The translations under genes were made by a program, and so were the position numbers. DNA of 64,000 nucleotides, from the NCBI RefSeq assembly GCF_006345805.1, contig NW_021833451.1, forward strand, positions 1 through 64,000. The letters run 5' to 3'. How positions within the stretch are numbered: the first letter of the stretch is position 1; each line of letters starts with the position of its first letter. The stretch comes from Octopus sinensis (taxonomy: Eukaryota). Shown here piece after piece: positions 1 through 64,000 of this stretch. The notes below the pieces were generated by a model that was not told the DNA's origin, searched no databases, and was given only the letters and a program-made list of their open reading frames with translations.

Positions 1-384
1 AGTCAGTCACGTGCTTAGGCTCCTCAGTAAAGAACAAATTGTAGACTGCACATTCGTCTGGAATAATTTAGAAAGTTTTATAAGGAGTTTGCCTCGGCTC
101 TACATTCTACCATCGACTACAGCACTCTCACTCCTCCAGGTACAGCTCAGGTCGACGAATGTGAGACGTGTCGCTGATTATTGTAGAAAAGTGCGTTGGA
201 ATGCCTTATTAATTCACTGGACGGTCAGAGTTGGAACACTGTAAGGTCATGTATGGTCTGCGATGAGGCAAACGGGCGGAGGAAAATGTGCAAATGTCGA
301 TTAGTGTTCTACTGCTCAGAAGAATGCCAGAAACTGCATTGGTTTCAGCACAGGAAACATTGCACTCAGCTGGCAAATAACTGA
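1..384 (+). CDS. ANKMY2: 3' part of a MYND zinc-finger gene, ANKMY2-like (5' end outside window)
   Basis: CMVC..MCKCRLVFYCSEECQKLHWFQHRKHC is a MYND finger. QKLHWFxHxKxC and the preceding SALECLINSLDGQ resemble the ANKMY2 C-terminus. Stop at 384. Confidence 0.6.
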
Positions 385-448
385 TTTTGTGTTCGCCATT
401 TAATAACAGCTTTATATTATAAAACAAACAATGTACATACAAAATATA

Positions 449-1307
449 TTACTTTAACACCGACACAAAATTGCCGGGAAAAAACCCTCTACTGGACTTG
501 ACAGACCCGAACCACCAATTGTCGTCATTTTTGAAGAGAACACAAATAACGTCGCCCTTCCTGAGACTCAACTCGTCCTCCCTCAAGGCCTCATAATCAT
601 AGTCAGCCACGACTAGAGAGTGGAATAATAACATCAACCGATTTCAACGTGCTTTTGATCATCTATACCAGACACAGACATCTTATCATAAAAACTCTAC
701 AAAATAGAGGAAAATGAAAACATGATCAGTGGGTGAGTAGGTGGTCTTCCTCCCACAAAAAGTACTCCGAATGGTGTCGGGGGTGAAACTGCTGGTGGAG
801 GACGGCACCCTTGTGAGACTTGAGTTCTTAAAAAAAGAATTCTCTTGCAACAAATTGAGAGGGTTGTGAATGTACGGGCGAGTAGGAGGGACTGGGATTG
901 GATTGGGGATGTGTTCTTTAAACGAGGTGGACACACCCAATAGACTGTCTTTTGGCATGTGTGAATCTTTATTGCACTTCAAGGTCAATTTCTGTTGTCT
1001 TAAGAAATGAATACTTTGAGCAGTTGGTCAGTGTCTTTTTCGAGCAGGGATACTGCAAATTCCTGAGATTGAAGTTTGTGACTGATTTGTTGGTAGGAAT
1101 GGTTTATTGAGTCGGTCAGATCATAAAGTCCGTTTATGACTGCGTTTTTTGCAGAGGAAACGATGGCTCGAGATGAATTCTACGTTAAATCAATGAGGGG
1201 TCTACAAATTCCAACTCGGATGAGAATCCATCTGCCACTGATCGAAGTGTTTCGGAATTTTTTAGGAAAAAATTTGAAAGTTCAAGTTCGTCTGATTTCT
1301 GAGACAT
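449..1307 (-). CDS. Abl-interactor (ABI)-like adaptor: N-terminal helical region, Pro-rich middle, C-terminal SH3; multi-exon
   Basis: Clear SH3 at 449-637 (ADYDYEALREDELSLRKGD..WW.G..GFFPGNFV) and PxxP tracts. N-terminal LRSVAD and SAKNAVINGLYDLTDSINHSYQQISHKLQSQ match the spacing of ABI LTRVAD and [31 protein letters not shown]. 23-nt GT-AG intron at 992-1014. One homopolymer frameshift near 1265. Confidence 0.65.
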
Positions 1308-1458
1308 GCGAGAATTATAGTTCAAAACACAACAAGAATCGTTATCAAATTATCCGCAACAAAACAAACTATACAATAAAATTAACTCAGATTAAACAAT
1401 AATTTTAGTTATAACATTATCAAAGTTAAAATTATAATCTTAAATTATTTCATATATA

Positions 1459-2664
1459 CAGTCCGACCCCCAAATGGGGCACCAAGTGCCCCAAAATGCG
1501 GGGGTGCCCCAAAAACAGGGGTTTGTTATTTTTTTAAAAATTAAACCATTAATAAACATCAAAAAACATTTTTACTAAAATATTCAGTTATTTTCTTTTT
1601 ATTTGTAGAGTTTTGTCTGATATTGTTCGTCAATTTCAGCCGAAAATCAAAAAAATCTCGGAGCATACTTGGTGCAACATTAGAAATTTTTTCTTCTAAA
1701 TTGTTAAGCAGATCTTTTGTTTTTGCTACGACATTTTCACTATTTTCGGTTTCTGAATATGTATCATAAACATTATTGTTCATGTCTTCGCATTCTCCAT
1801 CAATTGTTTTGTTAACAACTTGATCTAAATGTTCATCTGTTAGACAGTTCTTTCTTTCCCTTGTTTATAACCAAAACACGGTTCGCCTTGTTCAACAAAT
1901 GATTTTTGAGGAGTTCTTTTTATAAAAAGCGCAGTTTCATCACAATTAAATATATTCTCAGGTCCATATTTTAATACTTTCTGGTCATATTTTTCAAAAT
2001 AATTTTTCACATAAGATAAATCACATGAAGCTTTTTCACCACATATTGACTTGAATTGAAGTTCATGCCGCAATTTAAATCTATCAAGCCACCCATTGGA
2101 AGCTTTAAAAGAAGTAAATCCAATTTTTGAAGCTGTAACTAAGGCAATTTTTTTCAAAATAGGGCCTGAAATCGGAATTTTATCTACGCGTAGTCTTTGA
2201 AATATTTCAAAGACTTGATCATCAAATTTATCTTTATCGGCTTTAAATGTGTCATATTCCTCAGAAATAGTATTGCCGTGTTGCAAGAAAGGTACAATAT
2301 TTCGTTTTATTCTTGATATTGTTCCTTTACTTGTGTTGTACTTTTTCATTAGTTGCCTCTCAGATAAATTTTTCTTCAAAATTTCTTTAGCAATCTTCAA
2401 TTTAGTTTCGTAATCCATAACCACAACAATAAAAATATAAATTGAAAATAAAACAAAAAATAATTAATTTATTATAATTTTATTTTATTTTTAATTCCTT
2501 ATAAATGATTTTATGGTGCCCCAAAAATTCCATAATTTTTTATCGATTTTTACTTTTTTTCTGCCAAAATGTACTTTTGGAATAAAGTGCCCCAAATTGC
2601 GGGGGTGCCCCAAAATCCGAGGGTGCCCCACCCCTGGGGTCTGCCCCATTTTGGGGTCGGACTG
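1459..2664 (-). mobile_element. pogo/Tigger (Tc5/CENP-B-like) DNA transposon, internally deleted
   Basis: TIRs CAGTCCGACCCC...GGGGTCGGACTG flanked by TA on both sides. ORF 1840-2424 has HTH-CENPB (FKASNGWLDRFKLRH) and the start of the DDE domain (IFNCDETAL). Confidence 0.9.
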
Positions 2665-3031
2665 TATTTTTCTTTGCCAGACTCAGTCATTTTGTAGAGT
2701 TAGTTAAAACCTCTTTTCCGTAGTCCTTGAAGGGTTTCGTATGAGCCATGCTTAGAGTCATCCTCCCCGCCATCTTGTTTCTGGCCCTCATTCAAACATC
2801 ATTCGGATCTTCCGCCGTCACCAGTTTACCGCCGATTGTTGCGTAATCTTTTCAAAGTATGATGTAAGCATGTTCCTTGGCCGCCCTCGATACTCGTGAC
2901 TTCCGAAGTGGAATTATTAAACTATTATATTGTTACGTAGCGTAATAAGGGTCTATCTAAGATTATGCCTAAATAGTTGTCATCTCAATGAAATAACGTC
3001 CATGCTGATTGATTCGTCCATCCATCTAGAA

Positions 3032-5280
3032 CAGGGGTGCGCAAGTGCGGCCGCGAGTCGATGAATGTGCGGCCGTGGGCACAATTAGGTCATCGAGCAA
3101 CTAATCTTAAATACAGTGAAACCTCTCGAATCCGCTGCTTCTCGAATCCGCTTGTTTTAATCAAAAATTTGAAATTTCCTATGAATGATTCTTGAATCCG
3201 CTTGTTTCTCGAATCCGCTCCTCAAGTATTATGAAAAATAATTTTTTTATCTAATTGTAAGTTAAATTAATTAACATTTTAAAATTCTTATTACACGTTA
3301 AATTGTATTTTTGTGATGCGTCGCTGTGTTAGACTTTCTATCAACGAAAAAATTTCTATACTACGTTGTATTTCTGACAACCCATTCGTTTCTGCACCTC
3401 AAATTTCCAAGATTTTTTCTTCACGGTTAAAAAAGAAAATTTCTCCGAAAACTATAAACGACCTTAAATCAAAATCGGACCTTTTGAATAGGACTGACAT
3501 AAAAAAATTAAACATAATGAGAATTCCAAAACTCAAATTTAATGAAATTGATGTAGCGATGATAACATGGATTAACTTAATGGAATCTAGTGGAGCAATT
3601 CTATCAGATTCAATGTTAATTGCAAAAGCTCTTAAGTTTGGAAAAAATTTTCCAGAATTTAAAGCAAGTCGTGGGTGGCTAGAAAAGTTTAAATTACGAA
3701 ATGGTATCAAGTTAAGAAAATTTCACGGAGACAGTGGATCAGTAAATCATGATGAAAAATCTATTACTGATTTTAATGAAACAATGAGTTTAAAAATTGA
3801 ACAATATGGATTTGACAATGTTTATAATGCAGATGAAACTGGTGTTTTTTACAAGGCGATTCCTTCCAAAAGTGTGTGCACCAAATCACGGCCTGGAATA
3901 AAGTTGTAGAAGGATCGATTTTCGTTACTATTATGCGCAAATTGTTCTGGTTCCGATAAAAGAAGGCCTGTGATGATAGGAAGATTCAAAAGTCCAAGGT
4001 GTTTTAAAAATTTCAACATTGGAAAATATGTTACCTACATCCATTCCAATAAGGCATGGATGAACCGTGAAATTTTTAACAAGTGGCTCAGTGATTTTGA
4101 TTGTGAACTTGCAAAGAAAAAAAGAAAAATTCTACTTGTAATAGATCAATGTCCATCTCATCAAATTATTTAAATTGCCTCTCGAATCCGCCGATTTTTT
4201 GGTCGGTCCCAAAATCGGCGGATTCGAGAGGTTTTACTGTATAATGCTCATAGTGTTAATTAATCAAGAAAAACCCTAAATAATAATTAAAAATATTCAT
4301 ATTAAATAAAATTCTATTTTTATATAATGGTTAACCTTTTTTAAAAGTAATTATCATAAACGGCTTAATTTATTTATGTCATTACCTGTTAAAAGACGAC
4401 GTTCTTTGAATGAAGAAAAAAGAAAATTTAATATCAACTGGGAAAGTGAATACTTCGTAGTCGAAACAGACAACAATAGCATGCAATGCTTATTGTGCCA
4501 TGAGATTGTGAAAACTATAAAACGGGACAATGCTAAACAATATTTTCAAAGACATTTAGACCACCTAGTTGTCAAGTCCAAGTGTTCAAGAGAAGATTCC
4601 GTCGAAAATTTGAAATACAAATTAAGACAACAAAAAAATGTTTAAAAACTTTTTTAAATGTGGCAAATGCAAGTGTTGAAGCATCCTTTCGAGTTGCTCA
4701 TATCCTTGGATCTGCTGGAAAACCTTTTTCAGACGGCGAACTTGTGAAAAGATGTATCATGGAATCAGTTAAATGCATTGATCCCGACAAGGAGCATAAC
4801 TTTGAAGCAATTCCACTTTCACGTGACACAATTCAGCAAAATGAAATATTTAAAAAGTCAATATAGATCTCGGATAACGGATGCAAACTTAGAGTCATGT
4901 TTGCGCATAATGATATCTATCCTACCAGTGGATTTCAATAAGCTCACAAAAAATACTAAAGATCCTGGCCTTCATTAGAATAACTTGTATAATACATTTC
5001 TTTTAATTAATTTTCCTTCTTTCTTATTTTTTGTCCATGAAATAATTATTTATTTTAATAATATGATGTCTCTGATGAACGAGAGCATTTCCTGTCCAAG
5101 AACTCATTCGGTCTCGATGACAATGTGTGGTTTATTGATTGTCCTTATGCGGTCACTTGTAATAATTAAAAAAAATTACTATATTAATATCGAAAAAATA
5201 ATGCAGAAAATGTGCGGCCGTGGAAGAGAAGGAAAAAAAATGCTATGCGGCCGCAAACCCGAAAAGCTTGCGCACCCCTG
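3032..5280 (+). mobile_element. hAT transposon (SPIN/GTF2IRD2-like), deleted derivative
   Basis: TIRs CAGGGGTGCGCAAG/CTTGCGCACCCCTG and 8-bp TSD ATCTAGAA (3024-3031, 5281-5288). ORFs 4376-4978 carry FNINWESEYF, CLLC, KPFSDGELVK and YRSRITDANLESCLRI. Confidence 0.92.
3114..4239 (+). mobile_element. Tigger/pogo transposon inserted in the hAT
   Basis: TIRs CAGTGAAACCTCTCGAATCCG / CGGATTCGAGAGGTTTTACTG with TA flanks. ORFs 3313-3909 and 3970-4173 (FKASRGWLEKFK, YNADETG, AWM..F.KWL..F, LLVIDQCPSH) are split by a stop. Confidence 0.92.
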
Positions 5281-7099
5281 ATCTAGAATCTAGACTCTTG
5301 ATTTACATAGATTGTATAATTTTTAAAAGATTCTGTCAATATACGGAGTTGGTTTTTGTAAAATGCATCTAGCTACTCTAAGTCGTTTTTGAGGGTCCCC
5401 GTGTTCCAGAATTATAGAGCAATATTGGCTTCACAAAAGTATCATATAATCTGATGCAAATGTTCAGCGAAACTTGCTTTTTTCTTATCCAGGTTTTGGT
5501 CATTTTGTAAAAAAGATGGTGACAAGCATCTTTGTTCGGAAAATATCTTCGGCAACCCCAAGTGGCGAGACAACTTCAGTGCTCGTCATTCCTTGATTTT
5601 GTTCGTTCTATTCATTTACATTCAGTTTATGCGTAAATTCTATTTATTCAAGATATTTTCGGCCTCGAGTAATACTTTGTCAAAAGTCTAAATCGTTTGC
5701 GTATAGTATTTCAGTAATTTCTTCATATTTGGACCCCCCTATGTTGTCTCTCAGTTTTTAAGACTGCTTTAATGTATATGATAAATGGAATAGGAGATAG
5801 AGTCTCTTCGTGGAGTGCCATATTAGTGCTAAATTTCTCTGACTGGTTAGTTCCAATTTTTACAGATAGATCGGTTTCAGAAAGTAATAAACTTATTAGT
5901 CTTAGGCAGTCTTCTTCAAGCCGTTCCTTTAAAACATTCATGAGTTTTTCTTGTTATTGCTGCCGACGGCCTTCGTAAGGCCAATTCCTAGGATGTATTT
6001 TTGGCATATTGATATCAGCCATCAATGCCTTCACGCGTTATCTGAGTTGGATCTTTTATTTCTAAACCCGCTTTGCTTTGTAAAAAATATTTTTCCACAG
6101 GCTCTCATACGGTTAAGCACTATGATCGATAAAGTTTTCCTGATGGTTGATATATAGTAATTGGCCGTAGTCCGTCTACTGATCATTTTTTTCCAGAGAC
6201 TCCATGTATTGGAATATTGGAATAAATACTCCATGTCCTATTGGAAAAGAACAATGAAGCACCATTGACTTGTTTGATATGTTTCTGATTATATTTCCAA
6301 CTATACTTGGGGCGTGTTTTAGTAACTCATCTGGTATATCATCGTAGCCCGCTGACCGATTGGCTTTAAAGTGCATGAATGCATTAATTACTTCCAATGT
6401 TGTAATTTTGTTTATAGGAGATCTCGGATGTCCATTAAATTTAGTATATTTACCTTAGCTGATTAAAACTGCGTCTTTAAGTGTTTGCCAATATAGTTTG
6501 CTTTATCCTCTGGATTTTGCAAGTCATGGCCTATTTCAAGTCGCTTTTTCGCTCTACTTTGTGTAAGTAATTTGACAGCAGCAAACATTTGTCTTCCATA
6601 CTGACAATCTTCTTATCAAATGTGATATTTGGCTACGTTTTTTTCTTAATTTGTTTTTGTTCGAATTTAAGCTTTCGAGTTTTATTTAAACTTATTTTTT
6701 TTGTTGCTGGACAATTCTCTGATTACACGATCATGAATAATATTTCTGTTTTGGGGAATTCCCTGTTATCCAACAGTCTCAATCGCCGATTGTTTTAAAA
6801 TAGCCAAGATATTCCCAAGATCAATTGAGAGGGTGCCACTGGTCTCAACTTCATGTAGACGTTTAGAGATATTTTGTTGGTATTTTTTTTCCAAATGTCA
6901 AAGTTTAACATTTCCACGGCCAAAGTCCATTTAGAGACTTTGCCAGACTCAGTCATTTTGTAGAATTTGACAATACAGTTGTTAGATTTTACTCATTTTT
7001 TTATTTGAGCATATACTAGTCTTTTAGTTGTATTGTCTTTATATTTAATGCCTTAAATATTTTTTTGAATCATTCAATAAATTGCTTTAAATACTTTTT

Positions 7100-10000
7100 T
7101 ATTGTGCTATGTTTTATATTGACGGGAATCATATTCATCTCAATAATGAGCAGGACAAAAATATTTTGATTCAGCAAGGATTGAAATTTCCTGCACCTTT
7201 ATACATATTTTGTGATAAAATTATTAATTATTTATCAATTCACTCTCAGGCACAACCATCTGGTAACAAATACGATTAAAATATTGTTCAGATTTTGATA
7301 AATCACTTTTGATGATATTTCACAACGCCTTAAATGCATTAACGACAAAGGAACACGTTTTGGACGTCTTTAAGGTCATATAATGTTATCACTTTAGGCT
7401 GTTCATTCGATGGCGATTTCCTGTGGAGGAAAATGTCAGTCGTGGGCTGATTTGGTCAAAAATGTTCCGAACTATCAGCTTATCCTCGACGTTTTCAGAA
7501 TTGTTTTTACTTTTTCGAATGAAATGTATTTTTGTTGCATATTGAAGTGCTTTCGAGCAACTCCATTTTTTGTCGTATTTGATTGATGTCTATGACGAGA
7601 ATTATTCCTTTCTCTTCGACGGGCTTGTCCTTTCCGCCTGGTATTACGCGGTAATCAACTTAAGCACTCCACCCATGATCCCCGAATTCTTCAGAATTGT
7701 ACTCCATAGGACATCCGTTCTGTTCTCATCCAAAATAAAGGGATCGTGGATGCCCGACTACTTGGATTTCAGTGGTGGCCTGTCTTTTCTCTTCAACCTA
7801 CTACGGGAGTTGATGGAATGTCACAGAGAGCAATGTGAGCCCGTCCTTCTAGATTTTGTTACTGTATTGCTGCTATATTCACGACAGTCTAGAAGCTCTG
7901 TGGTACTCGACGACTGGATATTACTTGTATATTTATTCTGCAATGGCAACATCAAAGTAGATCAGCAACTTGTCGAGTTCTTGGCCCGAAATTGTATTTT
8001 GTATTATCATTTTCAGTGACAACCTCCCAGATCGAAGGTCTACTTCACATGTTCGGTAGTTGTGACAAATTGAATGTGCATCACGGTTTCCATTTTTAGT
8101 GACGTTGCCCAGATCAGATGGTTCTTTGCTTCTTTATTCACTGCGATTTTGTCCCAACACTTTTGAGTCTCCTTCGGGCGGCCTCCAAACAGTCTTCTCT
8201 GGTCGTCCAATACGCTAATAAACTGTTGGCAAAAATATCGACTGTCCTGTCCAATGCAGTCTTTGTGGGGGACCCCGAGGATCGTTCTTCTGGGACTGAG
8301 GACTGTCACACGGAGCTGGTAGAGGAGCCCCCTCTGTCTCTCGAAGACGGACTGAGAGCCAAGTTTGGTTGTTTTGAGGATAATTTTGACTATTTCCGAA
8401 GTCTTGTTGCTTTTGTTCTTGATTGTGAATGCACGTGAGTTCATTTGTTGACTTTAGAATGTTTGGAGAGTCGCTTCTTCAGTTTTTGTCAGTTTACGGA
8501 CTCAAGTTAAAGGCCGGGCATTGTGGTCATGTTCTAAACTTTGTTTTTGATTCTGTCCATCCCGATAACCTTAATACTTTCACGTTTTTTGTGAGCCTCG
8601 TCGAAAATTGGATTTACCGACATCCGACAGTCCTATCCGAATTTTTCCGAATTCTTTTACGACCAATATCCCCTTCGGTGAAAAGGGGAACATTCTACTC
8701 CAAATTATCCACGTTTTTAAACATGACTTGTCCGTCCTCCATATTCCGGTATTCGATTTTATACAATTCTTAGTATCAACTTGGTGAGGAGTCTGGTCCC
8801 CTATTGGGACGACTTGTTGTCTGCAGTCCTCCAATTGATGGAATATCCCTCCAACATTCGAGACCTATTGAGTGTCCTTGTCCTAGTGGACCACCCTCCT
8901 TCTTTTCCGTTTGTTTCAATAACTCGAATTGCCTGTTACACGGCTAGTTTGTTTGTTCAACTGCTCGCACTTGAATTGGCTGACATTCGTGGTTGTCTTG
9001 TACTTTTTTATTCAGATTTGTCCTCCATTTTGAAAAAGCTGGTCGTCAAGTTCCATTCCCAAGTGGAATTTAGATTTTTACTTTCGCGAGAAATCTTAAA
9101 TCACGTGGTTGCGGGGGACGCCTGTCATTATGTAGACAAGTCTGAGGTGATAAGGGAACTCGATTCCGACATGGTGCACACAATGATTGAACTCATGCCA
9201 GACGATTTGAAGGATTATTTTGATGGGGATGTGGAGATTAACACCTCTCAGTCGACCCACTCTCTGAGAAGATATCTTGTCATTTGGATTTTGTCGATTA
9301 CACTAAAACACGATTCGTCTCCATTTTCCAAATTCTGCAGCAGCAAGACTTTTAGAAACCAACTGGGAACTCATTTTGTGAATTTAGTGAATCAGAGGGT
9401 GGGTTGGGTTATCCACGAGTCACATTTCGAATGGTTGTTTCTGTTATTTGATCATTAGCCAAATCGACGTTTTCAAATTATTTAAGAACAACATTGTAAT
9501 GTGGGATATTGTCTTGTTTCTATGTGCCCCCGGAGGTTGATTACCTGCATTCTGATGGTTGCAGACACATCTGACGACTTGTCTCGTTTGGTCTTTGGAG
9601 TCCTGAATCACCTCAAGAACGACTACTCGGGAAAGAATCCCTCTTGTCGGGCCTCAATGATTCCGTTCTTCCGCGATCCAATTCGTTTCATGCTTAAAGT
9701 GACTGTGTTATCCTCACAGGGTAGAGAATAAGTCGACTCGATCTTGTCTATCCTATATGTGAGATTGTGAGATTGGTTGACTACGTCGATGCTGGCGTTC
9801 TCATGCTAGCCTTGTGGAACTTTTCAGTTTTGTTTCGTGTTTATTTGTAGAGTCGGAAATACTCTGAGTGCCATGAAGACAAATGTTCGTTATAAAAACT
9901 AATGCTGATAGGTTTTTCTCCCGAATTTCGCAAAGTTTTGATGGAGATTTTTAGTCGTAATATAGTCGTCGTCGCTCAATACGTCAAGTATTTTGTTCAT

Positions 10001-10133
10001 TGATTTTTGTAAAAATAATGCTTATATTTAATTTGCGGGTTTTTAACTACTGCAAGGTAAGTCGAATCTTATTAAGTCTCAGACTAGGTCTGTCTGAAGC
10101 AGTCCAATAGTTTGAACAAGTTGTTTTTGATGC
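7100..10133 (+). CDS. Multi-exon alpha-helical protein, probably listerin (LTN1) E3 ligase; 3' end degenerate and interrupted by a hAT nest
   Basis: Chain of exon-like ORFs with tiny introns (about 24-29 nt). Late motifs YLVIWIL, LALWNFSSRK, CFSPEF..VVAQY and RLGLSE occur in listerin order, and NSTYSLCKLSF at 14099-14150 resembles the listerin RING terminus. Similarity is weak and judged by eye. Confidence 0.45.
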
Positions 10134-10728
10134 CTCATAACCAGGGCAATTTTTTTCTAGCACTTAAAAAAATTTTTTTGCCATAAATCATACAATCTAG
10201 CATCTACTATCAAAAAAATTAGCACTTAAATGATTAAATCTAGCATTTAACATTTTAAAATCATTTAAAATAAACTAACTTCTCTTCTCTAATTTTCTTG
10301 TTTCAGTTTAAAAAAAAATTTTAAATAATAAAATATAACATTAAAATTTTATTTATGATATTGTTCCTATACTTTTTTAAAATATTTTCCAGTATTTTAA
10401 TTGCTCTTTCAACAGATGCAGAGGATGCCTGACAGCGTAAAAGTAAAAATAATCTTGTTGGCTAATTTTTGGTTTAGTCATTTCAATAATCGATTTTCCT
10501 CCATTCTTTAACTCATATAAATTTTTACTATTTGCCTTGTCATCATAAAAATGTAGTCCTTTTATATCATATCTGACAGTCCGAATAATCTATACTTGTC
10601 ACAAATGGCTGAAAAATAGAAATTTAAAAAATTAGAACATCTTAATAATAAAATGGTATGGTGTGTGTCTGTCTGTCTTTCTGTCTGTCTGTCTGTGTGT
10701 GCACACCAACTTCAAATTGGCAATACGA

Positions 10729-11434
10729 TGTCCTCGACTTACATGATGAGGTCCTTAAAACCTTCCCCCCCAAAAAAAATTAAAAAAAAATTTTCTCCAT
10801 TTTGGTTAAAATGAACAACTACAATGTCCTCGACTTACATGATGAAGTCCTTAAAACCTTCCCCCCCAAAAAAAATTAAAAAAAAATTTTCTGCATATTG
10901 GTTAAAATGAACAACTACAATGTCCTCGACTTACATGATGAAGTCCTTAAAACCTTCCCCCCCAAAAAAAATTAAAAAAAAATTTTCTGCATATTGGTTA
11001 AAATGAACAACTACAATGTCCTCGACTTACATGATGAAGTCCTTAAAACCTTCCCCCCCAAAAAAAATTAAAAAAAAATTTTCTGCATATTGGTTAAAAT
11101 GAACAACTACAATGTCCTCAACTTACATGATGAAGTCCTTAAAACCTTCCCCCCCAAAAAAAATTAAAAAAAAATTTTCTGCATTTTGGTTAAAATGAAC
11201 AACTACAATGTCCTCGACTTACATGATGAAGTCCTTAAAACCTTCCCCCCCAAAAAAAATTAAAAAAAAATTTTCTGCATTTTGGTTAAAATGAACAACT
11301 ACGATGTCCTCGACTTACATGATGAGGTCCTTAAAACCTTCCCGCCAAAAAATCAAAAAATTATTTTCTGCATTTGATTAAAATGAATAACGTTAATGTC
11401 CTCGACATTCATGATGAGGTCCATTAAAACCTTC
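10729..11434. repeat. Tandem repeat, 96-bp unit, about 7.4 copies
   Basis: TGTCCTCGACTTACATGATGA recurs at 10729, 10825, 10921, 11017, 11113, 11209, 11305 (period 96) and 11397. Confidence 0.97.
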
Positions 11435-11700
11435 GAGGCAAAAATCTCACGTATTAAGAATATCCTTGATGAAAACGACAGCGAGAATATTAACAATGAT
11501 GAACTCCCAATTATTCGCGATAAAGAAATTCAATTCATCCTATGATTTTCTCTTTAAAATTAAATGCATATATCATTATCGACCATGAATCAAAATTATA
11601 GCTATTATCATATTTGACTTTGACAGAATGTGCAATTACAGATTGCACGACCTTGAATAGAGTGTGCAATTAACAGATTTTGAAAAACACTTTGATAGTT

Positions 11701-12221
11701 TTTTTTTTTTTTTTTTTTGAAACACAACAAAGAATTTAAAGCAATTGGGTGGCTAAGGGAATTGTCGAGAGCCTGAGGGTCAGCTCAACGATGCCGCGCT
11801 GCGTATTGAGTGGCAGTTTCCGCGGAGCACAGCAACCGAGATTCGCTGGAACAGCCAGCTCGTCTCCCTCCGGTCGTATGTTTTTGTGGAGATTTTTCTA
11901 CCAATGGCGGTGAGGAGTTGAGTCGCAGCCTTTCCGACGATTCCAGAGGTTTCGAAGGCGAGGGGGGCAAACTCAAAAGCGTCCGAAATACACCGGTATT
12001 TCGTCCTCTTTGTCTCTTCAGCCAGCGCACTGGCGGAACCCGGGTTTGCGACAGTCCTGGGAAGCAATGTCGCCGAAAAAGAGTCGACACACGTGGCATC
12101 CCAAACCAGGGACTTGCCTTCCCTAAAAGGAAAGGTCGTCATCCCGTCGGGACGCTTGCCGTCGCTCCGGGAAAGGCCGACTGGCTCTAGGGTGGAAGGG
12201 AAACCAGCCGACTCTAGAGCC
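11701..12221 (-). mobile_element. CRE-like (REL endonuclease) retrotransposon, 5'-truncated
   Basis: ORF 11780-12142 (WDATCVDS, KRTKY, PLAFETSG, WLFQRISVAVLRGN). Poly(A) tail seen as T-run 11699-11718. TSD CTTTGATAGTT (11690-11700, 12222-12232). Confidence 0.88.
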
Positions 12222-12815
12222 CTTTGATAGTTAAAACCACATTAGCACAATCATTAATACAATTTACCACCAATTGACAGCGCAATCAGAAGAATTTGCG
12301 TAAAAATATTAACTATTTAGTTAAGTTTTTCGTAAAGATAGAATTTGTTTTCGGTATGCCTCTTTTCCTAAACTTTTTTATTATTCAAAAATAATTTTTT
12401 AAATAGATAACCGAAGGAGGAAAAACGAAGCTGAAGAAAAAACGGTCAGCTTAAGGTAATTAATTAAATCTTTTTTGTGTGTCGCTTTTTTGGCTGCTGC
12501 TACTCTGCCTGCCGCATCTCCGGCTGCCCCATTTCCGCCAGTGGTTTGTCTAATCAAGGTCACTAAGCTAAATCTCCGGACTATAAAGGCTCTTAAGCAT
12601 TATCTTAATTGGCTGTTAAAAAATTAGACTGGTTGTTGCCGTGGCGGCAGAGATTTTTTTTGTTTATACTATTTTACAAATTTTTAAAGTTTTTTTTTTG
12701 TTTTTTTATTTTTTTGTTTTTAAATTATTCATTTTTATTTGTTTTTCTTTATTTTTTTGTTATTTTCTAAAAATTCAACCGGATTGAATTTTTAAACTCC
12801 TTAGATCCCTCTGGA

Positions 12816-13247
12816 ATGCCGAATCATCTTTTAAAGTTAAAGATAGGCGTTCCAGTGGTTTTATTACGAAATCTTGCGCCACCTAAATTATGCAACGGAA
12901 CGAGGTTAGTTATCAAAAATTTGATGGCTAACGTAATAGAGGCGACGATATTAACAGGTAAGTATAGAGGTGAGGATGTTTATATTCCACGAATTCCGAT
13001 AATTTCTGATGAATTACCATTTAGATTTAAAAGGCTGCAATTTCCTTTGAGGATGAGTTTTGCAATGACAATAAACAAGGCCCAGGGACAGTCATTAAAG
13101 GTAGTTGGGTTATTTTTAGAGAGTGAGTGCTTTTCATATGGACAGCTGTATGTGGGATGCTCGAGGGTAGGCAGAAGAGAAAATTTATTCATATATGCCA
13201 AGGAAGGACGGACGACAAACATCGTTTATCAACAGGCGATAGAATAG
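12816..13247 (+). CDS. Helitron Pif1-family helicase, C-terminal part
   Basis: [25 protein letters not shown]...[33 protein letters not shown]. Confidence 0.92.
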
Positions 13248-13427
13248 GGTTACATTAAACCAGGTAGTTTTATACATCTACATAAACTTATAGTTGTTTG
13301 ATGAAACAGGCCCTCCGCAGGAGCTAGGTCGCGGTGAGCGAAGCGAGCTGCCGAGCTAGTAATCAATAATTGATTATTTATTTTTATAGAATCACATTGT
13401 TATTTTTTATTTAAAAAAGCGCGAAAC

Positions 13428-13905
13428 ATGCCTGTAGTGAGACTATATAAGGAAACACAAGAAAAAATCAAAGAAATGAAGTACCCCAACTTTGATACAT
13501 CGTCAATCAAGTGGCATGAACGATACAGGCTCACAAAATTGGGAAGGAATTTCTATTTTGAAAATGGAAAAACATATTTTCGGAAGAATGGGCTTAAATT
13601 GCGTTTTTTCTGTGAAGATGAAATCGAATTAAAGCTTAAGTGCGTTGAGGTGCAACTTAATAAATACAAGTTAGGCGGAACATAACCATAACCACTTTGG
13701 GAGAGACCGACTTTTTTCGAAATTAAGAAATCTCTATTATGGATTGAATAGAGAAGAAATCTCTAAGGTGATTTCGCTTTGTGCTTTCTGTCAAGTAATA
13801 ACTCCTTTCAGCAAATATTTTTAGTCGAAAAAATTATTGTCTACGGAGGCTCCAATTACGCCAATCATTGCAATCGATTGTGTAACTAATGAGAAACTCA
13901 AGTCA
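13428..13905 (+). mobile_element. Ginger/GIN-like integrase transposase, 5' part, with two tiny introns
   Basis: Removing GT-AG introns 13650-13674 (25 nt) and 13795-13824 (30 nt) yields EAEHNHNHFGRDRLF..LYY..I.KVISLCAFCQSKKL..PITPIIA, an HHCC zinc finger. Confidence 0.75.
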
Positions 13906-14197
13906 CATGATTTTTATTGATGCATGTTATTATACAAAAAATAAATAGCATTTAAAATTAAAAATTATATGCTTTTTAACAAAATTAAAAAAGAATTATT
14001 CCATATTCAATTTTATATTAAAAAAGTAAAAATAGCATTTTAGCACCTAAATTGCCTTACTCATAACTTTTTCAAAAATAAAGAAAATAAATAGTAAAAT
14101 GCTCACAAAGGCTGCCAATTCAACTTATTCGTTGTGTAAACTTAGCTTTTTGAGAAAGTTGGAAAATAGAGCTCTGCATCAAAAACACAATTATTTA

Positions 14198-14954
14198 TTA
14201 AATATAACATCGACGAGCACGATCAAGGGAGAAACGTCGAAGGACATTCCGAACATCGCGAGTAAAGCGAAGGGCGTCAAGGAATGGTAGAACATCCAAT
14301 AAGTGAGTATCGAGGACATCGCCCATCCAAGACTTAATCAAAATCGAGTTTTGAGGGAAGGAATGGTGAATGAACAGGGAATCGTCCAAAATAAAAATAG
14401 AGGACAAGTCATTGCTGATCATACGAATGTCCTTGAATATATTATTCCTCTCCAACGAACAGTGCTGTCATAGAGACAAGGAGATAACCAAACGATGAAA
14501 GACAGAGCAGAAGACGGTCGAGTCCTCATCCAGTAGTTGGACTACTCTCCTAGCATATGCTTCCTGTGCGGCCGTGAAAACAACAACGTTGTACCACCCA
14601 CTGATCTGGCAATTAAAATGGGTCACTAACACATGAAAGGAATTCTTGCACGTGGGGTCGTTTGAGAATGTAAAAGTCTTCGAGTCCGTCCTTCGAGAAG
14701 TTCCTTACTGAGTGAACCAATGTCTCGTCCAAGTCGAGGACAATTGTCTTTCTCCTCACTTCATCTGAGCATGTTAGACATAAAAACAGACACAGCCTGG
14801 ACGTGGAGGATGCACTCAAAGGAGATTCTATATAATTGGGAGCCTGTGGTATAAACCACGTGGATACCTGACCTGGACGAAGTACTTGTGATAAAACAAT
14901 CACCAAAGTACAGAACAAGTCTAAACAACAAGCACAGATACGGCCAAGAGTCAT
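14198..14954 (-). CDS. CTDNEP1: CTD nuclear envelope phosphatase 1 (Dullard), HAD/FCP1 family
   Basis: KTIVLDLDETLVHS, KRPHV, VVFTA and ILDDS..IKSW..D..LL..LPFLDALRFT.DVR.VL. Hydrophobic N-terminus. Introns of 24 nt (14844-14867), 27 nt (14765-14791), 25 nt and 24 nt. Confidence 0.85.
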
Positions 14955-15378
14955 TTAAATACTATTTTTAGTTATTAGTTCTATTAATATAATCAAATAT
15001 TGTTGTTATTATTTCAAAATGTTATTAATGATAACTACAAAAGCATTTTTCCACTTTTTCTATTAGAATCAACTTGCGTACGTTCACCTAATGAGGCTAT
15101 TTCTCCACCTATCATACACAAAAACACGATTCTTGCTCCCCACCTCATTTTCGTGTCTACCCTTATTTCCCACTACAGATTGTTCCTTAATGTGGTCAAC
15201 TGCCTTCTTTTCAGTGATTGAATTTATGTTTTCATATCTATGTGCACGCGGTATTTTAAAAAGACTGTTTTCCTATTTTAGTAATCCTACCATTTGACCC
15301 CATAAAAAGATGCTTTCAGACTAGACTTGCCGTTATTTGGGGAATAGCAAATAAATAAAATTAAATTGTATCATAGCA

Positions 15379-17240
15379 TCATGACTTTTCAATCTCATCG
15401 ATGGTCTCAGGTAAATGTCTTTGGTGTGTCTCGGGCAGAAGGAATACCAAAGCACTGCTGAGAAGGCTCAGTATTCCAAAACATGATCTGGCCACCACTT
15501 CCATATTAGTCTACAAATATAAAGCTCACAATACCCCTGTTTGAGAAGCCGCGAGAATGGTTGTTGCCAATACCCCTCCTAGTCCTTCGGCAACTTTGAA
15601 CACCCCGTCGGATATACTCCTGACGTGGCATACCCAACATTACCTAACAGGGGTCGGCATTATTTCCGAGGAAACCAAGCCGATGATCGAGTAGGCTGCA
15701 GTTATCCCAAACTTACCGACTATTGTACTTCCCAGAGCTACGTGTTCAACGTTTTTCCAATTTACTTATAAATTAATTATTACATTTACCGATTTCTGGA
15801 ACCATAAGAGAAGCCAGTATATTACATAAACCAGTGATTAAATAAAGAATTGAAATGGCCCGTCGACCCCCTAATCTGGTGGAATTGCGATTTATATTAT
15901 TTTTAATTAAGCTTCATAATATGAACTTTGAATTAAGTGCCATTGCAAGGATGTATGCGGGGATTTCCACAACCGCGCTGAGAGTCATATTTAAATAAAA
16001 GTTGCCCTTGAAGTTCCCAATAGAATAAGTCAATCCAAAATAGACAATGGCAGTGACCATCCTTATACGTCACAAGTTGAAAGCTAACCATATAAACATC
16101 AAAATAAATGAAAATAGACGCATTTTGGGTGTCCGAAATAAATCAAAATGAGTGTGTTTCCTCGTTGGTGCATTCTGAACAGCTCTTCCAAATCAAGTAG
16201 AGATCTTACAAAGTTTCATCACGACAGAACTCTTCAAAGGGGACACGTCTCTTTCCCGCAGCCTTTAGAATTGTTTTTTTGGCACTTTGATATTTTCTGC
16301 GTGAAATAAGCCACACGACCGATTCAGGCATACCCCTAGATTAATGGAAAAAACAAGAAACCAAATAAACAGAACAGGAATCAGTCCAAATACCCCCAGA
16401 CATACTTGAAAATATATCCAATCGGGGGTCAAATACCCAACTAACACTAAACTCAGCATTCCGACACTCCACAAAGAAACCATTGGAATAAAAGCCTTTG
16501 CTCGTTGGGACCGAGAAAAGGATTCACTGAGGTATATATAGGCCAAATTAGACGACATCTAATGTGATTAGGTTAAATAACTCTATTGGTCATGCCAATA
16601 AAAAATCGAATGGCAATATAACTTTTCAACGAAGAAATGAATATGATTCCAAAGTTGAACACGCTCTGTAGCATTAGAAGGATAATGATTGGCCATTTCC
16701 TTCCATACCAATCACCCAGAGGCATGAAAATAAACCCAACCACAATTGCTCCAGACATGTAAGAGGTGTCGGCCAATTGTAGGAGATAAGCATTTTCGCA
16801 CACGCCATTAAACTATTTTTTAATCAAATAACTTACTTTCGTGGTGAGCGTGGGTTTGTGTGGCGTAGTGAAATCCCACCCCTCAAAACCGCATGGTTGA
16901 GTAGTGTTTGTTTTATTTCCGAAATATACGTATTTTTGACACTTGGAAGGATTTCCCTCCTCATTTAAAGGAATGTATTTTTCGATGGATAAATTTTCTT
17001 AATTTATTAAAATTTAAACGTGCCAGAGAGTTTGCAGTGGTATGACTCTGGGGTACGGCCAATAAAAATTGAACTCAACAAATTCCAGGATCCATTAATG
17101 GTAATAAAAGCGACGATAGAAAAAACAACAAAATGAAAAAATGTATATTTTCTTAGCCAGTCATAAAACTTGGAAATGTCAATTTTTCCTATCTCGTCTG
17201 AGTCGCTGCTGCTTGTTTGAATTGAAATATTTTCAATCAT
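15379..17240 (-). CDS. SLC22 organic cation/anion transporter (MFS), multi-exon
   Basis: YHC in the first loop, F.GVCEN, LGDWYGRK, YIYLSESF, FLLPET..RHLPETIDE then stop. Multiple TM segments and short introns. Confidence 0.88.
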
Positions 17241-17458
17241 TATCAAAAAATTAGTCACTAGAAAATGGGTTTTAATTGTTATATTTTTTATGGTTTAATA
17301 TTACATTTTTGTTAGTCAAAAAGACTTTTATTTAAATGAATTAAAAATTCTAGTTTAAAATGACTATTTTCAATTCCAAAAAACCAGTTAATTTTATTTA
17401 TTATTTAATCTTACCTATAAATAAATAAATAAAATAAATAAATAAATCTCACCTATAC

Positions 17459-17902
17459 TCAAGCCTTTTGTCCATCGTGTGCTGAGAGCCCGGGATTGTC
17501 GTCTGGATAATACCAGCTGGGAAGAGTGAATGGTTCTTTTCTCGATGCTTTAGGAGCATTCTGTGCGCCTCCAGATTTGCAATAACTGGTGAATTTGCAA
17601 CAATAACTGGTGAACCACATGACGTAATTAACACGTTAATTGATAAAATGAATACAAATTCACTTGCTTCTTAATGGCTTCTTAGCCATCCAACAAGACC
17701 ACCTGCCAAAGGACTTTAACAACAAGAAGCACATCACCCCGATACAATTCCTCTCAAAAACTGTTCCCCGCCCGTCCCGCACTTGCGTTGGGTCCAGAGT
17801 CCAACATCGGGAAAAACTGAGAAGGATTTTGAGGATTGTTGGAATCACCTAATTAATTACCCTAATTAACTGTTGGTGATTCTTGGGTTAAATAATAATA
17901 AT
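17459..17902 (+). mobile_element. Short retro-insertion with (TAA)n tail
   Basis: Flanked by AATCTCACCTATAC (17445-17458, 17903-17916). 3' stem-loop AATCACC..GGTGATT followed by a TAA tail. Confidence 0.55.
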
Positions 17903-18149
17903 AATCTCACCTATACATTTTATCCATTATTGATTCTTAAAGATATTAGTAAATAGACTTTATCACGGACAGTGCGTGTGACATAAACGAGTAAGGGGTT
18001 TCTAAGTTCCAATCCCGAGAGGGAAATGGCTGGCGAATATATATTTGGAAAGTGAATTGTCTTTTTATCCTTAATGACTACCTTTTGGAAACTGATATTT
18101 TATTTGAAGTCCAGATAAAATTGATTTTTAATTATTGCGTCTGCTTTCA

Positions 18150-18620
18150 GTCGATTCTCCTCCTCTTTGAGCCCGAGCAAATGTCTTCGACGGGTACACT
18201 TATTCATTTTACAGGGCAGGTCACTTTTGTGATTGCATGCTTTGCCGCTGTAGGAAGGAGTTTATACTCCGGGAGCATGCTTTCCAATGTTATCTCGATC
18301 ACGATTGACTGGATATATGCTCGCGTAGATTCCTGGACTTGTAAGGAGTTCTGGTAGTGTTTATAGAATCTGGATGTTATTCCATCCCACGTAATAATCA
18401 ACGGTACGACATTCATCTTTGCATTATGGATTACCTTCAATTCGTTTGCCAAAAGTCATATTTATGTAATTTCTCAACTTCCACATGCTTGAGAAGTAAT
18501 CCCAATTTCGATCAGCGTAATGATGTTCCAAACTTTGTCGTAGAAAAAAATGTCCGGTTTATTATTATTGACTATAGTATCCGTCTTGAGTTTTGGTTAA
18601 GAAGGTCTCGAAAGCATGAT
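18150..18620 (-). mobile_element. R4/Dong-like REL retrotransposon, 3' fragment
   Basis: Frameshifted NKPDIFFYDK..LIEIGIT..EKLHKYD, then ANEL..VVPLIITWDG..YIQSIV. Confidence 0.7.
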
Positions 18621-18769
18621 GATTGAGCGCACACAAGGAATGAAAATATATGAATACCTCCTACTTGCTGACGAACTTGTAAAACTGGCACGCGGAAAAA
18701 ACATTCCAACGAACTCTATTTAGTGACTGACTTTTTAATAGGGAACGAAAGGAAGAGAGAAGTAGCCGT

Positions 18770-19471
18770 CTATAAGAAGATAGATGGCCCACGACTTGGA
18801 TTGAAAACCAGTTTATTTTGATAACATGGTCCCTTGAATTTAATTATTGACCTCAAAAATAAATAACGCAAATTTATTGAGATGATTATTACAATATTAA
18901 TTAAACGGTCTAATGGCAAATTGACAGAGAGTACTGCAGTTTTTTGAATCAGTGGCCAAGCCGAGTGTTCCATCAAACCTGACACATATAACATTCCCGG
19001 GGTGTGATATTGAAACTATTTTACAATACACGGAAGTGACGGGAGTGACCAAGTACTTGGCAGATGGAGGAATTGGCATCTCGGGGGACTAGACAGGGTA
19101 ATCAACCGAACAGTCACAATCCAGACAACCCCGACTGACATGTCCTCACACACGACAAGGTAATTGAAATTGTTGTGAAATGAATAGGTTTTGTTGTTTT
19201 TTATGACAGTCCAAACATCTGAGGAATTATCATGACTATACTGAAGGCATCCCCTTCGTCTCTTCCATTGGGGGACACTTGTAGTTGACTATTTTGGACA
19301 ACAATCACTTCGAGGAACCTTTCGGTTGTTCGTGAAAGAAGTCGTATTTTGTCGCTGGTTGAAAGATGGTCCTTCCAACGTTATAAATACTATCATTACA
19401 ACAACAAAGTGTCCGGTTCGTAGATTTATTAGTGAACTAAACCAATTTGTAATCTGATCCATCAAATACAC
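18770..19471 (-). CDS. Putative multi-exon beta-trefoil (FGF/fascin-like) protein
   Basis: A 23-nt GT-AG intron joins LQVSPNG..DAF to NVWTV..YLVVCED. Downstream are RCQF and GNVICVRFDGTL..CQF, with a hydrophobic N-terminal stretch. Exon joins uncertain. Confidence 0.3.
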
Positions 19472-19717
19472 CTAAACTCTATTTTAAACTTTTATTAACA
19501 AATCTAATTTCTAGCTTACAATAACAAAATTACAATCAGGTTTCTACAATTGAAAAATTAATTGTTTTCGGTGTCATGACGGGGCACTCGACGGACAAAA
19601 CGACACAAGTTAACAAAAGTATTCATGTACGTTTACTGTCACTATCTAACTCCAAACAACGAGATTATACTGCAGTAAGGCGTTGACTACACTGAATTGA
19701 TCATTTGTTGTCTATAT

Positions 19718-20686
19718 TTTCAGACTAAAGATTTACCAAGAGAATGCCTCCACATATTTATGCACTCGATATGATGAGACCTGTGGGCTGTATTATTCTC
19801 AGTGAATGATTTACTCAATCAATGCCTGGAAGAACTTTTTTAATCAACCCACACTACGATTAATTTCAAATTCTGTTGTGTGATGTAATATACTGACACA
19901 GGTAGTACAATCCTACTCTTGTTGAAGACTTTTGGTTATTCACCTCAGTTATTCAAGAATGAGTTTTCTATACCTTTGTATATCATTACAGCTTCTTAGT
20001 TCGAAAACGGGTGAAATCTTTTTTCTATTTTACGTACCATTTCTTATGACCTGACATTGAAGAATGTCGAGTCGTTTACAATCAAATTTATAATATTCCA
20101 TAGAATAAAGTCTCGAATGAACGCGTTCACCTAGAATTAACATTTCAGACGGATTGATGAGAGTCGTCATTTTTATTATTTGATGACAAATTCACTATTA
20201 AGTAATTATTTTCAATGTTTCTGATTAGTCATCCATTCATTACTGAGGCACTCTTCTATTTATTTTATTGAAAAAAAGTGTTGTAATGCAATATTTACTA
20301 AACATTTTAATTTCGCAAGATGATATTTATTATGTCGCGAGCGCAGCGCGCGACCGAGCGCTAGACGCAACTTTGACACCTAACAAGCCTATCATCAACA
20401 AATATATTTATTAAATTATTTAAAATTTTAACATGATTTAAAATTAAAATTGAAATAACTTAAGTTTTCCATTGAATCCCATAAAATAATTTATAAGTAG
20501 ACCTTAATAGAAAAAGTAAAATCAATGAATACTGAACGCTAATTTGGTTTAGGTTGTGAGGGGGGTAATAATTTGACAGATCTCATTGCTATTTTTTCGT
20601 TTTAATCTCTAAAATTAGGTCTTCTAATCAAAAATGAACTGTGCAGACAGGCTTGCTCCTTCAGAAGATTCTTGTTTTGACATTTT
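19718..20686 (+). repeat. Direct repeat X, near-identical to 25318-26284
   Basis: Read side by side from TTTCAGACTAAAG to GACATTTT; only scattered differences. Confidence 0.95.
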
Positions 20687-21645
20687 CTACCAATTACTCC
20701 ATTTCACCACGCATTATTATTGGATTGCCCGGCAACATCGTGTGAAGTAGAAAGATCATTTTCTATTCTTCACAAAATTTTAACCAAAGATAGAAATTTC
20801 CTACCTGAAAATGTTAAATATTATTTAATGTTGTGCTTTAATAAATAAATTTCTGTTTCTTAGGGCAACTTTTTATGCATATTATGTCAACTTTTTTATT
20901 TTTTAAAGCAATTTAGTTGACTTTTAAGGTCAATTTTTACATTTTTAAGAGCAACTTTCCGGTTGCCCTACTTATAAGTAGATTGTTCTAAAACACGCTT
21001 CGGCAAAACGCGGCCCGCCAAGAAATTTTTCCAACTAACATGGCCCGCGGGCAAATTAATATTTATATATAAATTTTATCTATTATTAAAAATTAAATAA
21101 ATTACTAAACGTGTTATAATTCTTTGTGGTAAATTTTATATGACGCTCAAGTGAAAATAATTCTACTGGTTTTGACTTGGGACGGGCTCGTTTCCAAGTT
21201 TTTTAAGAATTACATTGAAATCTTGGCTATCGAAGACGGAATTCAGTCTTATATACAGTCAATTGTGTTGAAAAACCTTGGAGAGTATGATTGTCGAGTA
21301 CAGGCACGGGATAAGAGTCACTGAAGAGGAGATAAATTCAGCCAGTAGCCTCTTAATTGAGGCAAGTCATTCGTACGAAGATGATATGTTGAATGAGTGA
21401 AAAAGAGTCGTAACTAACTTGGAGATAGAGGAGCATGGAGATTTGTTAGTTACTTCCTCTTCTAAAAAAAGGAGATTAACCTCCAGCGGACAACGGTCAG
21501 ATTAACATAAGTTAAATAATATTAACTTAATTAATCTATGTATGTTTTAAATTTTATTAAAATAATACTAAATTTAGTTAAAATATGCAAGCGTTCCATG
21601 AATTTTTTGCCCTACTGTTTTTACAGATAAAATCAAAAAAAATAA

Positions 21646-22513
21646 TTATATAAATTTATAAACAAAGTCTACTCTCATAAAAACAGCAGGAAATTTATTC
21701 CCCTTATTTGAACTGACTTTCTTAGCCTCCTCACTCGAATCAAAAATACAAGAATACGCCTCATCGTTAGCCTTACAGTAAACAAATATCCACCAACCAA
21801 TTCTTCCCCCATCTTTCTGAATAAATGATGACTTGATAACAGATCATTCATCCACTGGTAGAGTTCTTCGACATCCGTGATAGTATAAAGAATTCCCTAC
21901 CACTAAATAACCCATATCTAACCCCCACAGCCATAAGATAGGCCAGGTCGTCCACTGTACTAGAATTAACCAGTCTCCATTTATGCTTTGATTTTTTAAA
22001 CTGAGGGTCTGGAAAGAGGATGAAAACTCGCTCCAACTAAATTAATAGATTTTTATACCCAAAACCTGGCCTTTTGAAAAATAGTTAACTAGATATTTCA
22101 TGGCATTGGTTCTTATGCAGGCAATGTTTGACAATTCTCCTTCCTCTGCTTTCTGGACCCTCAGTGCTTCTATTTTCTGTCTGACAAAAGTTGAAACTTT
22201 TGCGTATTTCCATTCCGATTATTAATTTATCGGGAAAAATATTTGAGAGTTTAACTATTGATTATTTATAAATATATTTATTACAGAGAAGGCCTCCAAA
22301 ACCACAGCCTATGTCTACTATTTTGATTGAACTGCTCTCATTACAAGGTAGAGAGAGAGAACTGTATAGTGGTCTCCAATTCCATTCTGATGGTCTTATC
22401 GGACTATTTTAAGTTAAATGGGTAAAGTACATTTCAAAGTTGTCGTCCGACATTGGATTGCAGTGAGCCCTCTGACGGAAAAATTTTTTTTGAGGAAGTT
22501 TAACGTGGACCAT
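21646..22513 (-). pseudogene. METTL1: METTL1 duplicate; appears frameshifted relative to copy B (could be assembly error)
   Basis: Same exons as 41589-42461, but 2 fewer T in the run near 22197 breaks IRKKVSNFV. Confidence 0.65.
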
Positions 22514-22619
22514 CACTAAATAAAATTAAAATATTTTAACAATTAATTTAAAGAAAATAATATTTTGGTTTAAATTAACCAATTAACCAAGAATTAGAAT
22601 AGAATAGACTGCCTATCGG

Positions 22620-23405
22620 GGTTTGTGGAACTTAGAAGGGGAGTCCCGCAGGGTTCTATCTTGAGTCCACTTCTGTTCAACCTCTTCTTGGCGGACATTC
22701 CTCTGCCGTCGATACGTACTGGCAAGCTCGTCATCTATGCTGACGATATCCTGGTCATGGATACCTCGAAAAGGATATCGCAGTCTTGGAGACGACTTAA
22801 ATCATACATTGCAACGCTAAAGATGTGAACTATAGAGAAGGGTTTGATCCTAGCACCGGAGAAGAGCACCATTTCATGGTTGCGGAGAGGGAGTCGCTAT
22901 GCGGAGTCGTGTGCATATGCCATGAGTAGTTATGTGATGGATCTCTCAAAAAGCAAAAATCTTTCTTACCTGGGAGCAACCATCAACTGTCGTAGCTTGT
23001 ACGCAGATCATATAGCAAATCAGAGAAAGAGGAGTGTGAGGATCCTCAAAAGCTTAACCAGGTTCCATCTAGATCCGGAAACGTACATCTACGTATACAA
23101 AACGTGTGTCCAGCCAGTCCTCACATATGGCTACGAGGGCTGGTACGGTACGGAGAGAGTGACTACCTGATCGAACAGTTGGAAAAGACAAGACGTTTCG
23201 CTATAAAATTGGCTTACGGAGTACAACTTGACGGAAGGTTAAAAGACTCACAAGAATCCTCTGTGTCCACGATCCGGATGGTCTTGGAGAATTGTTGTCA
23301 ACTATGACTACAATTGGGGATACGCATGGAAAGAGACACTTCGGTGCCTGTTTTTATCTCCCCGTTAATGATTTCTTCCTTGTTTTTCTTTTCGGTCAAT
23401 AAATA
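22620..23405 (+). mobile_element. Jockey-like LINE RT 3' fragment (copy A)
   Basis: RRGVPQGSILSPLLFNLF, IYADD, YLG, YKTCVQPVLTYG. 3' UTR shared with 43270-43355 and 48678-48770. Confidence 0.85.
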
Positions 23406-23434
23406 CTATTCTAAATTAATTTTCTAATTTTCCA

Positions 23435-25085
23435 ATGATCGGCTATATTTTCAAAGTAATTAAATATTCTAACAAATATTGTTCAAAAAAACATGGATTG
23501 ATTGAAAAAGACCCCACTGAGATAGACTTGTTCTACTCTTGCCTGTCTGAATCTTATTCTGAACTTGTTTACTCGTCAATAACTATCATTGCCTGCGACA
23601 TTAACGCCAAATTGGGATTACGAAGAAGCCTGGGTAAAACCTTCATGGGAAAACACGGGAGGGGAATAAGGAACGTGGCAGGAATATTACTCGCCGATTT
23701 TTGTCAGGTAAATTTTGCCGATTTTTGTCGGTCTATTCTTTTGCAACACTGCATTCATGCACCCCGCAAGACACAAAACTACTTGGATAAATGACAAAAA
23801 TTGAAGACGAATTGCAGATTCCGCAGAATTAGCAGAACTAATCGCCGGCCACTTCGAGAAACTGTTTAGATTTAACAGCAAAGGAATTGATGGATATACC
23901 GAGCATCCCAGGAAATTGGAGTTGGAAATAACTCCTGCAGAAGTGCAAAGAGCATGTGCTAAACTCAAAAACAAAAAGCCCAGGACCAGACGACTAGGAC
24001 CAGAGCTACTCAAGTATGGAAGTGAAAAACTAAATGTCCTCATTGCGGACCTCTTCGACGGAATGTTTAAAACAAAAACCATTTACCTCTTGGACAAGGG
24101 ATACTGGTCTCTGTCCAAAACCAAACAAAGCTAAGGGAAAAGTGGAGAATCTGAGGCCAGTAATTCTTATGAATAGCATACGGAAAGTTCTTGCAATCAT
24201 TACGCTAGAAAGAATAAAACCTCGCACCGAACTATTATATCCGCTTTCACAGCGGATTTCGGGAAGAAAGATCGACTTCTGACATCGTGTGGACTTATAG
24301 ATGGCATTGTTCCACCATTCAAAGGTTTAAAAATGCGACATACATTCTCGGCATATATATCTCAAGAGCTTTTGACTCGATTAATCGTCAGAAATTAATG
24401 AAAGTTCTTTGCAGGATTTCTTGATGAATCTTCTATTCTGATGATCAGGGCACTCTTATCAGAAACCTATCTATCGGTCAGGGTACGAGACAAGTGCTCT
24501 AAACCATTTGAAACAACATCTGGAACACCTCAAGGGGATCCGTTATCTCCTATACTGTTTGTTATATATCTGGAAGCTGCATTGAGAGAACTAAAACCAT
24601 ACTATGAAAGAAAGATCAATTTGTGGAATACGCAGATGACGTGGATTTTATTTCTTCCGACAGGGACCCTCTGGAAAGCCTACTGGAGGTGATGCTAGAT
24701 AGACTTGCTGAGTGGTTCCTCAATGTAAATGTGGAAAAAACAAAATTTACTGAACTAGCAAGACAGAAGTCTAAGCTGGACAAACATTGGAGAAAAGTAA
24801 GAAACTCGGATCTCTATTGGGTGACGAACAATACGTGATTATGCGAAAAAAACATGCAAACAGTGCACTACGCAGCTTAAAGGAAAATTGGCTAAAACGC
24901 AAAGGACTCGGCACAAAAACACGGATACGACTATACAATTCATTAGTGAAGCCTATACTCTTATAACGCCGGAACTTGGGGACTTTCCGCTACAGACAAT
25001 GAAAACCTAGACTCTTTCCATAGAGATCACCTCCGACGTACTCTAGCCTTTAAGTGGCATTCAAGGCTGAGTAGCAGAACACTAT
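23435..25085 (+). mobile_element. RTE-like LINE, decayed (copy A)
   Basis: APE remnant CDINAKLG, ENLRPVILMNSIRK, SGTPQGDPLSPILF, EYADD; several frameshifts. Confidence 0.85.
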
Positions 25086-25317
25086 ATGCCAGAACATCAA
25101 GCAAACCAATCTTGGTCGAAATATCGAATTTCTTCTAAAGTTAAGCTCCCAAGAACTTCTTTGCTTATCAAACTCACCCTTCTCCTTTTTGGAGACATTG
25201 AACCAAATCCTGGCCCCAGCAAGAAGAACCTATTACGTATCTTGCAGATCAATATCAATGGAATTGCTCAGAAGACTGCTGAACTTTATTCCTTCCTGGA
25301 GAAGCATGACGTGGACA

Positions 25318-26284
25318 TTTCAGACTAAAGATTTAACCAAGAGAATGCCTCCACATATTTATGCACTCGATATGATGAGACCTGTGGGCTGTATTATTCT
25401 CAGTGAATGATCTACTCAATCAATGCCTGGAAGAACTTTTTTAATCAACCCACACTACGATTAATTTCAAATTCTGTTGTGTGATGTAAATACTGACACA
25501 GGTAGTACAATCCTACTCTTGTTGAAGACTTTTGGTTATTCACCTCAGTTATTCAAGAATGAGTTTTCTATTACCTTTGTATATCATTACAGCTTCTTAG
25601 TTCGAAAACGGGTGAAATCTTTTTTCTATTTTACGTACCATTTCTTATGACCTGACATTGAAGAATGTCGAGTCGTTTACAATCAAATTTATAATATTCC
25701 ATAGAATAAAGTCTCGAATGAACGCGTTCACCTAGAATTAACATTTCAGACGGATTGATGAGAGTCGTCATTTTTATTTATTTGATGACAAATTCACTAT
25801 TAAGTAATTATTTTCAATGTTTCTGATTAGTCATCCATTCATTACTGAGGCACTCTTCTATTTATTTTATTGAAAAAAAGTGTTGTAATGCAATATTTAC
25901 TAAACATTTTAATTTCGCAAGATGATATTTATTATGTCGCGAGCAGCGCGCGACCGAGCGCTAGACGCAACTTTGACACCTAACAAGCCTATCATCAACA
26001 AAATATTTATTAAATTATTTAAAATTTTAACATGATTTAAAATTAAAATTGAAATAACTTAAGTTTTCCATTGAATCCCATAAAATAATTTATAAGTAGA
26101 CCTTAATAGAAAAAGTAAAATCAATGAATACTGAACGCTAATTTGGTTTAGGTTGTGAGGGGGGTAATAATTTGACAGATCTCATTGCTATTTTTTCGTT
26201 TTAATCTCTAAAATTAGGTCTTCTAATCAAAAATGAACTGTGCAGACAGGCTTGCTCCTTCAGAAGATTCTTTTTTGACATTTT
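25318..26284 (+). repeat. Direct repeat X', near-identical to 19718-20686
   Basis: Same comparison as for X. Confidence 0.95.
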
Positions 26285-26538
26285 TATAAATTATGAAGCA
26301 TTTAGATTTTTTCTCATTATTCTAAAATATCAATTATAAATTTTAAAATATTATTTTTATTTATGAAATCGGTTTTAAAGCTCATTCTGCTTTGGCATCG
26401 ATTTTAATTTTTGTTATCGAATATATTTAATCCCAAGTACAAGCATGGGTATTTGTCAATTTATAGATTTTTTGATTGATCGGATCTAGAAATTGAGTGG
26501 TCGCTCGCTGCGCTCGGTCGCTCGCTGCGCTCGCGACA
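25935..26538. mobile_element. Non-autonomous TIR element (MITE-like), TA-flanked
   Basis: TGTCGCGAGC(GC)AGCG..GCGACCGAGCGC at the left end and its reverse complement at the right end. The copy starting at 20333 is truncated at the X/A junction. Confidence 0.7.
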
Positions 26539-26589
26539 TATTACATTCTTTCAAGTAATACAATAAAGATTATAAATTACTGTAATTTA

Positions 26590-26760
26590 CTAGAAGTTAA
26601 CAAAGCCATCTATCCGAAGTGGACCCCGCCAACATAATTGACAATGCGTTGCCTCTCAAGATAGCAACGGAGATCAACTGGAGAAGCCACCGGGTCTCAC
26701 GTGTGTCGTGGCTTTTTAATGTGGCTAAGCGTCCAAGCTTCTTTAGGAAGCGATTAATTA
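26590..26760 (-). mobile_element. CRE-like REL 3' fragment
   Basis: RETRWLLQLISVAILRGNALSI. Confidence 0.75.
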
Positions 26761-28260
26761 ACTTTCTTTTTCCATAGCGAGAAAAGTTTACTCTCATAAT
26801 TCTTTCTAGGTTATTTTGTGCCACTTTTGTTCGAACTGTTTCGTTCATCGACGGAAATTATAAAATCTAGCCGTCTCTGATGATTTTCCTATTTCGTCAA
26901 ATGCGTTATAAAATTTGTATTCTATATTCACGCTTTCTAATGTTTTTTCTAACCAATTGTCCTAATATACACTTTTTAAGGAGGTCCACATACTTGTTGA
27001 AAAATGAAACAATCCCATCCCTGAGTATTAGTACAATGTTTACCTCTGGCTCGTGAAGTATGTGTACTTCTAGAATGCCATATTTGTGCAGTGTTAATGA
27101 GCTGCTGTGAATTTTCGAAGCGTCAATGGCACTTCAATGTTAAGAGGAGATGATTAAAAAAAACTAGTGAAAAACCCTGTGTAGGCATATTTCGCCTAGT
27201 TTGACCCCATTAGTTTATATATTGAAGGTATATTCCTTTGACTTATTGAACTTTTTGTCTCAAATTATGAAGTTGTATATTCGTAAGTTATCCTATTATG
27301 AAGATTGACTTGTCGTATAAACTAGTCAGTGAGTAAGTGTGTTGGTCACTATGGCATGAAATATATTTAGGGCAGATTTGAGCAATCCAATATAATTAAG
27401 AATCCTATGAATTTCAAACTACTCGAGTGGGAGTATTAATGATAATGAACATAGCCTATATGAATTTGAAGTACCAAATATATTGAATTCACTAATTTAC
27501 AAACTGAAAAGTAAGAGTCAACTAGGTTGATTTATACGAATATTAATTCATCGTTTTGTGGAACAACTATCATTAATTTTAATCAATAATCACGCTACCT
27601 GTGTATTTAACCTTATTTAGCCCAACCACATAAAGCCAGACTCCGAATTGTATTGGTTTCCTCGATGAAGAGAGTAATTTCTGTGGCCACCTAGTCCTAA
27701 CTATGAGTGATTTCTGTGGTAACAATCACTTCAATAAAGGATGCCTAATATGTGCAAGTAATTTAGTGTCACTATATGACCAGACTAAACGGCATTGATT
27801 ACGAGGGTCGCTGTAAGAGAATTGTCAACGCTTCCACGTTTTATAAGACTGAGCTTCATCAGCCTCGGATGATCTCACTGGTTTTGTTCATCCATTCATG
27901 TATATACAAACTCCATCGATTGACCTTCCAGTTCTAAAATTCAGTCTTGAAAGAATTTTAAAGAGTATGAATAGACATTCAATCTCAGAGAATTAGTCAG
28001 GTTAGATTACAAAACTTGAAAGGACTAATCATCTATCAAACATACGACTGTCCCAAACTATAGCCAAATACTACTGAGTACATCACCACACAAACAGTGA
28101 CCAACCTGGATAATCTGTCCGAAGTACCCCCAGTCAACAGGGAAAAATTATCGAATGCCCACTGCTCTTTGTGTCAAAACACGTGAGTACATCATTTTAA
28201 AACAGTAAGCAGATAAGTTACCCCAGCTAATGTCATTCCTTCAATGACAAGACTCTACAG

Positions 28261-30286
28261 CAGGCCTGGCCAACCCAAATCGCATCGCGGGCCACTTTGT
28301 CCAAATGAATCCTTTCCGCGGGCCGCATATACATGTACATACTAAGGATAGATATCAAAACAACACAGATAAGATTTTATTTAGTAAAATAGCATTCAGT
28401 CCAATTATACGTATCAATGAGAAATCTGTTTTCTTTATCTTCACTTAATTTTTTCAAATCAACTTCACAATTACTAGTTGCACATCTTAATTGGTTTTCT
28501 AAGTTTTTATCTGTTAAAGAAGATCTATATCTACTTTTACTAAACTTTAATTTCGAAAAGAATGATTCACATACGTAAGTAGATCCAAAGGAGCTTACAA
28601 CTCTTTGTGCAAAAATTCTTAAGTTGGGATATTTTTCTGCAGTCACATATTTGTTATAAAAGTCAATTTGGATATAGTAGGATAAACAAGTCTTAGTTCA
28701 CTGTTGCACTGTAGGTCAATTATTTCCGTCTGCAAAGTATTTGAAACAATAGAAACGTCAACATGAAATGGAGAAGAAAATGTTTCAAACATTTTCTCAT
28801 ATTTTTTTAGTTCCGAGAATCGACTGTCAAATGCTGCAGCAAGATTTTTTATTTCATCAGCGTACTTGAAGAAATTTTACAATGGCTGATTTTAAATTGA
28901 TTAGCGTTGGAAAATGTTGATCATTTCCATTTCTTATTTGACATTCAAACAATGACAATTTCATTCGAAATGCTTTGACTTGATGGCATGCATTAGTAAT
29001 CAAATTATCCTGTCCTTGTAACTCCTTGTTTAATTGATTAATTTTTTCGGTTATATCTACCAAAAAGCACAGATCTAGCATCCATTCTTCATCATTTAAT
29101 TCAGTTAATGTCATTTTCTTATGCATCATAAAACTTTTGATTTCTTCTCTCAAGTCGAAAAAACGTTTTAAACATTTTCCGCGACTCAGCCATCTGACAT
29201 TGGAAAAATACACAAGATCACCATAGTGAGAATATAACTCGTTCAATAATTCTTTAAACTGGCGATGTTGAAGTGCATGAGAACGAATGAAGTTTATAGT
29301 TCTTACAACCACACTCATAACATGGTTCATAGACAACACTTGCGCGCACAAATTGTGTTGATGTATCAAGCAGTGTATTACAAATAAATCATTTTTTATG
29401 CTTCTTGACTCCATCTCATCCATTATTAGCTTTACAACTCCTTTATTTCTTCCAATCATAGCCGGCGCCCCATCTGTTGTCAATCCAGCAAGGGTCTCTA
29501 AATTCGCTCCATTGTCGGATAAACATTTCATAACAGCTTGGAAAATATCTTCGCCCTTTGTAGTATCTTTCAAACTGACAAGGTTAAGCATTTCTTGTTT
29601 CACTTGAAAAGATTCGGTAACTCCACGAATATATACTACAAGTTGAGACGTGTCTGATATATCCGTGCATTCGTCAAAGGCCAAAGAATAACTTTTGAAA
29701 TATTTTATTTGATCACGCAAAGTCACCACAATTTCATTTGAAATGTCATTAACCCTGCGACATATGGTTTGACGTGACAAGCTAATGTTTGAAAACTTTT
29801 TAGTTTTATCTGGCAAAATGTCTTTCACGACAGCATCCAAACACTCTTTTACGAATTCTCCATCCGAAAATGATTTCATTCTCTTTGAAATTATCATTGC
29901 AACAGAGTAGCTTGCTTTAACAGTATCAGAAGAAGAGTGTATCGATGAATTTAATAGTCTTTGCTGATTTCTCAATTCAGATTTAAGCGAATCCAGTTTC
30001 CTTGTTTTCAATTCCTTACTAAATTTCGCGTATTCGGAATGCTTTGTTTCATAATGTCTTCTTACATTGTACTCTTTCACCACCGATACTTTCTCCTTGC
30101 AAATTAAACATGTTGGCTTGGAATTATGCATTATAAAAAAGTAATCTTCTTCCCAATGATTGCTGAATTGCCTGTTTTCTTCAAAAATTTTCCTTTTCTT
30201 CATATTGATAACAGCTACAAAAATAGATAAACTTTAAAATTTATTAAACTTATAAAATTTATCTTTATTTATTAAACTTAAGAAAA
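28261..30286 (-). mobile_element. hAT (SPIN/GTF2IRD2-like) transposon, near full-length transposase, one TIR only
   Basis: ORF 28857-30203 (CLIC, RRHYETKH, KSFSDGEFVKEC, LAFDECTD, TTDGAPAMIG, HCLIH, VRWLSRG) and 28377-28646 (FGSTYVCESFFS). TIR CAGGCCTGGCCAACC at 28261 preceded by CTCTACAG. Confidence 0.93.
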
Positions 30287-30908
30287 ATTCTGTAGAGTCT
30301 ACAGAATAGAGCAGTGGTCATAATTTGGCATTTCTAACAAACCAGTGTGGGATATTAAAGACCAACATTTATAAGGATTTAGAAACAATCCCCAATTAGA
30401 AAATATGTCCTACAAATACGAAAACACATTATAATGAAATGAATCAATTAAATTGTGGCCGGGAAGACCATCTAAACATAGAAAAACACTGCCTAACCAC
30501 ATAGTCAACTTAATACAATTTAATAAATAATTCAAAAGAGATCTCTAGGTTGAGAGTATACGTGGTAATCCTGAGGGTCTTATGACTAATATGTTGCTTC
30601 TCACAATGAATGACAAACTACGATTGTGATCTTCAAATTGAATTTAAATCAAGTCCAAGATTCTGAAATATTCTAACAAAATGCTCAGAGATTCGATAGA
30701 CTAAACTAAAAAAACCTCAATTATTCATTATTTGATGCATTTTTCTGCTTGTCCTGCATTTTTTGGTGATCACCGAGTCTCTCCTGGTATGACAGACCTT
30801 CGTTGCCACTGTGCTGATCCGTCTTTCGAGTTTATTGCCGGATTTCTTAAAATTATTTGCGCGGCACAGTTTTCACTTATTTCCCCTTAAAATAATGGCA
30901 CACAAGAC

Positions 30909-33740
30909 TTATAAATGGATGTTTATTTTATACATGTGGTTATCCCTACAACCAATATATATAGAATTGCCCGCCCATAGGGGAGTAGAAAAGACTTGTC
31001 CCTCCAACTGAATAGCCCCAAGGACAGTCCCCGAACAAGACTCGACAGCATACACAGTGCCTCCAGTAGACGCCACCACGAACAGGCTGGTCCCGTCCTC
31101 CCTCCACCCGAGGACAGGCGAACTGACCAGAGGCACATTCAAGTGACAGACCCAGTGAAGTGTGCCATCATTGTACAGAGAGTACAAGTTGCCATCATTC
31201 GACCCCACAACCATCCCCTCTGACGTCACCAGAGGTCGTCCAAAGATGGGTCCAGTGGTGGAGTATTGCCAGGGGTGGTCTCCCAGCCGACGAATGGTCC
31301 CATCCACGCCTGCAACGAGGACATGGTTGGAGGACAGGACTGGGGATGAGAAGAGAGGACACCCCACACTAATTTTACTCACAATCCTCCCATTATTCTG
31401 AAATAAAGCACGTGACTGACTTTGTGACAGGAGTAGACGAATCCGGCGAGACAGGAAAAGTAGAGGAGGTGGGCAGTCGAGGTGGGTTGAGAGACGACAC
31501 TCCCCTCGGTTGAGTATGTCCACACACATTTGAGGTCCTGCAGGGATAGACAGTACATGTGTCTGCTGTGTGATCCAATGAAGACGAATGGCCAGTCGAC
31601 TGCGGGAGTACACTTGACAATGGACAGTGTGTCATATTTCCATTTTATTAGTCCATTCTCGATGAAATACACGAAATGGTCGTGGCAGCCAATGACCACC
31701 ACCCCACCCACACAGGCAGGGGATGCCTCCACTCGACCCCCCAACTGCACTCGCCATATTTCACTCCCACACGTGTCCACTCCAAACACCCAGCCAGAAT
31801 GTGAGCCGAACACGACCAGTCCACTAGAAATGACAGACCACGTTACTCGTCGATGACTGCTCCCCCATCCACACACTTGGCTGTGTCAAATCCCCACTCA
31901 ATGGTCATCCCCCCACTCACCACATGTCCTCTCTTACTGCACTGCCTTATCACGTCCCCCACCGAACAGGCCAGAATGGACTCGACGTGGACGACCCCCC
32001 GACCAAACATACTCTCCAGTGCCACCACAATCCTCAGAGCATCGAGGGATGTCGAGGCAAGCAATGAGGAATCAGTCACCTCTCGATTAAGCACGTTCTC
32101 ATACACCTGCCTGACTAATGTGGCCGTGTCCCCCACCAACCCACGTTTGCCTACTTTATATAGACTGACTAACAATGTGGGGACTGGGGGATGTGGCAGA
32201 CTGAGTGCACTCTGTCAGGACGGCAGTGGTTGGGGAGGGACTCGACAACCTCTCTCATGGACACCCCTTCTCTCAACACCACAAAGGCATGGAGGAGTCC
32301 CCCGATCTGGCGGAGGGCAATTCCATCACAGGACTCCCTCAGAAGACACTCCACTCCGTCCAAACACACCCGCACTCCACACCGTTTGATGACTCGGTCA
32401 GTCCTCCCCTGCACATACACCTCCCCCTCCTCCTCCACTCCCATGTCCCCACTATTGTACAACTCCCCTCCTTCCCACCCCAAATATATTCCCCCCTCCT
32501 CCATCACCAACACACGTGATGTCAAACATGCCCCCACTGGAATATCCCCACTCCAATGGCCGGGATTTCGAATATTGTGCTCCACGCTGACACTTCCGTG
32601 ATTCCGTACAAATTGAATATCCGAGTGACATTCCCGGGCTCCCTCACCACCTCCCTCACTCCCGGAGGAGGCTCCCCTCCAAACAGGAGACATTTCAAGG
32701 ACGTGTTCTTCCCCAACAGTGTTCTACTCATTTCCCGCCCTCCAATCACACGGAAATATGTCGGAGTCATCTTTTCTCTCAGCTTACTCCACTACCTGCA
32801 TTATTGACACTTTCGCCTCCAGAAGAACCGGGATTGCGGCTGAAGGTCTCATCAGGAGGTCTCTTCCTACCACCAGAGTGTGACCCCCTCCACTCAGGGC
32901 GCAGAACATGTCCACAATACTCGGGTCAAATGTGAGTGGGGCTGATAGAAGCACCACATCTCCATGTTCAATATTTAATATATTTCTATACAATGTAATA
33001 ATCAACAAACACTATTTAATGTTTATAATTACTAAACAAGTGCAAATATTAATCACTCCCCATCTTAAAAGCAACATTAATTACAACACATTATTCATCA
33101 AGGATACTAAGGACTGCCTATCAAAAAGCGCAGTAAAACACCTATCCTTGTCAGGGGGGTGACATTAAATGACTATACTAGGAGAATGTGTGCGCCTCTC
33201 TATTGACATACACAATGCCGCCATGTCATGTGGCGACTAATTTTTGAGGCCCAAGGCCGCTTACCGAAAATCAAGAATATTGGGCATAATGCAGTCGAAG
33301 GGCACCCTTATTATCTTGGGCTGTGCTGTGGAGCCTGATGTGGTGATAGCATAGGCAATGTCCGCGCTCTGTTTGGTCTGAGTGGAGTGTGGGTAGTGGA
33401 CACAGGAGATGTCAGGGAGGAGACCCAACTCTGTGAGGGCAGTGCAGTCCAATTCATTAAGGAAATATTCCTCGTGAATAAGAATAGTCATTTACAGTTG
33501 AGAACATGTCTTGTGTGATAATAAATCGAATCTCCAGACATTTTAGGACGTATTTTATATACCAGTCTGGCCAGAGTAAGTCGATGGTGACAAAGGGGGA
33601 GGTGGCCGACACTCTGTCAACACTGAGGAGTGGGGATAGCCGATATATATGGCCGGGAGGTGTATACTACGGGATATGCATACTCCTATGTATTCCCCCT
33701 CCCCCGATATTAGATTGATTGCTTTGGATATCTATTCTAT
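30909..33740 (-). CDS. AASDH: Beta-alanine-activating enzyme (ACSF4/NRPS998): adenylation, carrier and PQQ-like beta-propeller domains
   Basis: AYAITTSGSTAQPK, LTFDPSIVD, NLYGITEVSAW, YNSGD, GRTDRVIKRCGVR, STSLDAL, and PQQ repeats (GRVEASP, IGCHD, VKCTP, GPIFGRP, GQVFSTP, IGCRDNHMY). 5' end approximate. Confidence 0.9.
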
Positions 33741-33949
33741 GTGGGTTATATGTTTATACTTGTTTGGATAGAGTATTTAATTCTTGATATGTTAAATATT
33801 CAAAGTTGGAGTCGTTGTAGTATATTATTGCATTCTCCTGACTACTTCCTTTACAGAACGCCACATCAAACAGTCTCATTTAAATATATTTTGAACAATA
33901 ATATTTATTCTTTAATAACATTTAATATTATGAACTACAAAATACTCCA

Positions 33950-34400
33950 ATTAATAAGAGCAACTTTGGAAAGACCACTTTTGCCAACCTATAACTTCTC
34001 AAAGCTATCCAATGTAAAGGACCTTTTAATTTGCGTAGACTTAAACGCAAAGCATCCGACTTGGCTTAAATCCCAACGGGCAGACTCATGAGGATGGTTT
34101 CTATTGGAACAACTTTCTACCATGTCTTTCCTTAACAATCCGAAGACCCACACTAGGAAACCTTATAAGGATACCGAACGCTTAACATCTCGGACATTAC
34201 ACTATCCTCAACTAACATATCCTCAAGCATTGCATGGTCAACAGACTACGATCCTAATTTAGATCACAATCCAATAATCATCAGGATCAAGAAAGGCTTT
34301 CCCCATATCAACAAAACTATGTCCGTTTTCAATTACAAGAGCGCAAACTGGGAGGGATATGCTAACTTCACCGACGCAATGCTGCAAAGTGGTATTAACT
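33950..34400 (+). mobile_element. LINE AP-endonuclease fragment
   Basis: LICVDLNAKHPTW; DITL..DHNPII remnant; similar to the APE region near 45480-45800. Confidence 0.6.
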
Positions 34401-34429
34401 AACTTAACTTACAGAATGTTGTTTTTAAT

Positions 34430-35445
34430 ATAACATCAAGTAAAAATGACTTCTATAGTTTTCTTAATGCTCCAGTAATTTTTCATCACAGGTCTGATCG
34501 ATTAAAACCCCTGGCTAATTGTGATCCATAAATTTCATAAATAGTGAGTTGAAAAAAACATTCATTTTCTGGCTTAGGTGTGACTATAAACCACGCAAGA
34601 CCATGTTAGTTTTTCTCACGTTGTAAGCAACGACTTTTGAGATGCTGTTGTTCCATAGATGCTATCGAAAGTTGGGGGCCTTCATCGCATTCAAAATCCT
34701 TTAAATATGATTCTTGAAGTAATATTCCAGTAACTTCTAGAACTCAGAACATTTTAGTGAAAATCAATAAGCTTAGAGAAGCCATGTCAAGTCAATCAAA
34801 AATGTTGCACAGAATCCTCCACGAGATAAAGGAACAAAACTATAATTAGTTCAAAATGAAAATTATTTTTATAATGATAATTAAATTTAAATTAATCTCG
34901 CCAAAGAACAAACTTATTCTTGTTGTGAGTTTTTTCTGAGTAAAATATAGTTTCTAGAATAATTTTTGGTGACAATGGAGCAATTTCTTAAACTTAAACG
35001 AAACAAAACTGAAAGTCCCATGGTAATATCCTACCAAAAGCGTCATTTCCCAAACAACCATTCGTACATACTCCTTCGTTCACCAACATAAAAACAACAC
35101 CTGGCTTAATGGAAAAAGCCCAAAATCAAATTTTCTAAGAAAAACACTTGTTAATTATTTCTAAAATAAAACCAGGAATCTCAAGGTCACCTCAAGTGGT
35201 CAATCTCGGACAAATCAGCACTTTTTTATAACAAAATTGACCAAAACCAAATTCATTGTTCGGCTCGGAAGTACTATAACATTCACTTTTTTAGAAATGT
35301 CATTCACCGAACATTTCAATTTGGCCAAAATGCTAACACGGAATCTACAGTACGCCTAACTACCTCCCATTTATAACTACTCTCCTGAATGCTGCCACCG
35401 AGCACGCCATCGATATAATATCCGTAGGCTTGGACGACATGTCAT
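34430..35445 (-). pseudogene. Decayed fragment resembling the symplekin middle region
   Basis: KPTD..AAFRRV, RVSILAKL, GFILE, VVWE..L, MASLSLLIFTK and IKKTI occur in symplekin order, with many stops and shifts. Confidence 0.4.
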
Positions 35446-35929
35446 TGAGTACAAGCAATTTTAAGTTTTTTTAATTTTTTGATTTTTAGTTCACCTATTC
35501 CTGATTTCAGAAATAACTCTAATTTGGTTAATGTTGTTCATAATCGCTTTACTTTATGACTTCCACTCCTTTCGATGACAAAGTTGAAAAAAAAACCAAG
35601 AATTCTGAAAACCATGCTCTTAGGGGCTCTCGCGATTACACGGAGTAGTCTATTTTTACGTAATATAATTGATTAAGGTGTAATTCTTTTTTATAACTAT
35701 CTTTTTAAAACAAATGGAAGCCATTTGGGTGAACAATAGTTCGATTTTTACCGGTTACCGAGCGCTACGGGTTACTGAATGCTCAAATTTAACATTTAAA
35801 GAATTTTTTATAAAAATTAAACCTAAATTTTTTTAGTTATTATATTTAAAATTAATAAATATATAATTTCAATATTTTTAAAAGGCGCAGCATTTGATAA
35901 TTTTTAAATAGATAATTTACCATGCGTAT

Positions 35930-36400
35930 TCTATAAAGTTTTCTTGATGTCTCGCTTTTTTGTCAAAACTGTACAAGAATATGATCATATAGTTAAAATA
36001 TTGGAAGAGCAGGGGATCATTGGAATATCTAAACAAAAAAATACAGATTAACTCGAAAGTCCAAGAATTTTACTTTCATTACCGGGCGGCTATATCTTAA
36101 AGACTCACGTGGAAACCATAAAATAGTCATTTCTGCAGACAATCATGAGGAGATGCAATTAGTGGCTACGCAAATTCATCAAATGACTCATTGCGGACAT
36201 AACACGTTTGAAGAGTTTTGTAATCAGAGATATTTTGTTGTTAAACGCAAAATCATCAGGAAAGTAGTATCGGAATGTGATATATGTCGATTTGCGACAC
36301 CACTAAAAATAGTTGATCCTGAAAACCACATTATAGCCTCACAACCAAATGAGAGATTTCAGATAGATCTGATTGATCTCGAATGTCCGACGGAACAATG
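35930..36400 (+). mobile_element. Ginger/KRBA2-like integrase, N-terminal part
   Basis: H.MTHCG..RY..I.KVVSECDIC and IIASQPNERFQIDLIDL. Confidence 0.8.
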
Positions 36401-37974
36401 AAAAAAACCCACATGAAACGAATCAAAAAAATAAATAAAGATCACAAATAATTAAAATTTTAGTTATGATCCATAAAAAAAGTTTTTTCAATTTCTGTGT
36501 AACGTTATATGAAAATTTTGGAGCCTTAGTGCTTAAACGTATGAGGAATGAGGCTATAATGTGGAGTTGAATGCTGATTCCACTCCCCGTACAATGTCTT
36601 CAATGTAAAAACAAGCAGATATGATCTTAGGGGATCTCCTAGCACATCAGGCTGTAAAAGAACAATTTTCAATAACAAGCGAAATTGTAAAGTAATAAAA
36701 GAGATGTACTAGATGGGCAACTTAGGGTTTTTGGAATGCAAGTCTGAATAATTCGATCCCCGAAAAAAGAGATGAAATTATATTGAAACTTATCTTCATT
36801 TCTAATTCTACCAGAGATTGGGCTTTGGTCTTGTTCTGCATCGTGAGTTTTGCCACCGGAAAAGGCATTCCTTTACAAACGAATCTCTCCACAATGAAAC
36901 TAGGAGAGATTGAACAGGATACCAGGTTGAGCAGGTCTACCAAAGCATTTTCTGTTACCCAGTAAGGCAGGTTTAGTATTACTAGTTTTTAGTTCCGCGG
37001 TGTCAAGTATTCAATTGAGTGTCCATAAAGACTTAAAAGAAGATTCCGCTCCCAATCATAAATAAAATCGTTTATATCATCTGCATTCTTAAGTAGAAGT
37101 TCGTAAAGATTCATTATGGTGTTGCGAAGTCCGGGCCCTCGGGCGGTTGGAGATTTACAAATTACATTTGCGACTTGGATCAAATCAATTGTAGCGTTAG
37201 TCGAACATACAAGAATAGTTAGTAGAATATTCTAACCCCAACAAACTTCTAACAACAACGTGATTCATACAAAATGGCGCATGCTTTTGAAATTGTTAAG
37301 ATCGCTGACTTTGCTGAAACCTTTACCTTTAAATGGCTCCGCTCTAGCCACGTGGCAAAAGCAAAGAAAAAACAAGACTCCTAAATATCAAAAATTCACA
37401 ATTCAAAACACATTGGATTCGTATTTGACCATTTATTCTTTCACGTTTTTCGTTTTTTTGTTACGCTTGACTCTTCTTTTAAAACACTTTAATCCGATCG
37501 ATTAAATTGGAGGGAGTTAAATTGATAATTATATATTTTAGTGGTACACTATAATAAGCGCATGCCATCAAATCTGGTTCCAACATTAAGATTCGATTCA
37601 AAGATGACACTCCTCTCCAATATATTTTCACTGCAAAAAAGATGCATTCATTTAGAGCATAAATCAGATTGTAAACTATTGATTAGTGTCAATACTAGAC
37701 ATAATTGAAATCATATTTACAATATTTCGCAAAATAAATTAAAACTAATCGGCAGTTAAAATAAATTATAGTGATTTACAGTAATTAATATGCTAAAATC
37801 ATACTGAACTATCACGTGTTAATGACCTAGTCAACAACAAATATTGGATGAAGGTAACTTTGCTTTTCCAAATATAGACTTGCTTGCTAAAAGTAAAAAA
37901 CCAGGTAGACCCCAATCATCAAATAAATCTGAAAATCGAAACAGTTCAGCAAAGTACTTTTTTTAGATACTTTA

Positions 37975-38855
37975 TTGCTTAGTATTGAAAAAAAGAGAAA
38001 ACATGCAGATCATGAAAAACAAAGACGAAAAAAAGAAAATGAAGACATCGAAGAATTAAAAGCGCTGATGAATATTCCATCTAAGCCAAGATTCAAGAAT
38101 CGTGAAATGACCAATCTATGTGAGGAATTCAATATCAAACGAATTCACGGAAGGCCAAACAATCCCCGCTCACAAGGGATTGTCGAACGCTTCAACCAGT
38201 CAATTACAAGAAAAATGGCAAAAATGATCGACAATGATAATAAAAAGTGGCTGGAAAAATTAGAAAATGCAATGTACAATTATAACATTTCTGTCCACTC
38301 ATCTTCTAATGAGAGCCCTTTTGAAAGATACCGGGGAATAAGTGGAATGAATACAATATTTTATGGTTGTAATTATAAAATTATTCCTTAGATAATTCAG
38401 GTAATGATTTGTTGAGTTCTGATCAAGTCGATGATGCAAACAATTGTCTGAGTCCAATTGAAAATTCATGTAATTTGAATTTCTATATGTAGATGATTGT
38501 AATTATTCGTTTACAAGTCCGAAAAGATTTCAGTTCGAAATTAACCCCATTGATCCTAATTCTAATTATTACAAAGCGATGAACAGAAAAATGAATGTTC
38601 ACAATAGTAAGTATGAATTTAGTGTTGGTGATAAAGTATGCATAAAAATTAATGTTTAGGTTCGAGTTAAAAAAGACTTTGGAACAAATACTTCGTTGCG
38701 ACTGGATAAGTTTGAATCTCCATATTATCCATCTGCAGAAATTATCAGTATTTTATCAAACAATCGCGTTGAGGTAGTTTAAACATTTAAATTTAATAGA
38801 TAAAAAATTCAATGAGCGAAATTTCGATTGTGCCAATGTCCAGACTTAAAAAATA
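37975..38855 (+). mobile_element. Ginger-like integrase, C-terminal part, with tiny introns
   Basis: IHGRPNNPRSQGIVERFNQSI, YN..VHSS..SPFE. Introns 38636-38659 (24 nt) and 38774-38799 (26 nt) restore FSVGDKVRVKKDF..SNNRVEIK. Confidence 0.8.
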
Positions 38856-38899
38856 ATTAACAAGTTATTATTCTTTGAAGTTTAATATTAATTACAATA

Positions 38900-39270
38900 T
38901 CTAACGACCTTCCCATTTGAAAATGGCAAGTCTCTCATCTGGGACGCCACTTGCACGGATACCTTCTCCGCCGGGAACATCTTGACGTCGGCTTCAGAGC
39001 CGGGCTCCGCAGCCAACCTGCCCGAAACGCTAAAAATCAAGAAATACAGTACATTATCTCACCGCCATATCTTTGCCCCGATCGCAGTGGAGACATCGGG
39101 AGTCCTCGACCCCAGAACTAAAAAATTCTTATTAACTGGGGGATTTGGCAAGCAGAAGAAGAAATGATCATCGGGAACGGACATGGCTTTTCCAACGCAT
39201 ATCAATAGCCATCTTGCGTGGGAATTGCCATTCCATCCTATCCTCTGCTGCTAATTAAATATACATATAA
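38900..39270 (+). mobile_element. CRE-like REL 3' fragment, close relative of 59145-59815
   Basis: WDATC.DTF, PGSAANL.ETLKIKKYS, APIAVETSG; near-identical to the reverse complement of 59145-59512. Confidence 0.85.
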
Positions 39271-39339
39271 TTGTGCTTTAAATTGAGTAATCTGTCAAAA
39301 AAAATTACAATATTGACATTAAGTTAAGCTTCAAGGTCA

Positions 39340-40914
39340 CGTCAGGTATCACGCGGCCCATAGGTGTCACGCAAACCATGTCACATAATATAATTTCATA
39401 GTGCACGTTTCTTCGGTTTTTGTTGACTGCTTTTTTACAATGCCTAAAAACAGGAGTTCCAACACTAAGCGAATTTCTTCTATTGTTAAAAAATATCCTA
39501 AGGAGTTTTCATCTTCACTGGATGGAAAATTATTCTGCAAATTATGTAATTCTTACGTAACTACTAATAAGGAATGGTTTATTGATAAGCACAGACATTC
39601 TAAAAAGCATATTCTGAGAATCCCAGATACGAATAATACTTTGGATACTCATAGTAAAAATGAGGTTACTGCTGATTGTTTTGCCGTGGATCTTGCAAAT
39701 GCATTTTTATCAGCAAATATTCCACTTCATAAGTTACGAAATACATCGATTATTGATTTTTTAATAAATATGGACATTATGTTCCTTCGGAAACCAAATG
39801 CAGAGACATTGTTACATTTCTTGGTGAAAGGATGGTTTCACAAATTATTAACACAGTTTCAAGTGAATAAATTGTTTTAATGATTGACGAAAGTGATTTT
39901 GGAATTGTCTTGTTGGAACGTTAAAAAATCCACAAGAATATTTTTTAATTGATTGTATTGCAATTAATATAGCTCCCAATTCCGCGATTATATGTCAAAT
40001 TATTGATGACGTCATTCGCAAACTCAATGTTGATAGGAAAAATTTTTATTTACTTATTTCTGATGCTGCTTCATATATGGTTTCTTCTGGAAAAGTATTA
40101 TAGCAATTATATTCAAATCTATTCCATGTCACTTGTGTGCCGCATTTATTACATAATTGTGCCTTCAGAATAAATCACATTATCCAGAGGTAGATAAATT
40201 AATATCGTGCGTCAAAGCACTTGTTGTCAAAAATAATTCACGACGTCAATTATTTACAGAAATTGATATCCACCCGAGCCCATTGTAACTAGATTGGGCT
40301 GTTGGTTAAATGATGCTGACTATTATGCAAAAAATTTAACACAAATCATCAATATTTGTAATGGTATAGAAGAGGAATCTTTATTGATACAAAGAGCAAA
40401 GTAATCCGTTATGAATGAATTTCTTCATATGAATTTAGAAGACATAAGCCGGGAATATCATTTATTAACAGATATTTTAATGGAAATTGAATCTAATAAA
40501 TTCACTATTTCAAGAGCGTATCATTTTTTGAAAAATGTTGATTTTAAAGAAGATTCCTGCAAAATTCGAGACTATATAAGCTTACGAATTTCAAGAAACG
40601 ACATTTTCAAAATAATGGAGTTATCTAAGCTACCAATTACTCCATTTCACCACGCATTATTATTGGATTGCCCGGCAACATCGTGTGAAATAGAAAGATC
40701 ATTTTCTATTCTTCACAAAATTTTAACCAAAGATAGAAATTTCCTACCTGAAAATGTTAAATATTATTTAATGTTGTGCTTTAATAAATAAATTTCTGTT
40801 TCTTAGGGCAACTTTTTATGCATATTATGTCAACTTTTTTATTTTTTAAAGCAATTTAGTTGACTTTTAAGGTCAATTTTTTACATTTTTAAGAGCAACT
40901 TTCCGGTTGCCCTA
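39340..40914 (+). mobile_element. hAT transposon with CGGBP1-like BED finger, decayed; right TIR CCGGTTGCCCTA
   Basis: LFCKLC..KHRHSKKH, LMIDE, ISDAASYM, FHVTC, TRWG, DCPATSCEIERSFS. Left TIR not found. Confidence 0.85.
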
Positions 40915-41095
40915 CTTATAAGTTAGATTGTTCTAAAACACGCTTCGGCAAAACGCGGCCCGCCAAGAAATTTTTCCAACTAACATGGCCCGCGGGCAAA
41001 TTAATATTTATATATAAATTTTATCTATTATTAAAAATTAAATAAATTTCTAAACGTGTTATAATTCTTTGTGGTAAATTTTATATGACGCTCAA

Positions 41096-41347
41096 GTGAA
41101 AATAATTCTACTGGTTTTGACTTGGGACGGGCTCGTTTCCAAGTTTTTTAAGAATTACATTGAAATCTTGGCTATCGAAGACGGAATTCAGTCTTATATA
41201 CAGTCAATTGTGTTGAATAAAACCTTGGAGAGTATGATTGTCGAGTACAGGCACGGGATAAGAGTCACTGAAGAGGAGATAAATTCAGCCAGTAGCCTCT
41301 TAATTGAGGCAAGTCATTCGTACGAAGATGATATGTTGAATGAGTGA
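41096..41347 (+). mobile_element. R4/Dong-like REL C-terminal fragment (also near 21145-21400)
   Basis: LTWDGLVSKF..YIQSIVLNKTLESM. Confidence 0.65.
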
Positions 41348-41588
41348 AAAAGAGTCGTAACTAACTTGGAGATAGAGGAGCATGGAGATTTGTTAGTTAC
41401 TTCCTCTTCTAAAAAAAGGAGATTAACCTCCAGCGGACAACGGTCAGATTAACATAAGTTAAATAATATTAACTTAATTAATCTATGTATGTTTTAAATT
41501 TATTAAAATAATACTAAATTTAGTTAAAATATGCAAGCGTTCCATGAATTTTTTGCCCTACTGTTTTTACAGATAAAATCAAAAATAA

Positions 41589-42461
41589 TTATATAAATTT
41601 ATAAACAAAGTCTACTCTCATAAAAACAGCAGGAAATTTATTCCCCTTATTTGAACTGACTTTCTTAGCCTCCTCACTCGAATCAAAAATACAAGAATAC
41701 GCCTCATCGTTAGCCTTACAGTAAACAAATATCCACCAACCAATTCTTCTTCCCCCATCTTTCTGAATAAATGATGACTTGATAACAGATCATTCATCCA
41801 CTGGTAGAGTTCTTCGACATCCGTGATAGTATAAAGAATTCCCTACCACTAAATAACCCATATCTAACCCCCACAGCCATAAGATAGGCCAGTTCGTCCA
41901 CTGTACTAGAATTAACCAGTCTCCATTTATGCTTTGATTTTTTAAACTGAGGGTCTGGAAAGAGGATGAAAACTCGCTCCAACTAAATTAATAGATTTTT
42001 ATACCCAAAACCTGGCCTTTTGAAAAATAGTTAACTAGATATTTCATGGCATTGGTTCTTATGCAGGCAATGTTTGACAATTCTCCTTCCTCTGCTTTCT
42101 GGACCCTCAGTGCTTCTATTTTCTGTCTGACAAAATTTGAAACTTTTTTGCGTATTTCCATTCCGATTATTAATTTATCGGGAAAAATATTTGAGAGTTT
42201 AACTATTGATTATTTATAAATATATTTATTACAGAGAAGGCCTCCAAAACCACAGCCTATGTCTACTATTTTGATTGAACTGCTCTCATTACAAGGTAGA
42301 GAGAGAGAACTGTATAGTGGTCTCCAATTCCATTCTGATGGTCTTATCGGACTATTTTAAGTTAAATGGGTAAAGTACATTTCAAAGTTGTCGTCCGACA
42401 TTGGATTGCAGTGAGCCCTCTGACGGAAAAATTTTTTTTGAGGAAGTTTAACGTGGACCAT
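41589..42461 (-). CDS. METTL1: tRNA (guanine-N7)-methyltransferase catalytic subunit (Trm8/TrmB)
   Basis: [69 protein letters not shown]. 27-nt intron 42352-42378. Confidence 0.93.
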
Positions 42462-42569
42462 CACTAAATAAAATTAAAATATTTTAACAATTAATTTAAA
42501 GAAAATAATATTTTGGTTTAAATTAACCAATTAACCAAGAATTAGAATAGAATAGACTGCCTATCGGGG

Positions 42570-43355
42570 TTTGTGGAACTTAGAAGGGGAGTCCCGCAGG
42601 GTTCTATCTTGAGTCCACTTCTGTTCAACCTCTTCTTGGCGGACATTCCTCTGCCGTCGATACGTACTGGCAAGCTCGTCATCTATGCTGACGATATCCT
42701 GGTCATGGATACCTCGAAAAGGATATCGCAGTCTTGGAGACGACTTAAATCATACATTGCAACGCTAAAGATGTGAACTATAGAGAAGGGTTTGATCCTA
42801 GCACCGGAGAAGAGCACCATTTCATGGTTGCGGAGAGGGAGTCGCTATGCGGAGTCGTGTGCATATGCCATGAGTAGTTATGTGATGGATCTCTCAAAAA
42901 GCAAAAATCTTTCTTACCTGGGAGCAACCATCAACTGTCGTAGCTTGTACGCAGATCATATAGCAAATCAGAGAAAGAGGAGTGTGAGGATCCTCAAAAG
43001 CTTAACCAGGTTCCATCTAGATCCGGAAACGTACATCTACGTATACAAAACGTGTGTCCAGCCAGTCCTCACATATGGCTACGAGGGCTGGTACGGTACG
43101 GAAAGAGTGACTACCTGATCGAACAGTTGGAAAAGACAAGACGTTTCGCTATAAAATTGGCTTACGGAGTACAACTTGACGGAAGGTTAAAAGACTCACA
43201 AGAATCCTCTGTGTCCACGATCCGGATGGTCTTGGAGAATTGTTGTCAACTATGACTACAATTGGGGATACGCATGGAAAGAGACACTTCGGTGCCTTGT
43301 TTTTATCTCCCCGTTAATGATTTCTTCCTTGTTTTTCTTTTCGGTCAATAAATAT
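42570..43355 (+). mobile_element. Jockey-like LINE RT 3' fragment (copy B)
   Basis: Same motifs as 22620-23405. Confidence 0.85.
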
Positions 43356-43379
43356 TTCTAAATTAATTTTCTAATTTTC

Positions 43380-45050
43380 CAATGATCGGCTATATTTTCA
43401 AAGTAATTAAATATTCTAACAAATATTGTTCAAAAAACATGGATTGATTGAAAAAGACCTCACTGAGATAGACTTGTTCTACTCTTGCCTGTCTGAATCT
43501 TATTCTGAACTTGTTTACTCGTCAATAACTATCATTGCCTGCGACATTAACGCCAAATTGGGATTACGAAGAAGCCTGGGTAAAACCTTCATGGGAAAAC
43601 ACGGGAGGGGAATAAGGAACGTGGCAGGAATATTACTCGCCGATTTTTGTCAGGTAAATTTTGCCGATTTTTGTCGGTCTATTCTTTTGCAACACTGCAT
43701 TCATGCACCCCGCAAGACACAAAACTACTTGGATAAATGACAAAAATTGAAGACGAATTGCAGATTCCGCAGAATTAGCAGAACTAATCGCCGGCCACTT
43801 CGAGAAACTGTTTAGATTTAACAGCAAAGGAATTGATGGATATACCGAGCATCCCAGGAAATTGGAGTTGGAAATAACTCCTGCAGAAGTGCAAAGAGCA
43901 TGTGCTAAACTCAAAAACAATAAAAGCCCAGGACCAGACGGACTAGGACCAGAGCTACTCAAGTATGGAAGTGAAAAACTAAATGTCCTCATTGCGGACC
44001 TCTTCGACGGAATGTTTAAAACAAACAACCATTTACCTCTTGGACAAGGGATACTGGTCTCTGTCCAAAAACCAAACAAAGCTAAGGGAAAAGTGGAGAA
44101 TCTGAGGCCAGTAATTCTTATGAATAGCATACGGAAAGTTCTTGCAATCATTACGCTAGAAAGAATAAAACCTCGCACCGAACTATTTATATCCGCTTTC
44201 ACAGCGGATTTCGGGAAGAAAGATCGACTTCTGACATCGTGTGGACTTATAGATGGCATTGTTCCACCATTCAAAGGTTTAAAAATGCGACATACATTCT
44301 CGGCATATATATCTCAAGAGCTTTTGACTCGATTAATCGTCAGAAATTAATGAAAGTTCTTTGCAGGATTTCTTGATGAATCTTCTATTCTGATGATCAG
44401 GGCACTCTTATCAGAAACCTATCTATCGGTCAGGGTACGAGACAAGTGCTCTAAACCATTTGAAACAACATCTGGAACACCTCAAGGGGATCCGTTATCT
44501 CCTATACTGTTTGTTATATATCTGGAAGCTGCATTGAGAGAACTAAAACCATACTATGAAAGAAAGATCAATTTGGTGGAATACGCAGATGACGTGGATT
44601 TTATTTCTTCCGACAGGGACCCTCTGGAAAGCCTACTGGAGGTGATGCTAGATAGACTTGCTGAGTGGTTCCTCAATGTAAATGTGGAAAAAACAAAATT
44701 TACTGAACTAGCAAGACAGAAGTCTAAGCTGGACAAACATTGGAGAAAAGTAAAGAAACTCGGATCTCTATTGGGTGACGAACAATACGTGATTATGCGA
44801 AAAACACATGCAAACAGTGCACTACGCAGCTTAAAGGAAAATTGGCTAAAACGCAAAGGACTCGGCACAAAAACACGGATACGACTATACAATTCATTAG
44901 TGAAGCCTATACTCTTATAACGCCGGAACTTGGGGACTTTCCGCTACAGACAATGAAAACCTAGACTCTTTCCATAGAGATCACCTCCGACGTACTCTAG
45001 CCTTTAAGTGGCATTCAAGGCTGAGTAGCAGAACACTATATGCCAGAACA
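43380..45050 (+). mobile_element. RTE-like LINE (copy B, less frameshifted)
   Basis: KSPGPDG, ENLRPVILMNS, GTPQGDPLSP, EYADD, KLGSLL, IRLYNSLVKPILLY. Confidence 0.9.
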
Positions 45051-45074
45051 TCAAGCAAACCAATCTTGGTCGAA

Positions 45075-48074
45075 ATTATCGAATTTCTTCTAAAGTTAAG
45101 CTCCCAAGAACTTCTTTGCTTATCAAACTCACCCTTCTCCTTTTTGGAGACATTGAACTAAATCCTGGCCCCAGCAAGAAGAACCTATTACGTATCTTGC
45201 AGATCAATATCAATGGAATTGCTCAGAAGACTGCTGAACTTTATTCCTTCCTGGAGAAGCATGACGTGGACATTGCTTTGGTGCAAGAAACGAAGCTCTC
45301 GACCAAAATCGCTTGCCAGATTTTCCTGGTTATTCATACATCCGTCGGGACAGACCGGGCTCTGTATTGGCAACGATCAAGTGATTGAAATGACAGCTAT
45401 GACTGTCTCTACAGGATCATCAACCAGAAGACTCACCAATTTATACATACCTCCTCACTTGTCATGTCCTCATGGATGGACCCCTTCTATTCAAAACCTC
45501 CAGTCCCTCAACAAAGTCATTATTTATGTTGATATGAACGCAAAGAGCCCGATATGGTTAAAAATCAATCTCTAAACTCAAGAGGATCTCTACTATTCGA
45601 CCAATTTGATAGTTTAGCCATCCTCAGCAATCCTCCATCTCACATCAGAACACTGTCAAGAAAAAGCGACGCAATTTCCTTTTCTGACATCTCGTTGTGC
45701 ACTCCAATTTTGGCCCCTTTACTTCTTGGAAGGTCATTTACGACCTAAATTCTGACCACAACTTGATTATTATTGAGAATGCCCTAAAATCCAACATCGA
45801 CATTCAACGGCGTTGTTATACGAATAACAAAAGAGCTTCCTGGGACGACTACCGTCTCGTTCTAGAAAAATCATTGAATGATTCCGACATTATCAACTTT
45901 CATTCGACTGCCGCAGCAGTCAATTATCTCAATGCACTTATCATCTCCACCTTCAAAAAATTCATTCCTCAAGGAATTATACAAAATTTCTCCCAAAGTT
46001 ACAGCCACTAAGTAAACGCCATTATAAAGACCCGTAACAAACTGAAACGGGAAAATGGACAATCTGGTGTGTCCTTTATAGAACTGAGAAATCTAAACAA
46101 ACAAATCACTGTTGCCATAAATCGGCATATTAACTCGAAGTGGAATCAATTTATTGCTTCTATTGATTACAGATCCAATTCTCCAAATTTGGTCAACCCT
46201 TAAAGGGATGAATCAACTGATGTTTGAAAAGCCAAAATCGCATGAATCTGTTGTTTATCGTCCCCGTTCAATGCGCCACTCAATCCGGTTCAGCAGGCTA
46301 ACACACTAATGAAATATTACACTTCATTAAGTCACAAAACATCTAACAAAAACGACCGGAAAGTAACCAAATCTCTTAGAAGACTTCCCGTCAAAGATTC
46401 TATACCGACTTTCACTGCGGAGGATGTCTCGCAATGCATTAAAAACTCCAAAATTCCCCTGCAAATCGCCCTGACAACATTTCAATCTATCATCTCAAAA
46501 GACTAGGCCCTAATGCTATCAAAGCAATAGTCTCTATTTTAATCCCTTCCCAAACATTTTCCAACGTCCCATAGTCAACATGGTTTTAAGCCACTGCACT
46601 CAACAACTACTCACTTAACAACACTTTCGCAATCTGTCCTGGACGGCTTCAATGAGAAGAGACCCCCAAAACGAACAGTACTAGTTTCAATCGATGTCTC
46701 AAAGGCGTTTGACAGCGTCCCTCGGTGTGGACTCATCCACAAAATTTTAAAAACAGACCTAAACTCAAACCTCAAATCCTGGCTTGCAAACTTCTTATCG
46801 GGTCGAATGGGATACGTCTCCCTTATGGACCACTGTTCAAAACAACGCTATCTTTCAAATGGGGTACCGAAGGGTTCTGTGTTGTCCCCTCCCTGTTCAA
46901 CTTATATTTACATGACTTTCCGGCTAATGCCCCAAACAACTTGACATTATCTTACGCAGATGACATTATCATTGCTTCTAAACACGCAGATTACATATCA
47001 GCCTCTCTCAACATCCAGCAACAATTATACTCTGTTGAGAATTGGTTCATTGAAAACAGACTCGAGGCTTCACCCTCGAAATTGTCGGTCACCTTATTTT
47101 CTTCCGACAGAAGATAATCAAACCTTCACCCGAAGTTATCTCTCTTTGGTTTTGACCTCCCACTATGCAAAAACCCTACTATCCTCGGACTTACTTTTGA
47201 TCCAACTATGTCCTTCAACAAGCATGTCTCTAACATTTCTGACAAGGCAAACAGACGCACAAACATACTAAAAGCAATAATTGGTCACATTACAGGCGCC
47301 CAGAAGTCACTTCTCAAACGAGTTTACAAACAATACATTACAGGCCCCCAGAAGCCCGTATTAGGTTATGCGAGTCCAAGCTGGGCGCCCTGTCTATTCA
47401 TAAACTCGACAATGGCACTTCAATCAGTACAAAACAAGGCCATGCGCACAATATCTGGGTGTCTGAAATTAACCCAAATTGATAACCTTCACTGTGAAAC
47501 GAACCTTTCGCCAATTGAAGATCATCTAAACATGAGAGGAGCGCAATTTTTATTTGCATCTCGAATTCCCTATCATCCATTTTCTGCTCTAAATGTGCTA
47601 AACGGAAGAACACGGCGGCGAATCTATATTCCCGGATCCTTGCAAAAATCGACGGCTTGCACCAATTTCCATACCCGATGAGGAAAATTCACAATTTGAT
47701 ATCCACATCAGCTATTCTTAACTGACGCCCAACTCTGTACTCAATAAACCTCCTCCTGACGTTCACTATTCTGAATTGCTTCTCGACCGTTCAGCTCAGA
47801 CAAACTTGACTCGTTTCCGTTCTGGTCATCACTCCTCATTAAACCACTATGAACACAAAATGGACATCTCGATCTTCCCCTTTTGTCCCATTTACCATGC
47901 TGACGAGCACACAACTGCGTATCTATTCCGCTTCCTGGTCTTCCTTCGCTCCGTAAAAAATTTGCCATTCACTCCCCGGAGGTCCTATGGAAGCAACCTG
48001 GGAGGGCAGTGTTGTTTCTGCAAGCTGCTGGTCTCATAACTTAATGTGAAATCGGGTTTATGCAACAACAACAA
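45075..48074 (+). mobile_element. Jockey/I-group LINE with N-terminal 2A-like motif, APE, RT, C-terminal Cys/His motif and (CAA)n tail
   Basis: GDIELNPGP, LQINING, LVQETKL, DMNAKS, SDH, IDVSKAFDSV, SYADD, CP....HTT.YLF; ends CAACAACAACAA. Confidence 0.88.
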
Positions 48075-48179
48075 GTAAGTTGAAGATTCGCCAATATTTA
48101 TGTCGAGGAGTGTATTGTAGTCGAGATCCAGTCGAAAGACTTTCATGAAACCTTTCAGAGTTTGGCCTATCTAGTGACC

Positions 48180-48625
48180 CAGAGAACAACTTAATTTCAT
48201 TTATGAAGATGAGATGTTGGTGCTAAAACACCGTCTATCGTGTGCAGCCGACATTTGTTAAGTTGGGATACTTCGGCAAGAGATATATTTATAAAAGCGG
48301 TTTCAACCCACCATGGTAAATTTTTCAGATCTGAGTCATATGTCAAATCAATCATTTCCAATTGTAAGTTAGCTGCTAGATGCGAAATATTTGTAGTAAA
48401 TATGATCACTGCATATTCCCGTAAAAGTTCACAGAAAATTTCAAAACATGTCTAGAATTGTCGAAGCAATCCTCTTATTTTCTTCCAATAACGATACATA
48501 TCAAAATTTGATGTTGTGGAAATTACAACTTTCAAAAAAGAAAAATGTCCAGTGTTTCTCACTGTCAATTGTGTCTCCTTCAACATTAGTTTCATAATAA
48601 TGAAAGCATGTATTTTGACCCTCAC
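48180..48625 (-). mobile_element. hAT (SPIN-like) C-terminal fragment
   Basis: LQLEMIDL..D.DLK plus upstream HF..LK and RF.MF remnants. Confidence 0.55.
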
Positions 48626-48876
48626 ATATGGCGACGAGGACTGGTTCGGTACTTTAAATAATTATAATTAGGGTTAGCATGGAAAAAGACGCTTCGGTGC
48701 CTTGTTTTTATCTCTCCGTTAATGATCTTTCCTTTATTTTATTGGTTATGGTTTTTCCTGAACAATAAAAAACTATTCTATTCTATCTTCAAAAAGGAGA
48801 TAGTTTGAATTTGAATCATTTTTGTCGAGAAGTGAAGAACAAGGTCTCTACACGGTTAGATTTTAACGGTAATATA

Positions 48877-49625
48877 TTATTCTCCACATAAACCAATAAA
48901 TATATTAGCAGTGATATCAGCAGAGGAGAGCCTGAAATAAACATCATGAATGAGACACTCATCTCGGCACTGTTCAATAATATGTCTGTAATCCCAAGTG
49001 GTATTTGTCTCCAACGGCTCCTTGGTTATAAACCCAAAGGCGTAGATATCCAGTCGATAGTTTATACTCCCTTCCACAACTCGGGCGCCATGTATGCAGA
49101 GGATCCTACTTTTGAATGACAAAGACTCCTGAGGTAGCTTGAAGCAATGGGCAAATTCAAAGTAACAGAGGACGACATTCTTGCAGTCATCTGAGACCAG
49201 AAAGTTGTCAGGTTTTATGTCTTTGAACAATCGAACGCGAATGAATATAAGCCACATAAGTTGCGGCACATGCCATCAACCAAACCAAGTTTCCAGGATT
49301 TGAATTTTTTTCTACGAATAAAATCAAGTTTGCTACATTATGTATGTGCCAGGACAGTGATGCTTGGAGATTATGTGAAACCAACACAGCCTACGCAGTG
49401 TTGCCGATGGTCCTTTGAAATGGCAAGGTACCCAAATATTGTTAAATCATTGTGAAATAAGTCGCTGTTCGCGTATCTTATAATAGCTACGTCATGATTG
49501 CCAAATTTCTCATGCAAAATTCCACTTTCATTTAATAGGTACTGTGGCGTAAATATATATGATAACACTTTCATCAAATCAAACACAGCAAAACAAACTA
49601 CGGACTCTTTCACTACGCTTTTCAC
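48877..49625 (-). pseudogene. Degenerate protein kinase
   Basis: RYANSDLF, DIKPDNFLV, degenerate DFG (CYFEFA), DIYAFG; frame breaks. Confidence 0.6.
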
Positions 49626-49647
49626 ATTTGAATTGGGAAGCAGCGTG

Positions 49648-49965
49648 TTTGGGACGTCACCTGTGCCGACTCTTTTGCCAAGGGAGCCTTGAATTCCACT
49701 GCTTGTTGACCGGTTCGTCGGCCGAGGAGGTCTAATCCACGAAACTCACGAAATACAAGGATTTGTGCGATCGCCTTTGCTTTTTGGCAATTCACGTTTA
49801 GACTTCACTGTGTTTTCGGGGCCAAGACGCTTACTCATCAAAAGAAACTTGGCCGTCTGTGCACCCATCGCTCCAGAGATCCCAGGGAATTTATATTCCT
49901 TATTCAGAGAATCAAGTTGGCTGTTTTACGCGTGAAATGTCTCTCAATCCTGCGAGCCGGTACTT
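49648..49965 (+). mobile_element. CRE-like REL 3' fragment, old
   Basis: WDVTCADSF, TKYKDL, FLIQRIKLAVLR. Confidence 0.7.
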
Positions 49966-50085
49966 AATAACTAGCTTATTCCGTTTTCCATTTAGTTATA
50001 AATGTTTAAAAAAATGTGTTTAACACAAAATTAATGTAATATATATAAATTATTTTTATTATAAAAATTAATTCGTAAAATAGCA

Positions 50086-52904
50086 TTAATAATTTAAATC
50101 GTTGCTTAGCTCGCTCATTTGAATAAACATTTGTTCGAACAGTTCATTTAAATAATGTCCACTGACACTGAGTTTGAGGTCTTTAATCATCTACCACTGA
50201 CTTTTATTATTACTTGGTCTATTTTCAACTTTGTATCTTCTAAAACTGCCTTGTCTGTTTGATCTGCAGAATGCAGTATGGTTGCAATTTTTTCCCAAAC
50301 TTCCTCTGTATTCTCAGACTATGGCAAAAAGAATACCTTAATTGGGGAGAGCGACTCCACTTGTCCTGATAAACAGCATACAGTCGTTAGATATAATTCA
50401 ATGTTGCTAATAATAAAAGATGTTTTCTACAATTAACACAACTAGTTACTTCTCGGCCAAATTTTAAAATATTAGAAAGATTTGATAAATTTAATGCAAG
50501 CTTGGAGCCAACAGACCGTGTATATTTGAAGATAAAACTCTCTGGGTTATAATAATACTTGAATACTAATCAAAATAATACATTAATTGCTGCATTCAGT
50601 TTGTAATAGTCGTCGGATAGATTATGGACATAGTGTTCCAATTGGCTTTGTATTAACGTGTAATAGAGCGTTTTCCCCAAAGCCTTTTAATTATAATCAC
50701 AAGAATACTTTTCCCGCCGAAATCAGTCTTTTTGTGTTCACGGAGCACGTGTTTAATATATTTTTCACGTTTACAGTCAAATTGTTTGATAGAGTTGACA
50801 AAAATTCGAATGCTTGGTCTGAAATTTCTTGTATGTGAGCATTCACATTATTCTAGAGCATGTTTTATTCAACTGACCTGAATTTCCCCCATTGATTGCA
50901 CTCTGTCAGGTAGTGCAAGCATGACTATCACGGTGTCAAGAGTATCTCCAATATCCGCCACGGATTCTGCCAGTCGACTGTCCCTCTTGTGGATACAGTC
51001 AGTGTAAACGAAGAATTCTGTCACACGTCTCTTCAAATCTTGCCAGAGCTGCTCAATTTGCTCATTATTTCCTTTCATTGAGTCAAGGAGCTGATAGAGC
51101 CGGTTCAAGAATATAACTCTAAACATGAGAGAGAGAACTGTACATTCCATCAACCAGAACACATCCCCCTCCCGTAGATTCCTCGACCACTAGTCCTTCC
51201 AATCGAATGAAAGAAGAGAGCAAAAAGAACACGAGTGCAACTCCACACTTCCTAATTTTTGACTGGTTCATGTTTGTTGAGAAATGAAATTTTTTTTCAA
51301 ACAGGTTCCCGCTCTTTTTATAAATCGATTGTTAATTGATTCATTTTTTTCAAAAATTGTCCGCATCTTGGCGACATGGCGATGTTCCTCCCCAAAAAAC
51401 GAATTGCAAGATTCTCTGAACGTCGAGTCTGATTCGACGGAAGTCTTAGAAACCCTCACGTTATCGTAAAAATCTTTGATCGATCCATTCTGAGTTGGCA
51501 CAGTATTCCCCAAAGATTGCTGAAGAGAGGAGACAGAATTGAAGATTTTGTAATGTAAATGAGAGTAGTGTCGCAAGAGGAATGAATTCAATTGTCAATT
51601 TCAGTAGTTAAAATGTTGTATTTGGAAGTAAAGTTACGCCCAAAATCGAAAATGAATCGTCCTTTGCCGTATCCCCATTTTTCAACGTTCCCTACCGGCC
51701 AGGCGTGCTTTAAACTTCTTGATTTGACTTTATAAATCAAAATATATTTGGGGGAAATTGAGAGAATGCGAGGAATCAACTTTCCATGTTTCAAATTAAT
51801 TTCCTTAAGTTCACCAATTTGGCCAAACTTGAATGTAAAAAAATGTAGCTCCGAAAAAGGGTTTCCCACAGCATTCTTTTACATAGTCCGACTTGATGAC
51901 ATCTCCAACTGATCCTCGGAACAGTTTGTATTGCTGTAAATAAAAATGCACCAAATTCAACCTCAGCCACTTTACGTTCAATCTTTCTATTTCTTTGATA
52001 TATTTCGGGCAAGTAGTTCTGGAAGCTGCATATGTTAGAAATGAGTCACCACTTTATCGACTTGGCAGAGAAATCACCTACTTCAATTTGGCATTGCATG
52101 GCTGCTAATTTTATGGCCGGTCCAGTATCGATTTGGCAAGTTCCTGAGAGAATTAGTCCAGAAAGCTTAAATAAAAGCAAATAACTACATGTTGGTAGAG
52201 AATATCTAATTCAATGTAATTTCTTGGAATATTCTCGCTTATGTAAAGTCTTCTTTCCAATGTGATGATTTCGTTGGGAGAAATTCCTTGCTCGGGTAAA
52301 CTCAGCCCATTTAGTAGCCAAACCACTGAAATATACGTAAATATTATGCCATTATTGTCAATATGTAATTGGGATATAATTCGGTTAATTTTTTTATTGT
52401 GGTATGTCGGACTAGTTATCGCGGTTTCTCTCCTAAGATAATACTCTTTCCAAACGTGAATTCCTATGAATTAATGACCATCATCAACCGTATAGTTTGC
52501 AAAATATAGGAATTAAATCTCCTACCAGGCGAGAACAATTATATTTGACTGTCCTCAGGATCCCGGTCGATAACTTTATTTTTGCATATTGATGGTTGCA
52601 TTTATATTCAAGGTATTCCTATTCTTTTAATTATTTTATAAACTGTTGGTTTAGTTTGAATATAGTATCCAATCGGTTTATCATTCACCAACCAAATTTC
52701 CTTGTTGAGATCACTGGTCTTCATCATAAGGCTATAGTCTTCTAATTGTTAAAATTGAGACATGCCTTCGTCGAGGACTCTCAATTTTCGCACACTTGCT
52801 CGAAGAATTGCTATTACTTGACGGACTGGCATTTTTAAGTCGACATTGATTCTCTCAACCGAGGCAATTTCGTGAGCAATTACCTTAATCGAAATAACAG
52901 GCAT
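50086..52904 (-). CDS. TLN: Talin-like protein: F0-F3 FERM head plus short helical tail
   Basis: F0 MPVISIKV..DYSL..IWL..K.IGYY; F1 KIKLSTG.LRT; F2 MQCQIE.G, YLPEIY, YVKNA; F3 KLIPRILSIS..W..NVEKW..FIFDFG..Y...TTE. Introns 18-28 nt. At least two homopolymer frameshifts. Stop at 50086-50088. Confidence 0.85.
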
Positions 52905-53559
52905 TTAGTCTCTACAATAATTGAATAATATTTTTACATTTTGATAATTCAAGCCTTATCATTAATGGTGATGAGATGTCAAACTACAAAACATTTATTT
53001 GATTTCGATAAATCGAACAGTTAATATTAAATTTAAATTATTTTGTATATATTTTAAAACTAATTATAATCAGAATCATAATAATAAAGACAAACAACAA
53101 AGACTAATTAATAATTGATTTAAGATATTTTGACAAACCGATGAGAAGCTGACTAGCATTCAATATCATCTAATTAATATTATTCACTACGTTCTCTGAT
53201 TACTAAGTAATTCAAAAAACTGAGAGCTTTTGAAAAGATGATAAAAATTATATGTACCATTCGTTTTTTAAAAACGATTTCGGATTCGATGATAGGATCA
53301 TTCTTGCACAGACAGCATTAATTCACTTTATAATCAACCCCATACATCCTAAACAATTTTTTTAAGTTTTTTCTTTGAATGAGAGGAGTTGCCGAAGGTA
53401 CTTTGAAACTTCTATCTTGGTAGAATGTTACTTATATGTGTTTCATATGGATTAAACCTCTGAAAACTTAGTCATCAGAGTAAATTACTTTAATGAACCT
53501 TCATATGAGCTTCTCAGCTTTTGCAAAGCGGCCTCAAGGTAGATATAAAAACTTAGGGC

Positions 53560-53960
53560 AGCATCCGATTCTGCAGTAGATAGAGATCACAAACAGCAGT
53601 GGCGAGAGAGTCACCTGATGGGTTCCCACATTTGTCGAGAAAGATCTTTGTCTAAAGGCAAACAGTAAGTTCCGTTTTTGTCAGTAACACTTTTATGATT
53701 TCTATATCTTCGTTAAAGAAGCTCCGCAAGACCTTCATGAGCAAGTCTCGACGGACGGAGTTGAAGGGTCTTGACACATCGATGCTCACATAGTGACTAC
53801 AAATTGGTCATCACTCGAATTACTCCTACATAAGAAATATTCCCCCGTTGTAACAAGTCAGTTTAAACAAAGATAAATCTCGCCACAGAAAACTCATTTG
53901 GAATGAACCCAATAGGCTTATATCTCGAAAGTGTTAGTGCAAGTCTTGCTAACATTCTAC
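53560..53960 (-). mobile_element. RTE-like RT fragment
   Basis: HYVSIDVSRPFNSV and GT.QGDSLSPLLFVI. Confidence 0.65.
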
Positions 53961-54149
53961 GAAAAGAGTACCCAGATGAACTACAAAAATAAGTGCAGCA
54001 AACAAATATATAGGACTATTTCTCCTAAAAATTAAGCCCTAAAACTGCATAATTTGATCTCATTATTAATAAAGGAAAAAAATTCACGTCTTGTTTTTAA
54101 AAAATGCAGCACAATAAAAAAGAGGCAAAAGAATGAATGAATATGGTTT

Positions 54150-55451
54150 ATTTATTACAATAGGTCCAAAAGAAAAGTGGCCGAGGAATTAGAGCTTAGG
54201 GGGCTTGATAACGAGAGCCACGAAGGTCTCAACTTCGGTTTTGCCCCAGGAGACTGTCTTATCTCCCTCAGCGAGTTCGAGTTTTTGCCAGGATCGCGTC
54301 AATCGTGTCAACACTCCGCTCATGCAGGTCTTCCAGCGGACTGCTGAGCTCCAGGCCGAATGCCAGTTTGATGGCAAATCGTCTGGTTTTTTCGAGTTTG
54401 GCGATTAGAAGGTCCCTTTCATCAGTTTGGTACCAGCCCTCCGAGCCATAGATTATTAGTGGCTGAACACAAGTCTGGTAGATGTGTAGAAACGTTTCTG
54501 CGCTTAGACAAAAACGCCTCAGTCCTTTTAGGATTTTCGCTCCTTGTTTCCGCTTTGCATGCACATGGGGTTTGTATGACCCGGTGGGGTCTATAGTTAC
54601 TCCCAGGTAACGTAGGTTCTTCGATATAATCAGGTTCCCATAATCCTCGAAAGTCGGTTTTTTGTCACGACCCATTGAAATCCAACAAATGGTACTTTTG
54701 TCCAGGGCAAGATTCAAGCCTTTACCATTGCACCAGATTTCAAGTTCCTCCAAGTACGGTTCTAGTCTGCTCCAGGACAGCCTTCTTCTGTGTCGGGGTC
54801 CCCACATCGAGACATCCGTAACCAAGATATCGTCTGCGTAGATAATTAGTCTGCTCGTAGGAAAATGTGGTTTCGGGACGTCGGCCAGAAATATATTAAA
54901 GGCAAGGGGCTGAGAACCGATCCCTGAGGAACACCTCTCCTCAGATTCACGGCCTTCGATAGCAAATTTCCACAACGAATGAACGATTTTCTCTCGCACA
55001 AGAAGTCCTTAAGCCATCCGACAGTTTTTCGCCCAGCACCCAACTCCGCTACTTTATCTAACAACCCCAAGTGCCAGACACTGTCAAAGGCCTTGCAGAC
55101 GTCCAGGCAGACCGCCGTTAGGCAGGCTTTATGTTGTTTGGCCCGAGTCAGTTCTTCCTCAAGAAGCGAGAAACAGTGACCGGTTGATCGACCAGGTCTA
55201 AAACCCCACTGTTCCTCCGCGAGTATATTATTTTGTTCCACGTAAGCCGATAAACGATTGAAAATAATTCTTTCCATTATCCTCGACGTTGTGCAGATAA
55301 GGCTAATTGGCCTATAACTTCCTGCCTGCGTATTTGGTTTTCCAGGTTTTGGGATCATTCGGACGATTGTTCGTTTCCAGCTAGGTGGGACGTGACCATT
55401 GTCCCAACTGGCATTGAATAGTTTCACCAGAATACGAAGAGGCAAAAGCAT
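54150..55451 (-). mobile_element. Jockey-like LINE RT, 5'-truncated
   Basis: YRPISL, QWGFRPGRST, LDVCKAFDSVWH, GVPQGSVLSP, IYADD, RYLGV, YQTCVQP.IIYG. Confidence 0.9.
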
Positions 55452-55949
55452 AACTGAATAAAAACTGAGGGCAGCATCCGCTTCTGCATCAGATAGAGAA
55501 GGAATATTGGAGATTTGATATCAAAAGAAAAAAACTTAGACGAGAGAAAACTCACTCATTTCAGATTAAATTTCTAGACGGGAACAAATTTTCGACAAAC
55601 ATACCCGGAGATCGTCTTCAATTGAGAACAACCTGTTTCTGTTTTTTGATTTAATCTCGACTGGACAAGAGAAAGCTTGTTCACACTTATAAAATGTTAA
55701 ATACTAAAGCAATATTTTAATTGATTTTTAAAATTTGAAGGATAAGAATCTTTTATGGAAATATAAAGCATATCTGTCGACAATTCAGCAAAACTGAAAG
55801 AGAAGATCTAAGCTTACAAATTGACACTTCAAAGTTAATTAAAATCTTTTTGGTGAGTCAAAAATAAAGGGTTTCTCGATCTATTTAAGATTTGTCCTAA
55901 CAAAAATTAGAATTGTTGCAATAAAAAAAAGAATAGTTTCAACATACCT

Positions 55950-56350
55950 GATTGTTCCAATAAAAATCAGAAAAGTTAAAAACAACATTTATATTAAAAG
56001 AACTCTTATTCATTAATTATATAAACTTAATTAAACAAGTATTACATTTTAATAACCAGAAGCACTGTTGAACGGATACTTAATCATTTTTATTATAAAA
56101 TGAAATCTGTAGTTCCAGTGGCAGAAAAAGAAATGCTGATCTTGTTAAAAATTTAAAATTGGACTACGTTTCAAAATTTTGGTTACTCGAAACAGAATCT
56201 TGAAATTTAAGTTTTATTTGTATTGACGAAGTTGGTTTTAAGTCAAAAAGAAGTCAATCTAATGAAGAAACTTTACCTTATGTTAGGATCGCAGCTGAAA
56301 GAAGTCGTAAATTTCTGTTTTGGCAGCAATTAATAAATATTGAACGATAT
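55950..56350 (+). mobile_element. Tc1/IS630-like transposase fragment
   Basis: VPVAE.RN..FICIDEVGF..ERSR remnant. Confidence 0.55.
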
Positions 56351-56399
56351 TCTTTAAAATTTACACGTGTTTGATGCATTTGTTGGAATTGACTAGGGA

Positions 56400-57140
56400 A
56401 CAACTTGAAAAAATTGAGAAATTTTAAATTTCATCAATAGCTGAGAATTCATTAGACAAGAAACAACGATTTCGATTAAAAAGCTATCGCAAAAATTTGT
56501 TTTTGAAGACGGTAAAGCGTTTTTATTGAAGGATGGCCTAAAATTACGGTTCTTTGCAGTTGAAAATAGTGAACTGAAATTGAAGATAATTGAGGTAGTG
56601 TATCTGCTTTATTGAAATCTGAGCTAATAAACAATTTTGGCCGAGATAGACTTAGTAGTATGTGGAGGAATAGTTTCTACAACATAATGACAGAAGATAT
56701 CCGCTTTGTTTTAAAAAAATGTTTATTGCCAAGTATTGGCTATTTATTTATTAGCTAGTCAAAAAAATTGATGGCAACCAAGCCAACTATCAGTCCAATC
56801 ATTGCCAGAAGTCCTAGAGACCATTATATCCCAGATCTTATAGATCTCAGAAGATATTCAGAAACAAATCGATAAAACTCGTGGTATGCTGTTGTGAACT
56901 AGTAAGCTGTTGTAGAACTAGCAAAGAATAAAAGTGCATTGGAAATTTCATCTCTACTTGAGAATATATTCTACGTTATTGGAGATTGGAAATTTCATAT
57001 CCCTAACCCGTTATTCTCCAAATTGATAACGGAAGAGAGTTTCGCAATTCTGAAATGGATAAGCTGTGTGAATTTTTTAAAATAAAGCATATCTGTGAAA
57101 GACCTAGAGCACCTTGGGTACAAGGACAAGTTGAAAGGTT
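56400..57140 (+). mobile_element. Ginger-like integrase, decayed, same family as 13428-13905
   Basis: GLKLRFF, FGRDRL, PIIARSPR..DLIDLR, IDNGREF, RPRAPWVQGQVER; 26-nt intron 56733-56758 at the CQ|SKKL position. Confidence 0.75.
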
Positions 57141-57319
57141 TTTTTAAAGCTATTAGTTTTTATAACCGATATTGCACGAATACATCATTATTTGGGTGTA
57201 AAGACATTTATCAGTTCTAACGATTTTAATTTATTTTTTTCTTTCCCCTAATTTGCACTTTAAATCCCTTTGAAAATATTTTCTCTGTCAGGAAATATTA
57301 GTTATAAAGCATAAGCTCA

Positions 57320-58985
57320 AGATGAAGCCGACAATTTTATTATGTCCGAAACTGGCATCCACAAGGCGACCCTCTTGGGCCCCTTTATTCTCACTCGGGG
57401 TTGATCACATTGCCCGCCATTTGTCCTCCGAGGTAAACATTTGGTCCTCGATGATGTTACTCTCGGCGGGACTTTGGAGACCGTCAGGAAGGATATGGAA
57501 AAAATTATTTCTGGTTTTGCGTCTATTGGACTCGCTTTGAATGGATCCAAATCCGAGCTTATATGCTTGTCTGCGAGCCCTTCGGAATTCAAATTAATTT
57601 TTTCGACCTTATCTCGCCATATTGAAGGCCTGGGCATCACCCAGCTTGATGACCTCATCATTCTGGGTTTCCAATCAATAGCAAGGCTACTAAGAAGGCT
57701 TTATATGGCAGGCTCGAAGAATTGGAAACTTTAATCTCCCGCATTTCCAAACTCGAATCCCATTTAGGCCTTTTCTTGCTAAAGAACTATCTCTTCATAC
57801 CGAGGCTAACTTATCTCTTGCGCTCATCGCCGTGCTTTCTCGAACAAAATCACTTATTTCGTCTCGACAACATGGTCTCCGAAGCTCTTGAACTCCTCGT
57901 AAATATCAAATTCAAACCTTCAGACATGCGACGGGTTAATTTACCTATTCGTTACGGGGACATCGGCATTCGTTCTTGTGTTGATTTATCCCTCCCATGT
58001 TACCTTTCCTCGTTGTCTGCCCTGCTACTTCCTTCAACTCTGTTCTCTTCCCCTTCCCTGAAAGCCCGAGTTGTTGGAATATGCGGCGGGTGTCAACATG
58101 TGGATTTCTCGTGGGCTTAAAATCCCGGACGTCCCCTCAGTTCAAAAGAACTGGGATGAGATACATTGTTTGCATACACTCGAAGATATCCGCCTACGTG
58201 CTGACCAGTTTCAGTTGGCAAGCATCAATTGTGCCTGTCAACCCCACTCGGCCGATTGGCTTGACGCTTTGCCGATTTCCTCTGCTGGAATGTTGCTGGA
58301 CGACGAATCTGTCCGCATCGGAATCTGTTTACGGCTTGGCATAGAGATTTGCCTGCCACATCAGTGCAGATGCGGAAAGGTCATTGACAGGAGAGGGCTA
58401 CACCCCTCTCTTGTCGCCTCAGTACCGGCCGTATACCCAGACATGCCGCCTTGAATGATATTGTCAAGCGCGCGCTCAACGCCGCTGGATTCCCTTCGGT
58501 CCTAGAGCCGGTTGGTTTAGACCGTGGCGACGGAAAACGTCCCGACGGGTCCACGCTATTCCCGTTCAAGGGGGGACTCGCTCTCGTTTGGGACGTGACC
58601 TGTGTCGACTCGTTTTCCTCGTCATCTCTCATGGACTCTGCCTCCCGTCCTGGCTCAGCCTCCGCACATGCCGAAACAAAAAAAATAACAAAGTATGCCT
58701 CATTGGAGAACACCTGCCTTTTCGTCCCCCTGGCTTTCGAAACGAGCGGGATAATCGGCCCAAAAGCTCTTGAGTTCCTTTCGGAAATCGGCTTGATGAT
58801 CTCAAGGAAGAGTCACGAGAGACGTGAGTCTAGTTGGCTTTTTCAGCGCATTTCGCTCGCGATATTGCGCGGAAACTGCCTATCTATTCGCGCGTCCTCT
58901 CAATCAAAGAATTAACATCATAAATTTACTTAATTAACAATTATTTAAAAAAAAAACTAAAAATTTCAAAAAAAAAAAAAAATTA
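57320..58985 (+). mobile_element. CRE-clade retrotransposon, longest copy: RT C-terminus, Zn knuckle, REL, A-rich tail
   Basis: QGDPLGP, LDDVTLGG, LP.RYG..G, ADWLDALP, C.PHQCRCG, KRPDG, WDVTC, PLAFETSG, FQRISLAILRGN. Confidence 0.9.
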
Positions 58986-59144
58986 AAGAACTTGATTTCG
59001 GATTAATTTGCTGAAATAAGCCGAGAACATTGTGATTTTTTCTATTGGAAAATGCTTGGTTATATTTGTATGTCTGAGAAAAGAGAAAAAAAATTAATAA
59101 ATAAGAGTTCTTTTTTTTAATAAAGTGAATCAATTTATGATAAT

Positions 59145-59815
59145 TATGTATATTTAATTAGCAGCAGAGGATAGGATGGAATGGCAATTCCCACGCAAGA
59201 TGGCTATTTATAGGCGTTGGAAAAGCCATGTCCGTTCCCGATGATCATTTCTTCTTCTGCTTGCCAAATCCGCCAGTTTAATAAGGAATTTTTAGTTCTG
59301 GGGCCGAGGACTCCCGATGTCTCCACTTCGATCGCGGCAAAGATGTGGCGGTGAGATAATGCACTGTATTTCTTGATTTTTAGCGTTTCGGCCAGGTTGG
59401 CTGCGGAGCCCGGCTCTGAAGCCGACGACAAGATGTTCCCGGCGGAAAAGGTATCCGTGCAAGTGGCGTCCCAGATGAGAGACTTGCCATTTTCAAATGG
59501 GAAGGTCGTTAGACCATCAGGACGTTTACCATCCCCCCGAGCCAGCCCGACCGGTTCCAGCTATGAAGGGAATCCGGCAGTTTCCAGAGTCCGCTTGACT
59601 ATGTCGTTCAGAGCCGTATGTCGAGGGAAGCGTCCGGGACTTCTTTGGCACGATAACGGGTGCAATCCAAAGGGGTCAACGGTCGATCCACAGCGACACC
59701 GATGTTCCCGGCATACGTTCAGACCTAGGCGCATTGATATGTCGATCCTCAGGCAATCATCGTCCAATAAGGTTCCAATAGAACCCATTGGGATGGCGGT
59801 CAACCAAGCCCAGGA
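59145..59815 (-). mobile_element. CRE-like 3' fragment, tail-to-tail with the previous element
   Basis: CREHRCRCG, RHTALNDIVKR, WDATCTDTF, KIKKYS. Confidence 0.88.
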
Positions 59816-60251
59816 AAAATTTTAATATGATCAATTATGTTTTATTATGTATAAATGTTGGGGCATATACATTTTTGATGGAAAGCATTGAGTATCAAAT
59901 AATTGTGCGTATCAAATAATTGTGCTATAATAAGTTTAGACACAATATATTGCAAAAAATGAAAGAACAATTCTTTAAATGGGAGTCACATCCTGGAAAA
60001 TTTAAAACAATTTTGTACAGACATGGCATGAATTATCAGAGGAAACAATAGTCTTACTGTTGATTGAAAAAAAACTCGAAGTCCTACCTGACTTGCCAGA
60101 AGAGTCGGTTTAATTACAGCAATACAGGTAGGATAAATGTCGGTGTAGTTGTTTTAAATGGATAAGAAATTAAATATTTGAATAAAACTACATTGGTTCC
60201 ATAATAAAGAGTAAAAATAAGTTAAAAAAAACAGATTACAAAAATGAAAAA

Positions 60252-61346
60252 TCAATGTTCACATTCCTTAGTGAGGCAAAGTTTCGACAATAGCCCTGAA
60301 AGCTGAATTTCCGAGTCGAGTCCTACCGAAGACAGCCTAAGTTGTTGTAATCCAATCTCCTTCATAAACATGACTTGAATTGCCTCCTTCAAACCGGAAT
60401 GTATTTTGCAGACTTTAAACAACATGGATATTATGTCCTGTCCAGAATAGCCCATTTCCAGGAATTTGTAGAGAATCCGTTCAGCCTCGTCTATTCGTCC
60501 AGACACACAGGCATCCAACATTTCCTTGACCAGACTAGGTCGAGGCTCATCACAAATCTGCCATGTCATCACAACACCACCGAAAAGACGTTATCGGCTG
60601 TGACATCGGCCAGACCAATCACGGTAGACTGGAGGTTGTTGATCGCATTCCTCATATCTCCATCCGCACAAAAAACCAGAGCTCGGAGACCTTCCTGGTC
60701 GTAGCAAACCTTTTCCCTTTCTGCCACTCCTTGGACGCATTGATACACCTCATCGTCCAACATTCTGGTAAAGCGGACGATGGCACAACGTGACTGGATT
60801 GGCTCTAATTTAATAATCCTTTCACGCATGCCGATCAGTTTGCTCGAGTCGTTGCAAGCAAAGAAGAACCGAGTGTGGTGTGAGTTTATTTCCATTGTTC
60901 GGCGAAGGGCCTGTTGGGCAGAACTTGTTATACTGTCAGACTCGTCCAGGATTATCATTTTATGTAAGTTTTCTGGTAAATTTACTTTTTTCTGTGCAAA
61001 ATCCTTGATTTTGTTCCTCACAACATCAATCCCTCTAAAAATAAAATACTACAGTACCGTTCATGAGACGCGTTTAATTCAAGGACGGCTTGGCTAAACA
61101 AATCTCCCAGTAACTCCCGAGCCATGCACAAAATGCTTGTTGTCTTTCCTGTCCCCGGAGGTCCCTTTAAAAATTATTGAATATTGCGTATTACAGAAAT
61201 TATAAGGTTTGGAATATTCCCGGATTGAGCAAAATTTTGAAATGATCAATGGCTTCTTTATTACCAATTACATCCTCAAGTTTTTGAGGTCGATACTTCT
61301 CTACCCTTATTCGTAAAAATGGCACCACCAACCATGGGATTTTCAT
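60252..61346 (-). CDS. RFC2: Replication factor C subunit 2
   Basis: [80 protein letters not shown]. Introns of 27, 30, 23, 27 (GC-AG) and 23 nt. One missing T near 61235. Confidence 0.95.
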
Positions 61347-61449
61347 TTGAATTATACAATTAATTTTTTTTATAAAATTAGAACTTATTACAAACCTAAT
61401 CATCCAAAAAACTGTTGTTGAATTACCTAATTTTGAAAAAAGCAATTTA

Positions 61450-61830
61450 CGTCTTCCGGGCTCAGAAGTTTGACTTGGAACTTCATTGGGGTCGGTTTAC
61501 ACTTTGGAAAAGTCAATATTTTTGGTGATTGCTCTTCCGATGCTCCTCATGTCTGACTGACGCAACAATAAATCGTTACTTATGTTCCCAAACAACACGT
61601 CTCACGTTTTTCAATTTCTTTGTTTAAAATCGAGATTTCGGTTGTCATATCAGTAATTTATCATGTCTCCCATAACTACAATACTCTCAAAGGAAAGTGG
61701 AACGAATTTAGATAGACTCCTTTTTGCTGCATCTCCTGCTGTCGCGGTGGCCTAGAGAAAGAAAATTTTCAATTTTTCGTCGGTGGTTTCTTCAATATTA
61801 AAATTTTGCAATTTTGGATTACATAATAAA
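61450..61830 (-). pseudogene. Decayed fragment resembling the ARHGAP12/15/27 pre-GAP segment
   Basis: DEKLKIF..RP..QEMQQKG and KEIEKR; frame breaks and stops. Confidence 0.3.
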
Positions 61831-62033
61831 TCATTTCATTTTCGTATTGTTTAAGTGAATTAAATTAGAGAACAATATTTTTCATTGATTTACTGTAATA
61901 TAATTGTAAGTGACAAATCCATTTAAAATTAATATTACATTTTTTGCAATATAAGTATATTTATTTCAAATAATATACGAATTAAATATCGATTCGGCGA
62001 CTATAAATTTGTGCGCACTACACTGAAGCTGAA

Positions 62034-62732
62034 ATGAAGCAGCCGTCTGTGCATTCTCATAGCAAACAAAGCAGCGAAAATCTAATCACTCCCGAGTGTT
62101 CCATGAATAATTTTTCACGACAAATTGACCCGGCTGTATCTATCCAGTCCAACACTAACCACCAAGACCCCTCATTTCGAAATTCTAACGGAAGTTTTAT
62201 TCCTTCTTGTATCTCTCTTAACAACCCTGCTTATTTTTATGACAATGTACAGAATAAGAACGTCCCCTCATTTTTGTCGACTCACCACAATAAAGTTGCC
62301 TTGAAACCTCAATATTCTACTATTCCCGTCCCCGTTATATGTGAGAATGACAGAAAAACGTTTTCTTATCCCGACAACAGTGTCGCTCCTTCGGAAAAGC
62401 CTGTGTCCACTCTAAAAAACGGAAACAGTAATTTTGTGAAAAATGTTCAATTTGATGAACCCAATTCAACTCAAGTAGCCGATGAGAGAGGCTCCTCATG
62501 CAAAAAGTCCAATAAAGTGTCATTCAAGACGATACAAACGTTGGCTTGTCTGTCTTTTTTAATGAATCCTATTTTTGGGTGTTTCGCTTTGATTTATGCC
62601 GGGAGGTACATTGAAGACGACGATTATTGCCATGCACGACGGATGGCTTGCATTTCTTATTCTCTGTCTATGGTTGGAATTTGTCTCACTCTTTTTGTTG
62701 TAGTTCCTCTTCTTGTTTTGTTTTTTAAATAA
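62034..62732 (+). CDS. CD225/dispanin-family membrane protein (PRRT-like)
   Basis: Low-complexity N-terminus, then LACLSFLMNPIFGCFALIYA..DY.HARRMA and a C-terminal TM helix. Confidence 0.75.
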   Translation: MKQPSVHSHSKQSSENLITPECSMNNFSRQIDPAVSIQSNTNHQDPSFRNSNGSFIPSCISLNNPAYFYDNVQNKNVPSFLSTHHNKVALKPQYSTIPVPVICENDRKTFSYPDNSVAPSEKPVSTLKNGNSNFVKNVQFDEPNSTQVADERGSSCKKSNKVSFKTIQTLACLSFLMNPIFGCFALIYAGRYIEDDDYCHARRMACISYSLSMVGICLTLFVVVPLLVLFFK

Positions 62733-63119
62733 ATTTTATTTATACTTTCAAGTGAATGTCACTTAAGTAAAAGATACACTACATTTCTGGTTATTATGGA
62801 ATTGGATTTGAACTCAATATTCGTTGACAATTCTCACAAAAAAAGATTGGTTTCAGGAATTGTACATTTGTCATGATTGTGGGAGTTGAGTAGCCGATCG
62901 GTAGTTACTAATATGGGTTTTTGACTAATCATATTTATTTTACAGTAGTAATAAGTCGCGACGTTAATGAGCGCATAAACTTCAAGTTCAAATCTAATTC
63001 AATGAAGCACGCCGTTGAATGGACCGACTATTTTTTATTAAAATAAAAATATAATTTTTATAAAATAGATGACGATCGAATTATTTTAAGTTAATGGATA
63101 ATATTATTTCTAATAAAAA

Positions 63120-63961
63120 ATCCCTTGCGATAGTACGCTCTAATTCTTTCTCGATCGCGTCGAGTTCCCGCCCATGTAGCCTTTAATTAATTAACTTGTA
63201 ATTAAATACTTGTTTCATAAAAAATTATAATTAGGCATTGCGGCATGGTTTTAGTTAAGATTATTTTTCATGAAATACAACAAATTAAGGATTATTTTAA
63301 TTCTGATTCCGATCCGTCATCTTTTAAAGATATCGATAAGAAAAAAAATACAGATTGAAAGAAATTTAGAATCTGATCCGTTTTAAAGACGGAAAACCCA
63401 CATTCTGCAAGAAGATACTGACCTTCGTTTTTCGGCAGTCGAGGAATATAAGCTAACGCTCAAACACATTGAGGCTTCCTATTGTAAAACATGGTCAGTC
63501 AGAACATAATATGGATCACTTTGAACGAAATCGTTTATTTGACAGGCTTCGTAGTTGTTATTACGACCCGAACTGAGGTAGCCCAGATTGTTTAAAAATT
63601 TTCATTTTCCAGGTAGTTTTTAGAACATTCTTAAAAAAATTGTCTTTGATTATAACTCCATCGTTCAAAATCCCGTTCTATGTGTGTGTTGGCCAGAAAC
63701 ACTGTTCACAAGGGTATTTTTATTGGAGGCATATTTATATGGATAGAATTGATTAAAATTACATTCTTATGTTGGTCGATCAACGGCGTGGTCTGTTCAG
63801 CGAATGGTGAGAATAATAATTAAAAAATTGTATATAGGGAAAATCATTTTTTTTTTTTTTTAAGAAAACCAACCAATAACTACAAGTTAATTAATTAAAA
63901 GCTTCAAGTGCGGGAAGCCGACGCGATCGAGAAAGAATTAGAGCGTACTATCGCAAGGGAT
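63120..63961. mobile_element. Non-autonomous element with long terminal inverted repeats
   Basis: 43-bp perfect inverted repeat (ATCCCTTGCGATAGTACGCTCTAATTCTTTCTCGATCGCGTCG) extending imperfectly to about 85 bp; no TSD seen. Confidence 0.7.
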
Positions 63962-64000
63962 ATCCGCTCGAAAAACCATCTCGATTCGCGGGCGTCGCCT

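What the first reader, a model, noticed from the sequence alone, without database searches (positions are those of the whole stretch)
449..61346. Animal-type genes spliced by 18-30 nt introns throughout the window
Seen: about 25 introns delimited by restoring conserved protein motifs, e.g. RFC2 27/30/23/27/23 nt, CTDNEP1 24/27/25/24, talin 24/25/27/28/18/24, METTL1 27, ABI 23. TAA/TAG act as stops, so this is not a ciliate code. Known: tiny introns of this size are reported in dicyemids and ciliates, and are too short for canonical simultaneous U1/U2 occupancy. Inference: a dicyemid-like parasite with a streamlined spliceosome. If the window comes from a host assembly, it is a cobiont contig.
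Basis: partly seen in the sequence, partly recalled or inferred. Interest (0 to 1): 0.7.

Follow-up and report, generated by a model that had tools for sequence, protein, structure and literature searches.

The report
Ultra-short introns in a dicyemid genome

Summary
I modelled nine host genes plus a near-identical second METTL1 copy and found 59 introns (54 unique). Fifty-two of the unique ones are 16-30 nt (median 25). The other two are 51 and 279 nt. All end in AG. Forty-nine start with GT, four with GC and one with CT. In the seven-gene set, 40 of 44 introns would shift the frame or introduce a stop if retained. Removing them gives complete ORFs. These match CTDNEP1, METTL1, SLC22, RFC2, the talin head and AASDH across the splice junctions. 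The "ABI" label is not supported; only an SH3 domain is detectable.

The dicyemid inference is strongly supported, though indirectly. The AASDH locus is 97.5% identical to an unplaced 55.8-kb contig in an Octopus sinensis assembly. NCBI annotates that contig as octopus, yet it carries the same tiny introns. O. sinensis is the published host of Dicyema japonicum. Window GC (37.0%), introns per gene (~6.6) and transposon load match that genome.

A "streamlined spliceosome" cannot be tested in this window and need not be assumed. The phenomenon is already known (2007, 2010, 2019, 2026 papers). Minor extras are possible excess GC-AG introns, 16-17-nt extremes, single-base homopolymer frameshifts in the assembly, and cobiont contamination of octopus RefSeq.

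The parts
2..381 (+). 3' end of a MYND-zinc-finger gene (partial, runs off the window start)
   Evidence: zf-MYND 1-39/39, E=3e-9; ORF joined by removing 161-186
161..186 (+). intron, 26 nt, GT-AG (MYND gene)
   Evidence: supported by ORF continuity only
449..1307 (-).
   Evidence: complete ATG-TAA ORF after splicing; only SH3 detected; N-terminus has no PDB match
1180..1205 (-). intron 26 nt GT-AG
   Evidence: ORF continuity
   Evidence: ORF continuity
697..721 (-). intron 25 nt GT-AG
613..638 (-). intron 26 nt GT-AG, just upstream of the SH3 domain
7109..9731 (+). orphan gene, 801 aa, 9 introns
   Evidence: complete ATG-TAA ORF after removing nine 16-29-nt GT-AG segments; no Pfam family; only 2 weak hits among 1.84 billion representative proteins; introns rest on ORF continuity only
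7263..7291 (+). intron 29 nt GT-AG
7375..7397 (+). intron 23 nt GT-AG
7526..7547 (+). intron 22 nt GT-AG
7994..8016 (+). intron 23 nt GT-AG
8086..8112 (+). intron 27 nt GT-AG (a 57-nt alternative with an upstream donor is possible)
8435..8457 (+). intron 23 nt GT-AG
8749..8773 (+). intron 25 nt GT-AG
9443..9458 (+). intron 16 nt GT-AG (shortest; least certain)
9536..9564 (+). intron 29 nt GT-AG
14198..14954 (-). CTDNEP1 (Dullard-type NIF phosphatase), 218 aa, 4 introns
   Evidence: Pfam NIF 1-160/160; PDB 8ujl E=1.5e-42
14844..14867 (-). intron 24 nt GT-AG (in frame, stop-free; lies in a non-conserved N-terminal region)
14765..14791 (-). intron 27 nt GT-AG
   Evidence: gapless PDB alignment across the junction
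14606..14630 (-). intron 25 nt GT-AG
14465..14488 (-). intron 24 nt GT-AG
15379..17240 (-). SLC22-type organic-ion transporter, 528 aa, 10 introns
   Evidence: PDB SLC22A3 7zh0 E=2.4e-49, one stretch 96-527; MFS_1 33-346/347
16998..17023 (-). intron 26 nt GC-AG
   Evidence: the neighbouring GT donor gives the wrong frame
16813..16836 (-). intron 24 nt GT-AG
16559..16581 (-). intron 23 nt GT-AG
16336..16361 (-). intron 26 nt GT-AG
16185..16209 (-). intron 25 nt GT-AG
16062..16088 (-). intron 27 nt GT-AG
15876..15926 (-). intron 51 nt GT-AG
   Evidence: gapless alignment to SLC22A3 favours 51 nt over a 15-nt alternative
15765..15789 (-). intron 25 nt GT-AG (a 52-nt alternative is less likely)
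   Evidence: the conserved Trp aligns only with the 25-nt choice
15620..15643 (-). intron 24 nt GT-AG
15511..15534 (-). intron 24 nt GT-AG
21646..22513 (-). METTL1 copy 1 (inside the 4.6-kb duplication); 2-nt deletion in an A-run near 22200
   Evidence: spliced alignment of the copy-2 protein
22404..22430 (-). intron 27 nt GT-AG
22255..22284 (-). intron 30 nt GT-AG
22037..22065 (-). intron 29 nt GT-AG
21897..21922 (-). intron 26 nt GT-AG
21772..21797 (-). intron 26 nt GT-AG
30909..33879 (-). AASDH / beta-alanine-activating-enzyme-type gene, 843 aa, 8 introns; needs one base added at 32558
   Evidence: Beta-prop_ACSF4 1-329/329 E=3e-76 and AMP-binding 11-377/384; 97.5% identical copy on the octopus-assembly contig
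33732..33759 (-). intron 28 nt GT-AG
33623..33639 (-). intron 17 nt; CT-AG in the window, GT-AG in the octopus-assembly copy
33471..33495 (-). intron 25 nt GT-AG
32986..33264 (-). intron 279 nt, GTAAGC...TATAG (the one long intron)
32771..32795 (-). intron 25 nt GT-AG
32154..32173 (-). intron 20 nt GT-AG
31824..31846 (-). intron 23 nt GT-AG
31398..31420 (-). intron 23 nt GT-AG
41589..42461 (-). METTL1 copy 2 (tRNA m7G methyltransferase), 244 aa, 5 introns
   Evidence: PDB 7u20 E=1e-71; Methyltransf_4 5-172/173 at 163 bits versus 50.7 bits for the best single ORF
42352..42378 (-). intron 27 nt GT-AG
42203..42232 (-). intron 30 nt GT-AG
41983..42011 (-). intron 29 nt GT-AG
41843..41868 (-). intron 26 nt GT-AG
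41715..41740 (-). intron 26 nt GT-AG
51588..52904 (-). talin-head gene (F0-F3 FERM), 371 aa to the first stop; the frame probably continues to 51271 after a 1-nt correction near 51591
   Evidence: PDB talin-2 6u4k E=1.5e-27; FERM_f0, FERM_M 11-112/112 and IRS-type PTB
52742..52765 (-). intron 24 nt GC-AG (contains an in-frame TAA)
52619..52643 (-). intron 25 nt GT-AG
52464..52488 (-). intron 25 nt GT-AG
52326..52349 (-). intron 24 nt GC-AG (in frame, stop-free; removal restores colinearity with talin)
52166..52188 (-). intron 23 nt GT-AG
52026..52052 (-). intron 27 nt GT-AG (a 36-nt alternative donor is possible)
51934..51961 (-). intron 28 nt GT-AG
51804..51828 (-). intron 25 nt GT-AG
60252..61346 (-). 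RFC2, 321 aa, 5 introns; one base missing in a T-run near 61233
   Evidence: 55-59% identity over 97-100% of the query to animal RFC2; spliced alignment; Rep_fac_C and AAA
61306..61332 (-). intron 27 nt GT-AG
61165..61194 (-). intron 30 nt GT-AG
61035..61057 (-). intron 23 nt GT-AG
60805..60831 (-). intron 27 nt GC-AG (in frame, stop-free; if retained it would insert 9 aa into the conserved KIIEPIQSRC motif)
60558..60580 (-). intron 23 nt GT-AG

Best explanation
The window is nuclear DNA of a dicyemid mesozoan, either Dicyema japonicum or a very close relative, both parasites of Octopus sinensis. Its protein-coding genes carry about 5-10 ordinary spliceosomal introns each, and these have been compressed to a narrow 23-27-nt mode (range 16-30). 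The genes are embedded in transposon-rich DNA. The introns keep only minimal signals: G|GT(A/T) at the 5' end, HAG at the 3' end, an A/T-rich body (68% AT against 56% in exons), and an A-enriched patch 7-9 nt upstream of the AG that is the likely branch site.

Shown here: the boundaries, the length distribution, and the fact that excision is required to read the genes. Excision also restores colinearity with orthologues. In addition, an independent assembly of a closely related genome carries the same introns.

Inferred: that a canonical U2-type spliceosome removes them; that the A-patch is the branch point; and that the uniform length reflects the minimum 5'ss-to-branch-to-3'ss spacing the spliceosome tolerates.
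For: Introns:
- There are 54 unique introns, 52 of them 16-30 nt with median 25. All end in AG; 49 start with GT, 4 with GC and 1 with CT.
- In the seven-gene set, 40 of 44 would shift the frame or introduce a stop if retained (the count is approximate for RFC2, where the missing base shifts the frame used).
- With intron length free between 10 and 300 nt, the spliced aligner still picks 27/30/23/27/23 in RFC2.
- Spliced products give full-length, single-stretch matches: NIF 1-160/160, Methyltransf_4 5-172/173, Beta-prop_ACSF4 1-329/329 and AMP-binding 11-377/384, MFS_1 33-346/347.
- PDB best hits are METTL1 1e-71, CTDNEP1 1.5e-42, SLC22A3 2.4e-49 and talin-2 1.5e-27.

Taxon:
- The AASDH exon hit only XP_029656399.1 from Octopus sinensis.
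- Its contig VCDQ01006929.1 aligns to window 33759-30522 at 97.5% identity and has the same seven tiny introns.
- The MCU gene on that contig also has roughly 23-28-nt introns.
- D. japonicum was collected from O. sinensis. Its genome has GC 36.7%, 48.9% repeats with many LINE ORF2 copies, 6.2 introns per gene and a mean exon of 198 bp (PMC6736024).
- The window has GC 37.04%, about 6.6 introns per gene, a mean exon of 176 bp, and a heavy RT, hAT, pogo and Helitron load.
- The 5'ss reduced to GTa, a bare AG at the 3'ss and weak upstream A residues are what PMC13644364 reports for D. japonicum. The same features appear in the position counts.
Against: - No transcript evidence was available, so splicing itself is inferred.
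- No named dicyemid sequence could be compared directly, so the taxon rests on host association plus genome statistics.
- The best RFC2 matches reach only 55-59% identity and do not resolve the phylum.
- Introns of the orphan gene, the SH3 gene and the MYND gene rest on ORF continuity alone.
- Three or four genes need a 1-nt correction. That points to assembly error, but pseudogenes are also possible.
Confidence: 0.88

Rival explanations
1. The window comes from a myxobolid myxozoan (parasitic cnidarian). Myxobolids are the only other animal group known to have median intron lengths of 22-27 bp.
For: PMC13644364 reports a median of 27 bp in Henneguya salminicola and 22 bp in Thelohanellus and Myxobolus, with similarly reduced splice motifs. 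The H. salminicola assembly was built from PacBio reads polished only with Racon. That would fit the homopolymer frameshifts seen here.
Against: A 97.5%-identical locus sits in an octopus assembly. Myxobolids are not known to me as octopus parasites (my own knowledge). H. salminicola GC is 29.1% against 37.0% here. No myxozoan protein appears among the top 120 RFC2 hits, although T. kitauei is, to my knowledge, annotated in NCBI. The named top hits include many spiralians.
Confidence: 0.03
2. The segments are not introns. They would instead be small insertions, decay in pseudogenes, or assembly artefacts.
For: Four or five segments are in frame and stop-free, so they could be read through. The assembly does contain single-base indel errors.
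Against: Forty of 44 disrupt the frame. All 54 end in AG and 53 begin with GT or GC. Lengths cluster at 23-27 nt, and composition differs from exons. Seven tiny introns are the same in an independent assembly apart from one donor-base substitution and one single-base gap. Excision restores gapless colinearity with orthologues. Essential single-copy genes such as RFC2 would otherwise be destroyed.
Confidence: 0.02
3. The source is another, undescribed tiny-intron animal associated with cephalopods, not a dicyemid.
For: No named dicyemid sequence was compared directly. Only host association and genome statistics link the window to Dicyema.
Against: To my knowledge dicyemids are the dominant metazoan residents of octopus renal sacs. 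They are the only spiralian group reported with such introns; orthonectid introns have a median of 57 bp (PMC6543705). GC, repeat content, intron density and splice logos all match D. japonicum.
Confidence: 0.05
4. The source is a protist with tiny introns, such as a ciliate (for example the chromidinids of cephalopod kidneys) or a chlorarachniophyte nucleomorph.
For: Those lineages have introns of 15-35 nt (PMC2222250; PMC13644364).
Against: TAA and TGA terminate the gene models. No reading frame contains an in-frame stop after splicing. The gene set is animal-type: talin head with an F0 domain, SLC22, AASDH with the ACSF4 beta-propeller, and RFC2 whose best matches are animal proteins.
Confidence: 0.01

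Closest known systems
Ultra-short spliceosomal introns of dicyemids (Dicyema japonicum, D. acuticephalum, Dicyema sp.)
   Same: The length distributions agree: 26.2 +/- 1.9 nt in the first 16 introns described (PMC2222250), and a median of 27 bp with two thirds under 30 bp (PMC6543705). Intron density is about 5-6 per gene in both. The 5'ss is reduced to GTa and the 3'ss to a bare AG, with weak upstream A residues (PMC13644364). Genome GC is about 37% with about half repeats (PMC6736024). The host is Octopus sinensis.
   Different: No essential difference. In this small sample GC-AG donors make up 4 of 54 introns, and two introns are 16-17 nt long. Neither feature is mentioned in the papers I could read.
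Ultra-short introns of myxobolid myxozoans (Henneguya salminicola, Thelohanellus kitauei, Myxobolus spp.)
   Same: The same length class (median 22-27 bp), reduced splice motifs and a parasitic lifestyle. The published interpretation is canonical U2-dependent splicing (PMC13644364).
   Different: A different phylum (Cnidaria), reached by convergence. To my knowledge the hosts are fish and annelids. H. salminicola GC is 29%. There is no link to octopus assemblies.
Tiny introns of ciliates (Paramecium about 25 nt, Stentor 15-16 nt) and chlorarachniophyte nucleomorphs (18-21 nt)
   Same: The length class and GT-AG termini. They show that a spliceosome can remove introns this short.
   Different: These are protists, many with reassigned stop codons, and they lack animal-type genes such as talin, SLC22 and AASDH.
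Short introns of orthonectids (Intoshia linei)
   Same: A reduced spiralian parasite with a similar intron density.
   Different: The median intron is 57 bp and most are longer than 30 bp (PMC6543705).

Membership tests
Spliceosomal (U2-type) introns | GT (rarely GC) at the 5' end and AG at the 3' end | tested here: met
   49 GT, 4 GC and 1 CT among 54 unique introns; all 54 end in AG. The CT donor is GT in the octopus-assembly copy.
Spliceosomal (U2-type) introns | Excision is needed for, and restores, the reading frame and colinearity with orthologues | tested here: met
   40 of 44 disrupt the frame. There are full-profile Pfam matches and gapless PDB alignments across the junctions.
Spliceosomal (U2-type) introns | A branch-point adenosine upstream of the 3' splice site | tested here: inconclusive
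   A is enriched at positions -9 to -7 (20, 17 and 20 of 42, against about 12 expected). No branch-site consensus is visible.
Spliceosomal (U2-type) introns | A polypyrimidine tract | tested here: not met
   There is no C/T tract. The 3' region is A/T-rich and only position -3 avoids G. The same is reported for D. japonicum.
Spliceosomal (U2-type) introns | Absence of the segment from mature mRNA | not testable with these tools
   No transcript data were available.
Dicyemid genome (Dicyema japonicum type) | Intron length mode about 23-27 nt, with most introns under 30 nt | tested here: met
   52 of 54 are 30 nt or shorter, median 25. Published values are 26.2 nt and a median of 27 bp.
Dicyemid genome (Dicyema japonicum type) | Genome statistics: GC about 36.7%, about 49% repeats with many LINE ORF2 copies, about 6 introns per gene | tested here: met
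   GC 37.04%, 6.6 introns per gene, and host genes span only about 21% of the window. Multiple RT, hAT, pogo and Helitron fragments are present.
Dicyemid genome (Dicyema japonicum type) | Association with a cephalopod host | tested here: met
   A 97.5%-identical locus lies on O. sinensis assembly contig VCDQ01006929.1. O. sinensis is the host of D. japonicum.
Dicyemid genome (Dicyema japonicum type) | Direct sequence identity to a named dicyemid assembly or transcriptome | not testable with these tools
   RDEW01 and GHAB01 are not in any searchable collection. An exact look-up of the 448-aa window ORF found nothing.
Myxobolid myxozoan genome | Closest relatives are myxozoan or cnidarian proteins | tested here: not met
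   No myxozoan appears among the top 120 RFC2 hits. The only near-identical protein in 5.8 billion is annotated as Octopus sinensis.
Ciliate-type tiny introns | Ciliate gene content and, in many lineages, reassigned stop codons | tested here: not met
   TAA and TGA terminate the models. The gene set is animal-type.
   Only SH3 is detected by Pfam. The N-terminal 195 aa have no significant PDB match, although to my knowledge ABI-containing WAVE complexes are in the PDB.
Talin | An F0-F1-F2-F3 FERM head | tested here: met
   Talin-2 head 6u4k residues 5-389, E=1.5e-27; FERM_f0, FERM_M and IRS-type PTB.
Talin | A helical-bundle rod and a C-terminal I/LWEQ actin-binding domain | tested here: not met
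   No rod or I/LWEQ match was found in the roughly 110 aa that follow the head. Further downstream the sequence has no such match either.

The most novel reading that the evidence does not exclude
5' splice-site recognition in this lineage may be unusually relaxed, and the whole tiny intron may be under selection. Three observations point this way. GC-AG donors with a GCAYR motif make up about 7% of introns (4 of 54), against roughly 1% in other animals by my own knowledge. Apparently functional introns go down to 16-17 nt, below the 20-27-nt length classes for which PMC13644364 built logos. Tiny introns are at least as conserved as exons between two related genomes (1 of 160 positions differ, against 38 of 2396). 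If these hold genome-wide, they would constrain models of how a spliceosome handles introns shorter than its own footprint.
Probability: 0.2. Interest if true: 0.45.

Novelty: already known. Interest (0 to 1): 0.25.

Why it matters
The main point is quality control and orientation. The window is a typical piece of a dicyemid genome, and its most striking feature has been in the literature since 2007. It was re-analysed at genome scale in 2019 and 2026.

Two practical consequences follow.

1. Standard gene finders and NCBI's pipeline mis-model such loci. The RefSeq protein XP_029656399.1 "from Octopus sinensis" is a mis-spliced dicyemid AASDH. Octopus gene sets therefore contain cobiont genes.

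2. Any annotation or read mapping of this material must allow introns down to about 15 nt and must tolerate single-base homopolymer errors.

If the small-sample hints hold genome-wide (excess GC-AG donors, 16-17-nt introns, strong conservation of the tiny introns), they would add detail to the open question of how introns shorter than the spliceosome's footprint are recognised.

Tried and rejected
- An ab initio dynamic programme that minimised the number of excisions was too permissive to fix exact boundaries. I used it only for the shuffle control and for the orphan gene.
- The spliced aligner run against the divergent talin-2 head produced spurious frameshifts and a 10-nt and a 58-nt "intron". 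I replaced these by inspection guided by the PDB alignment, and the Pfam FERM_M score improved from 23 to 46 bits.
- An exact look-up of the 448-aa transposase ORF found no record.
- Rfam and tRNA scans found nothing, so no snRNA inventory is possible.
- The N-terminus of the "ABI" gene has no support from PDB or Pfam.
- The exhaustive representative search with the largest exon of the orphan gene gave only two weak, repetitive hits.
- The kinase-like region at 48880-49750 has only a weak Pkinase match (E=0.005) and apparent frame disruptions. I could not model it and excluded it.
- I considered a U12-type reading of the 17-nt AASDH intron (GTATCC... in the octopus copy) and dropped it as unsupported.
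- I skipped an RFC2 tree. All hits are 55-59% identical, so it would not resolve a long branch.

Full report
**What the window is.** The 64-kb window is AT-rich eukaryotic DNA with 37.04% GC. It has no tRNA or Rfam match. Six-frame translation shows short ORFs belonging to animal-type genes. Between them lie many transposon fragments:
- Tc5/pogo transposase
- hAT-like proteins with a Spin-doc zinc finger
- non-LTR reverse transcriptases
- a Pif1/Helitron piece
- a retroviral-type integrase

**Checking the observation.** I wrote a protein-to-genome spliced aligner. It scores BLOSUM62 matches, allows any GT/GC..AG segment of 10-300 nt as an intron, and permits frameshifts at a cost. Against three animal RFC2 proteins obtained it returned the same five introns each time: 27, 30, 23, 27 (GC-AG) and 23 nt. 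It also returned one single-base frameshift in a T-run near 61233. The spliced RFC2 aligns over 97-100% of its length at 55-59% identity to animal RFC2.

Reading the sequence reproduced the CTDNEP1 introns of 24/27/25/24 nt. The spliced protein matches Pfam NIF 1-160/160 in one stretch. It also matches human CTDNEP1 (PDB 8ujl, E=1.5e-42) without gaps across the junctions.

METTL1 has five introns (27/30/29/26/26), not one. The spliced protein matches human METTL1 (7u20, E=1e-71). It scores 163 bits on Methyltransf_4 (positions 5-172 of 173), against 50.7 bits for the best single ORF.

The talin gene is a talin head. Talin-2 6u4k matches at E=1.5e-27 over residues 5-389, and Pfam finds FERM_f0, FERM_M 11-112/112 and an IRS-type PTB domain. 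It has eight introns, 24/25/25/24/23/27/28/25, of which two are GC-AG.

The "ABI" gene gives a clean 252-aa ORF after four excisions (26/23/25/26). Only its SH3 domain is recognisable, and the N-terminal 195 aa have no significant PDB match. The name is therefore unverified.

**Further genes.** Four more genes carry tiny introns.
- An SLC22-type transporter at 15379-17240 has ten introns: nine of 23-27 nt and one of 51 nt. It matches SLC22A3 (7zh0) at E=2.4e-49 in one stretch.
- An AASDH / beta-alanine-activating-enzyme-type gene at 30909-33879 has eight introns: 28, 17, 25, 279, 25, 20, 23 and 23 nt. The spliced product gives Beta-prop_ACSF4 1-329/329 (E=3e-76) and AMP-binding 11-377/384.
- An 801-aa orphan gene on the + strand at 7109-9731 opens from ATG to TAA after nine excisions of 16-29 nt. 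It has no detectable homologue.
- The 3' end of a MYND-finger gene has a 26-nt intron at 161-186.

A second METTL1 copy lies inside a 4.6-kb duplication at 99.3% identity. It has the same five introns.

**Statistics.**
- There are 59 introns, 54 of them unique. Fifty-two are 16-30 nt, with median 25 and most at 23-27 nt.
- All end in AG. Forty-nine start with GT and four with GC, the GC donors all reading GCAYR. One starts with CT.
- In the seven-gene set, 40 of 44 introns have a length that is not a multiple of three or contain an in-frame stop.
- The 5' site reads G(-1)|GT(A/T). The 3' site is HAG. There is no polypyrimidine tract.
- A is enriched at positions -9 to -7.
- Introns are 68% AT and exons 56% AT.
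- As a chance control, I counted the minimum number of 15-40-nt GT/GC..AG excisions needed to read an open frame across each locus. Real genes need 2-10. Shuffled versions need a mean of 6.7-18.9, and 30-80% of shuffles have no solution. Four of five antisense strands have no solution.
- Models end in TAA or TGA, consistent with the standard genetic code.

**Which organism.** A 2026 paper shows that introns under 30 bp occur in two animal lineages, myxobolid myxozoans and Dicyema japonicum (PMC13644364).

The decisive lead came from the last homologue search. The C-terminal AASDH exon matched only one protein among 5.8 billion, and the match was 100% identical over the shared part. That protein is XP_029656399.1, "beta-alanine-activating enzyme-like [Octopus sinensis]".

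It is encoded on the unplaced 55.8-kb contig VCDQ01006929.1 of assembly GCA_006345805.1. That contig aligns to window 33759-30522 at 97.5% identity. It carries the same seven tiny introns, differing only by one donor-base substitution and one single-base gap. The MCU gene on the same contig also has roughly 23-28-nt introns. The octopus assembly therefore contains a cobiont contig of the same or a closely related organism. NCBI's gene model for it is mis-spliced, as the sequence shows.

D. japonicum was collected from O. sinensis. Its published genome statistics are GC 36.7%, 48.9% repeats with many LINE ORF2 copies, 6.2 introns per gene and a mean exon of 198 bp. These fit the window: GC 37.0%, 6.6 introns per gene, a mean exon of 176 bp, and host genes spanning only about 21% of the sequence.

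Henneguya salminicola has 29% GC. No myxozoan appears among the RFC2 hits. I therefore put a dicyemid origin at about 0.9. Direct identity to a named dicyemid sequence could not be tested.

**Mechanism.** The anatomy is that of ordinary U2-type introns reduced to minimal signals. This is exactly what is published for D. japonicum: a GTa 5' site, a bare AG, and weak upstream A residues. The tight length distribution suggests that the introns sit at the shortest spacing the spliceosome can handle.

Canonical U2 snRNA and U2AF are reported in myxobolids with equally short introns, and that paper cites similar support for a functional spliceosome in Stentor, whose introns are 15-16 nt.

**Assembly quality.** RFC2 (near 61233), talin (near 51591) and AASDH (32558) each need one extra base in a homopolymer run. 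At 32558 the octopus contig has the extra A. METTL1 copy 1 lacks 2 nt in an A-run. RFC2 is, by general knowledge, an essential gene. I therefore read these as residual long-read indel errors rather than pseudogenes. Some intron lengths may consequently be off by one base.

**Comparison with the octopus contig.** Substitutions are 0.6% in tiny introns (1 of 160, and that one is the donor base), 1.6% in exons, 2.5% in the long intron and 3.6% in the flanks. There are 18 synonymous and 20 non-synonymous differences. The sample is small and the octopus contig carries many single-base deletions. This is a hint that the tiny introns are constrained, not a result.

**Verdict.** The dicyemid reading is strongly supported. 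The feature is already known (PMC2222250 in 2007; Ogino et al. 2010, cited in PMC6543705; PMC6543705 and PMC6736024 in 2019; PMC13644364 in 2026). Interest is low to moderate.

Noticed in passing
L001 (GCA_006345805.1 contig VCDQ01006929.1, record 16940-39507); window 30522-33759: RefSeq protein XP_029656399.1, 'beta-alanine-activating enzyme-like [Octopus sinensis]', is encoded on a contig 97.5% identical to the window. The contig has the same tiny introns, and the NCBI model skips exons. The octopus assembly and gene set therefore contain dicyemid-type cobiont sequence.
   Followed up: yes
window ~61233 (RFC2), ~51591 (talin), 32558 (AASDH), ~22200 (METTL1 copy 1): Single-base (2-base in METTL1 copy 1) deletions in homopolymer runs break otherwise intact reading frames. 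At 32558 the octopus contig has the missing A. These look like residual long-read assembly errors, so intron lengths may be off by one base.
   Followed up: partly
window 33623-33639: The 17-nt AASDH intron begins with CT in the window but GT in the octopus-assembly copy (GTATCCCCACTCCTCAG). This is either a base error or polymorphism, or a dead donor in this allele.
   Followed up: partly
window 60805-60831, 52742-52765, 52326-52349, 16998-17023: Four of 54 unique introns use GC-AG, all starting GCAYR after an exonic G. That is about 7%, well above the roughly 1% I recall for other animals. Two of the four are in frame and stop-free, so they are less certain.
   Followed up: partly
window 20687-25319 and 40630-45274 (also 19718-20696 and 25318-26293): A 4.6-kb segmental duplication at 99.3% identity carries a whole METTL1 gene plus a non-LTR retrotransposon. 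Copy 1 differs by a 2-nt deletion, an in-frame GAA deletion and two amino-acid changes.
   Followed up: partly
window 10724-11434: A 96-bp satellite, 7.4 copies, 95% matches, preceded by a (TGTC)n microsatellite at 10662-10700.
   Followed up: no
window 51271-52904: The talin gene seems to encode only the FERM head (F0-F3) plus about 110 residues. No rod or I/LWEQ domain is detectable downstream. It is either a head-only talin or a gene truncated by transposon insertions.
   Followed up: partly
window 48880-49750 (- strand): A protein-kinase-like remnant with a weak Pkinase match (E=0.005). It shows apparent frame disruptions around the catalytic-loop motif. It could be a pseudokinase, a pseudogene or more assembly error, and I could not model it.
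   Followed up: partly
window 7109-9731 (+ strand): An 801-aa orphan protein with nine tiny introns. It has no Pfam family and essentially no homologue among 1.84 billion representative proteins.
   Followed up: partly
window 30909-33879 versus L001: Tiny introns differ at 1 of 160 aligned positions between the two genomes. Exons differ at 1.6%, the long intron at 2.5% and flanks at 3.6%. This hints that whole tiny introns are constrained, but the sample is small.
   Followed up: partly
window 1843-2463, 3283-4170, 4328-4975, 5381-6454, 12771-13244, 22598-25400, 28380-30233, 36033-38388, 39389-40788, 42546-47700, 54271-55520, 57274-58912: There is a dense transposon load: Tc5/pogo, hAT-like with a Spin-doc zinc finger, non-LTR reverse transcriptases, a Pif1/Helitron fragment and an integrase. 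Modelled host genes span only about 21% of the window. Some of these ranges are labelled from reading the ORF translations, not from a Pfam hit.
   Followed up: partly
L001 2900-3750: The MCU (mitochondrial calcium uniporter) gene on the octopus-assembly contig also appears to be split by introns of about 23-28 nt. No counterpart was found in the window.
   Followed up: partly
window 62034-62732 (+ strand): An intron-less 232-aa ORF with a hydrophobic C-terminal stretch and no family match. It may be a lineage-specific membrane protein.
   Followed up: no
window 30000-34000: The AASDH locus is markedly GC-richer (43-46%) than the rest of the window (32-40%), although it has the same intron architecture.
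   Followed up: no

Follow-up and report, generated by a model that had tools for sequence, protein, structure and literature searches.

The gene described here lies on the minus strand of the window, that is, the whole 64,000-nucleotide stretch of DNA that was analyzed. Read from the window sequence, this talin-like gene extends from an ATG at 52904, aligned with talin Met1 and immediately preceded by an in-frame TAA, to a TAA at 50088-50086, followed by AT-rich DNA: exactly the limits, 50086-52904, given in a preliminary description made from the letters alone. About 13-14 ultra-short introns interrupt it, and the micro-intron path search is halted by the terminal TAA. Since the gene ends there, its product would measure about 770-825 aa at most, which bears out the earlier ceiling of about 900 codons. 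As deduced from the sequence, the product would consist of a FERM head (F0-F3), a linker-like stretch of about 100 residues and a helical tail of about 300-350 residues; some 390-445 aa remain beyond the head. The preliminary description was right on coordinates and domains; it missed the ~14 micro-introns and the frame break or breaks in the assembly. Downstream, a kinase-like gene with an MGAQ.. start apparently begins about 215 nt after the talin stop, on the same strand, and transposon sequences occupy the next 10 kb.

The exons and introns of the head are the following:

52904-52766, minus strand: exon 1, first part of F0 (talin-2 head alignment)
52765-52742, minus strand: intron after exon 1, 24 nt, GC-AG, holding an in-frame TAA
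52741-52644, minus strand: exon 2, remainder of F0 (LEYK/KIKL vs talin LEYK/KIRM)
52643-52619, minus strand: intron after exon 2, 25 nt, GT-AG
52618-52489, minus strand: exon 3, end of F0 and start of F1 (talin-2 head alignment)
52488-52464, minus strand: intron after exon 3, 25 nt
52463-52189, minus strand: exon 4, F1 with loop insert, and F1/F2 boundary (GIHVWKEYYLRRE vs talin GITNYEEYSLIQE)
52188-52166, minus strand: intron after exon 4, 23 nt
52165-52050, minus strand: exon 5, first part of F2 (Pfam FERM_M, 2e-10)
52049-52026, minus strand: intron after exon 5, 24 nt
52025-51962, minus strand: exon 6, F2 basic patch YLPEIYQRNRKIERK (talin-2 head alignment)
51961-51934, minus strand: intron after exon 6, 28 nt
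51933-51829, minus strand: exon 7, end of F2 and start of F3 (talin-2 head alignment)
51828-51804, minus strand: intron after exon 7, 25 nt
51803-51588, minus strand: exon 8, PTB-like beta strands of F3 (KLIPRIL, EKW, FDFG, ILTTE), ending as assembled in TGA 51590-51588

Unspliced, the ORF pieces match the Pfam families FERM_f0, FERM_M and IRS-type PTB, and the PDB talin-1 head at 2e-21. Removal of the seven micro-introns (24, 25, 25, 23, 24, 28 and 25 nt) yields a 380-codon frame. Residues 3-377 of its product align with talin-2 head residues 5-389 (E = 1.5e-36); each removal brings back both frame and length relative to talin. The GCATG... donor type of the exon-1 intron is also present in the RFC2 gene of the window. 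All 27 PDB matches of the spliced head at E <= 0.001 are talin-1 or talin-2. FERM_f0 (31.3 bits, cut-off 26.9) covers residues 4-85, with F0 at the extreme N-terminus, ahead of F1; F1 aligns unbroken with the talin-2 head, with an inserted loop of about 35 residues, and the IRS domain scores 29.3 bits (cut-off 22). In the 759-aa spliced model FERM_f0, FERM_M and IRS all exceed their curated Pfam cut-offs, while no PH domain family is found by Pfam, F2 being colinear with talin F2. The F0-F3 talin motifs noticed in the preliminary description are parts of a whole head, supported by the talin-2 alignment and by F0, F2 and F3 scores above cut-off, with the C-terminal helix of F3 out of frame in the assembly.

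The same colinear order, F0-F1(loop)-F2-F3 from Met1, characterizes canonical talin (TLN1/TLN2, Drosophila rhea), the sole PDB family matched. Shared motifs are LPEQG for LREQG, QCQI, LP..Y, KL.PR.L and KW for RW, along with FDFG for LDFG, and TTE. Kindlins (FERMT1-3) are comparable in being rodless adaptors of integrin beta tails, about 680 aa long, with a talin-like F0-F3 FERM and an F1 loop; they differ in the PH domain inserted in F2, not found here, and no kindlin PDB entry is matched at E <= 0.001.

Ultra-short introns are the rule in this genome, and other genes of the window have them as well: RFC2 has introns of 27, 30, 23, 27 (GC-AG) and 23 nt, and an ACSF4-like gene has one of 23 nt. 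RFC2 is 57% identical to human RFC2, and its best named matches, mostly from lophotrochozoans, show 55-59% identity. The source animal of the talin-like gene is most likely a dicyemid, an animal of about 30 cells with little extracellular matrix. Among animals, reports of such tiny introns are limited to myxobolid myxozoans and Dicyema japonicum (PMC13644364). In GC content (36.7%), share of repeats (49%) and abundance of LINEs, the genome of D. japonicum (PMC6736024) resembles the window. In dicyemids most ECM genes are gone, and one integrin alpha and one integrin beta gene remain (PMC6543705). Talin, I_LWEQ and vinculin are not named in the supplementary files searched for the two dicyemid genome papers.

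The head shares 24-28% identity with other talins, while the compared others share at least 44% among themselves; it keeps 45 of the 102 near-invariant talin columns. When the F3 exon is searched among 1.84 billion representatives, nearly all of the best ten matches are talin F3 fragments, all distant (three of the four inspected among the best representative matches are such fragments). A word-indexed protein search, run with a 325-aa exon concatenation, returned zero matches, because divergence has left the protein without 5-mers in common with talins, and the collection contains no protein from the same species. Nothing closely related to the head occurs in the protein collections that were searched.

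Talin heads from flatworms, nematodes and corals, by comparison, are 45-60% identical to vertebrate talin-2, and RFC2 from this same window reaches 57% with its human counterpart. The excess divergence of the head fits a copy released from constraint: the gene might be a fast-evolving paralogue, with a canonical talin of about 2500 aa, located elsewhere in the genome, doing the mechanical job. We consider this a substantial possibility, if short of an even one; no second talin-like sequence occurs within the 64-kb window, and the reduction of a sole talin is also plausible in dicyemids, given their losses of ECM genes and their single integrin alpha and beta genes (PMC6543705). A paralogue of this kind overlaps with the explanation preferred below, and disputes rodless adhesion only.

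In the talin head alignment, F3 keeps W359, K324, L325, R328, D369-F-G and TTE, with R358 changed to K; the residues replaced are K316, K318, K320, K322, S365, Y377, S379 and Q381. R358/W359, K324/L325 and D369-F-G form the integrin-binding core of talin F3. Several basic F3 and integrin-contact residues of canonical talin are thus replaced, and such changes at integrin and membrane contacts, together with the extreme divergence, mean that canonical integrin and membrane binding is not assured.

Between F3 and the tail, the assembled sequence is interrupted:

51597-51594, minus strand: frame break, from the F3 frame into that of the next long ORF, with one base apparently missing at 51596/51595
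51594-51303, minus strand: putative F3 C-terminal helix and linker-like segment, in the -1 frame (AF2 confidence low)
51302-51117, minus strand: segment with two models, A or B

The frame stops, as assembled, at TGA 51590-51588, just 5' of the F3 C-terminal helix, and no GT/GC-AG intron of 18-60 nt bypassing this TGA was found. The product as assembled would be a 380-aa head devoid of that helix, because the frame breaks just before it. A base added at 51596/51595 gives TTEIEQLNSFLL..., matching talin TTEGEQI..., and the F3 HMM score rises from 40.6 to 45.2 bits (+4.6, a weak homology support). A 108-codon ORF opens exactly where the head's frame stops, and this -1 frame stays open as far as TGA 51270-51268. 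Two other solutions were rejected: a 7-nt tandem duplication (AATTGAC/AATTGAA) leading into the +1 frame, with a 28-nt intron after it, has the lower F3 profile score (41.8 vs 45.2 bits), while a non-canonical intron of 71-80 nt, reaching a pyrimidine-rich acceptor at 51520, is unlikely, lacking a GT/GC donor and deleting the F3 helix. A single missing base, leading into the -1 frame, is preferred because that frame is open for 108 codons from the exact junction and gives the better F3 profile. A second break would lie near 51270, where either an intron or another missing base is needed: segment 51302-51117 is either a 186-nt GT-AG intron, for a product of about 770 aa (model A), or coding in a third frame, in which case the A8 run at 51297-51290 lacks 1 nt and a 25-nt intron follows at 51143-51119, for a product of about 825 aa (model B).

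Both breaks fit one missing base each, and one of them sits in the A8 run. In a 4.65-kb sequence duplicated within the window, 19 indels are found vs 8 substitutions, most of the indels being 1 nt long and adjoining A/T runs. RFC2 needs one A inserted near 61218, after which it aligns unbroken with human RFC2 (4e-114). Since the assembly is indel-prone, and even the essential RFC2 carries a 1-nt deletion, the breaks in the talin-like gene are probably artefacts; assembly would then have introduced a single-base deletion at each of the one or two breaks that separate F3 from the tail.

If the frameshift at 51596 (and the one at ~51295, if present) were instead real, the locus would be a decaying, talin-derived pseudogene, with no translation past residue 380, or none. 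Such decay does occur at this locus, as indicated by the adjacent kinase-like gene, which has at least two or three frame shifts and degenerate, partly lost catalytic motifs; the TGA is bypassed by no GT/GC-AG micro-intron, the head is unusually divergent, and an expressed or annotated counterpart is absent from the protein collections. Yet 380 + 108 + 295 codons and 13 exact micro-introns are otherwise intact in DNA of 65% A+T, where long neutral decay is expected to leave many more stops, and the assembly demonstrably carries 1-nt deletions, the one in RFC2 included. A pseudogene is accordingly judged unlikely. Even less credit is given to a literal reading of the assembly, according to which two products are made: a 380-aa head-only protein, ending at TGA 51588, and a helical protein of no relation to it, with translation beginning at an internal downstream ATG. 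ATGs do exist in the downstream ORFs (MRTIFEKN.. and MKGNNEQ..., for example), but the ORF next to the head is open for about 75 codons 5' of its first ATG, starting exactly at the head's stop, and neither intergenic space nor an AATAAA separates the two parts. The head, moreover, would be left without the F3 C-terminal helix, an integral part of the PTB fold. Two separate products are very improbable.

The tail is made up as follows:

51116-50878, minus strand: tail exon of about 80 aa, three helices predicted (AF2)
50877-50853, minus strand: intron after the ~80-aa tail exon, 25 nt
50852-50709, 50683-50582, 50557-50450, 50426-50337, 50312-50214 and 50190-50086, minus strand: six further tail exons, the last with the stop TAA 50088-50086
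Between these six exons, minus strand: GT-AG introns of 25, 24, 23, 24 and 23 nt
50060-50055, minus strand: AATAAA motif, read directly, 26 nt 3' of the stop, a likely polyadenylation signal

No stop interrupts the roughly 295 codons between 51117 and 50089 once six GT-AG introns of 23-25 nt are removed; an open path as long as this is found in 0.75% of shuffled sequences (p ~0.0075). What had been described as a modest helical region is therefore real coding sequence, for one exon of which AF2 predicts three helices, with low confidence (pLDDT 57). No homologue of the tail was found in the protein collections searched. A resemblance to talin R1, seen by eye (LSNNLTVNVKNIL... vs ISSNLTEMSRGVKLL...), was discarded, as the linker+R1 HMM, which aligns this very segment, scores -0.1 bits and is beaten by many shuffles; Pfam matches to GIT1_C (0.13) and ApoLp-III (0.22) are not significant.

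The preliminary description had also proposed that most of the rod and the actin-binding tail are missing. In agreement with this, Pfam finds no match to Talin_middle, VBS, IBS2 or I/LWEQ in the spliced product, and no talin rod or I/LWEQ family in the three minus-strand frames of 48700-51650; the I/LWEQ family PF01608, screened for in the product and in that interval, has no match. Likewise no other talin-like sequence was detected by tblastn over the 64-kb window, with 120 talin fragments representing heads plus linker/R1, and no real I/LWEQ among them. A 13-bundle rod cannot fit, because only about 390-445 aa remain after the head. Judging from these searches, the mechanosensor appears to be absent, while very diverged rod bundles may be concealed in the tail. 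A rod and I/LWEQ encoded by exons past 50086, reached by a long intron, would make the present model incomplete: sequence alone leaves room for long introns, database talin models are often fragmented, and many annotated 'talin' proteins measure 670 aa or less. Such continuation is nevertheless extremely improbable, in view of the AATAAA after the stop, of the MGAQ.. start of the kinase-like gene on the same strand and of the transposons beyond it, and of the lack of talin families in 48700-51650 and of tblastn matches elsewhere in the window.

On balance, we lean towards a talin descendant in which the N-terminal part alone has been retained, encoded by a real animal gene with ultra-short introns; the locus may represent a natural mini-talin. 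Like the head of talin, this one would still dock on acidic membrane and on the tail of integrin beta, a proposal prompted by the retention of W359, K324, L325, R328, D369-F-G and TTE, by the R358 to K change and by the preserved basic patch of F2. Such docking would make the protein an integrin-proximal adaptor. Any link to actin would run through an actin site of the head itself or through proteins that partner with the novel tail, rather than through the rod that bears force in canonical talin, its vinculin sites and ABS3.

Talin is regarded as indispensable in animals, where it serves between integrins and actin as the link that bears force and as a mechanosensor. It binds the NPxY tail of integrin beta as well as PIP2 membranes, and activates integrins. 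Its rod of about 2000 residues, with the C-terminal actin-binding/dimerisation module, is conserved in humans and as far away as the unicellular relatives of animals. Canonical talin is about 2500 aa long, vs ~770-825 aa here, its head being 24-28% identical to the one described, and features R1-R13, vinculin-binding sites, IBS2, I/LWEQ (ABS3) and a dimerisation helix, none of which was detected here. Talin heads with little or no rod are otherwise known: the free head (released, for example, by calpain) binds and activates integrins, and insects have annotated short isoforms of roughly 500-570 aa, among them Helicoverpa X27, D. ananassae isoform D, Glossina X3 and Anopheles X7. These head-only forms, however, come from full-length genes, through proteolysis or alternative 3' ends, while here the gene itself comes to an end, closing with a short helical tail that looks unrelated. 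Comparable shortening is seen in engineered mini-talins and in truncation alleles of Drosophila talin (for instance Klapholz et al. 2015, PMC4386027), which keep partial, context-dependent function; these are laboratory constructs, usually with the C-terminal actin-binding/dimerisation module, in contrast to the natural gene described here, in which it was not detected.

The locus illustrates clearly that a gene can be masked or garbled by ultra-short introns and assembly indels. From a gene-encoded head with a short novel tail one could learn which functions of talin withstand extreme reduction of the body plan, and cell biologists would gain a naturally evolved mini-talin to set beside the engineered ones. 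More tentatively, and with doubt prevailing, this could be the sole talin of a bilaterian parasite, a dicyemid, cut down until nothing remained but the head that binds integrin and membrane, and a tail of some two bundles. If so, integrin adhesion would operate there without talin rod, vinculin-binding mechanosensor, ABS3 or dimerisation, and the animal would represent a natural experiment on the minimal talin compatible with multicellular life.

Talin-like peptides are found in several frames of the minus strand between 52904 and 51588, both in the ORF listing and in the three-frame translation. When crudely joined, they match three Pfam families (FERM_f0, 4e-7; FERM_M, 1e-5; IRS-type PTB, 2.5e-8) and the PDB talin-1 head (2e-21): the F0-F3 talin head of the preliminary description is therefore real. 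Every frame change within the head is bridged by a GT-AG segment of 23-28 nt (GC-AG once), and excision of these micro-introns restores both frame and residue count relative to talin. Residues 3-377 of the spliced 380-codon head align to residues 5-389 of the talin-2 head (PDB search, E=1.5e-36), and all PDB matches of the spliced head (27/27) are talins. The relevant features are the following.

Minus strand, head of the talin-like gene: seven introns of 24, 25, 25, 23, 24, 28 and 25 nt
Minus strand, tail of the talin-like gene: six GT-AG introns of 25, 25, 24, 23, 24 and 23 nt
~48870-49870, minus strand, as the talin-like gene: kinase-like gene, starting MGAQTAKF..
60.2-61.35 kb (60200-61350), minus strand: RFC2 orthologue, introns of 27, 30, 23, 27 (GC-AG) and 23 nt

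Ultra-short introns are normal for this genome, since they are carried by RFC2, whose GC-AG donor, GCATG, is the same as in the talin-like gene, and by a GC-rich ACSF4-like gene, with a 23-nt GT-AG intron. Animal introns below 30 nt have been reported only in myxobolid myxozoans and in Dicyema japonicum (PMC13644364). In D. japonicum, genomic GC is 36.7% and repeats make up 49%, with many LINEs (PMC6736024); the window, at ~36% GC, holds many sequences of the LINE, hAT and Helitron types, and the closest named RFC2 relatives are mostly lophotrochozoans (55-59% identity). This composition and these relatives point to a dicyemid as the likely source of the DNA; no protein of the same species is present among those searched.

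The ACSF4-like gene (30909-32700, minus strand) combines a C-terminal region resembling AMP-binding enzymes with a beta-propeller of ACSF4/AASDH type (PF13570, 4.7e-40). Its GC is 53%, in a ~35% GC genome; the micro-intron inside it shows that it belongs to this genome and is no contaminant. The transposon load is heavy (28857-30203 (-), 12816-13247 (+), 1840-3909, 43862-47681 (+), 54268-55451 (-)), and comprises a 448-aa hAT/ZBED-like ORF carrying a Spin-doc zinc finger and DUF4371, a helicase fragment of Pif1/Helitron type, two DDE/CENP-B ORFs resembling pogo/Tigger and several fragments of non-LTR reverse transcriptases. Within a very AT-rich stretch, a tandem array occupies 10721-11444, with some 7-8 copies of a ~96-nt unit at 87-95% identity. 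Two 369-nt inverted repeats, 96% identical and 20 kb apart (38900-39267, 59145-59513), are probably copies of one element.

As assembled, the head ORF stops at a TGA (51590-51588) right after ILTTEIDN, so that the F3 PTB fold has not yet reached its C-terminal helix, and an exhaustive search of GT/GC-AG introns of 18-60 nt found no bypass. Exactly at the head junction, the -1 frame opens into an ORF of 108 codons (51594-51271): insertion of one base after 51596/51595 gives TTEIEQLNSFLLRHY..., matching talin TTEGEQISQLIAGY..., and scores best among the single-base repairs tried, with a modest gain, from 40.6 to 45.2 bits, on a 47-talin F3 profile. The frame is blocked a second time by a TGA at 51270-51268. 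This may be overcome in two ways: a 186-nt GT-AG intron, 51302-51117 (Model A, ~770 aa), or a base missing from the A8 run at 51297-51290, followed by a 71-codon ORF that leads into a 25-nt intron, 51143-51119 (Model B, ~825 aa), are both possible.

The assembly itself is indel-prone and carries 1-nt deletions, as indicated by two findings. The copies of a 4.65-kb duplicated element (20687-25319 and 40630-45274, 99.3% identical) differ by 19 indels, mostly single bases adjoining A/T runs, versus only 8 substitutions. RFC2, an essential gene, has its frame broken near 61216-61222, where one A is absent in 'ccgggaAtatt' (near 61218); after its insertion, RFC2 aligns unbroken to human RFC2 (E=4e-114). 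The duplicated segment contains a LINE, and 1-kb repeats flanking it (19718-20696, 25318-26293) suggest a nested or terminal-repeat element. Both breaks of the talin-like gene share the one-missing-base signature, and the rest, 380 + 108 + 295 codons and 13 introns, is intact in 65% A+T DNA: assembly error is therefore favoured. A real, recent inactivation may be considered, as the neighbouring kinase-like gene has several frame shifts and altered motifs (VAIK to VAII, HRD disrupted, DFG to YFE). In this neighbour DIKPDNFLV, YMAPELWKG and DIYAFGFI lie in separate frames, and Pkinase is matched (1.9e-9) after frame joining; it may represent a pseudokinase or a pseudogene, or owe further damage to assembly indels.

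The tail frame is open for 1031 nt, from 51117 to the TAA at 50088-50086, across its six introns. Under the same rules, only 0.75% of gene-region shuffles give an open path of at least 1000 nt, and the antisense strand gives at most 852 nt. An AATAAA is found 26 nt past the stop, and the kinase-like gene begins ~215 nt downstream with a separate MGAQ... start, so that the gene end originally proposed holds. Pro and Gly are scarce in the tail (4%); three helices are predicted, with low confidence (pLDDT 57), and for the first tail exon only (80 residues).

Pfam matches of the spliced 759-aa model are limited to FERM_f0, FERM_M and IRS: Talin_middle, VBS, IBS2 and I_LWEQ are absent, and a search of 48700-51650 in all three minus-strand frames gives no match at all. 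Among PDB sequences nothing matches the tail significantly, and the tail scores -0.1 bits, less than many shuffled tails, against a talin linker + R1 profile built from 20 database fragments. By tblastn with 120 talin fragments (heads and linker/R1), no other talin-like sequence is found in the window outside 51600-52630. The gene model has no second copy in the window. The absence of most of the rod and of the actin-binding tail, as first suggested, thus stands at sequence level; the tail may contain strongly diverged helical bundles.

The head shares 24-28% identity with 33 complete talin heads, which are at least 43.6% identical among themselves, and keeps 45 of the 102 columns conserved in 95% or more of them. 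Scanning 1.84 billion representative proteins in full by HMMER, with the F3 exon as query, yields only ten matches at E<=0.001, the top ones being ordinary talin F3 fragments (~31% identity); since a word-indexed protein search is also empty, no close relative of the predicted protein is known. As head divergence exceeds that of RFC2, it is quite possible that the gene is a paralogue, with a canonical talin elsewhere in the genome. None of the best 120 talin-head matches in a 5.8-billion-protein collection exceeds 670 aa; a few are annotated as insect head-only isoforms, and many are incomplete gene models that bear the talin label, so that short database 'talins' are usually artefacts.

In an alignment to the talin-2 head (talin-1 numbering, from the literature), W359, K324, L325, P327, R328, W351, K343, D369-F370-G371, Y378 and T382-T383-E384 are retained, R358 is conservatively replaced by K, and the F2 membrane patch is still basic (RNRKIERK); K316, K318, K320, K322, S365, Y377, S379 and Q381 are substituted. 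Key residues being partly kept and partly replaced, binding of integrin tails and membranes by the head is plausible, not assured. The reduced integrin adaptor initially envisaged is supported in part: it agrees with the undetected rod, vinculin sites and ABS3, and its binding activity is less certain.

Annotated insect head-only isoforms, like the protein described here, have a head and little or no rod, and truncated Drosophila talins keep partial, context-dependent function (PMC4386027); unlike the present gene, both derive from full-length genes. Dicyemids have kept single integrin alpha and beta genes, while losing most ECM genes (PMC6543705). The evidence fits best with an adaptor derived from talin, in a parasite of much simplified build, and cut down to head, linker and short helical tail: like the talin head, it would dock on acidic lipids and on the tail of integrin beta, and would lack the canonical force-transmitting rod, vinculin sites, ABS3 and dimerisation helix.
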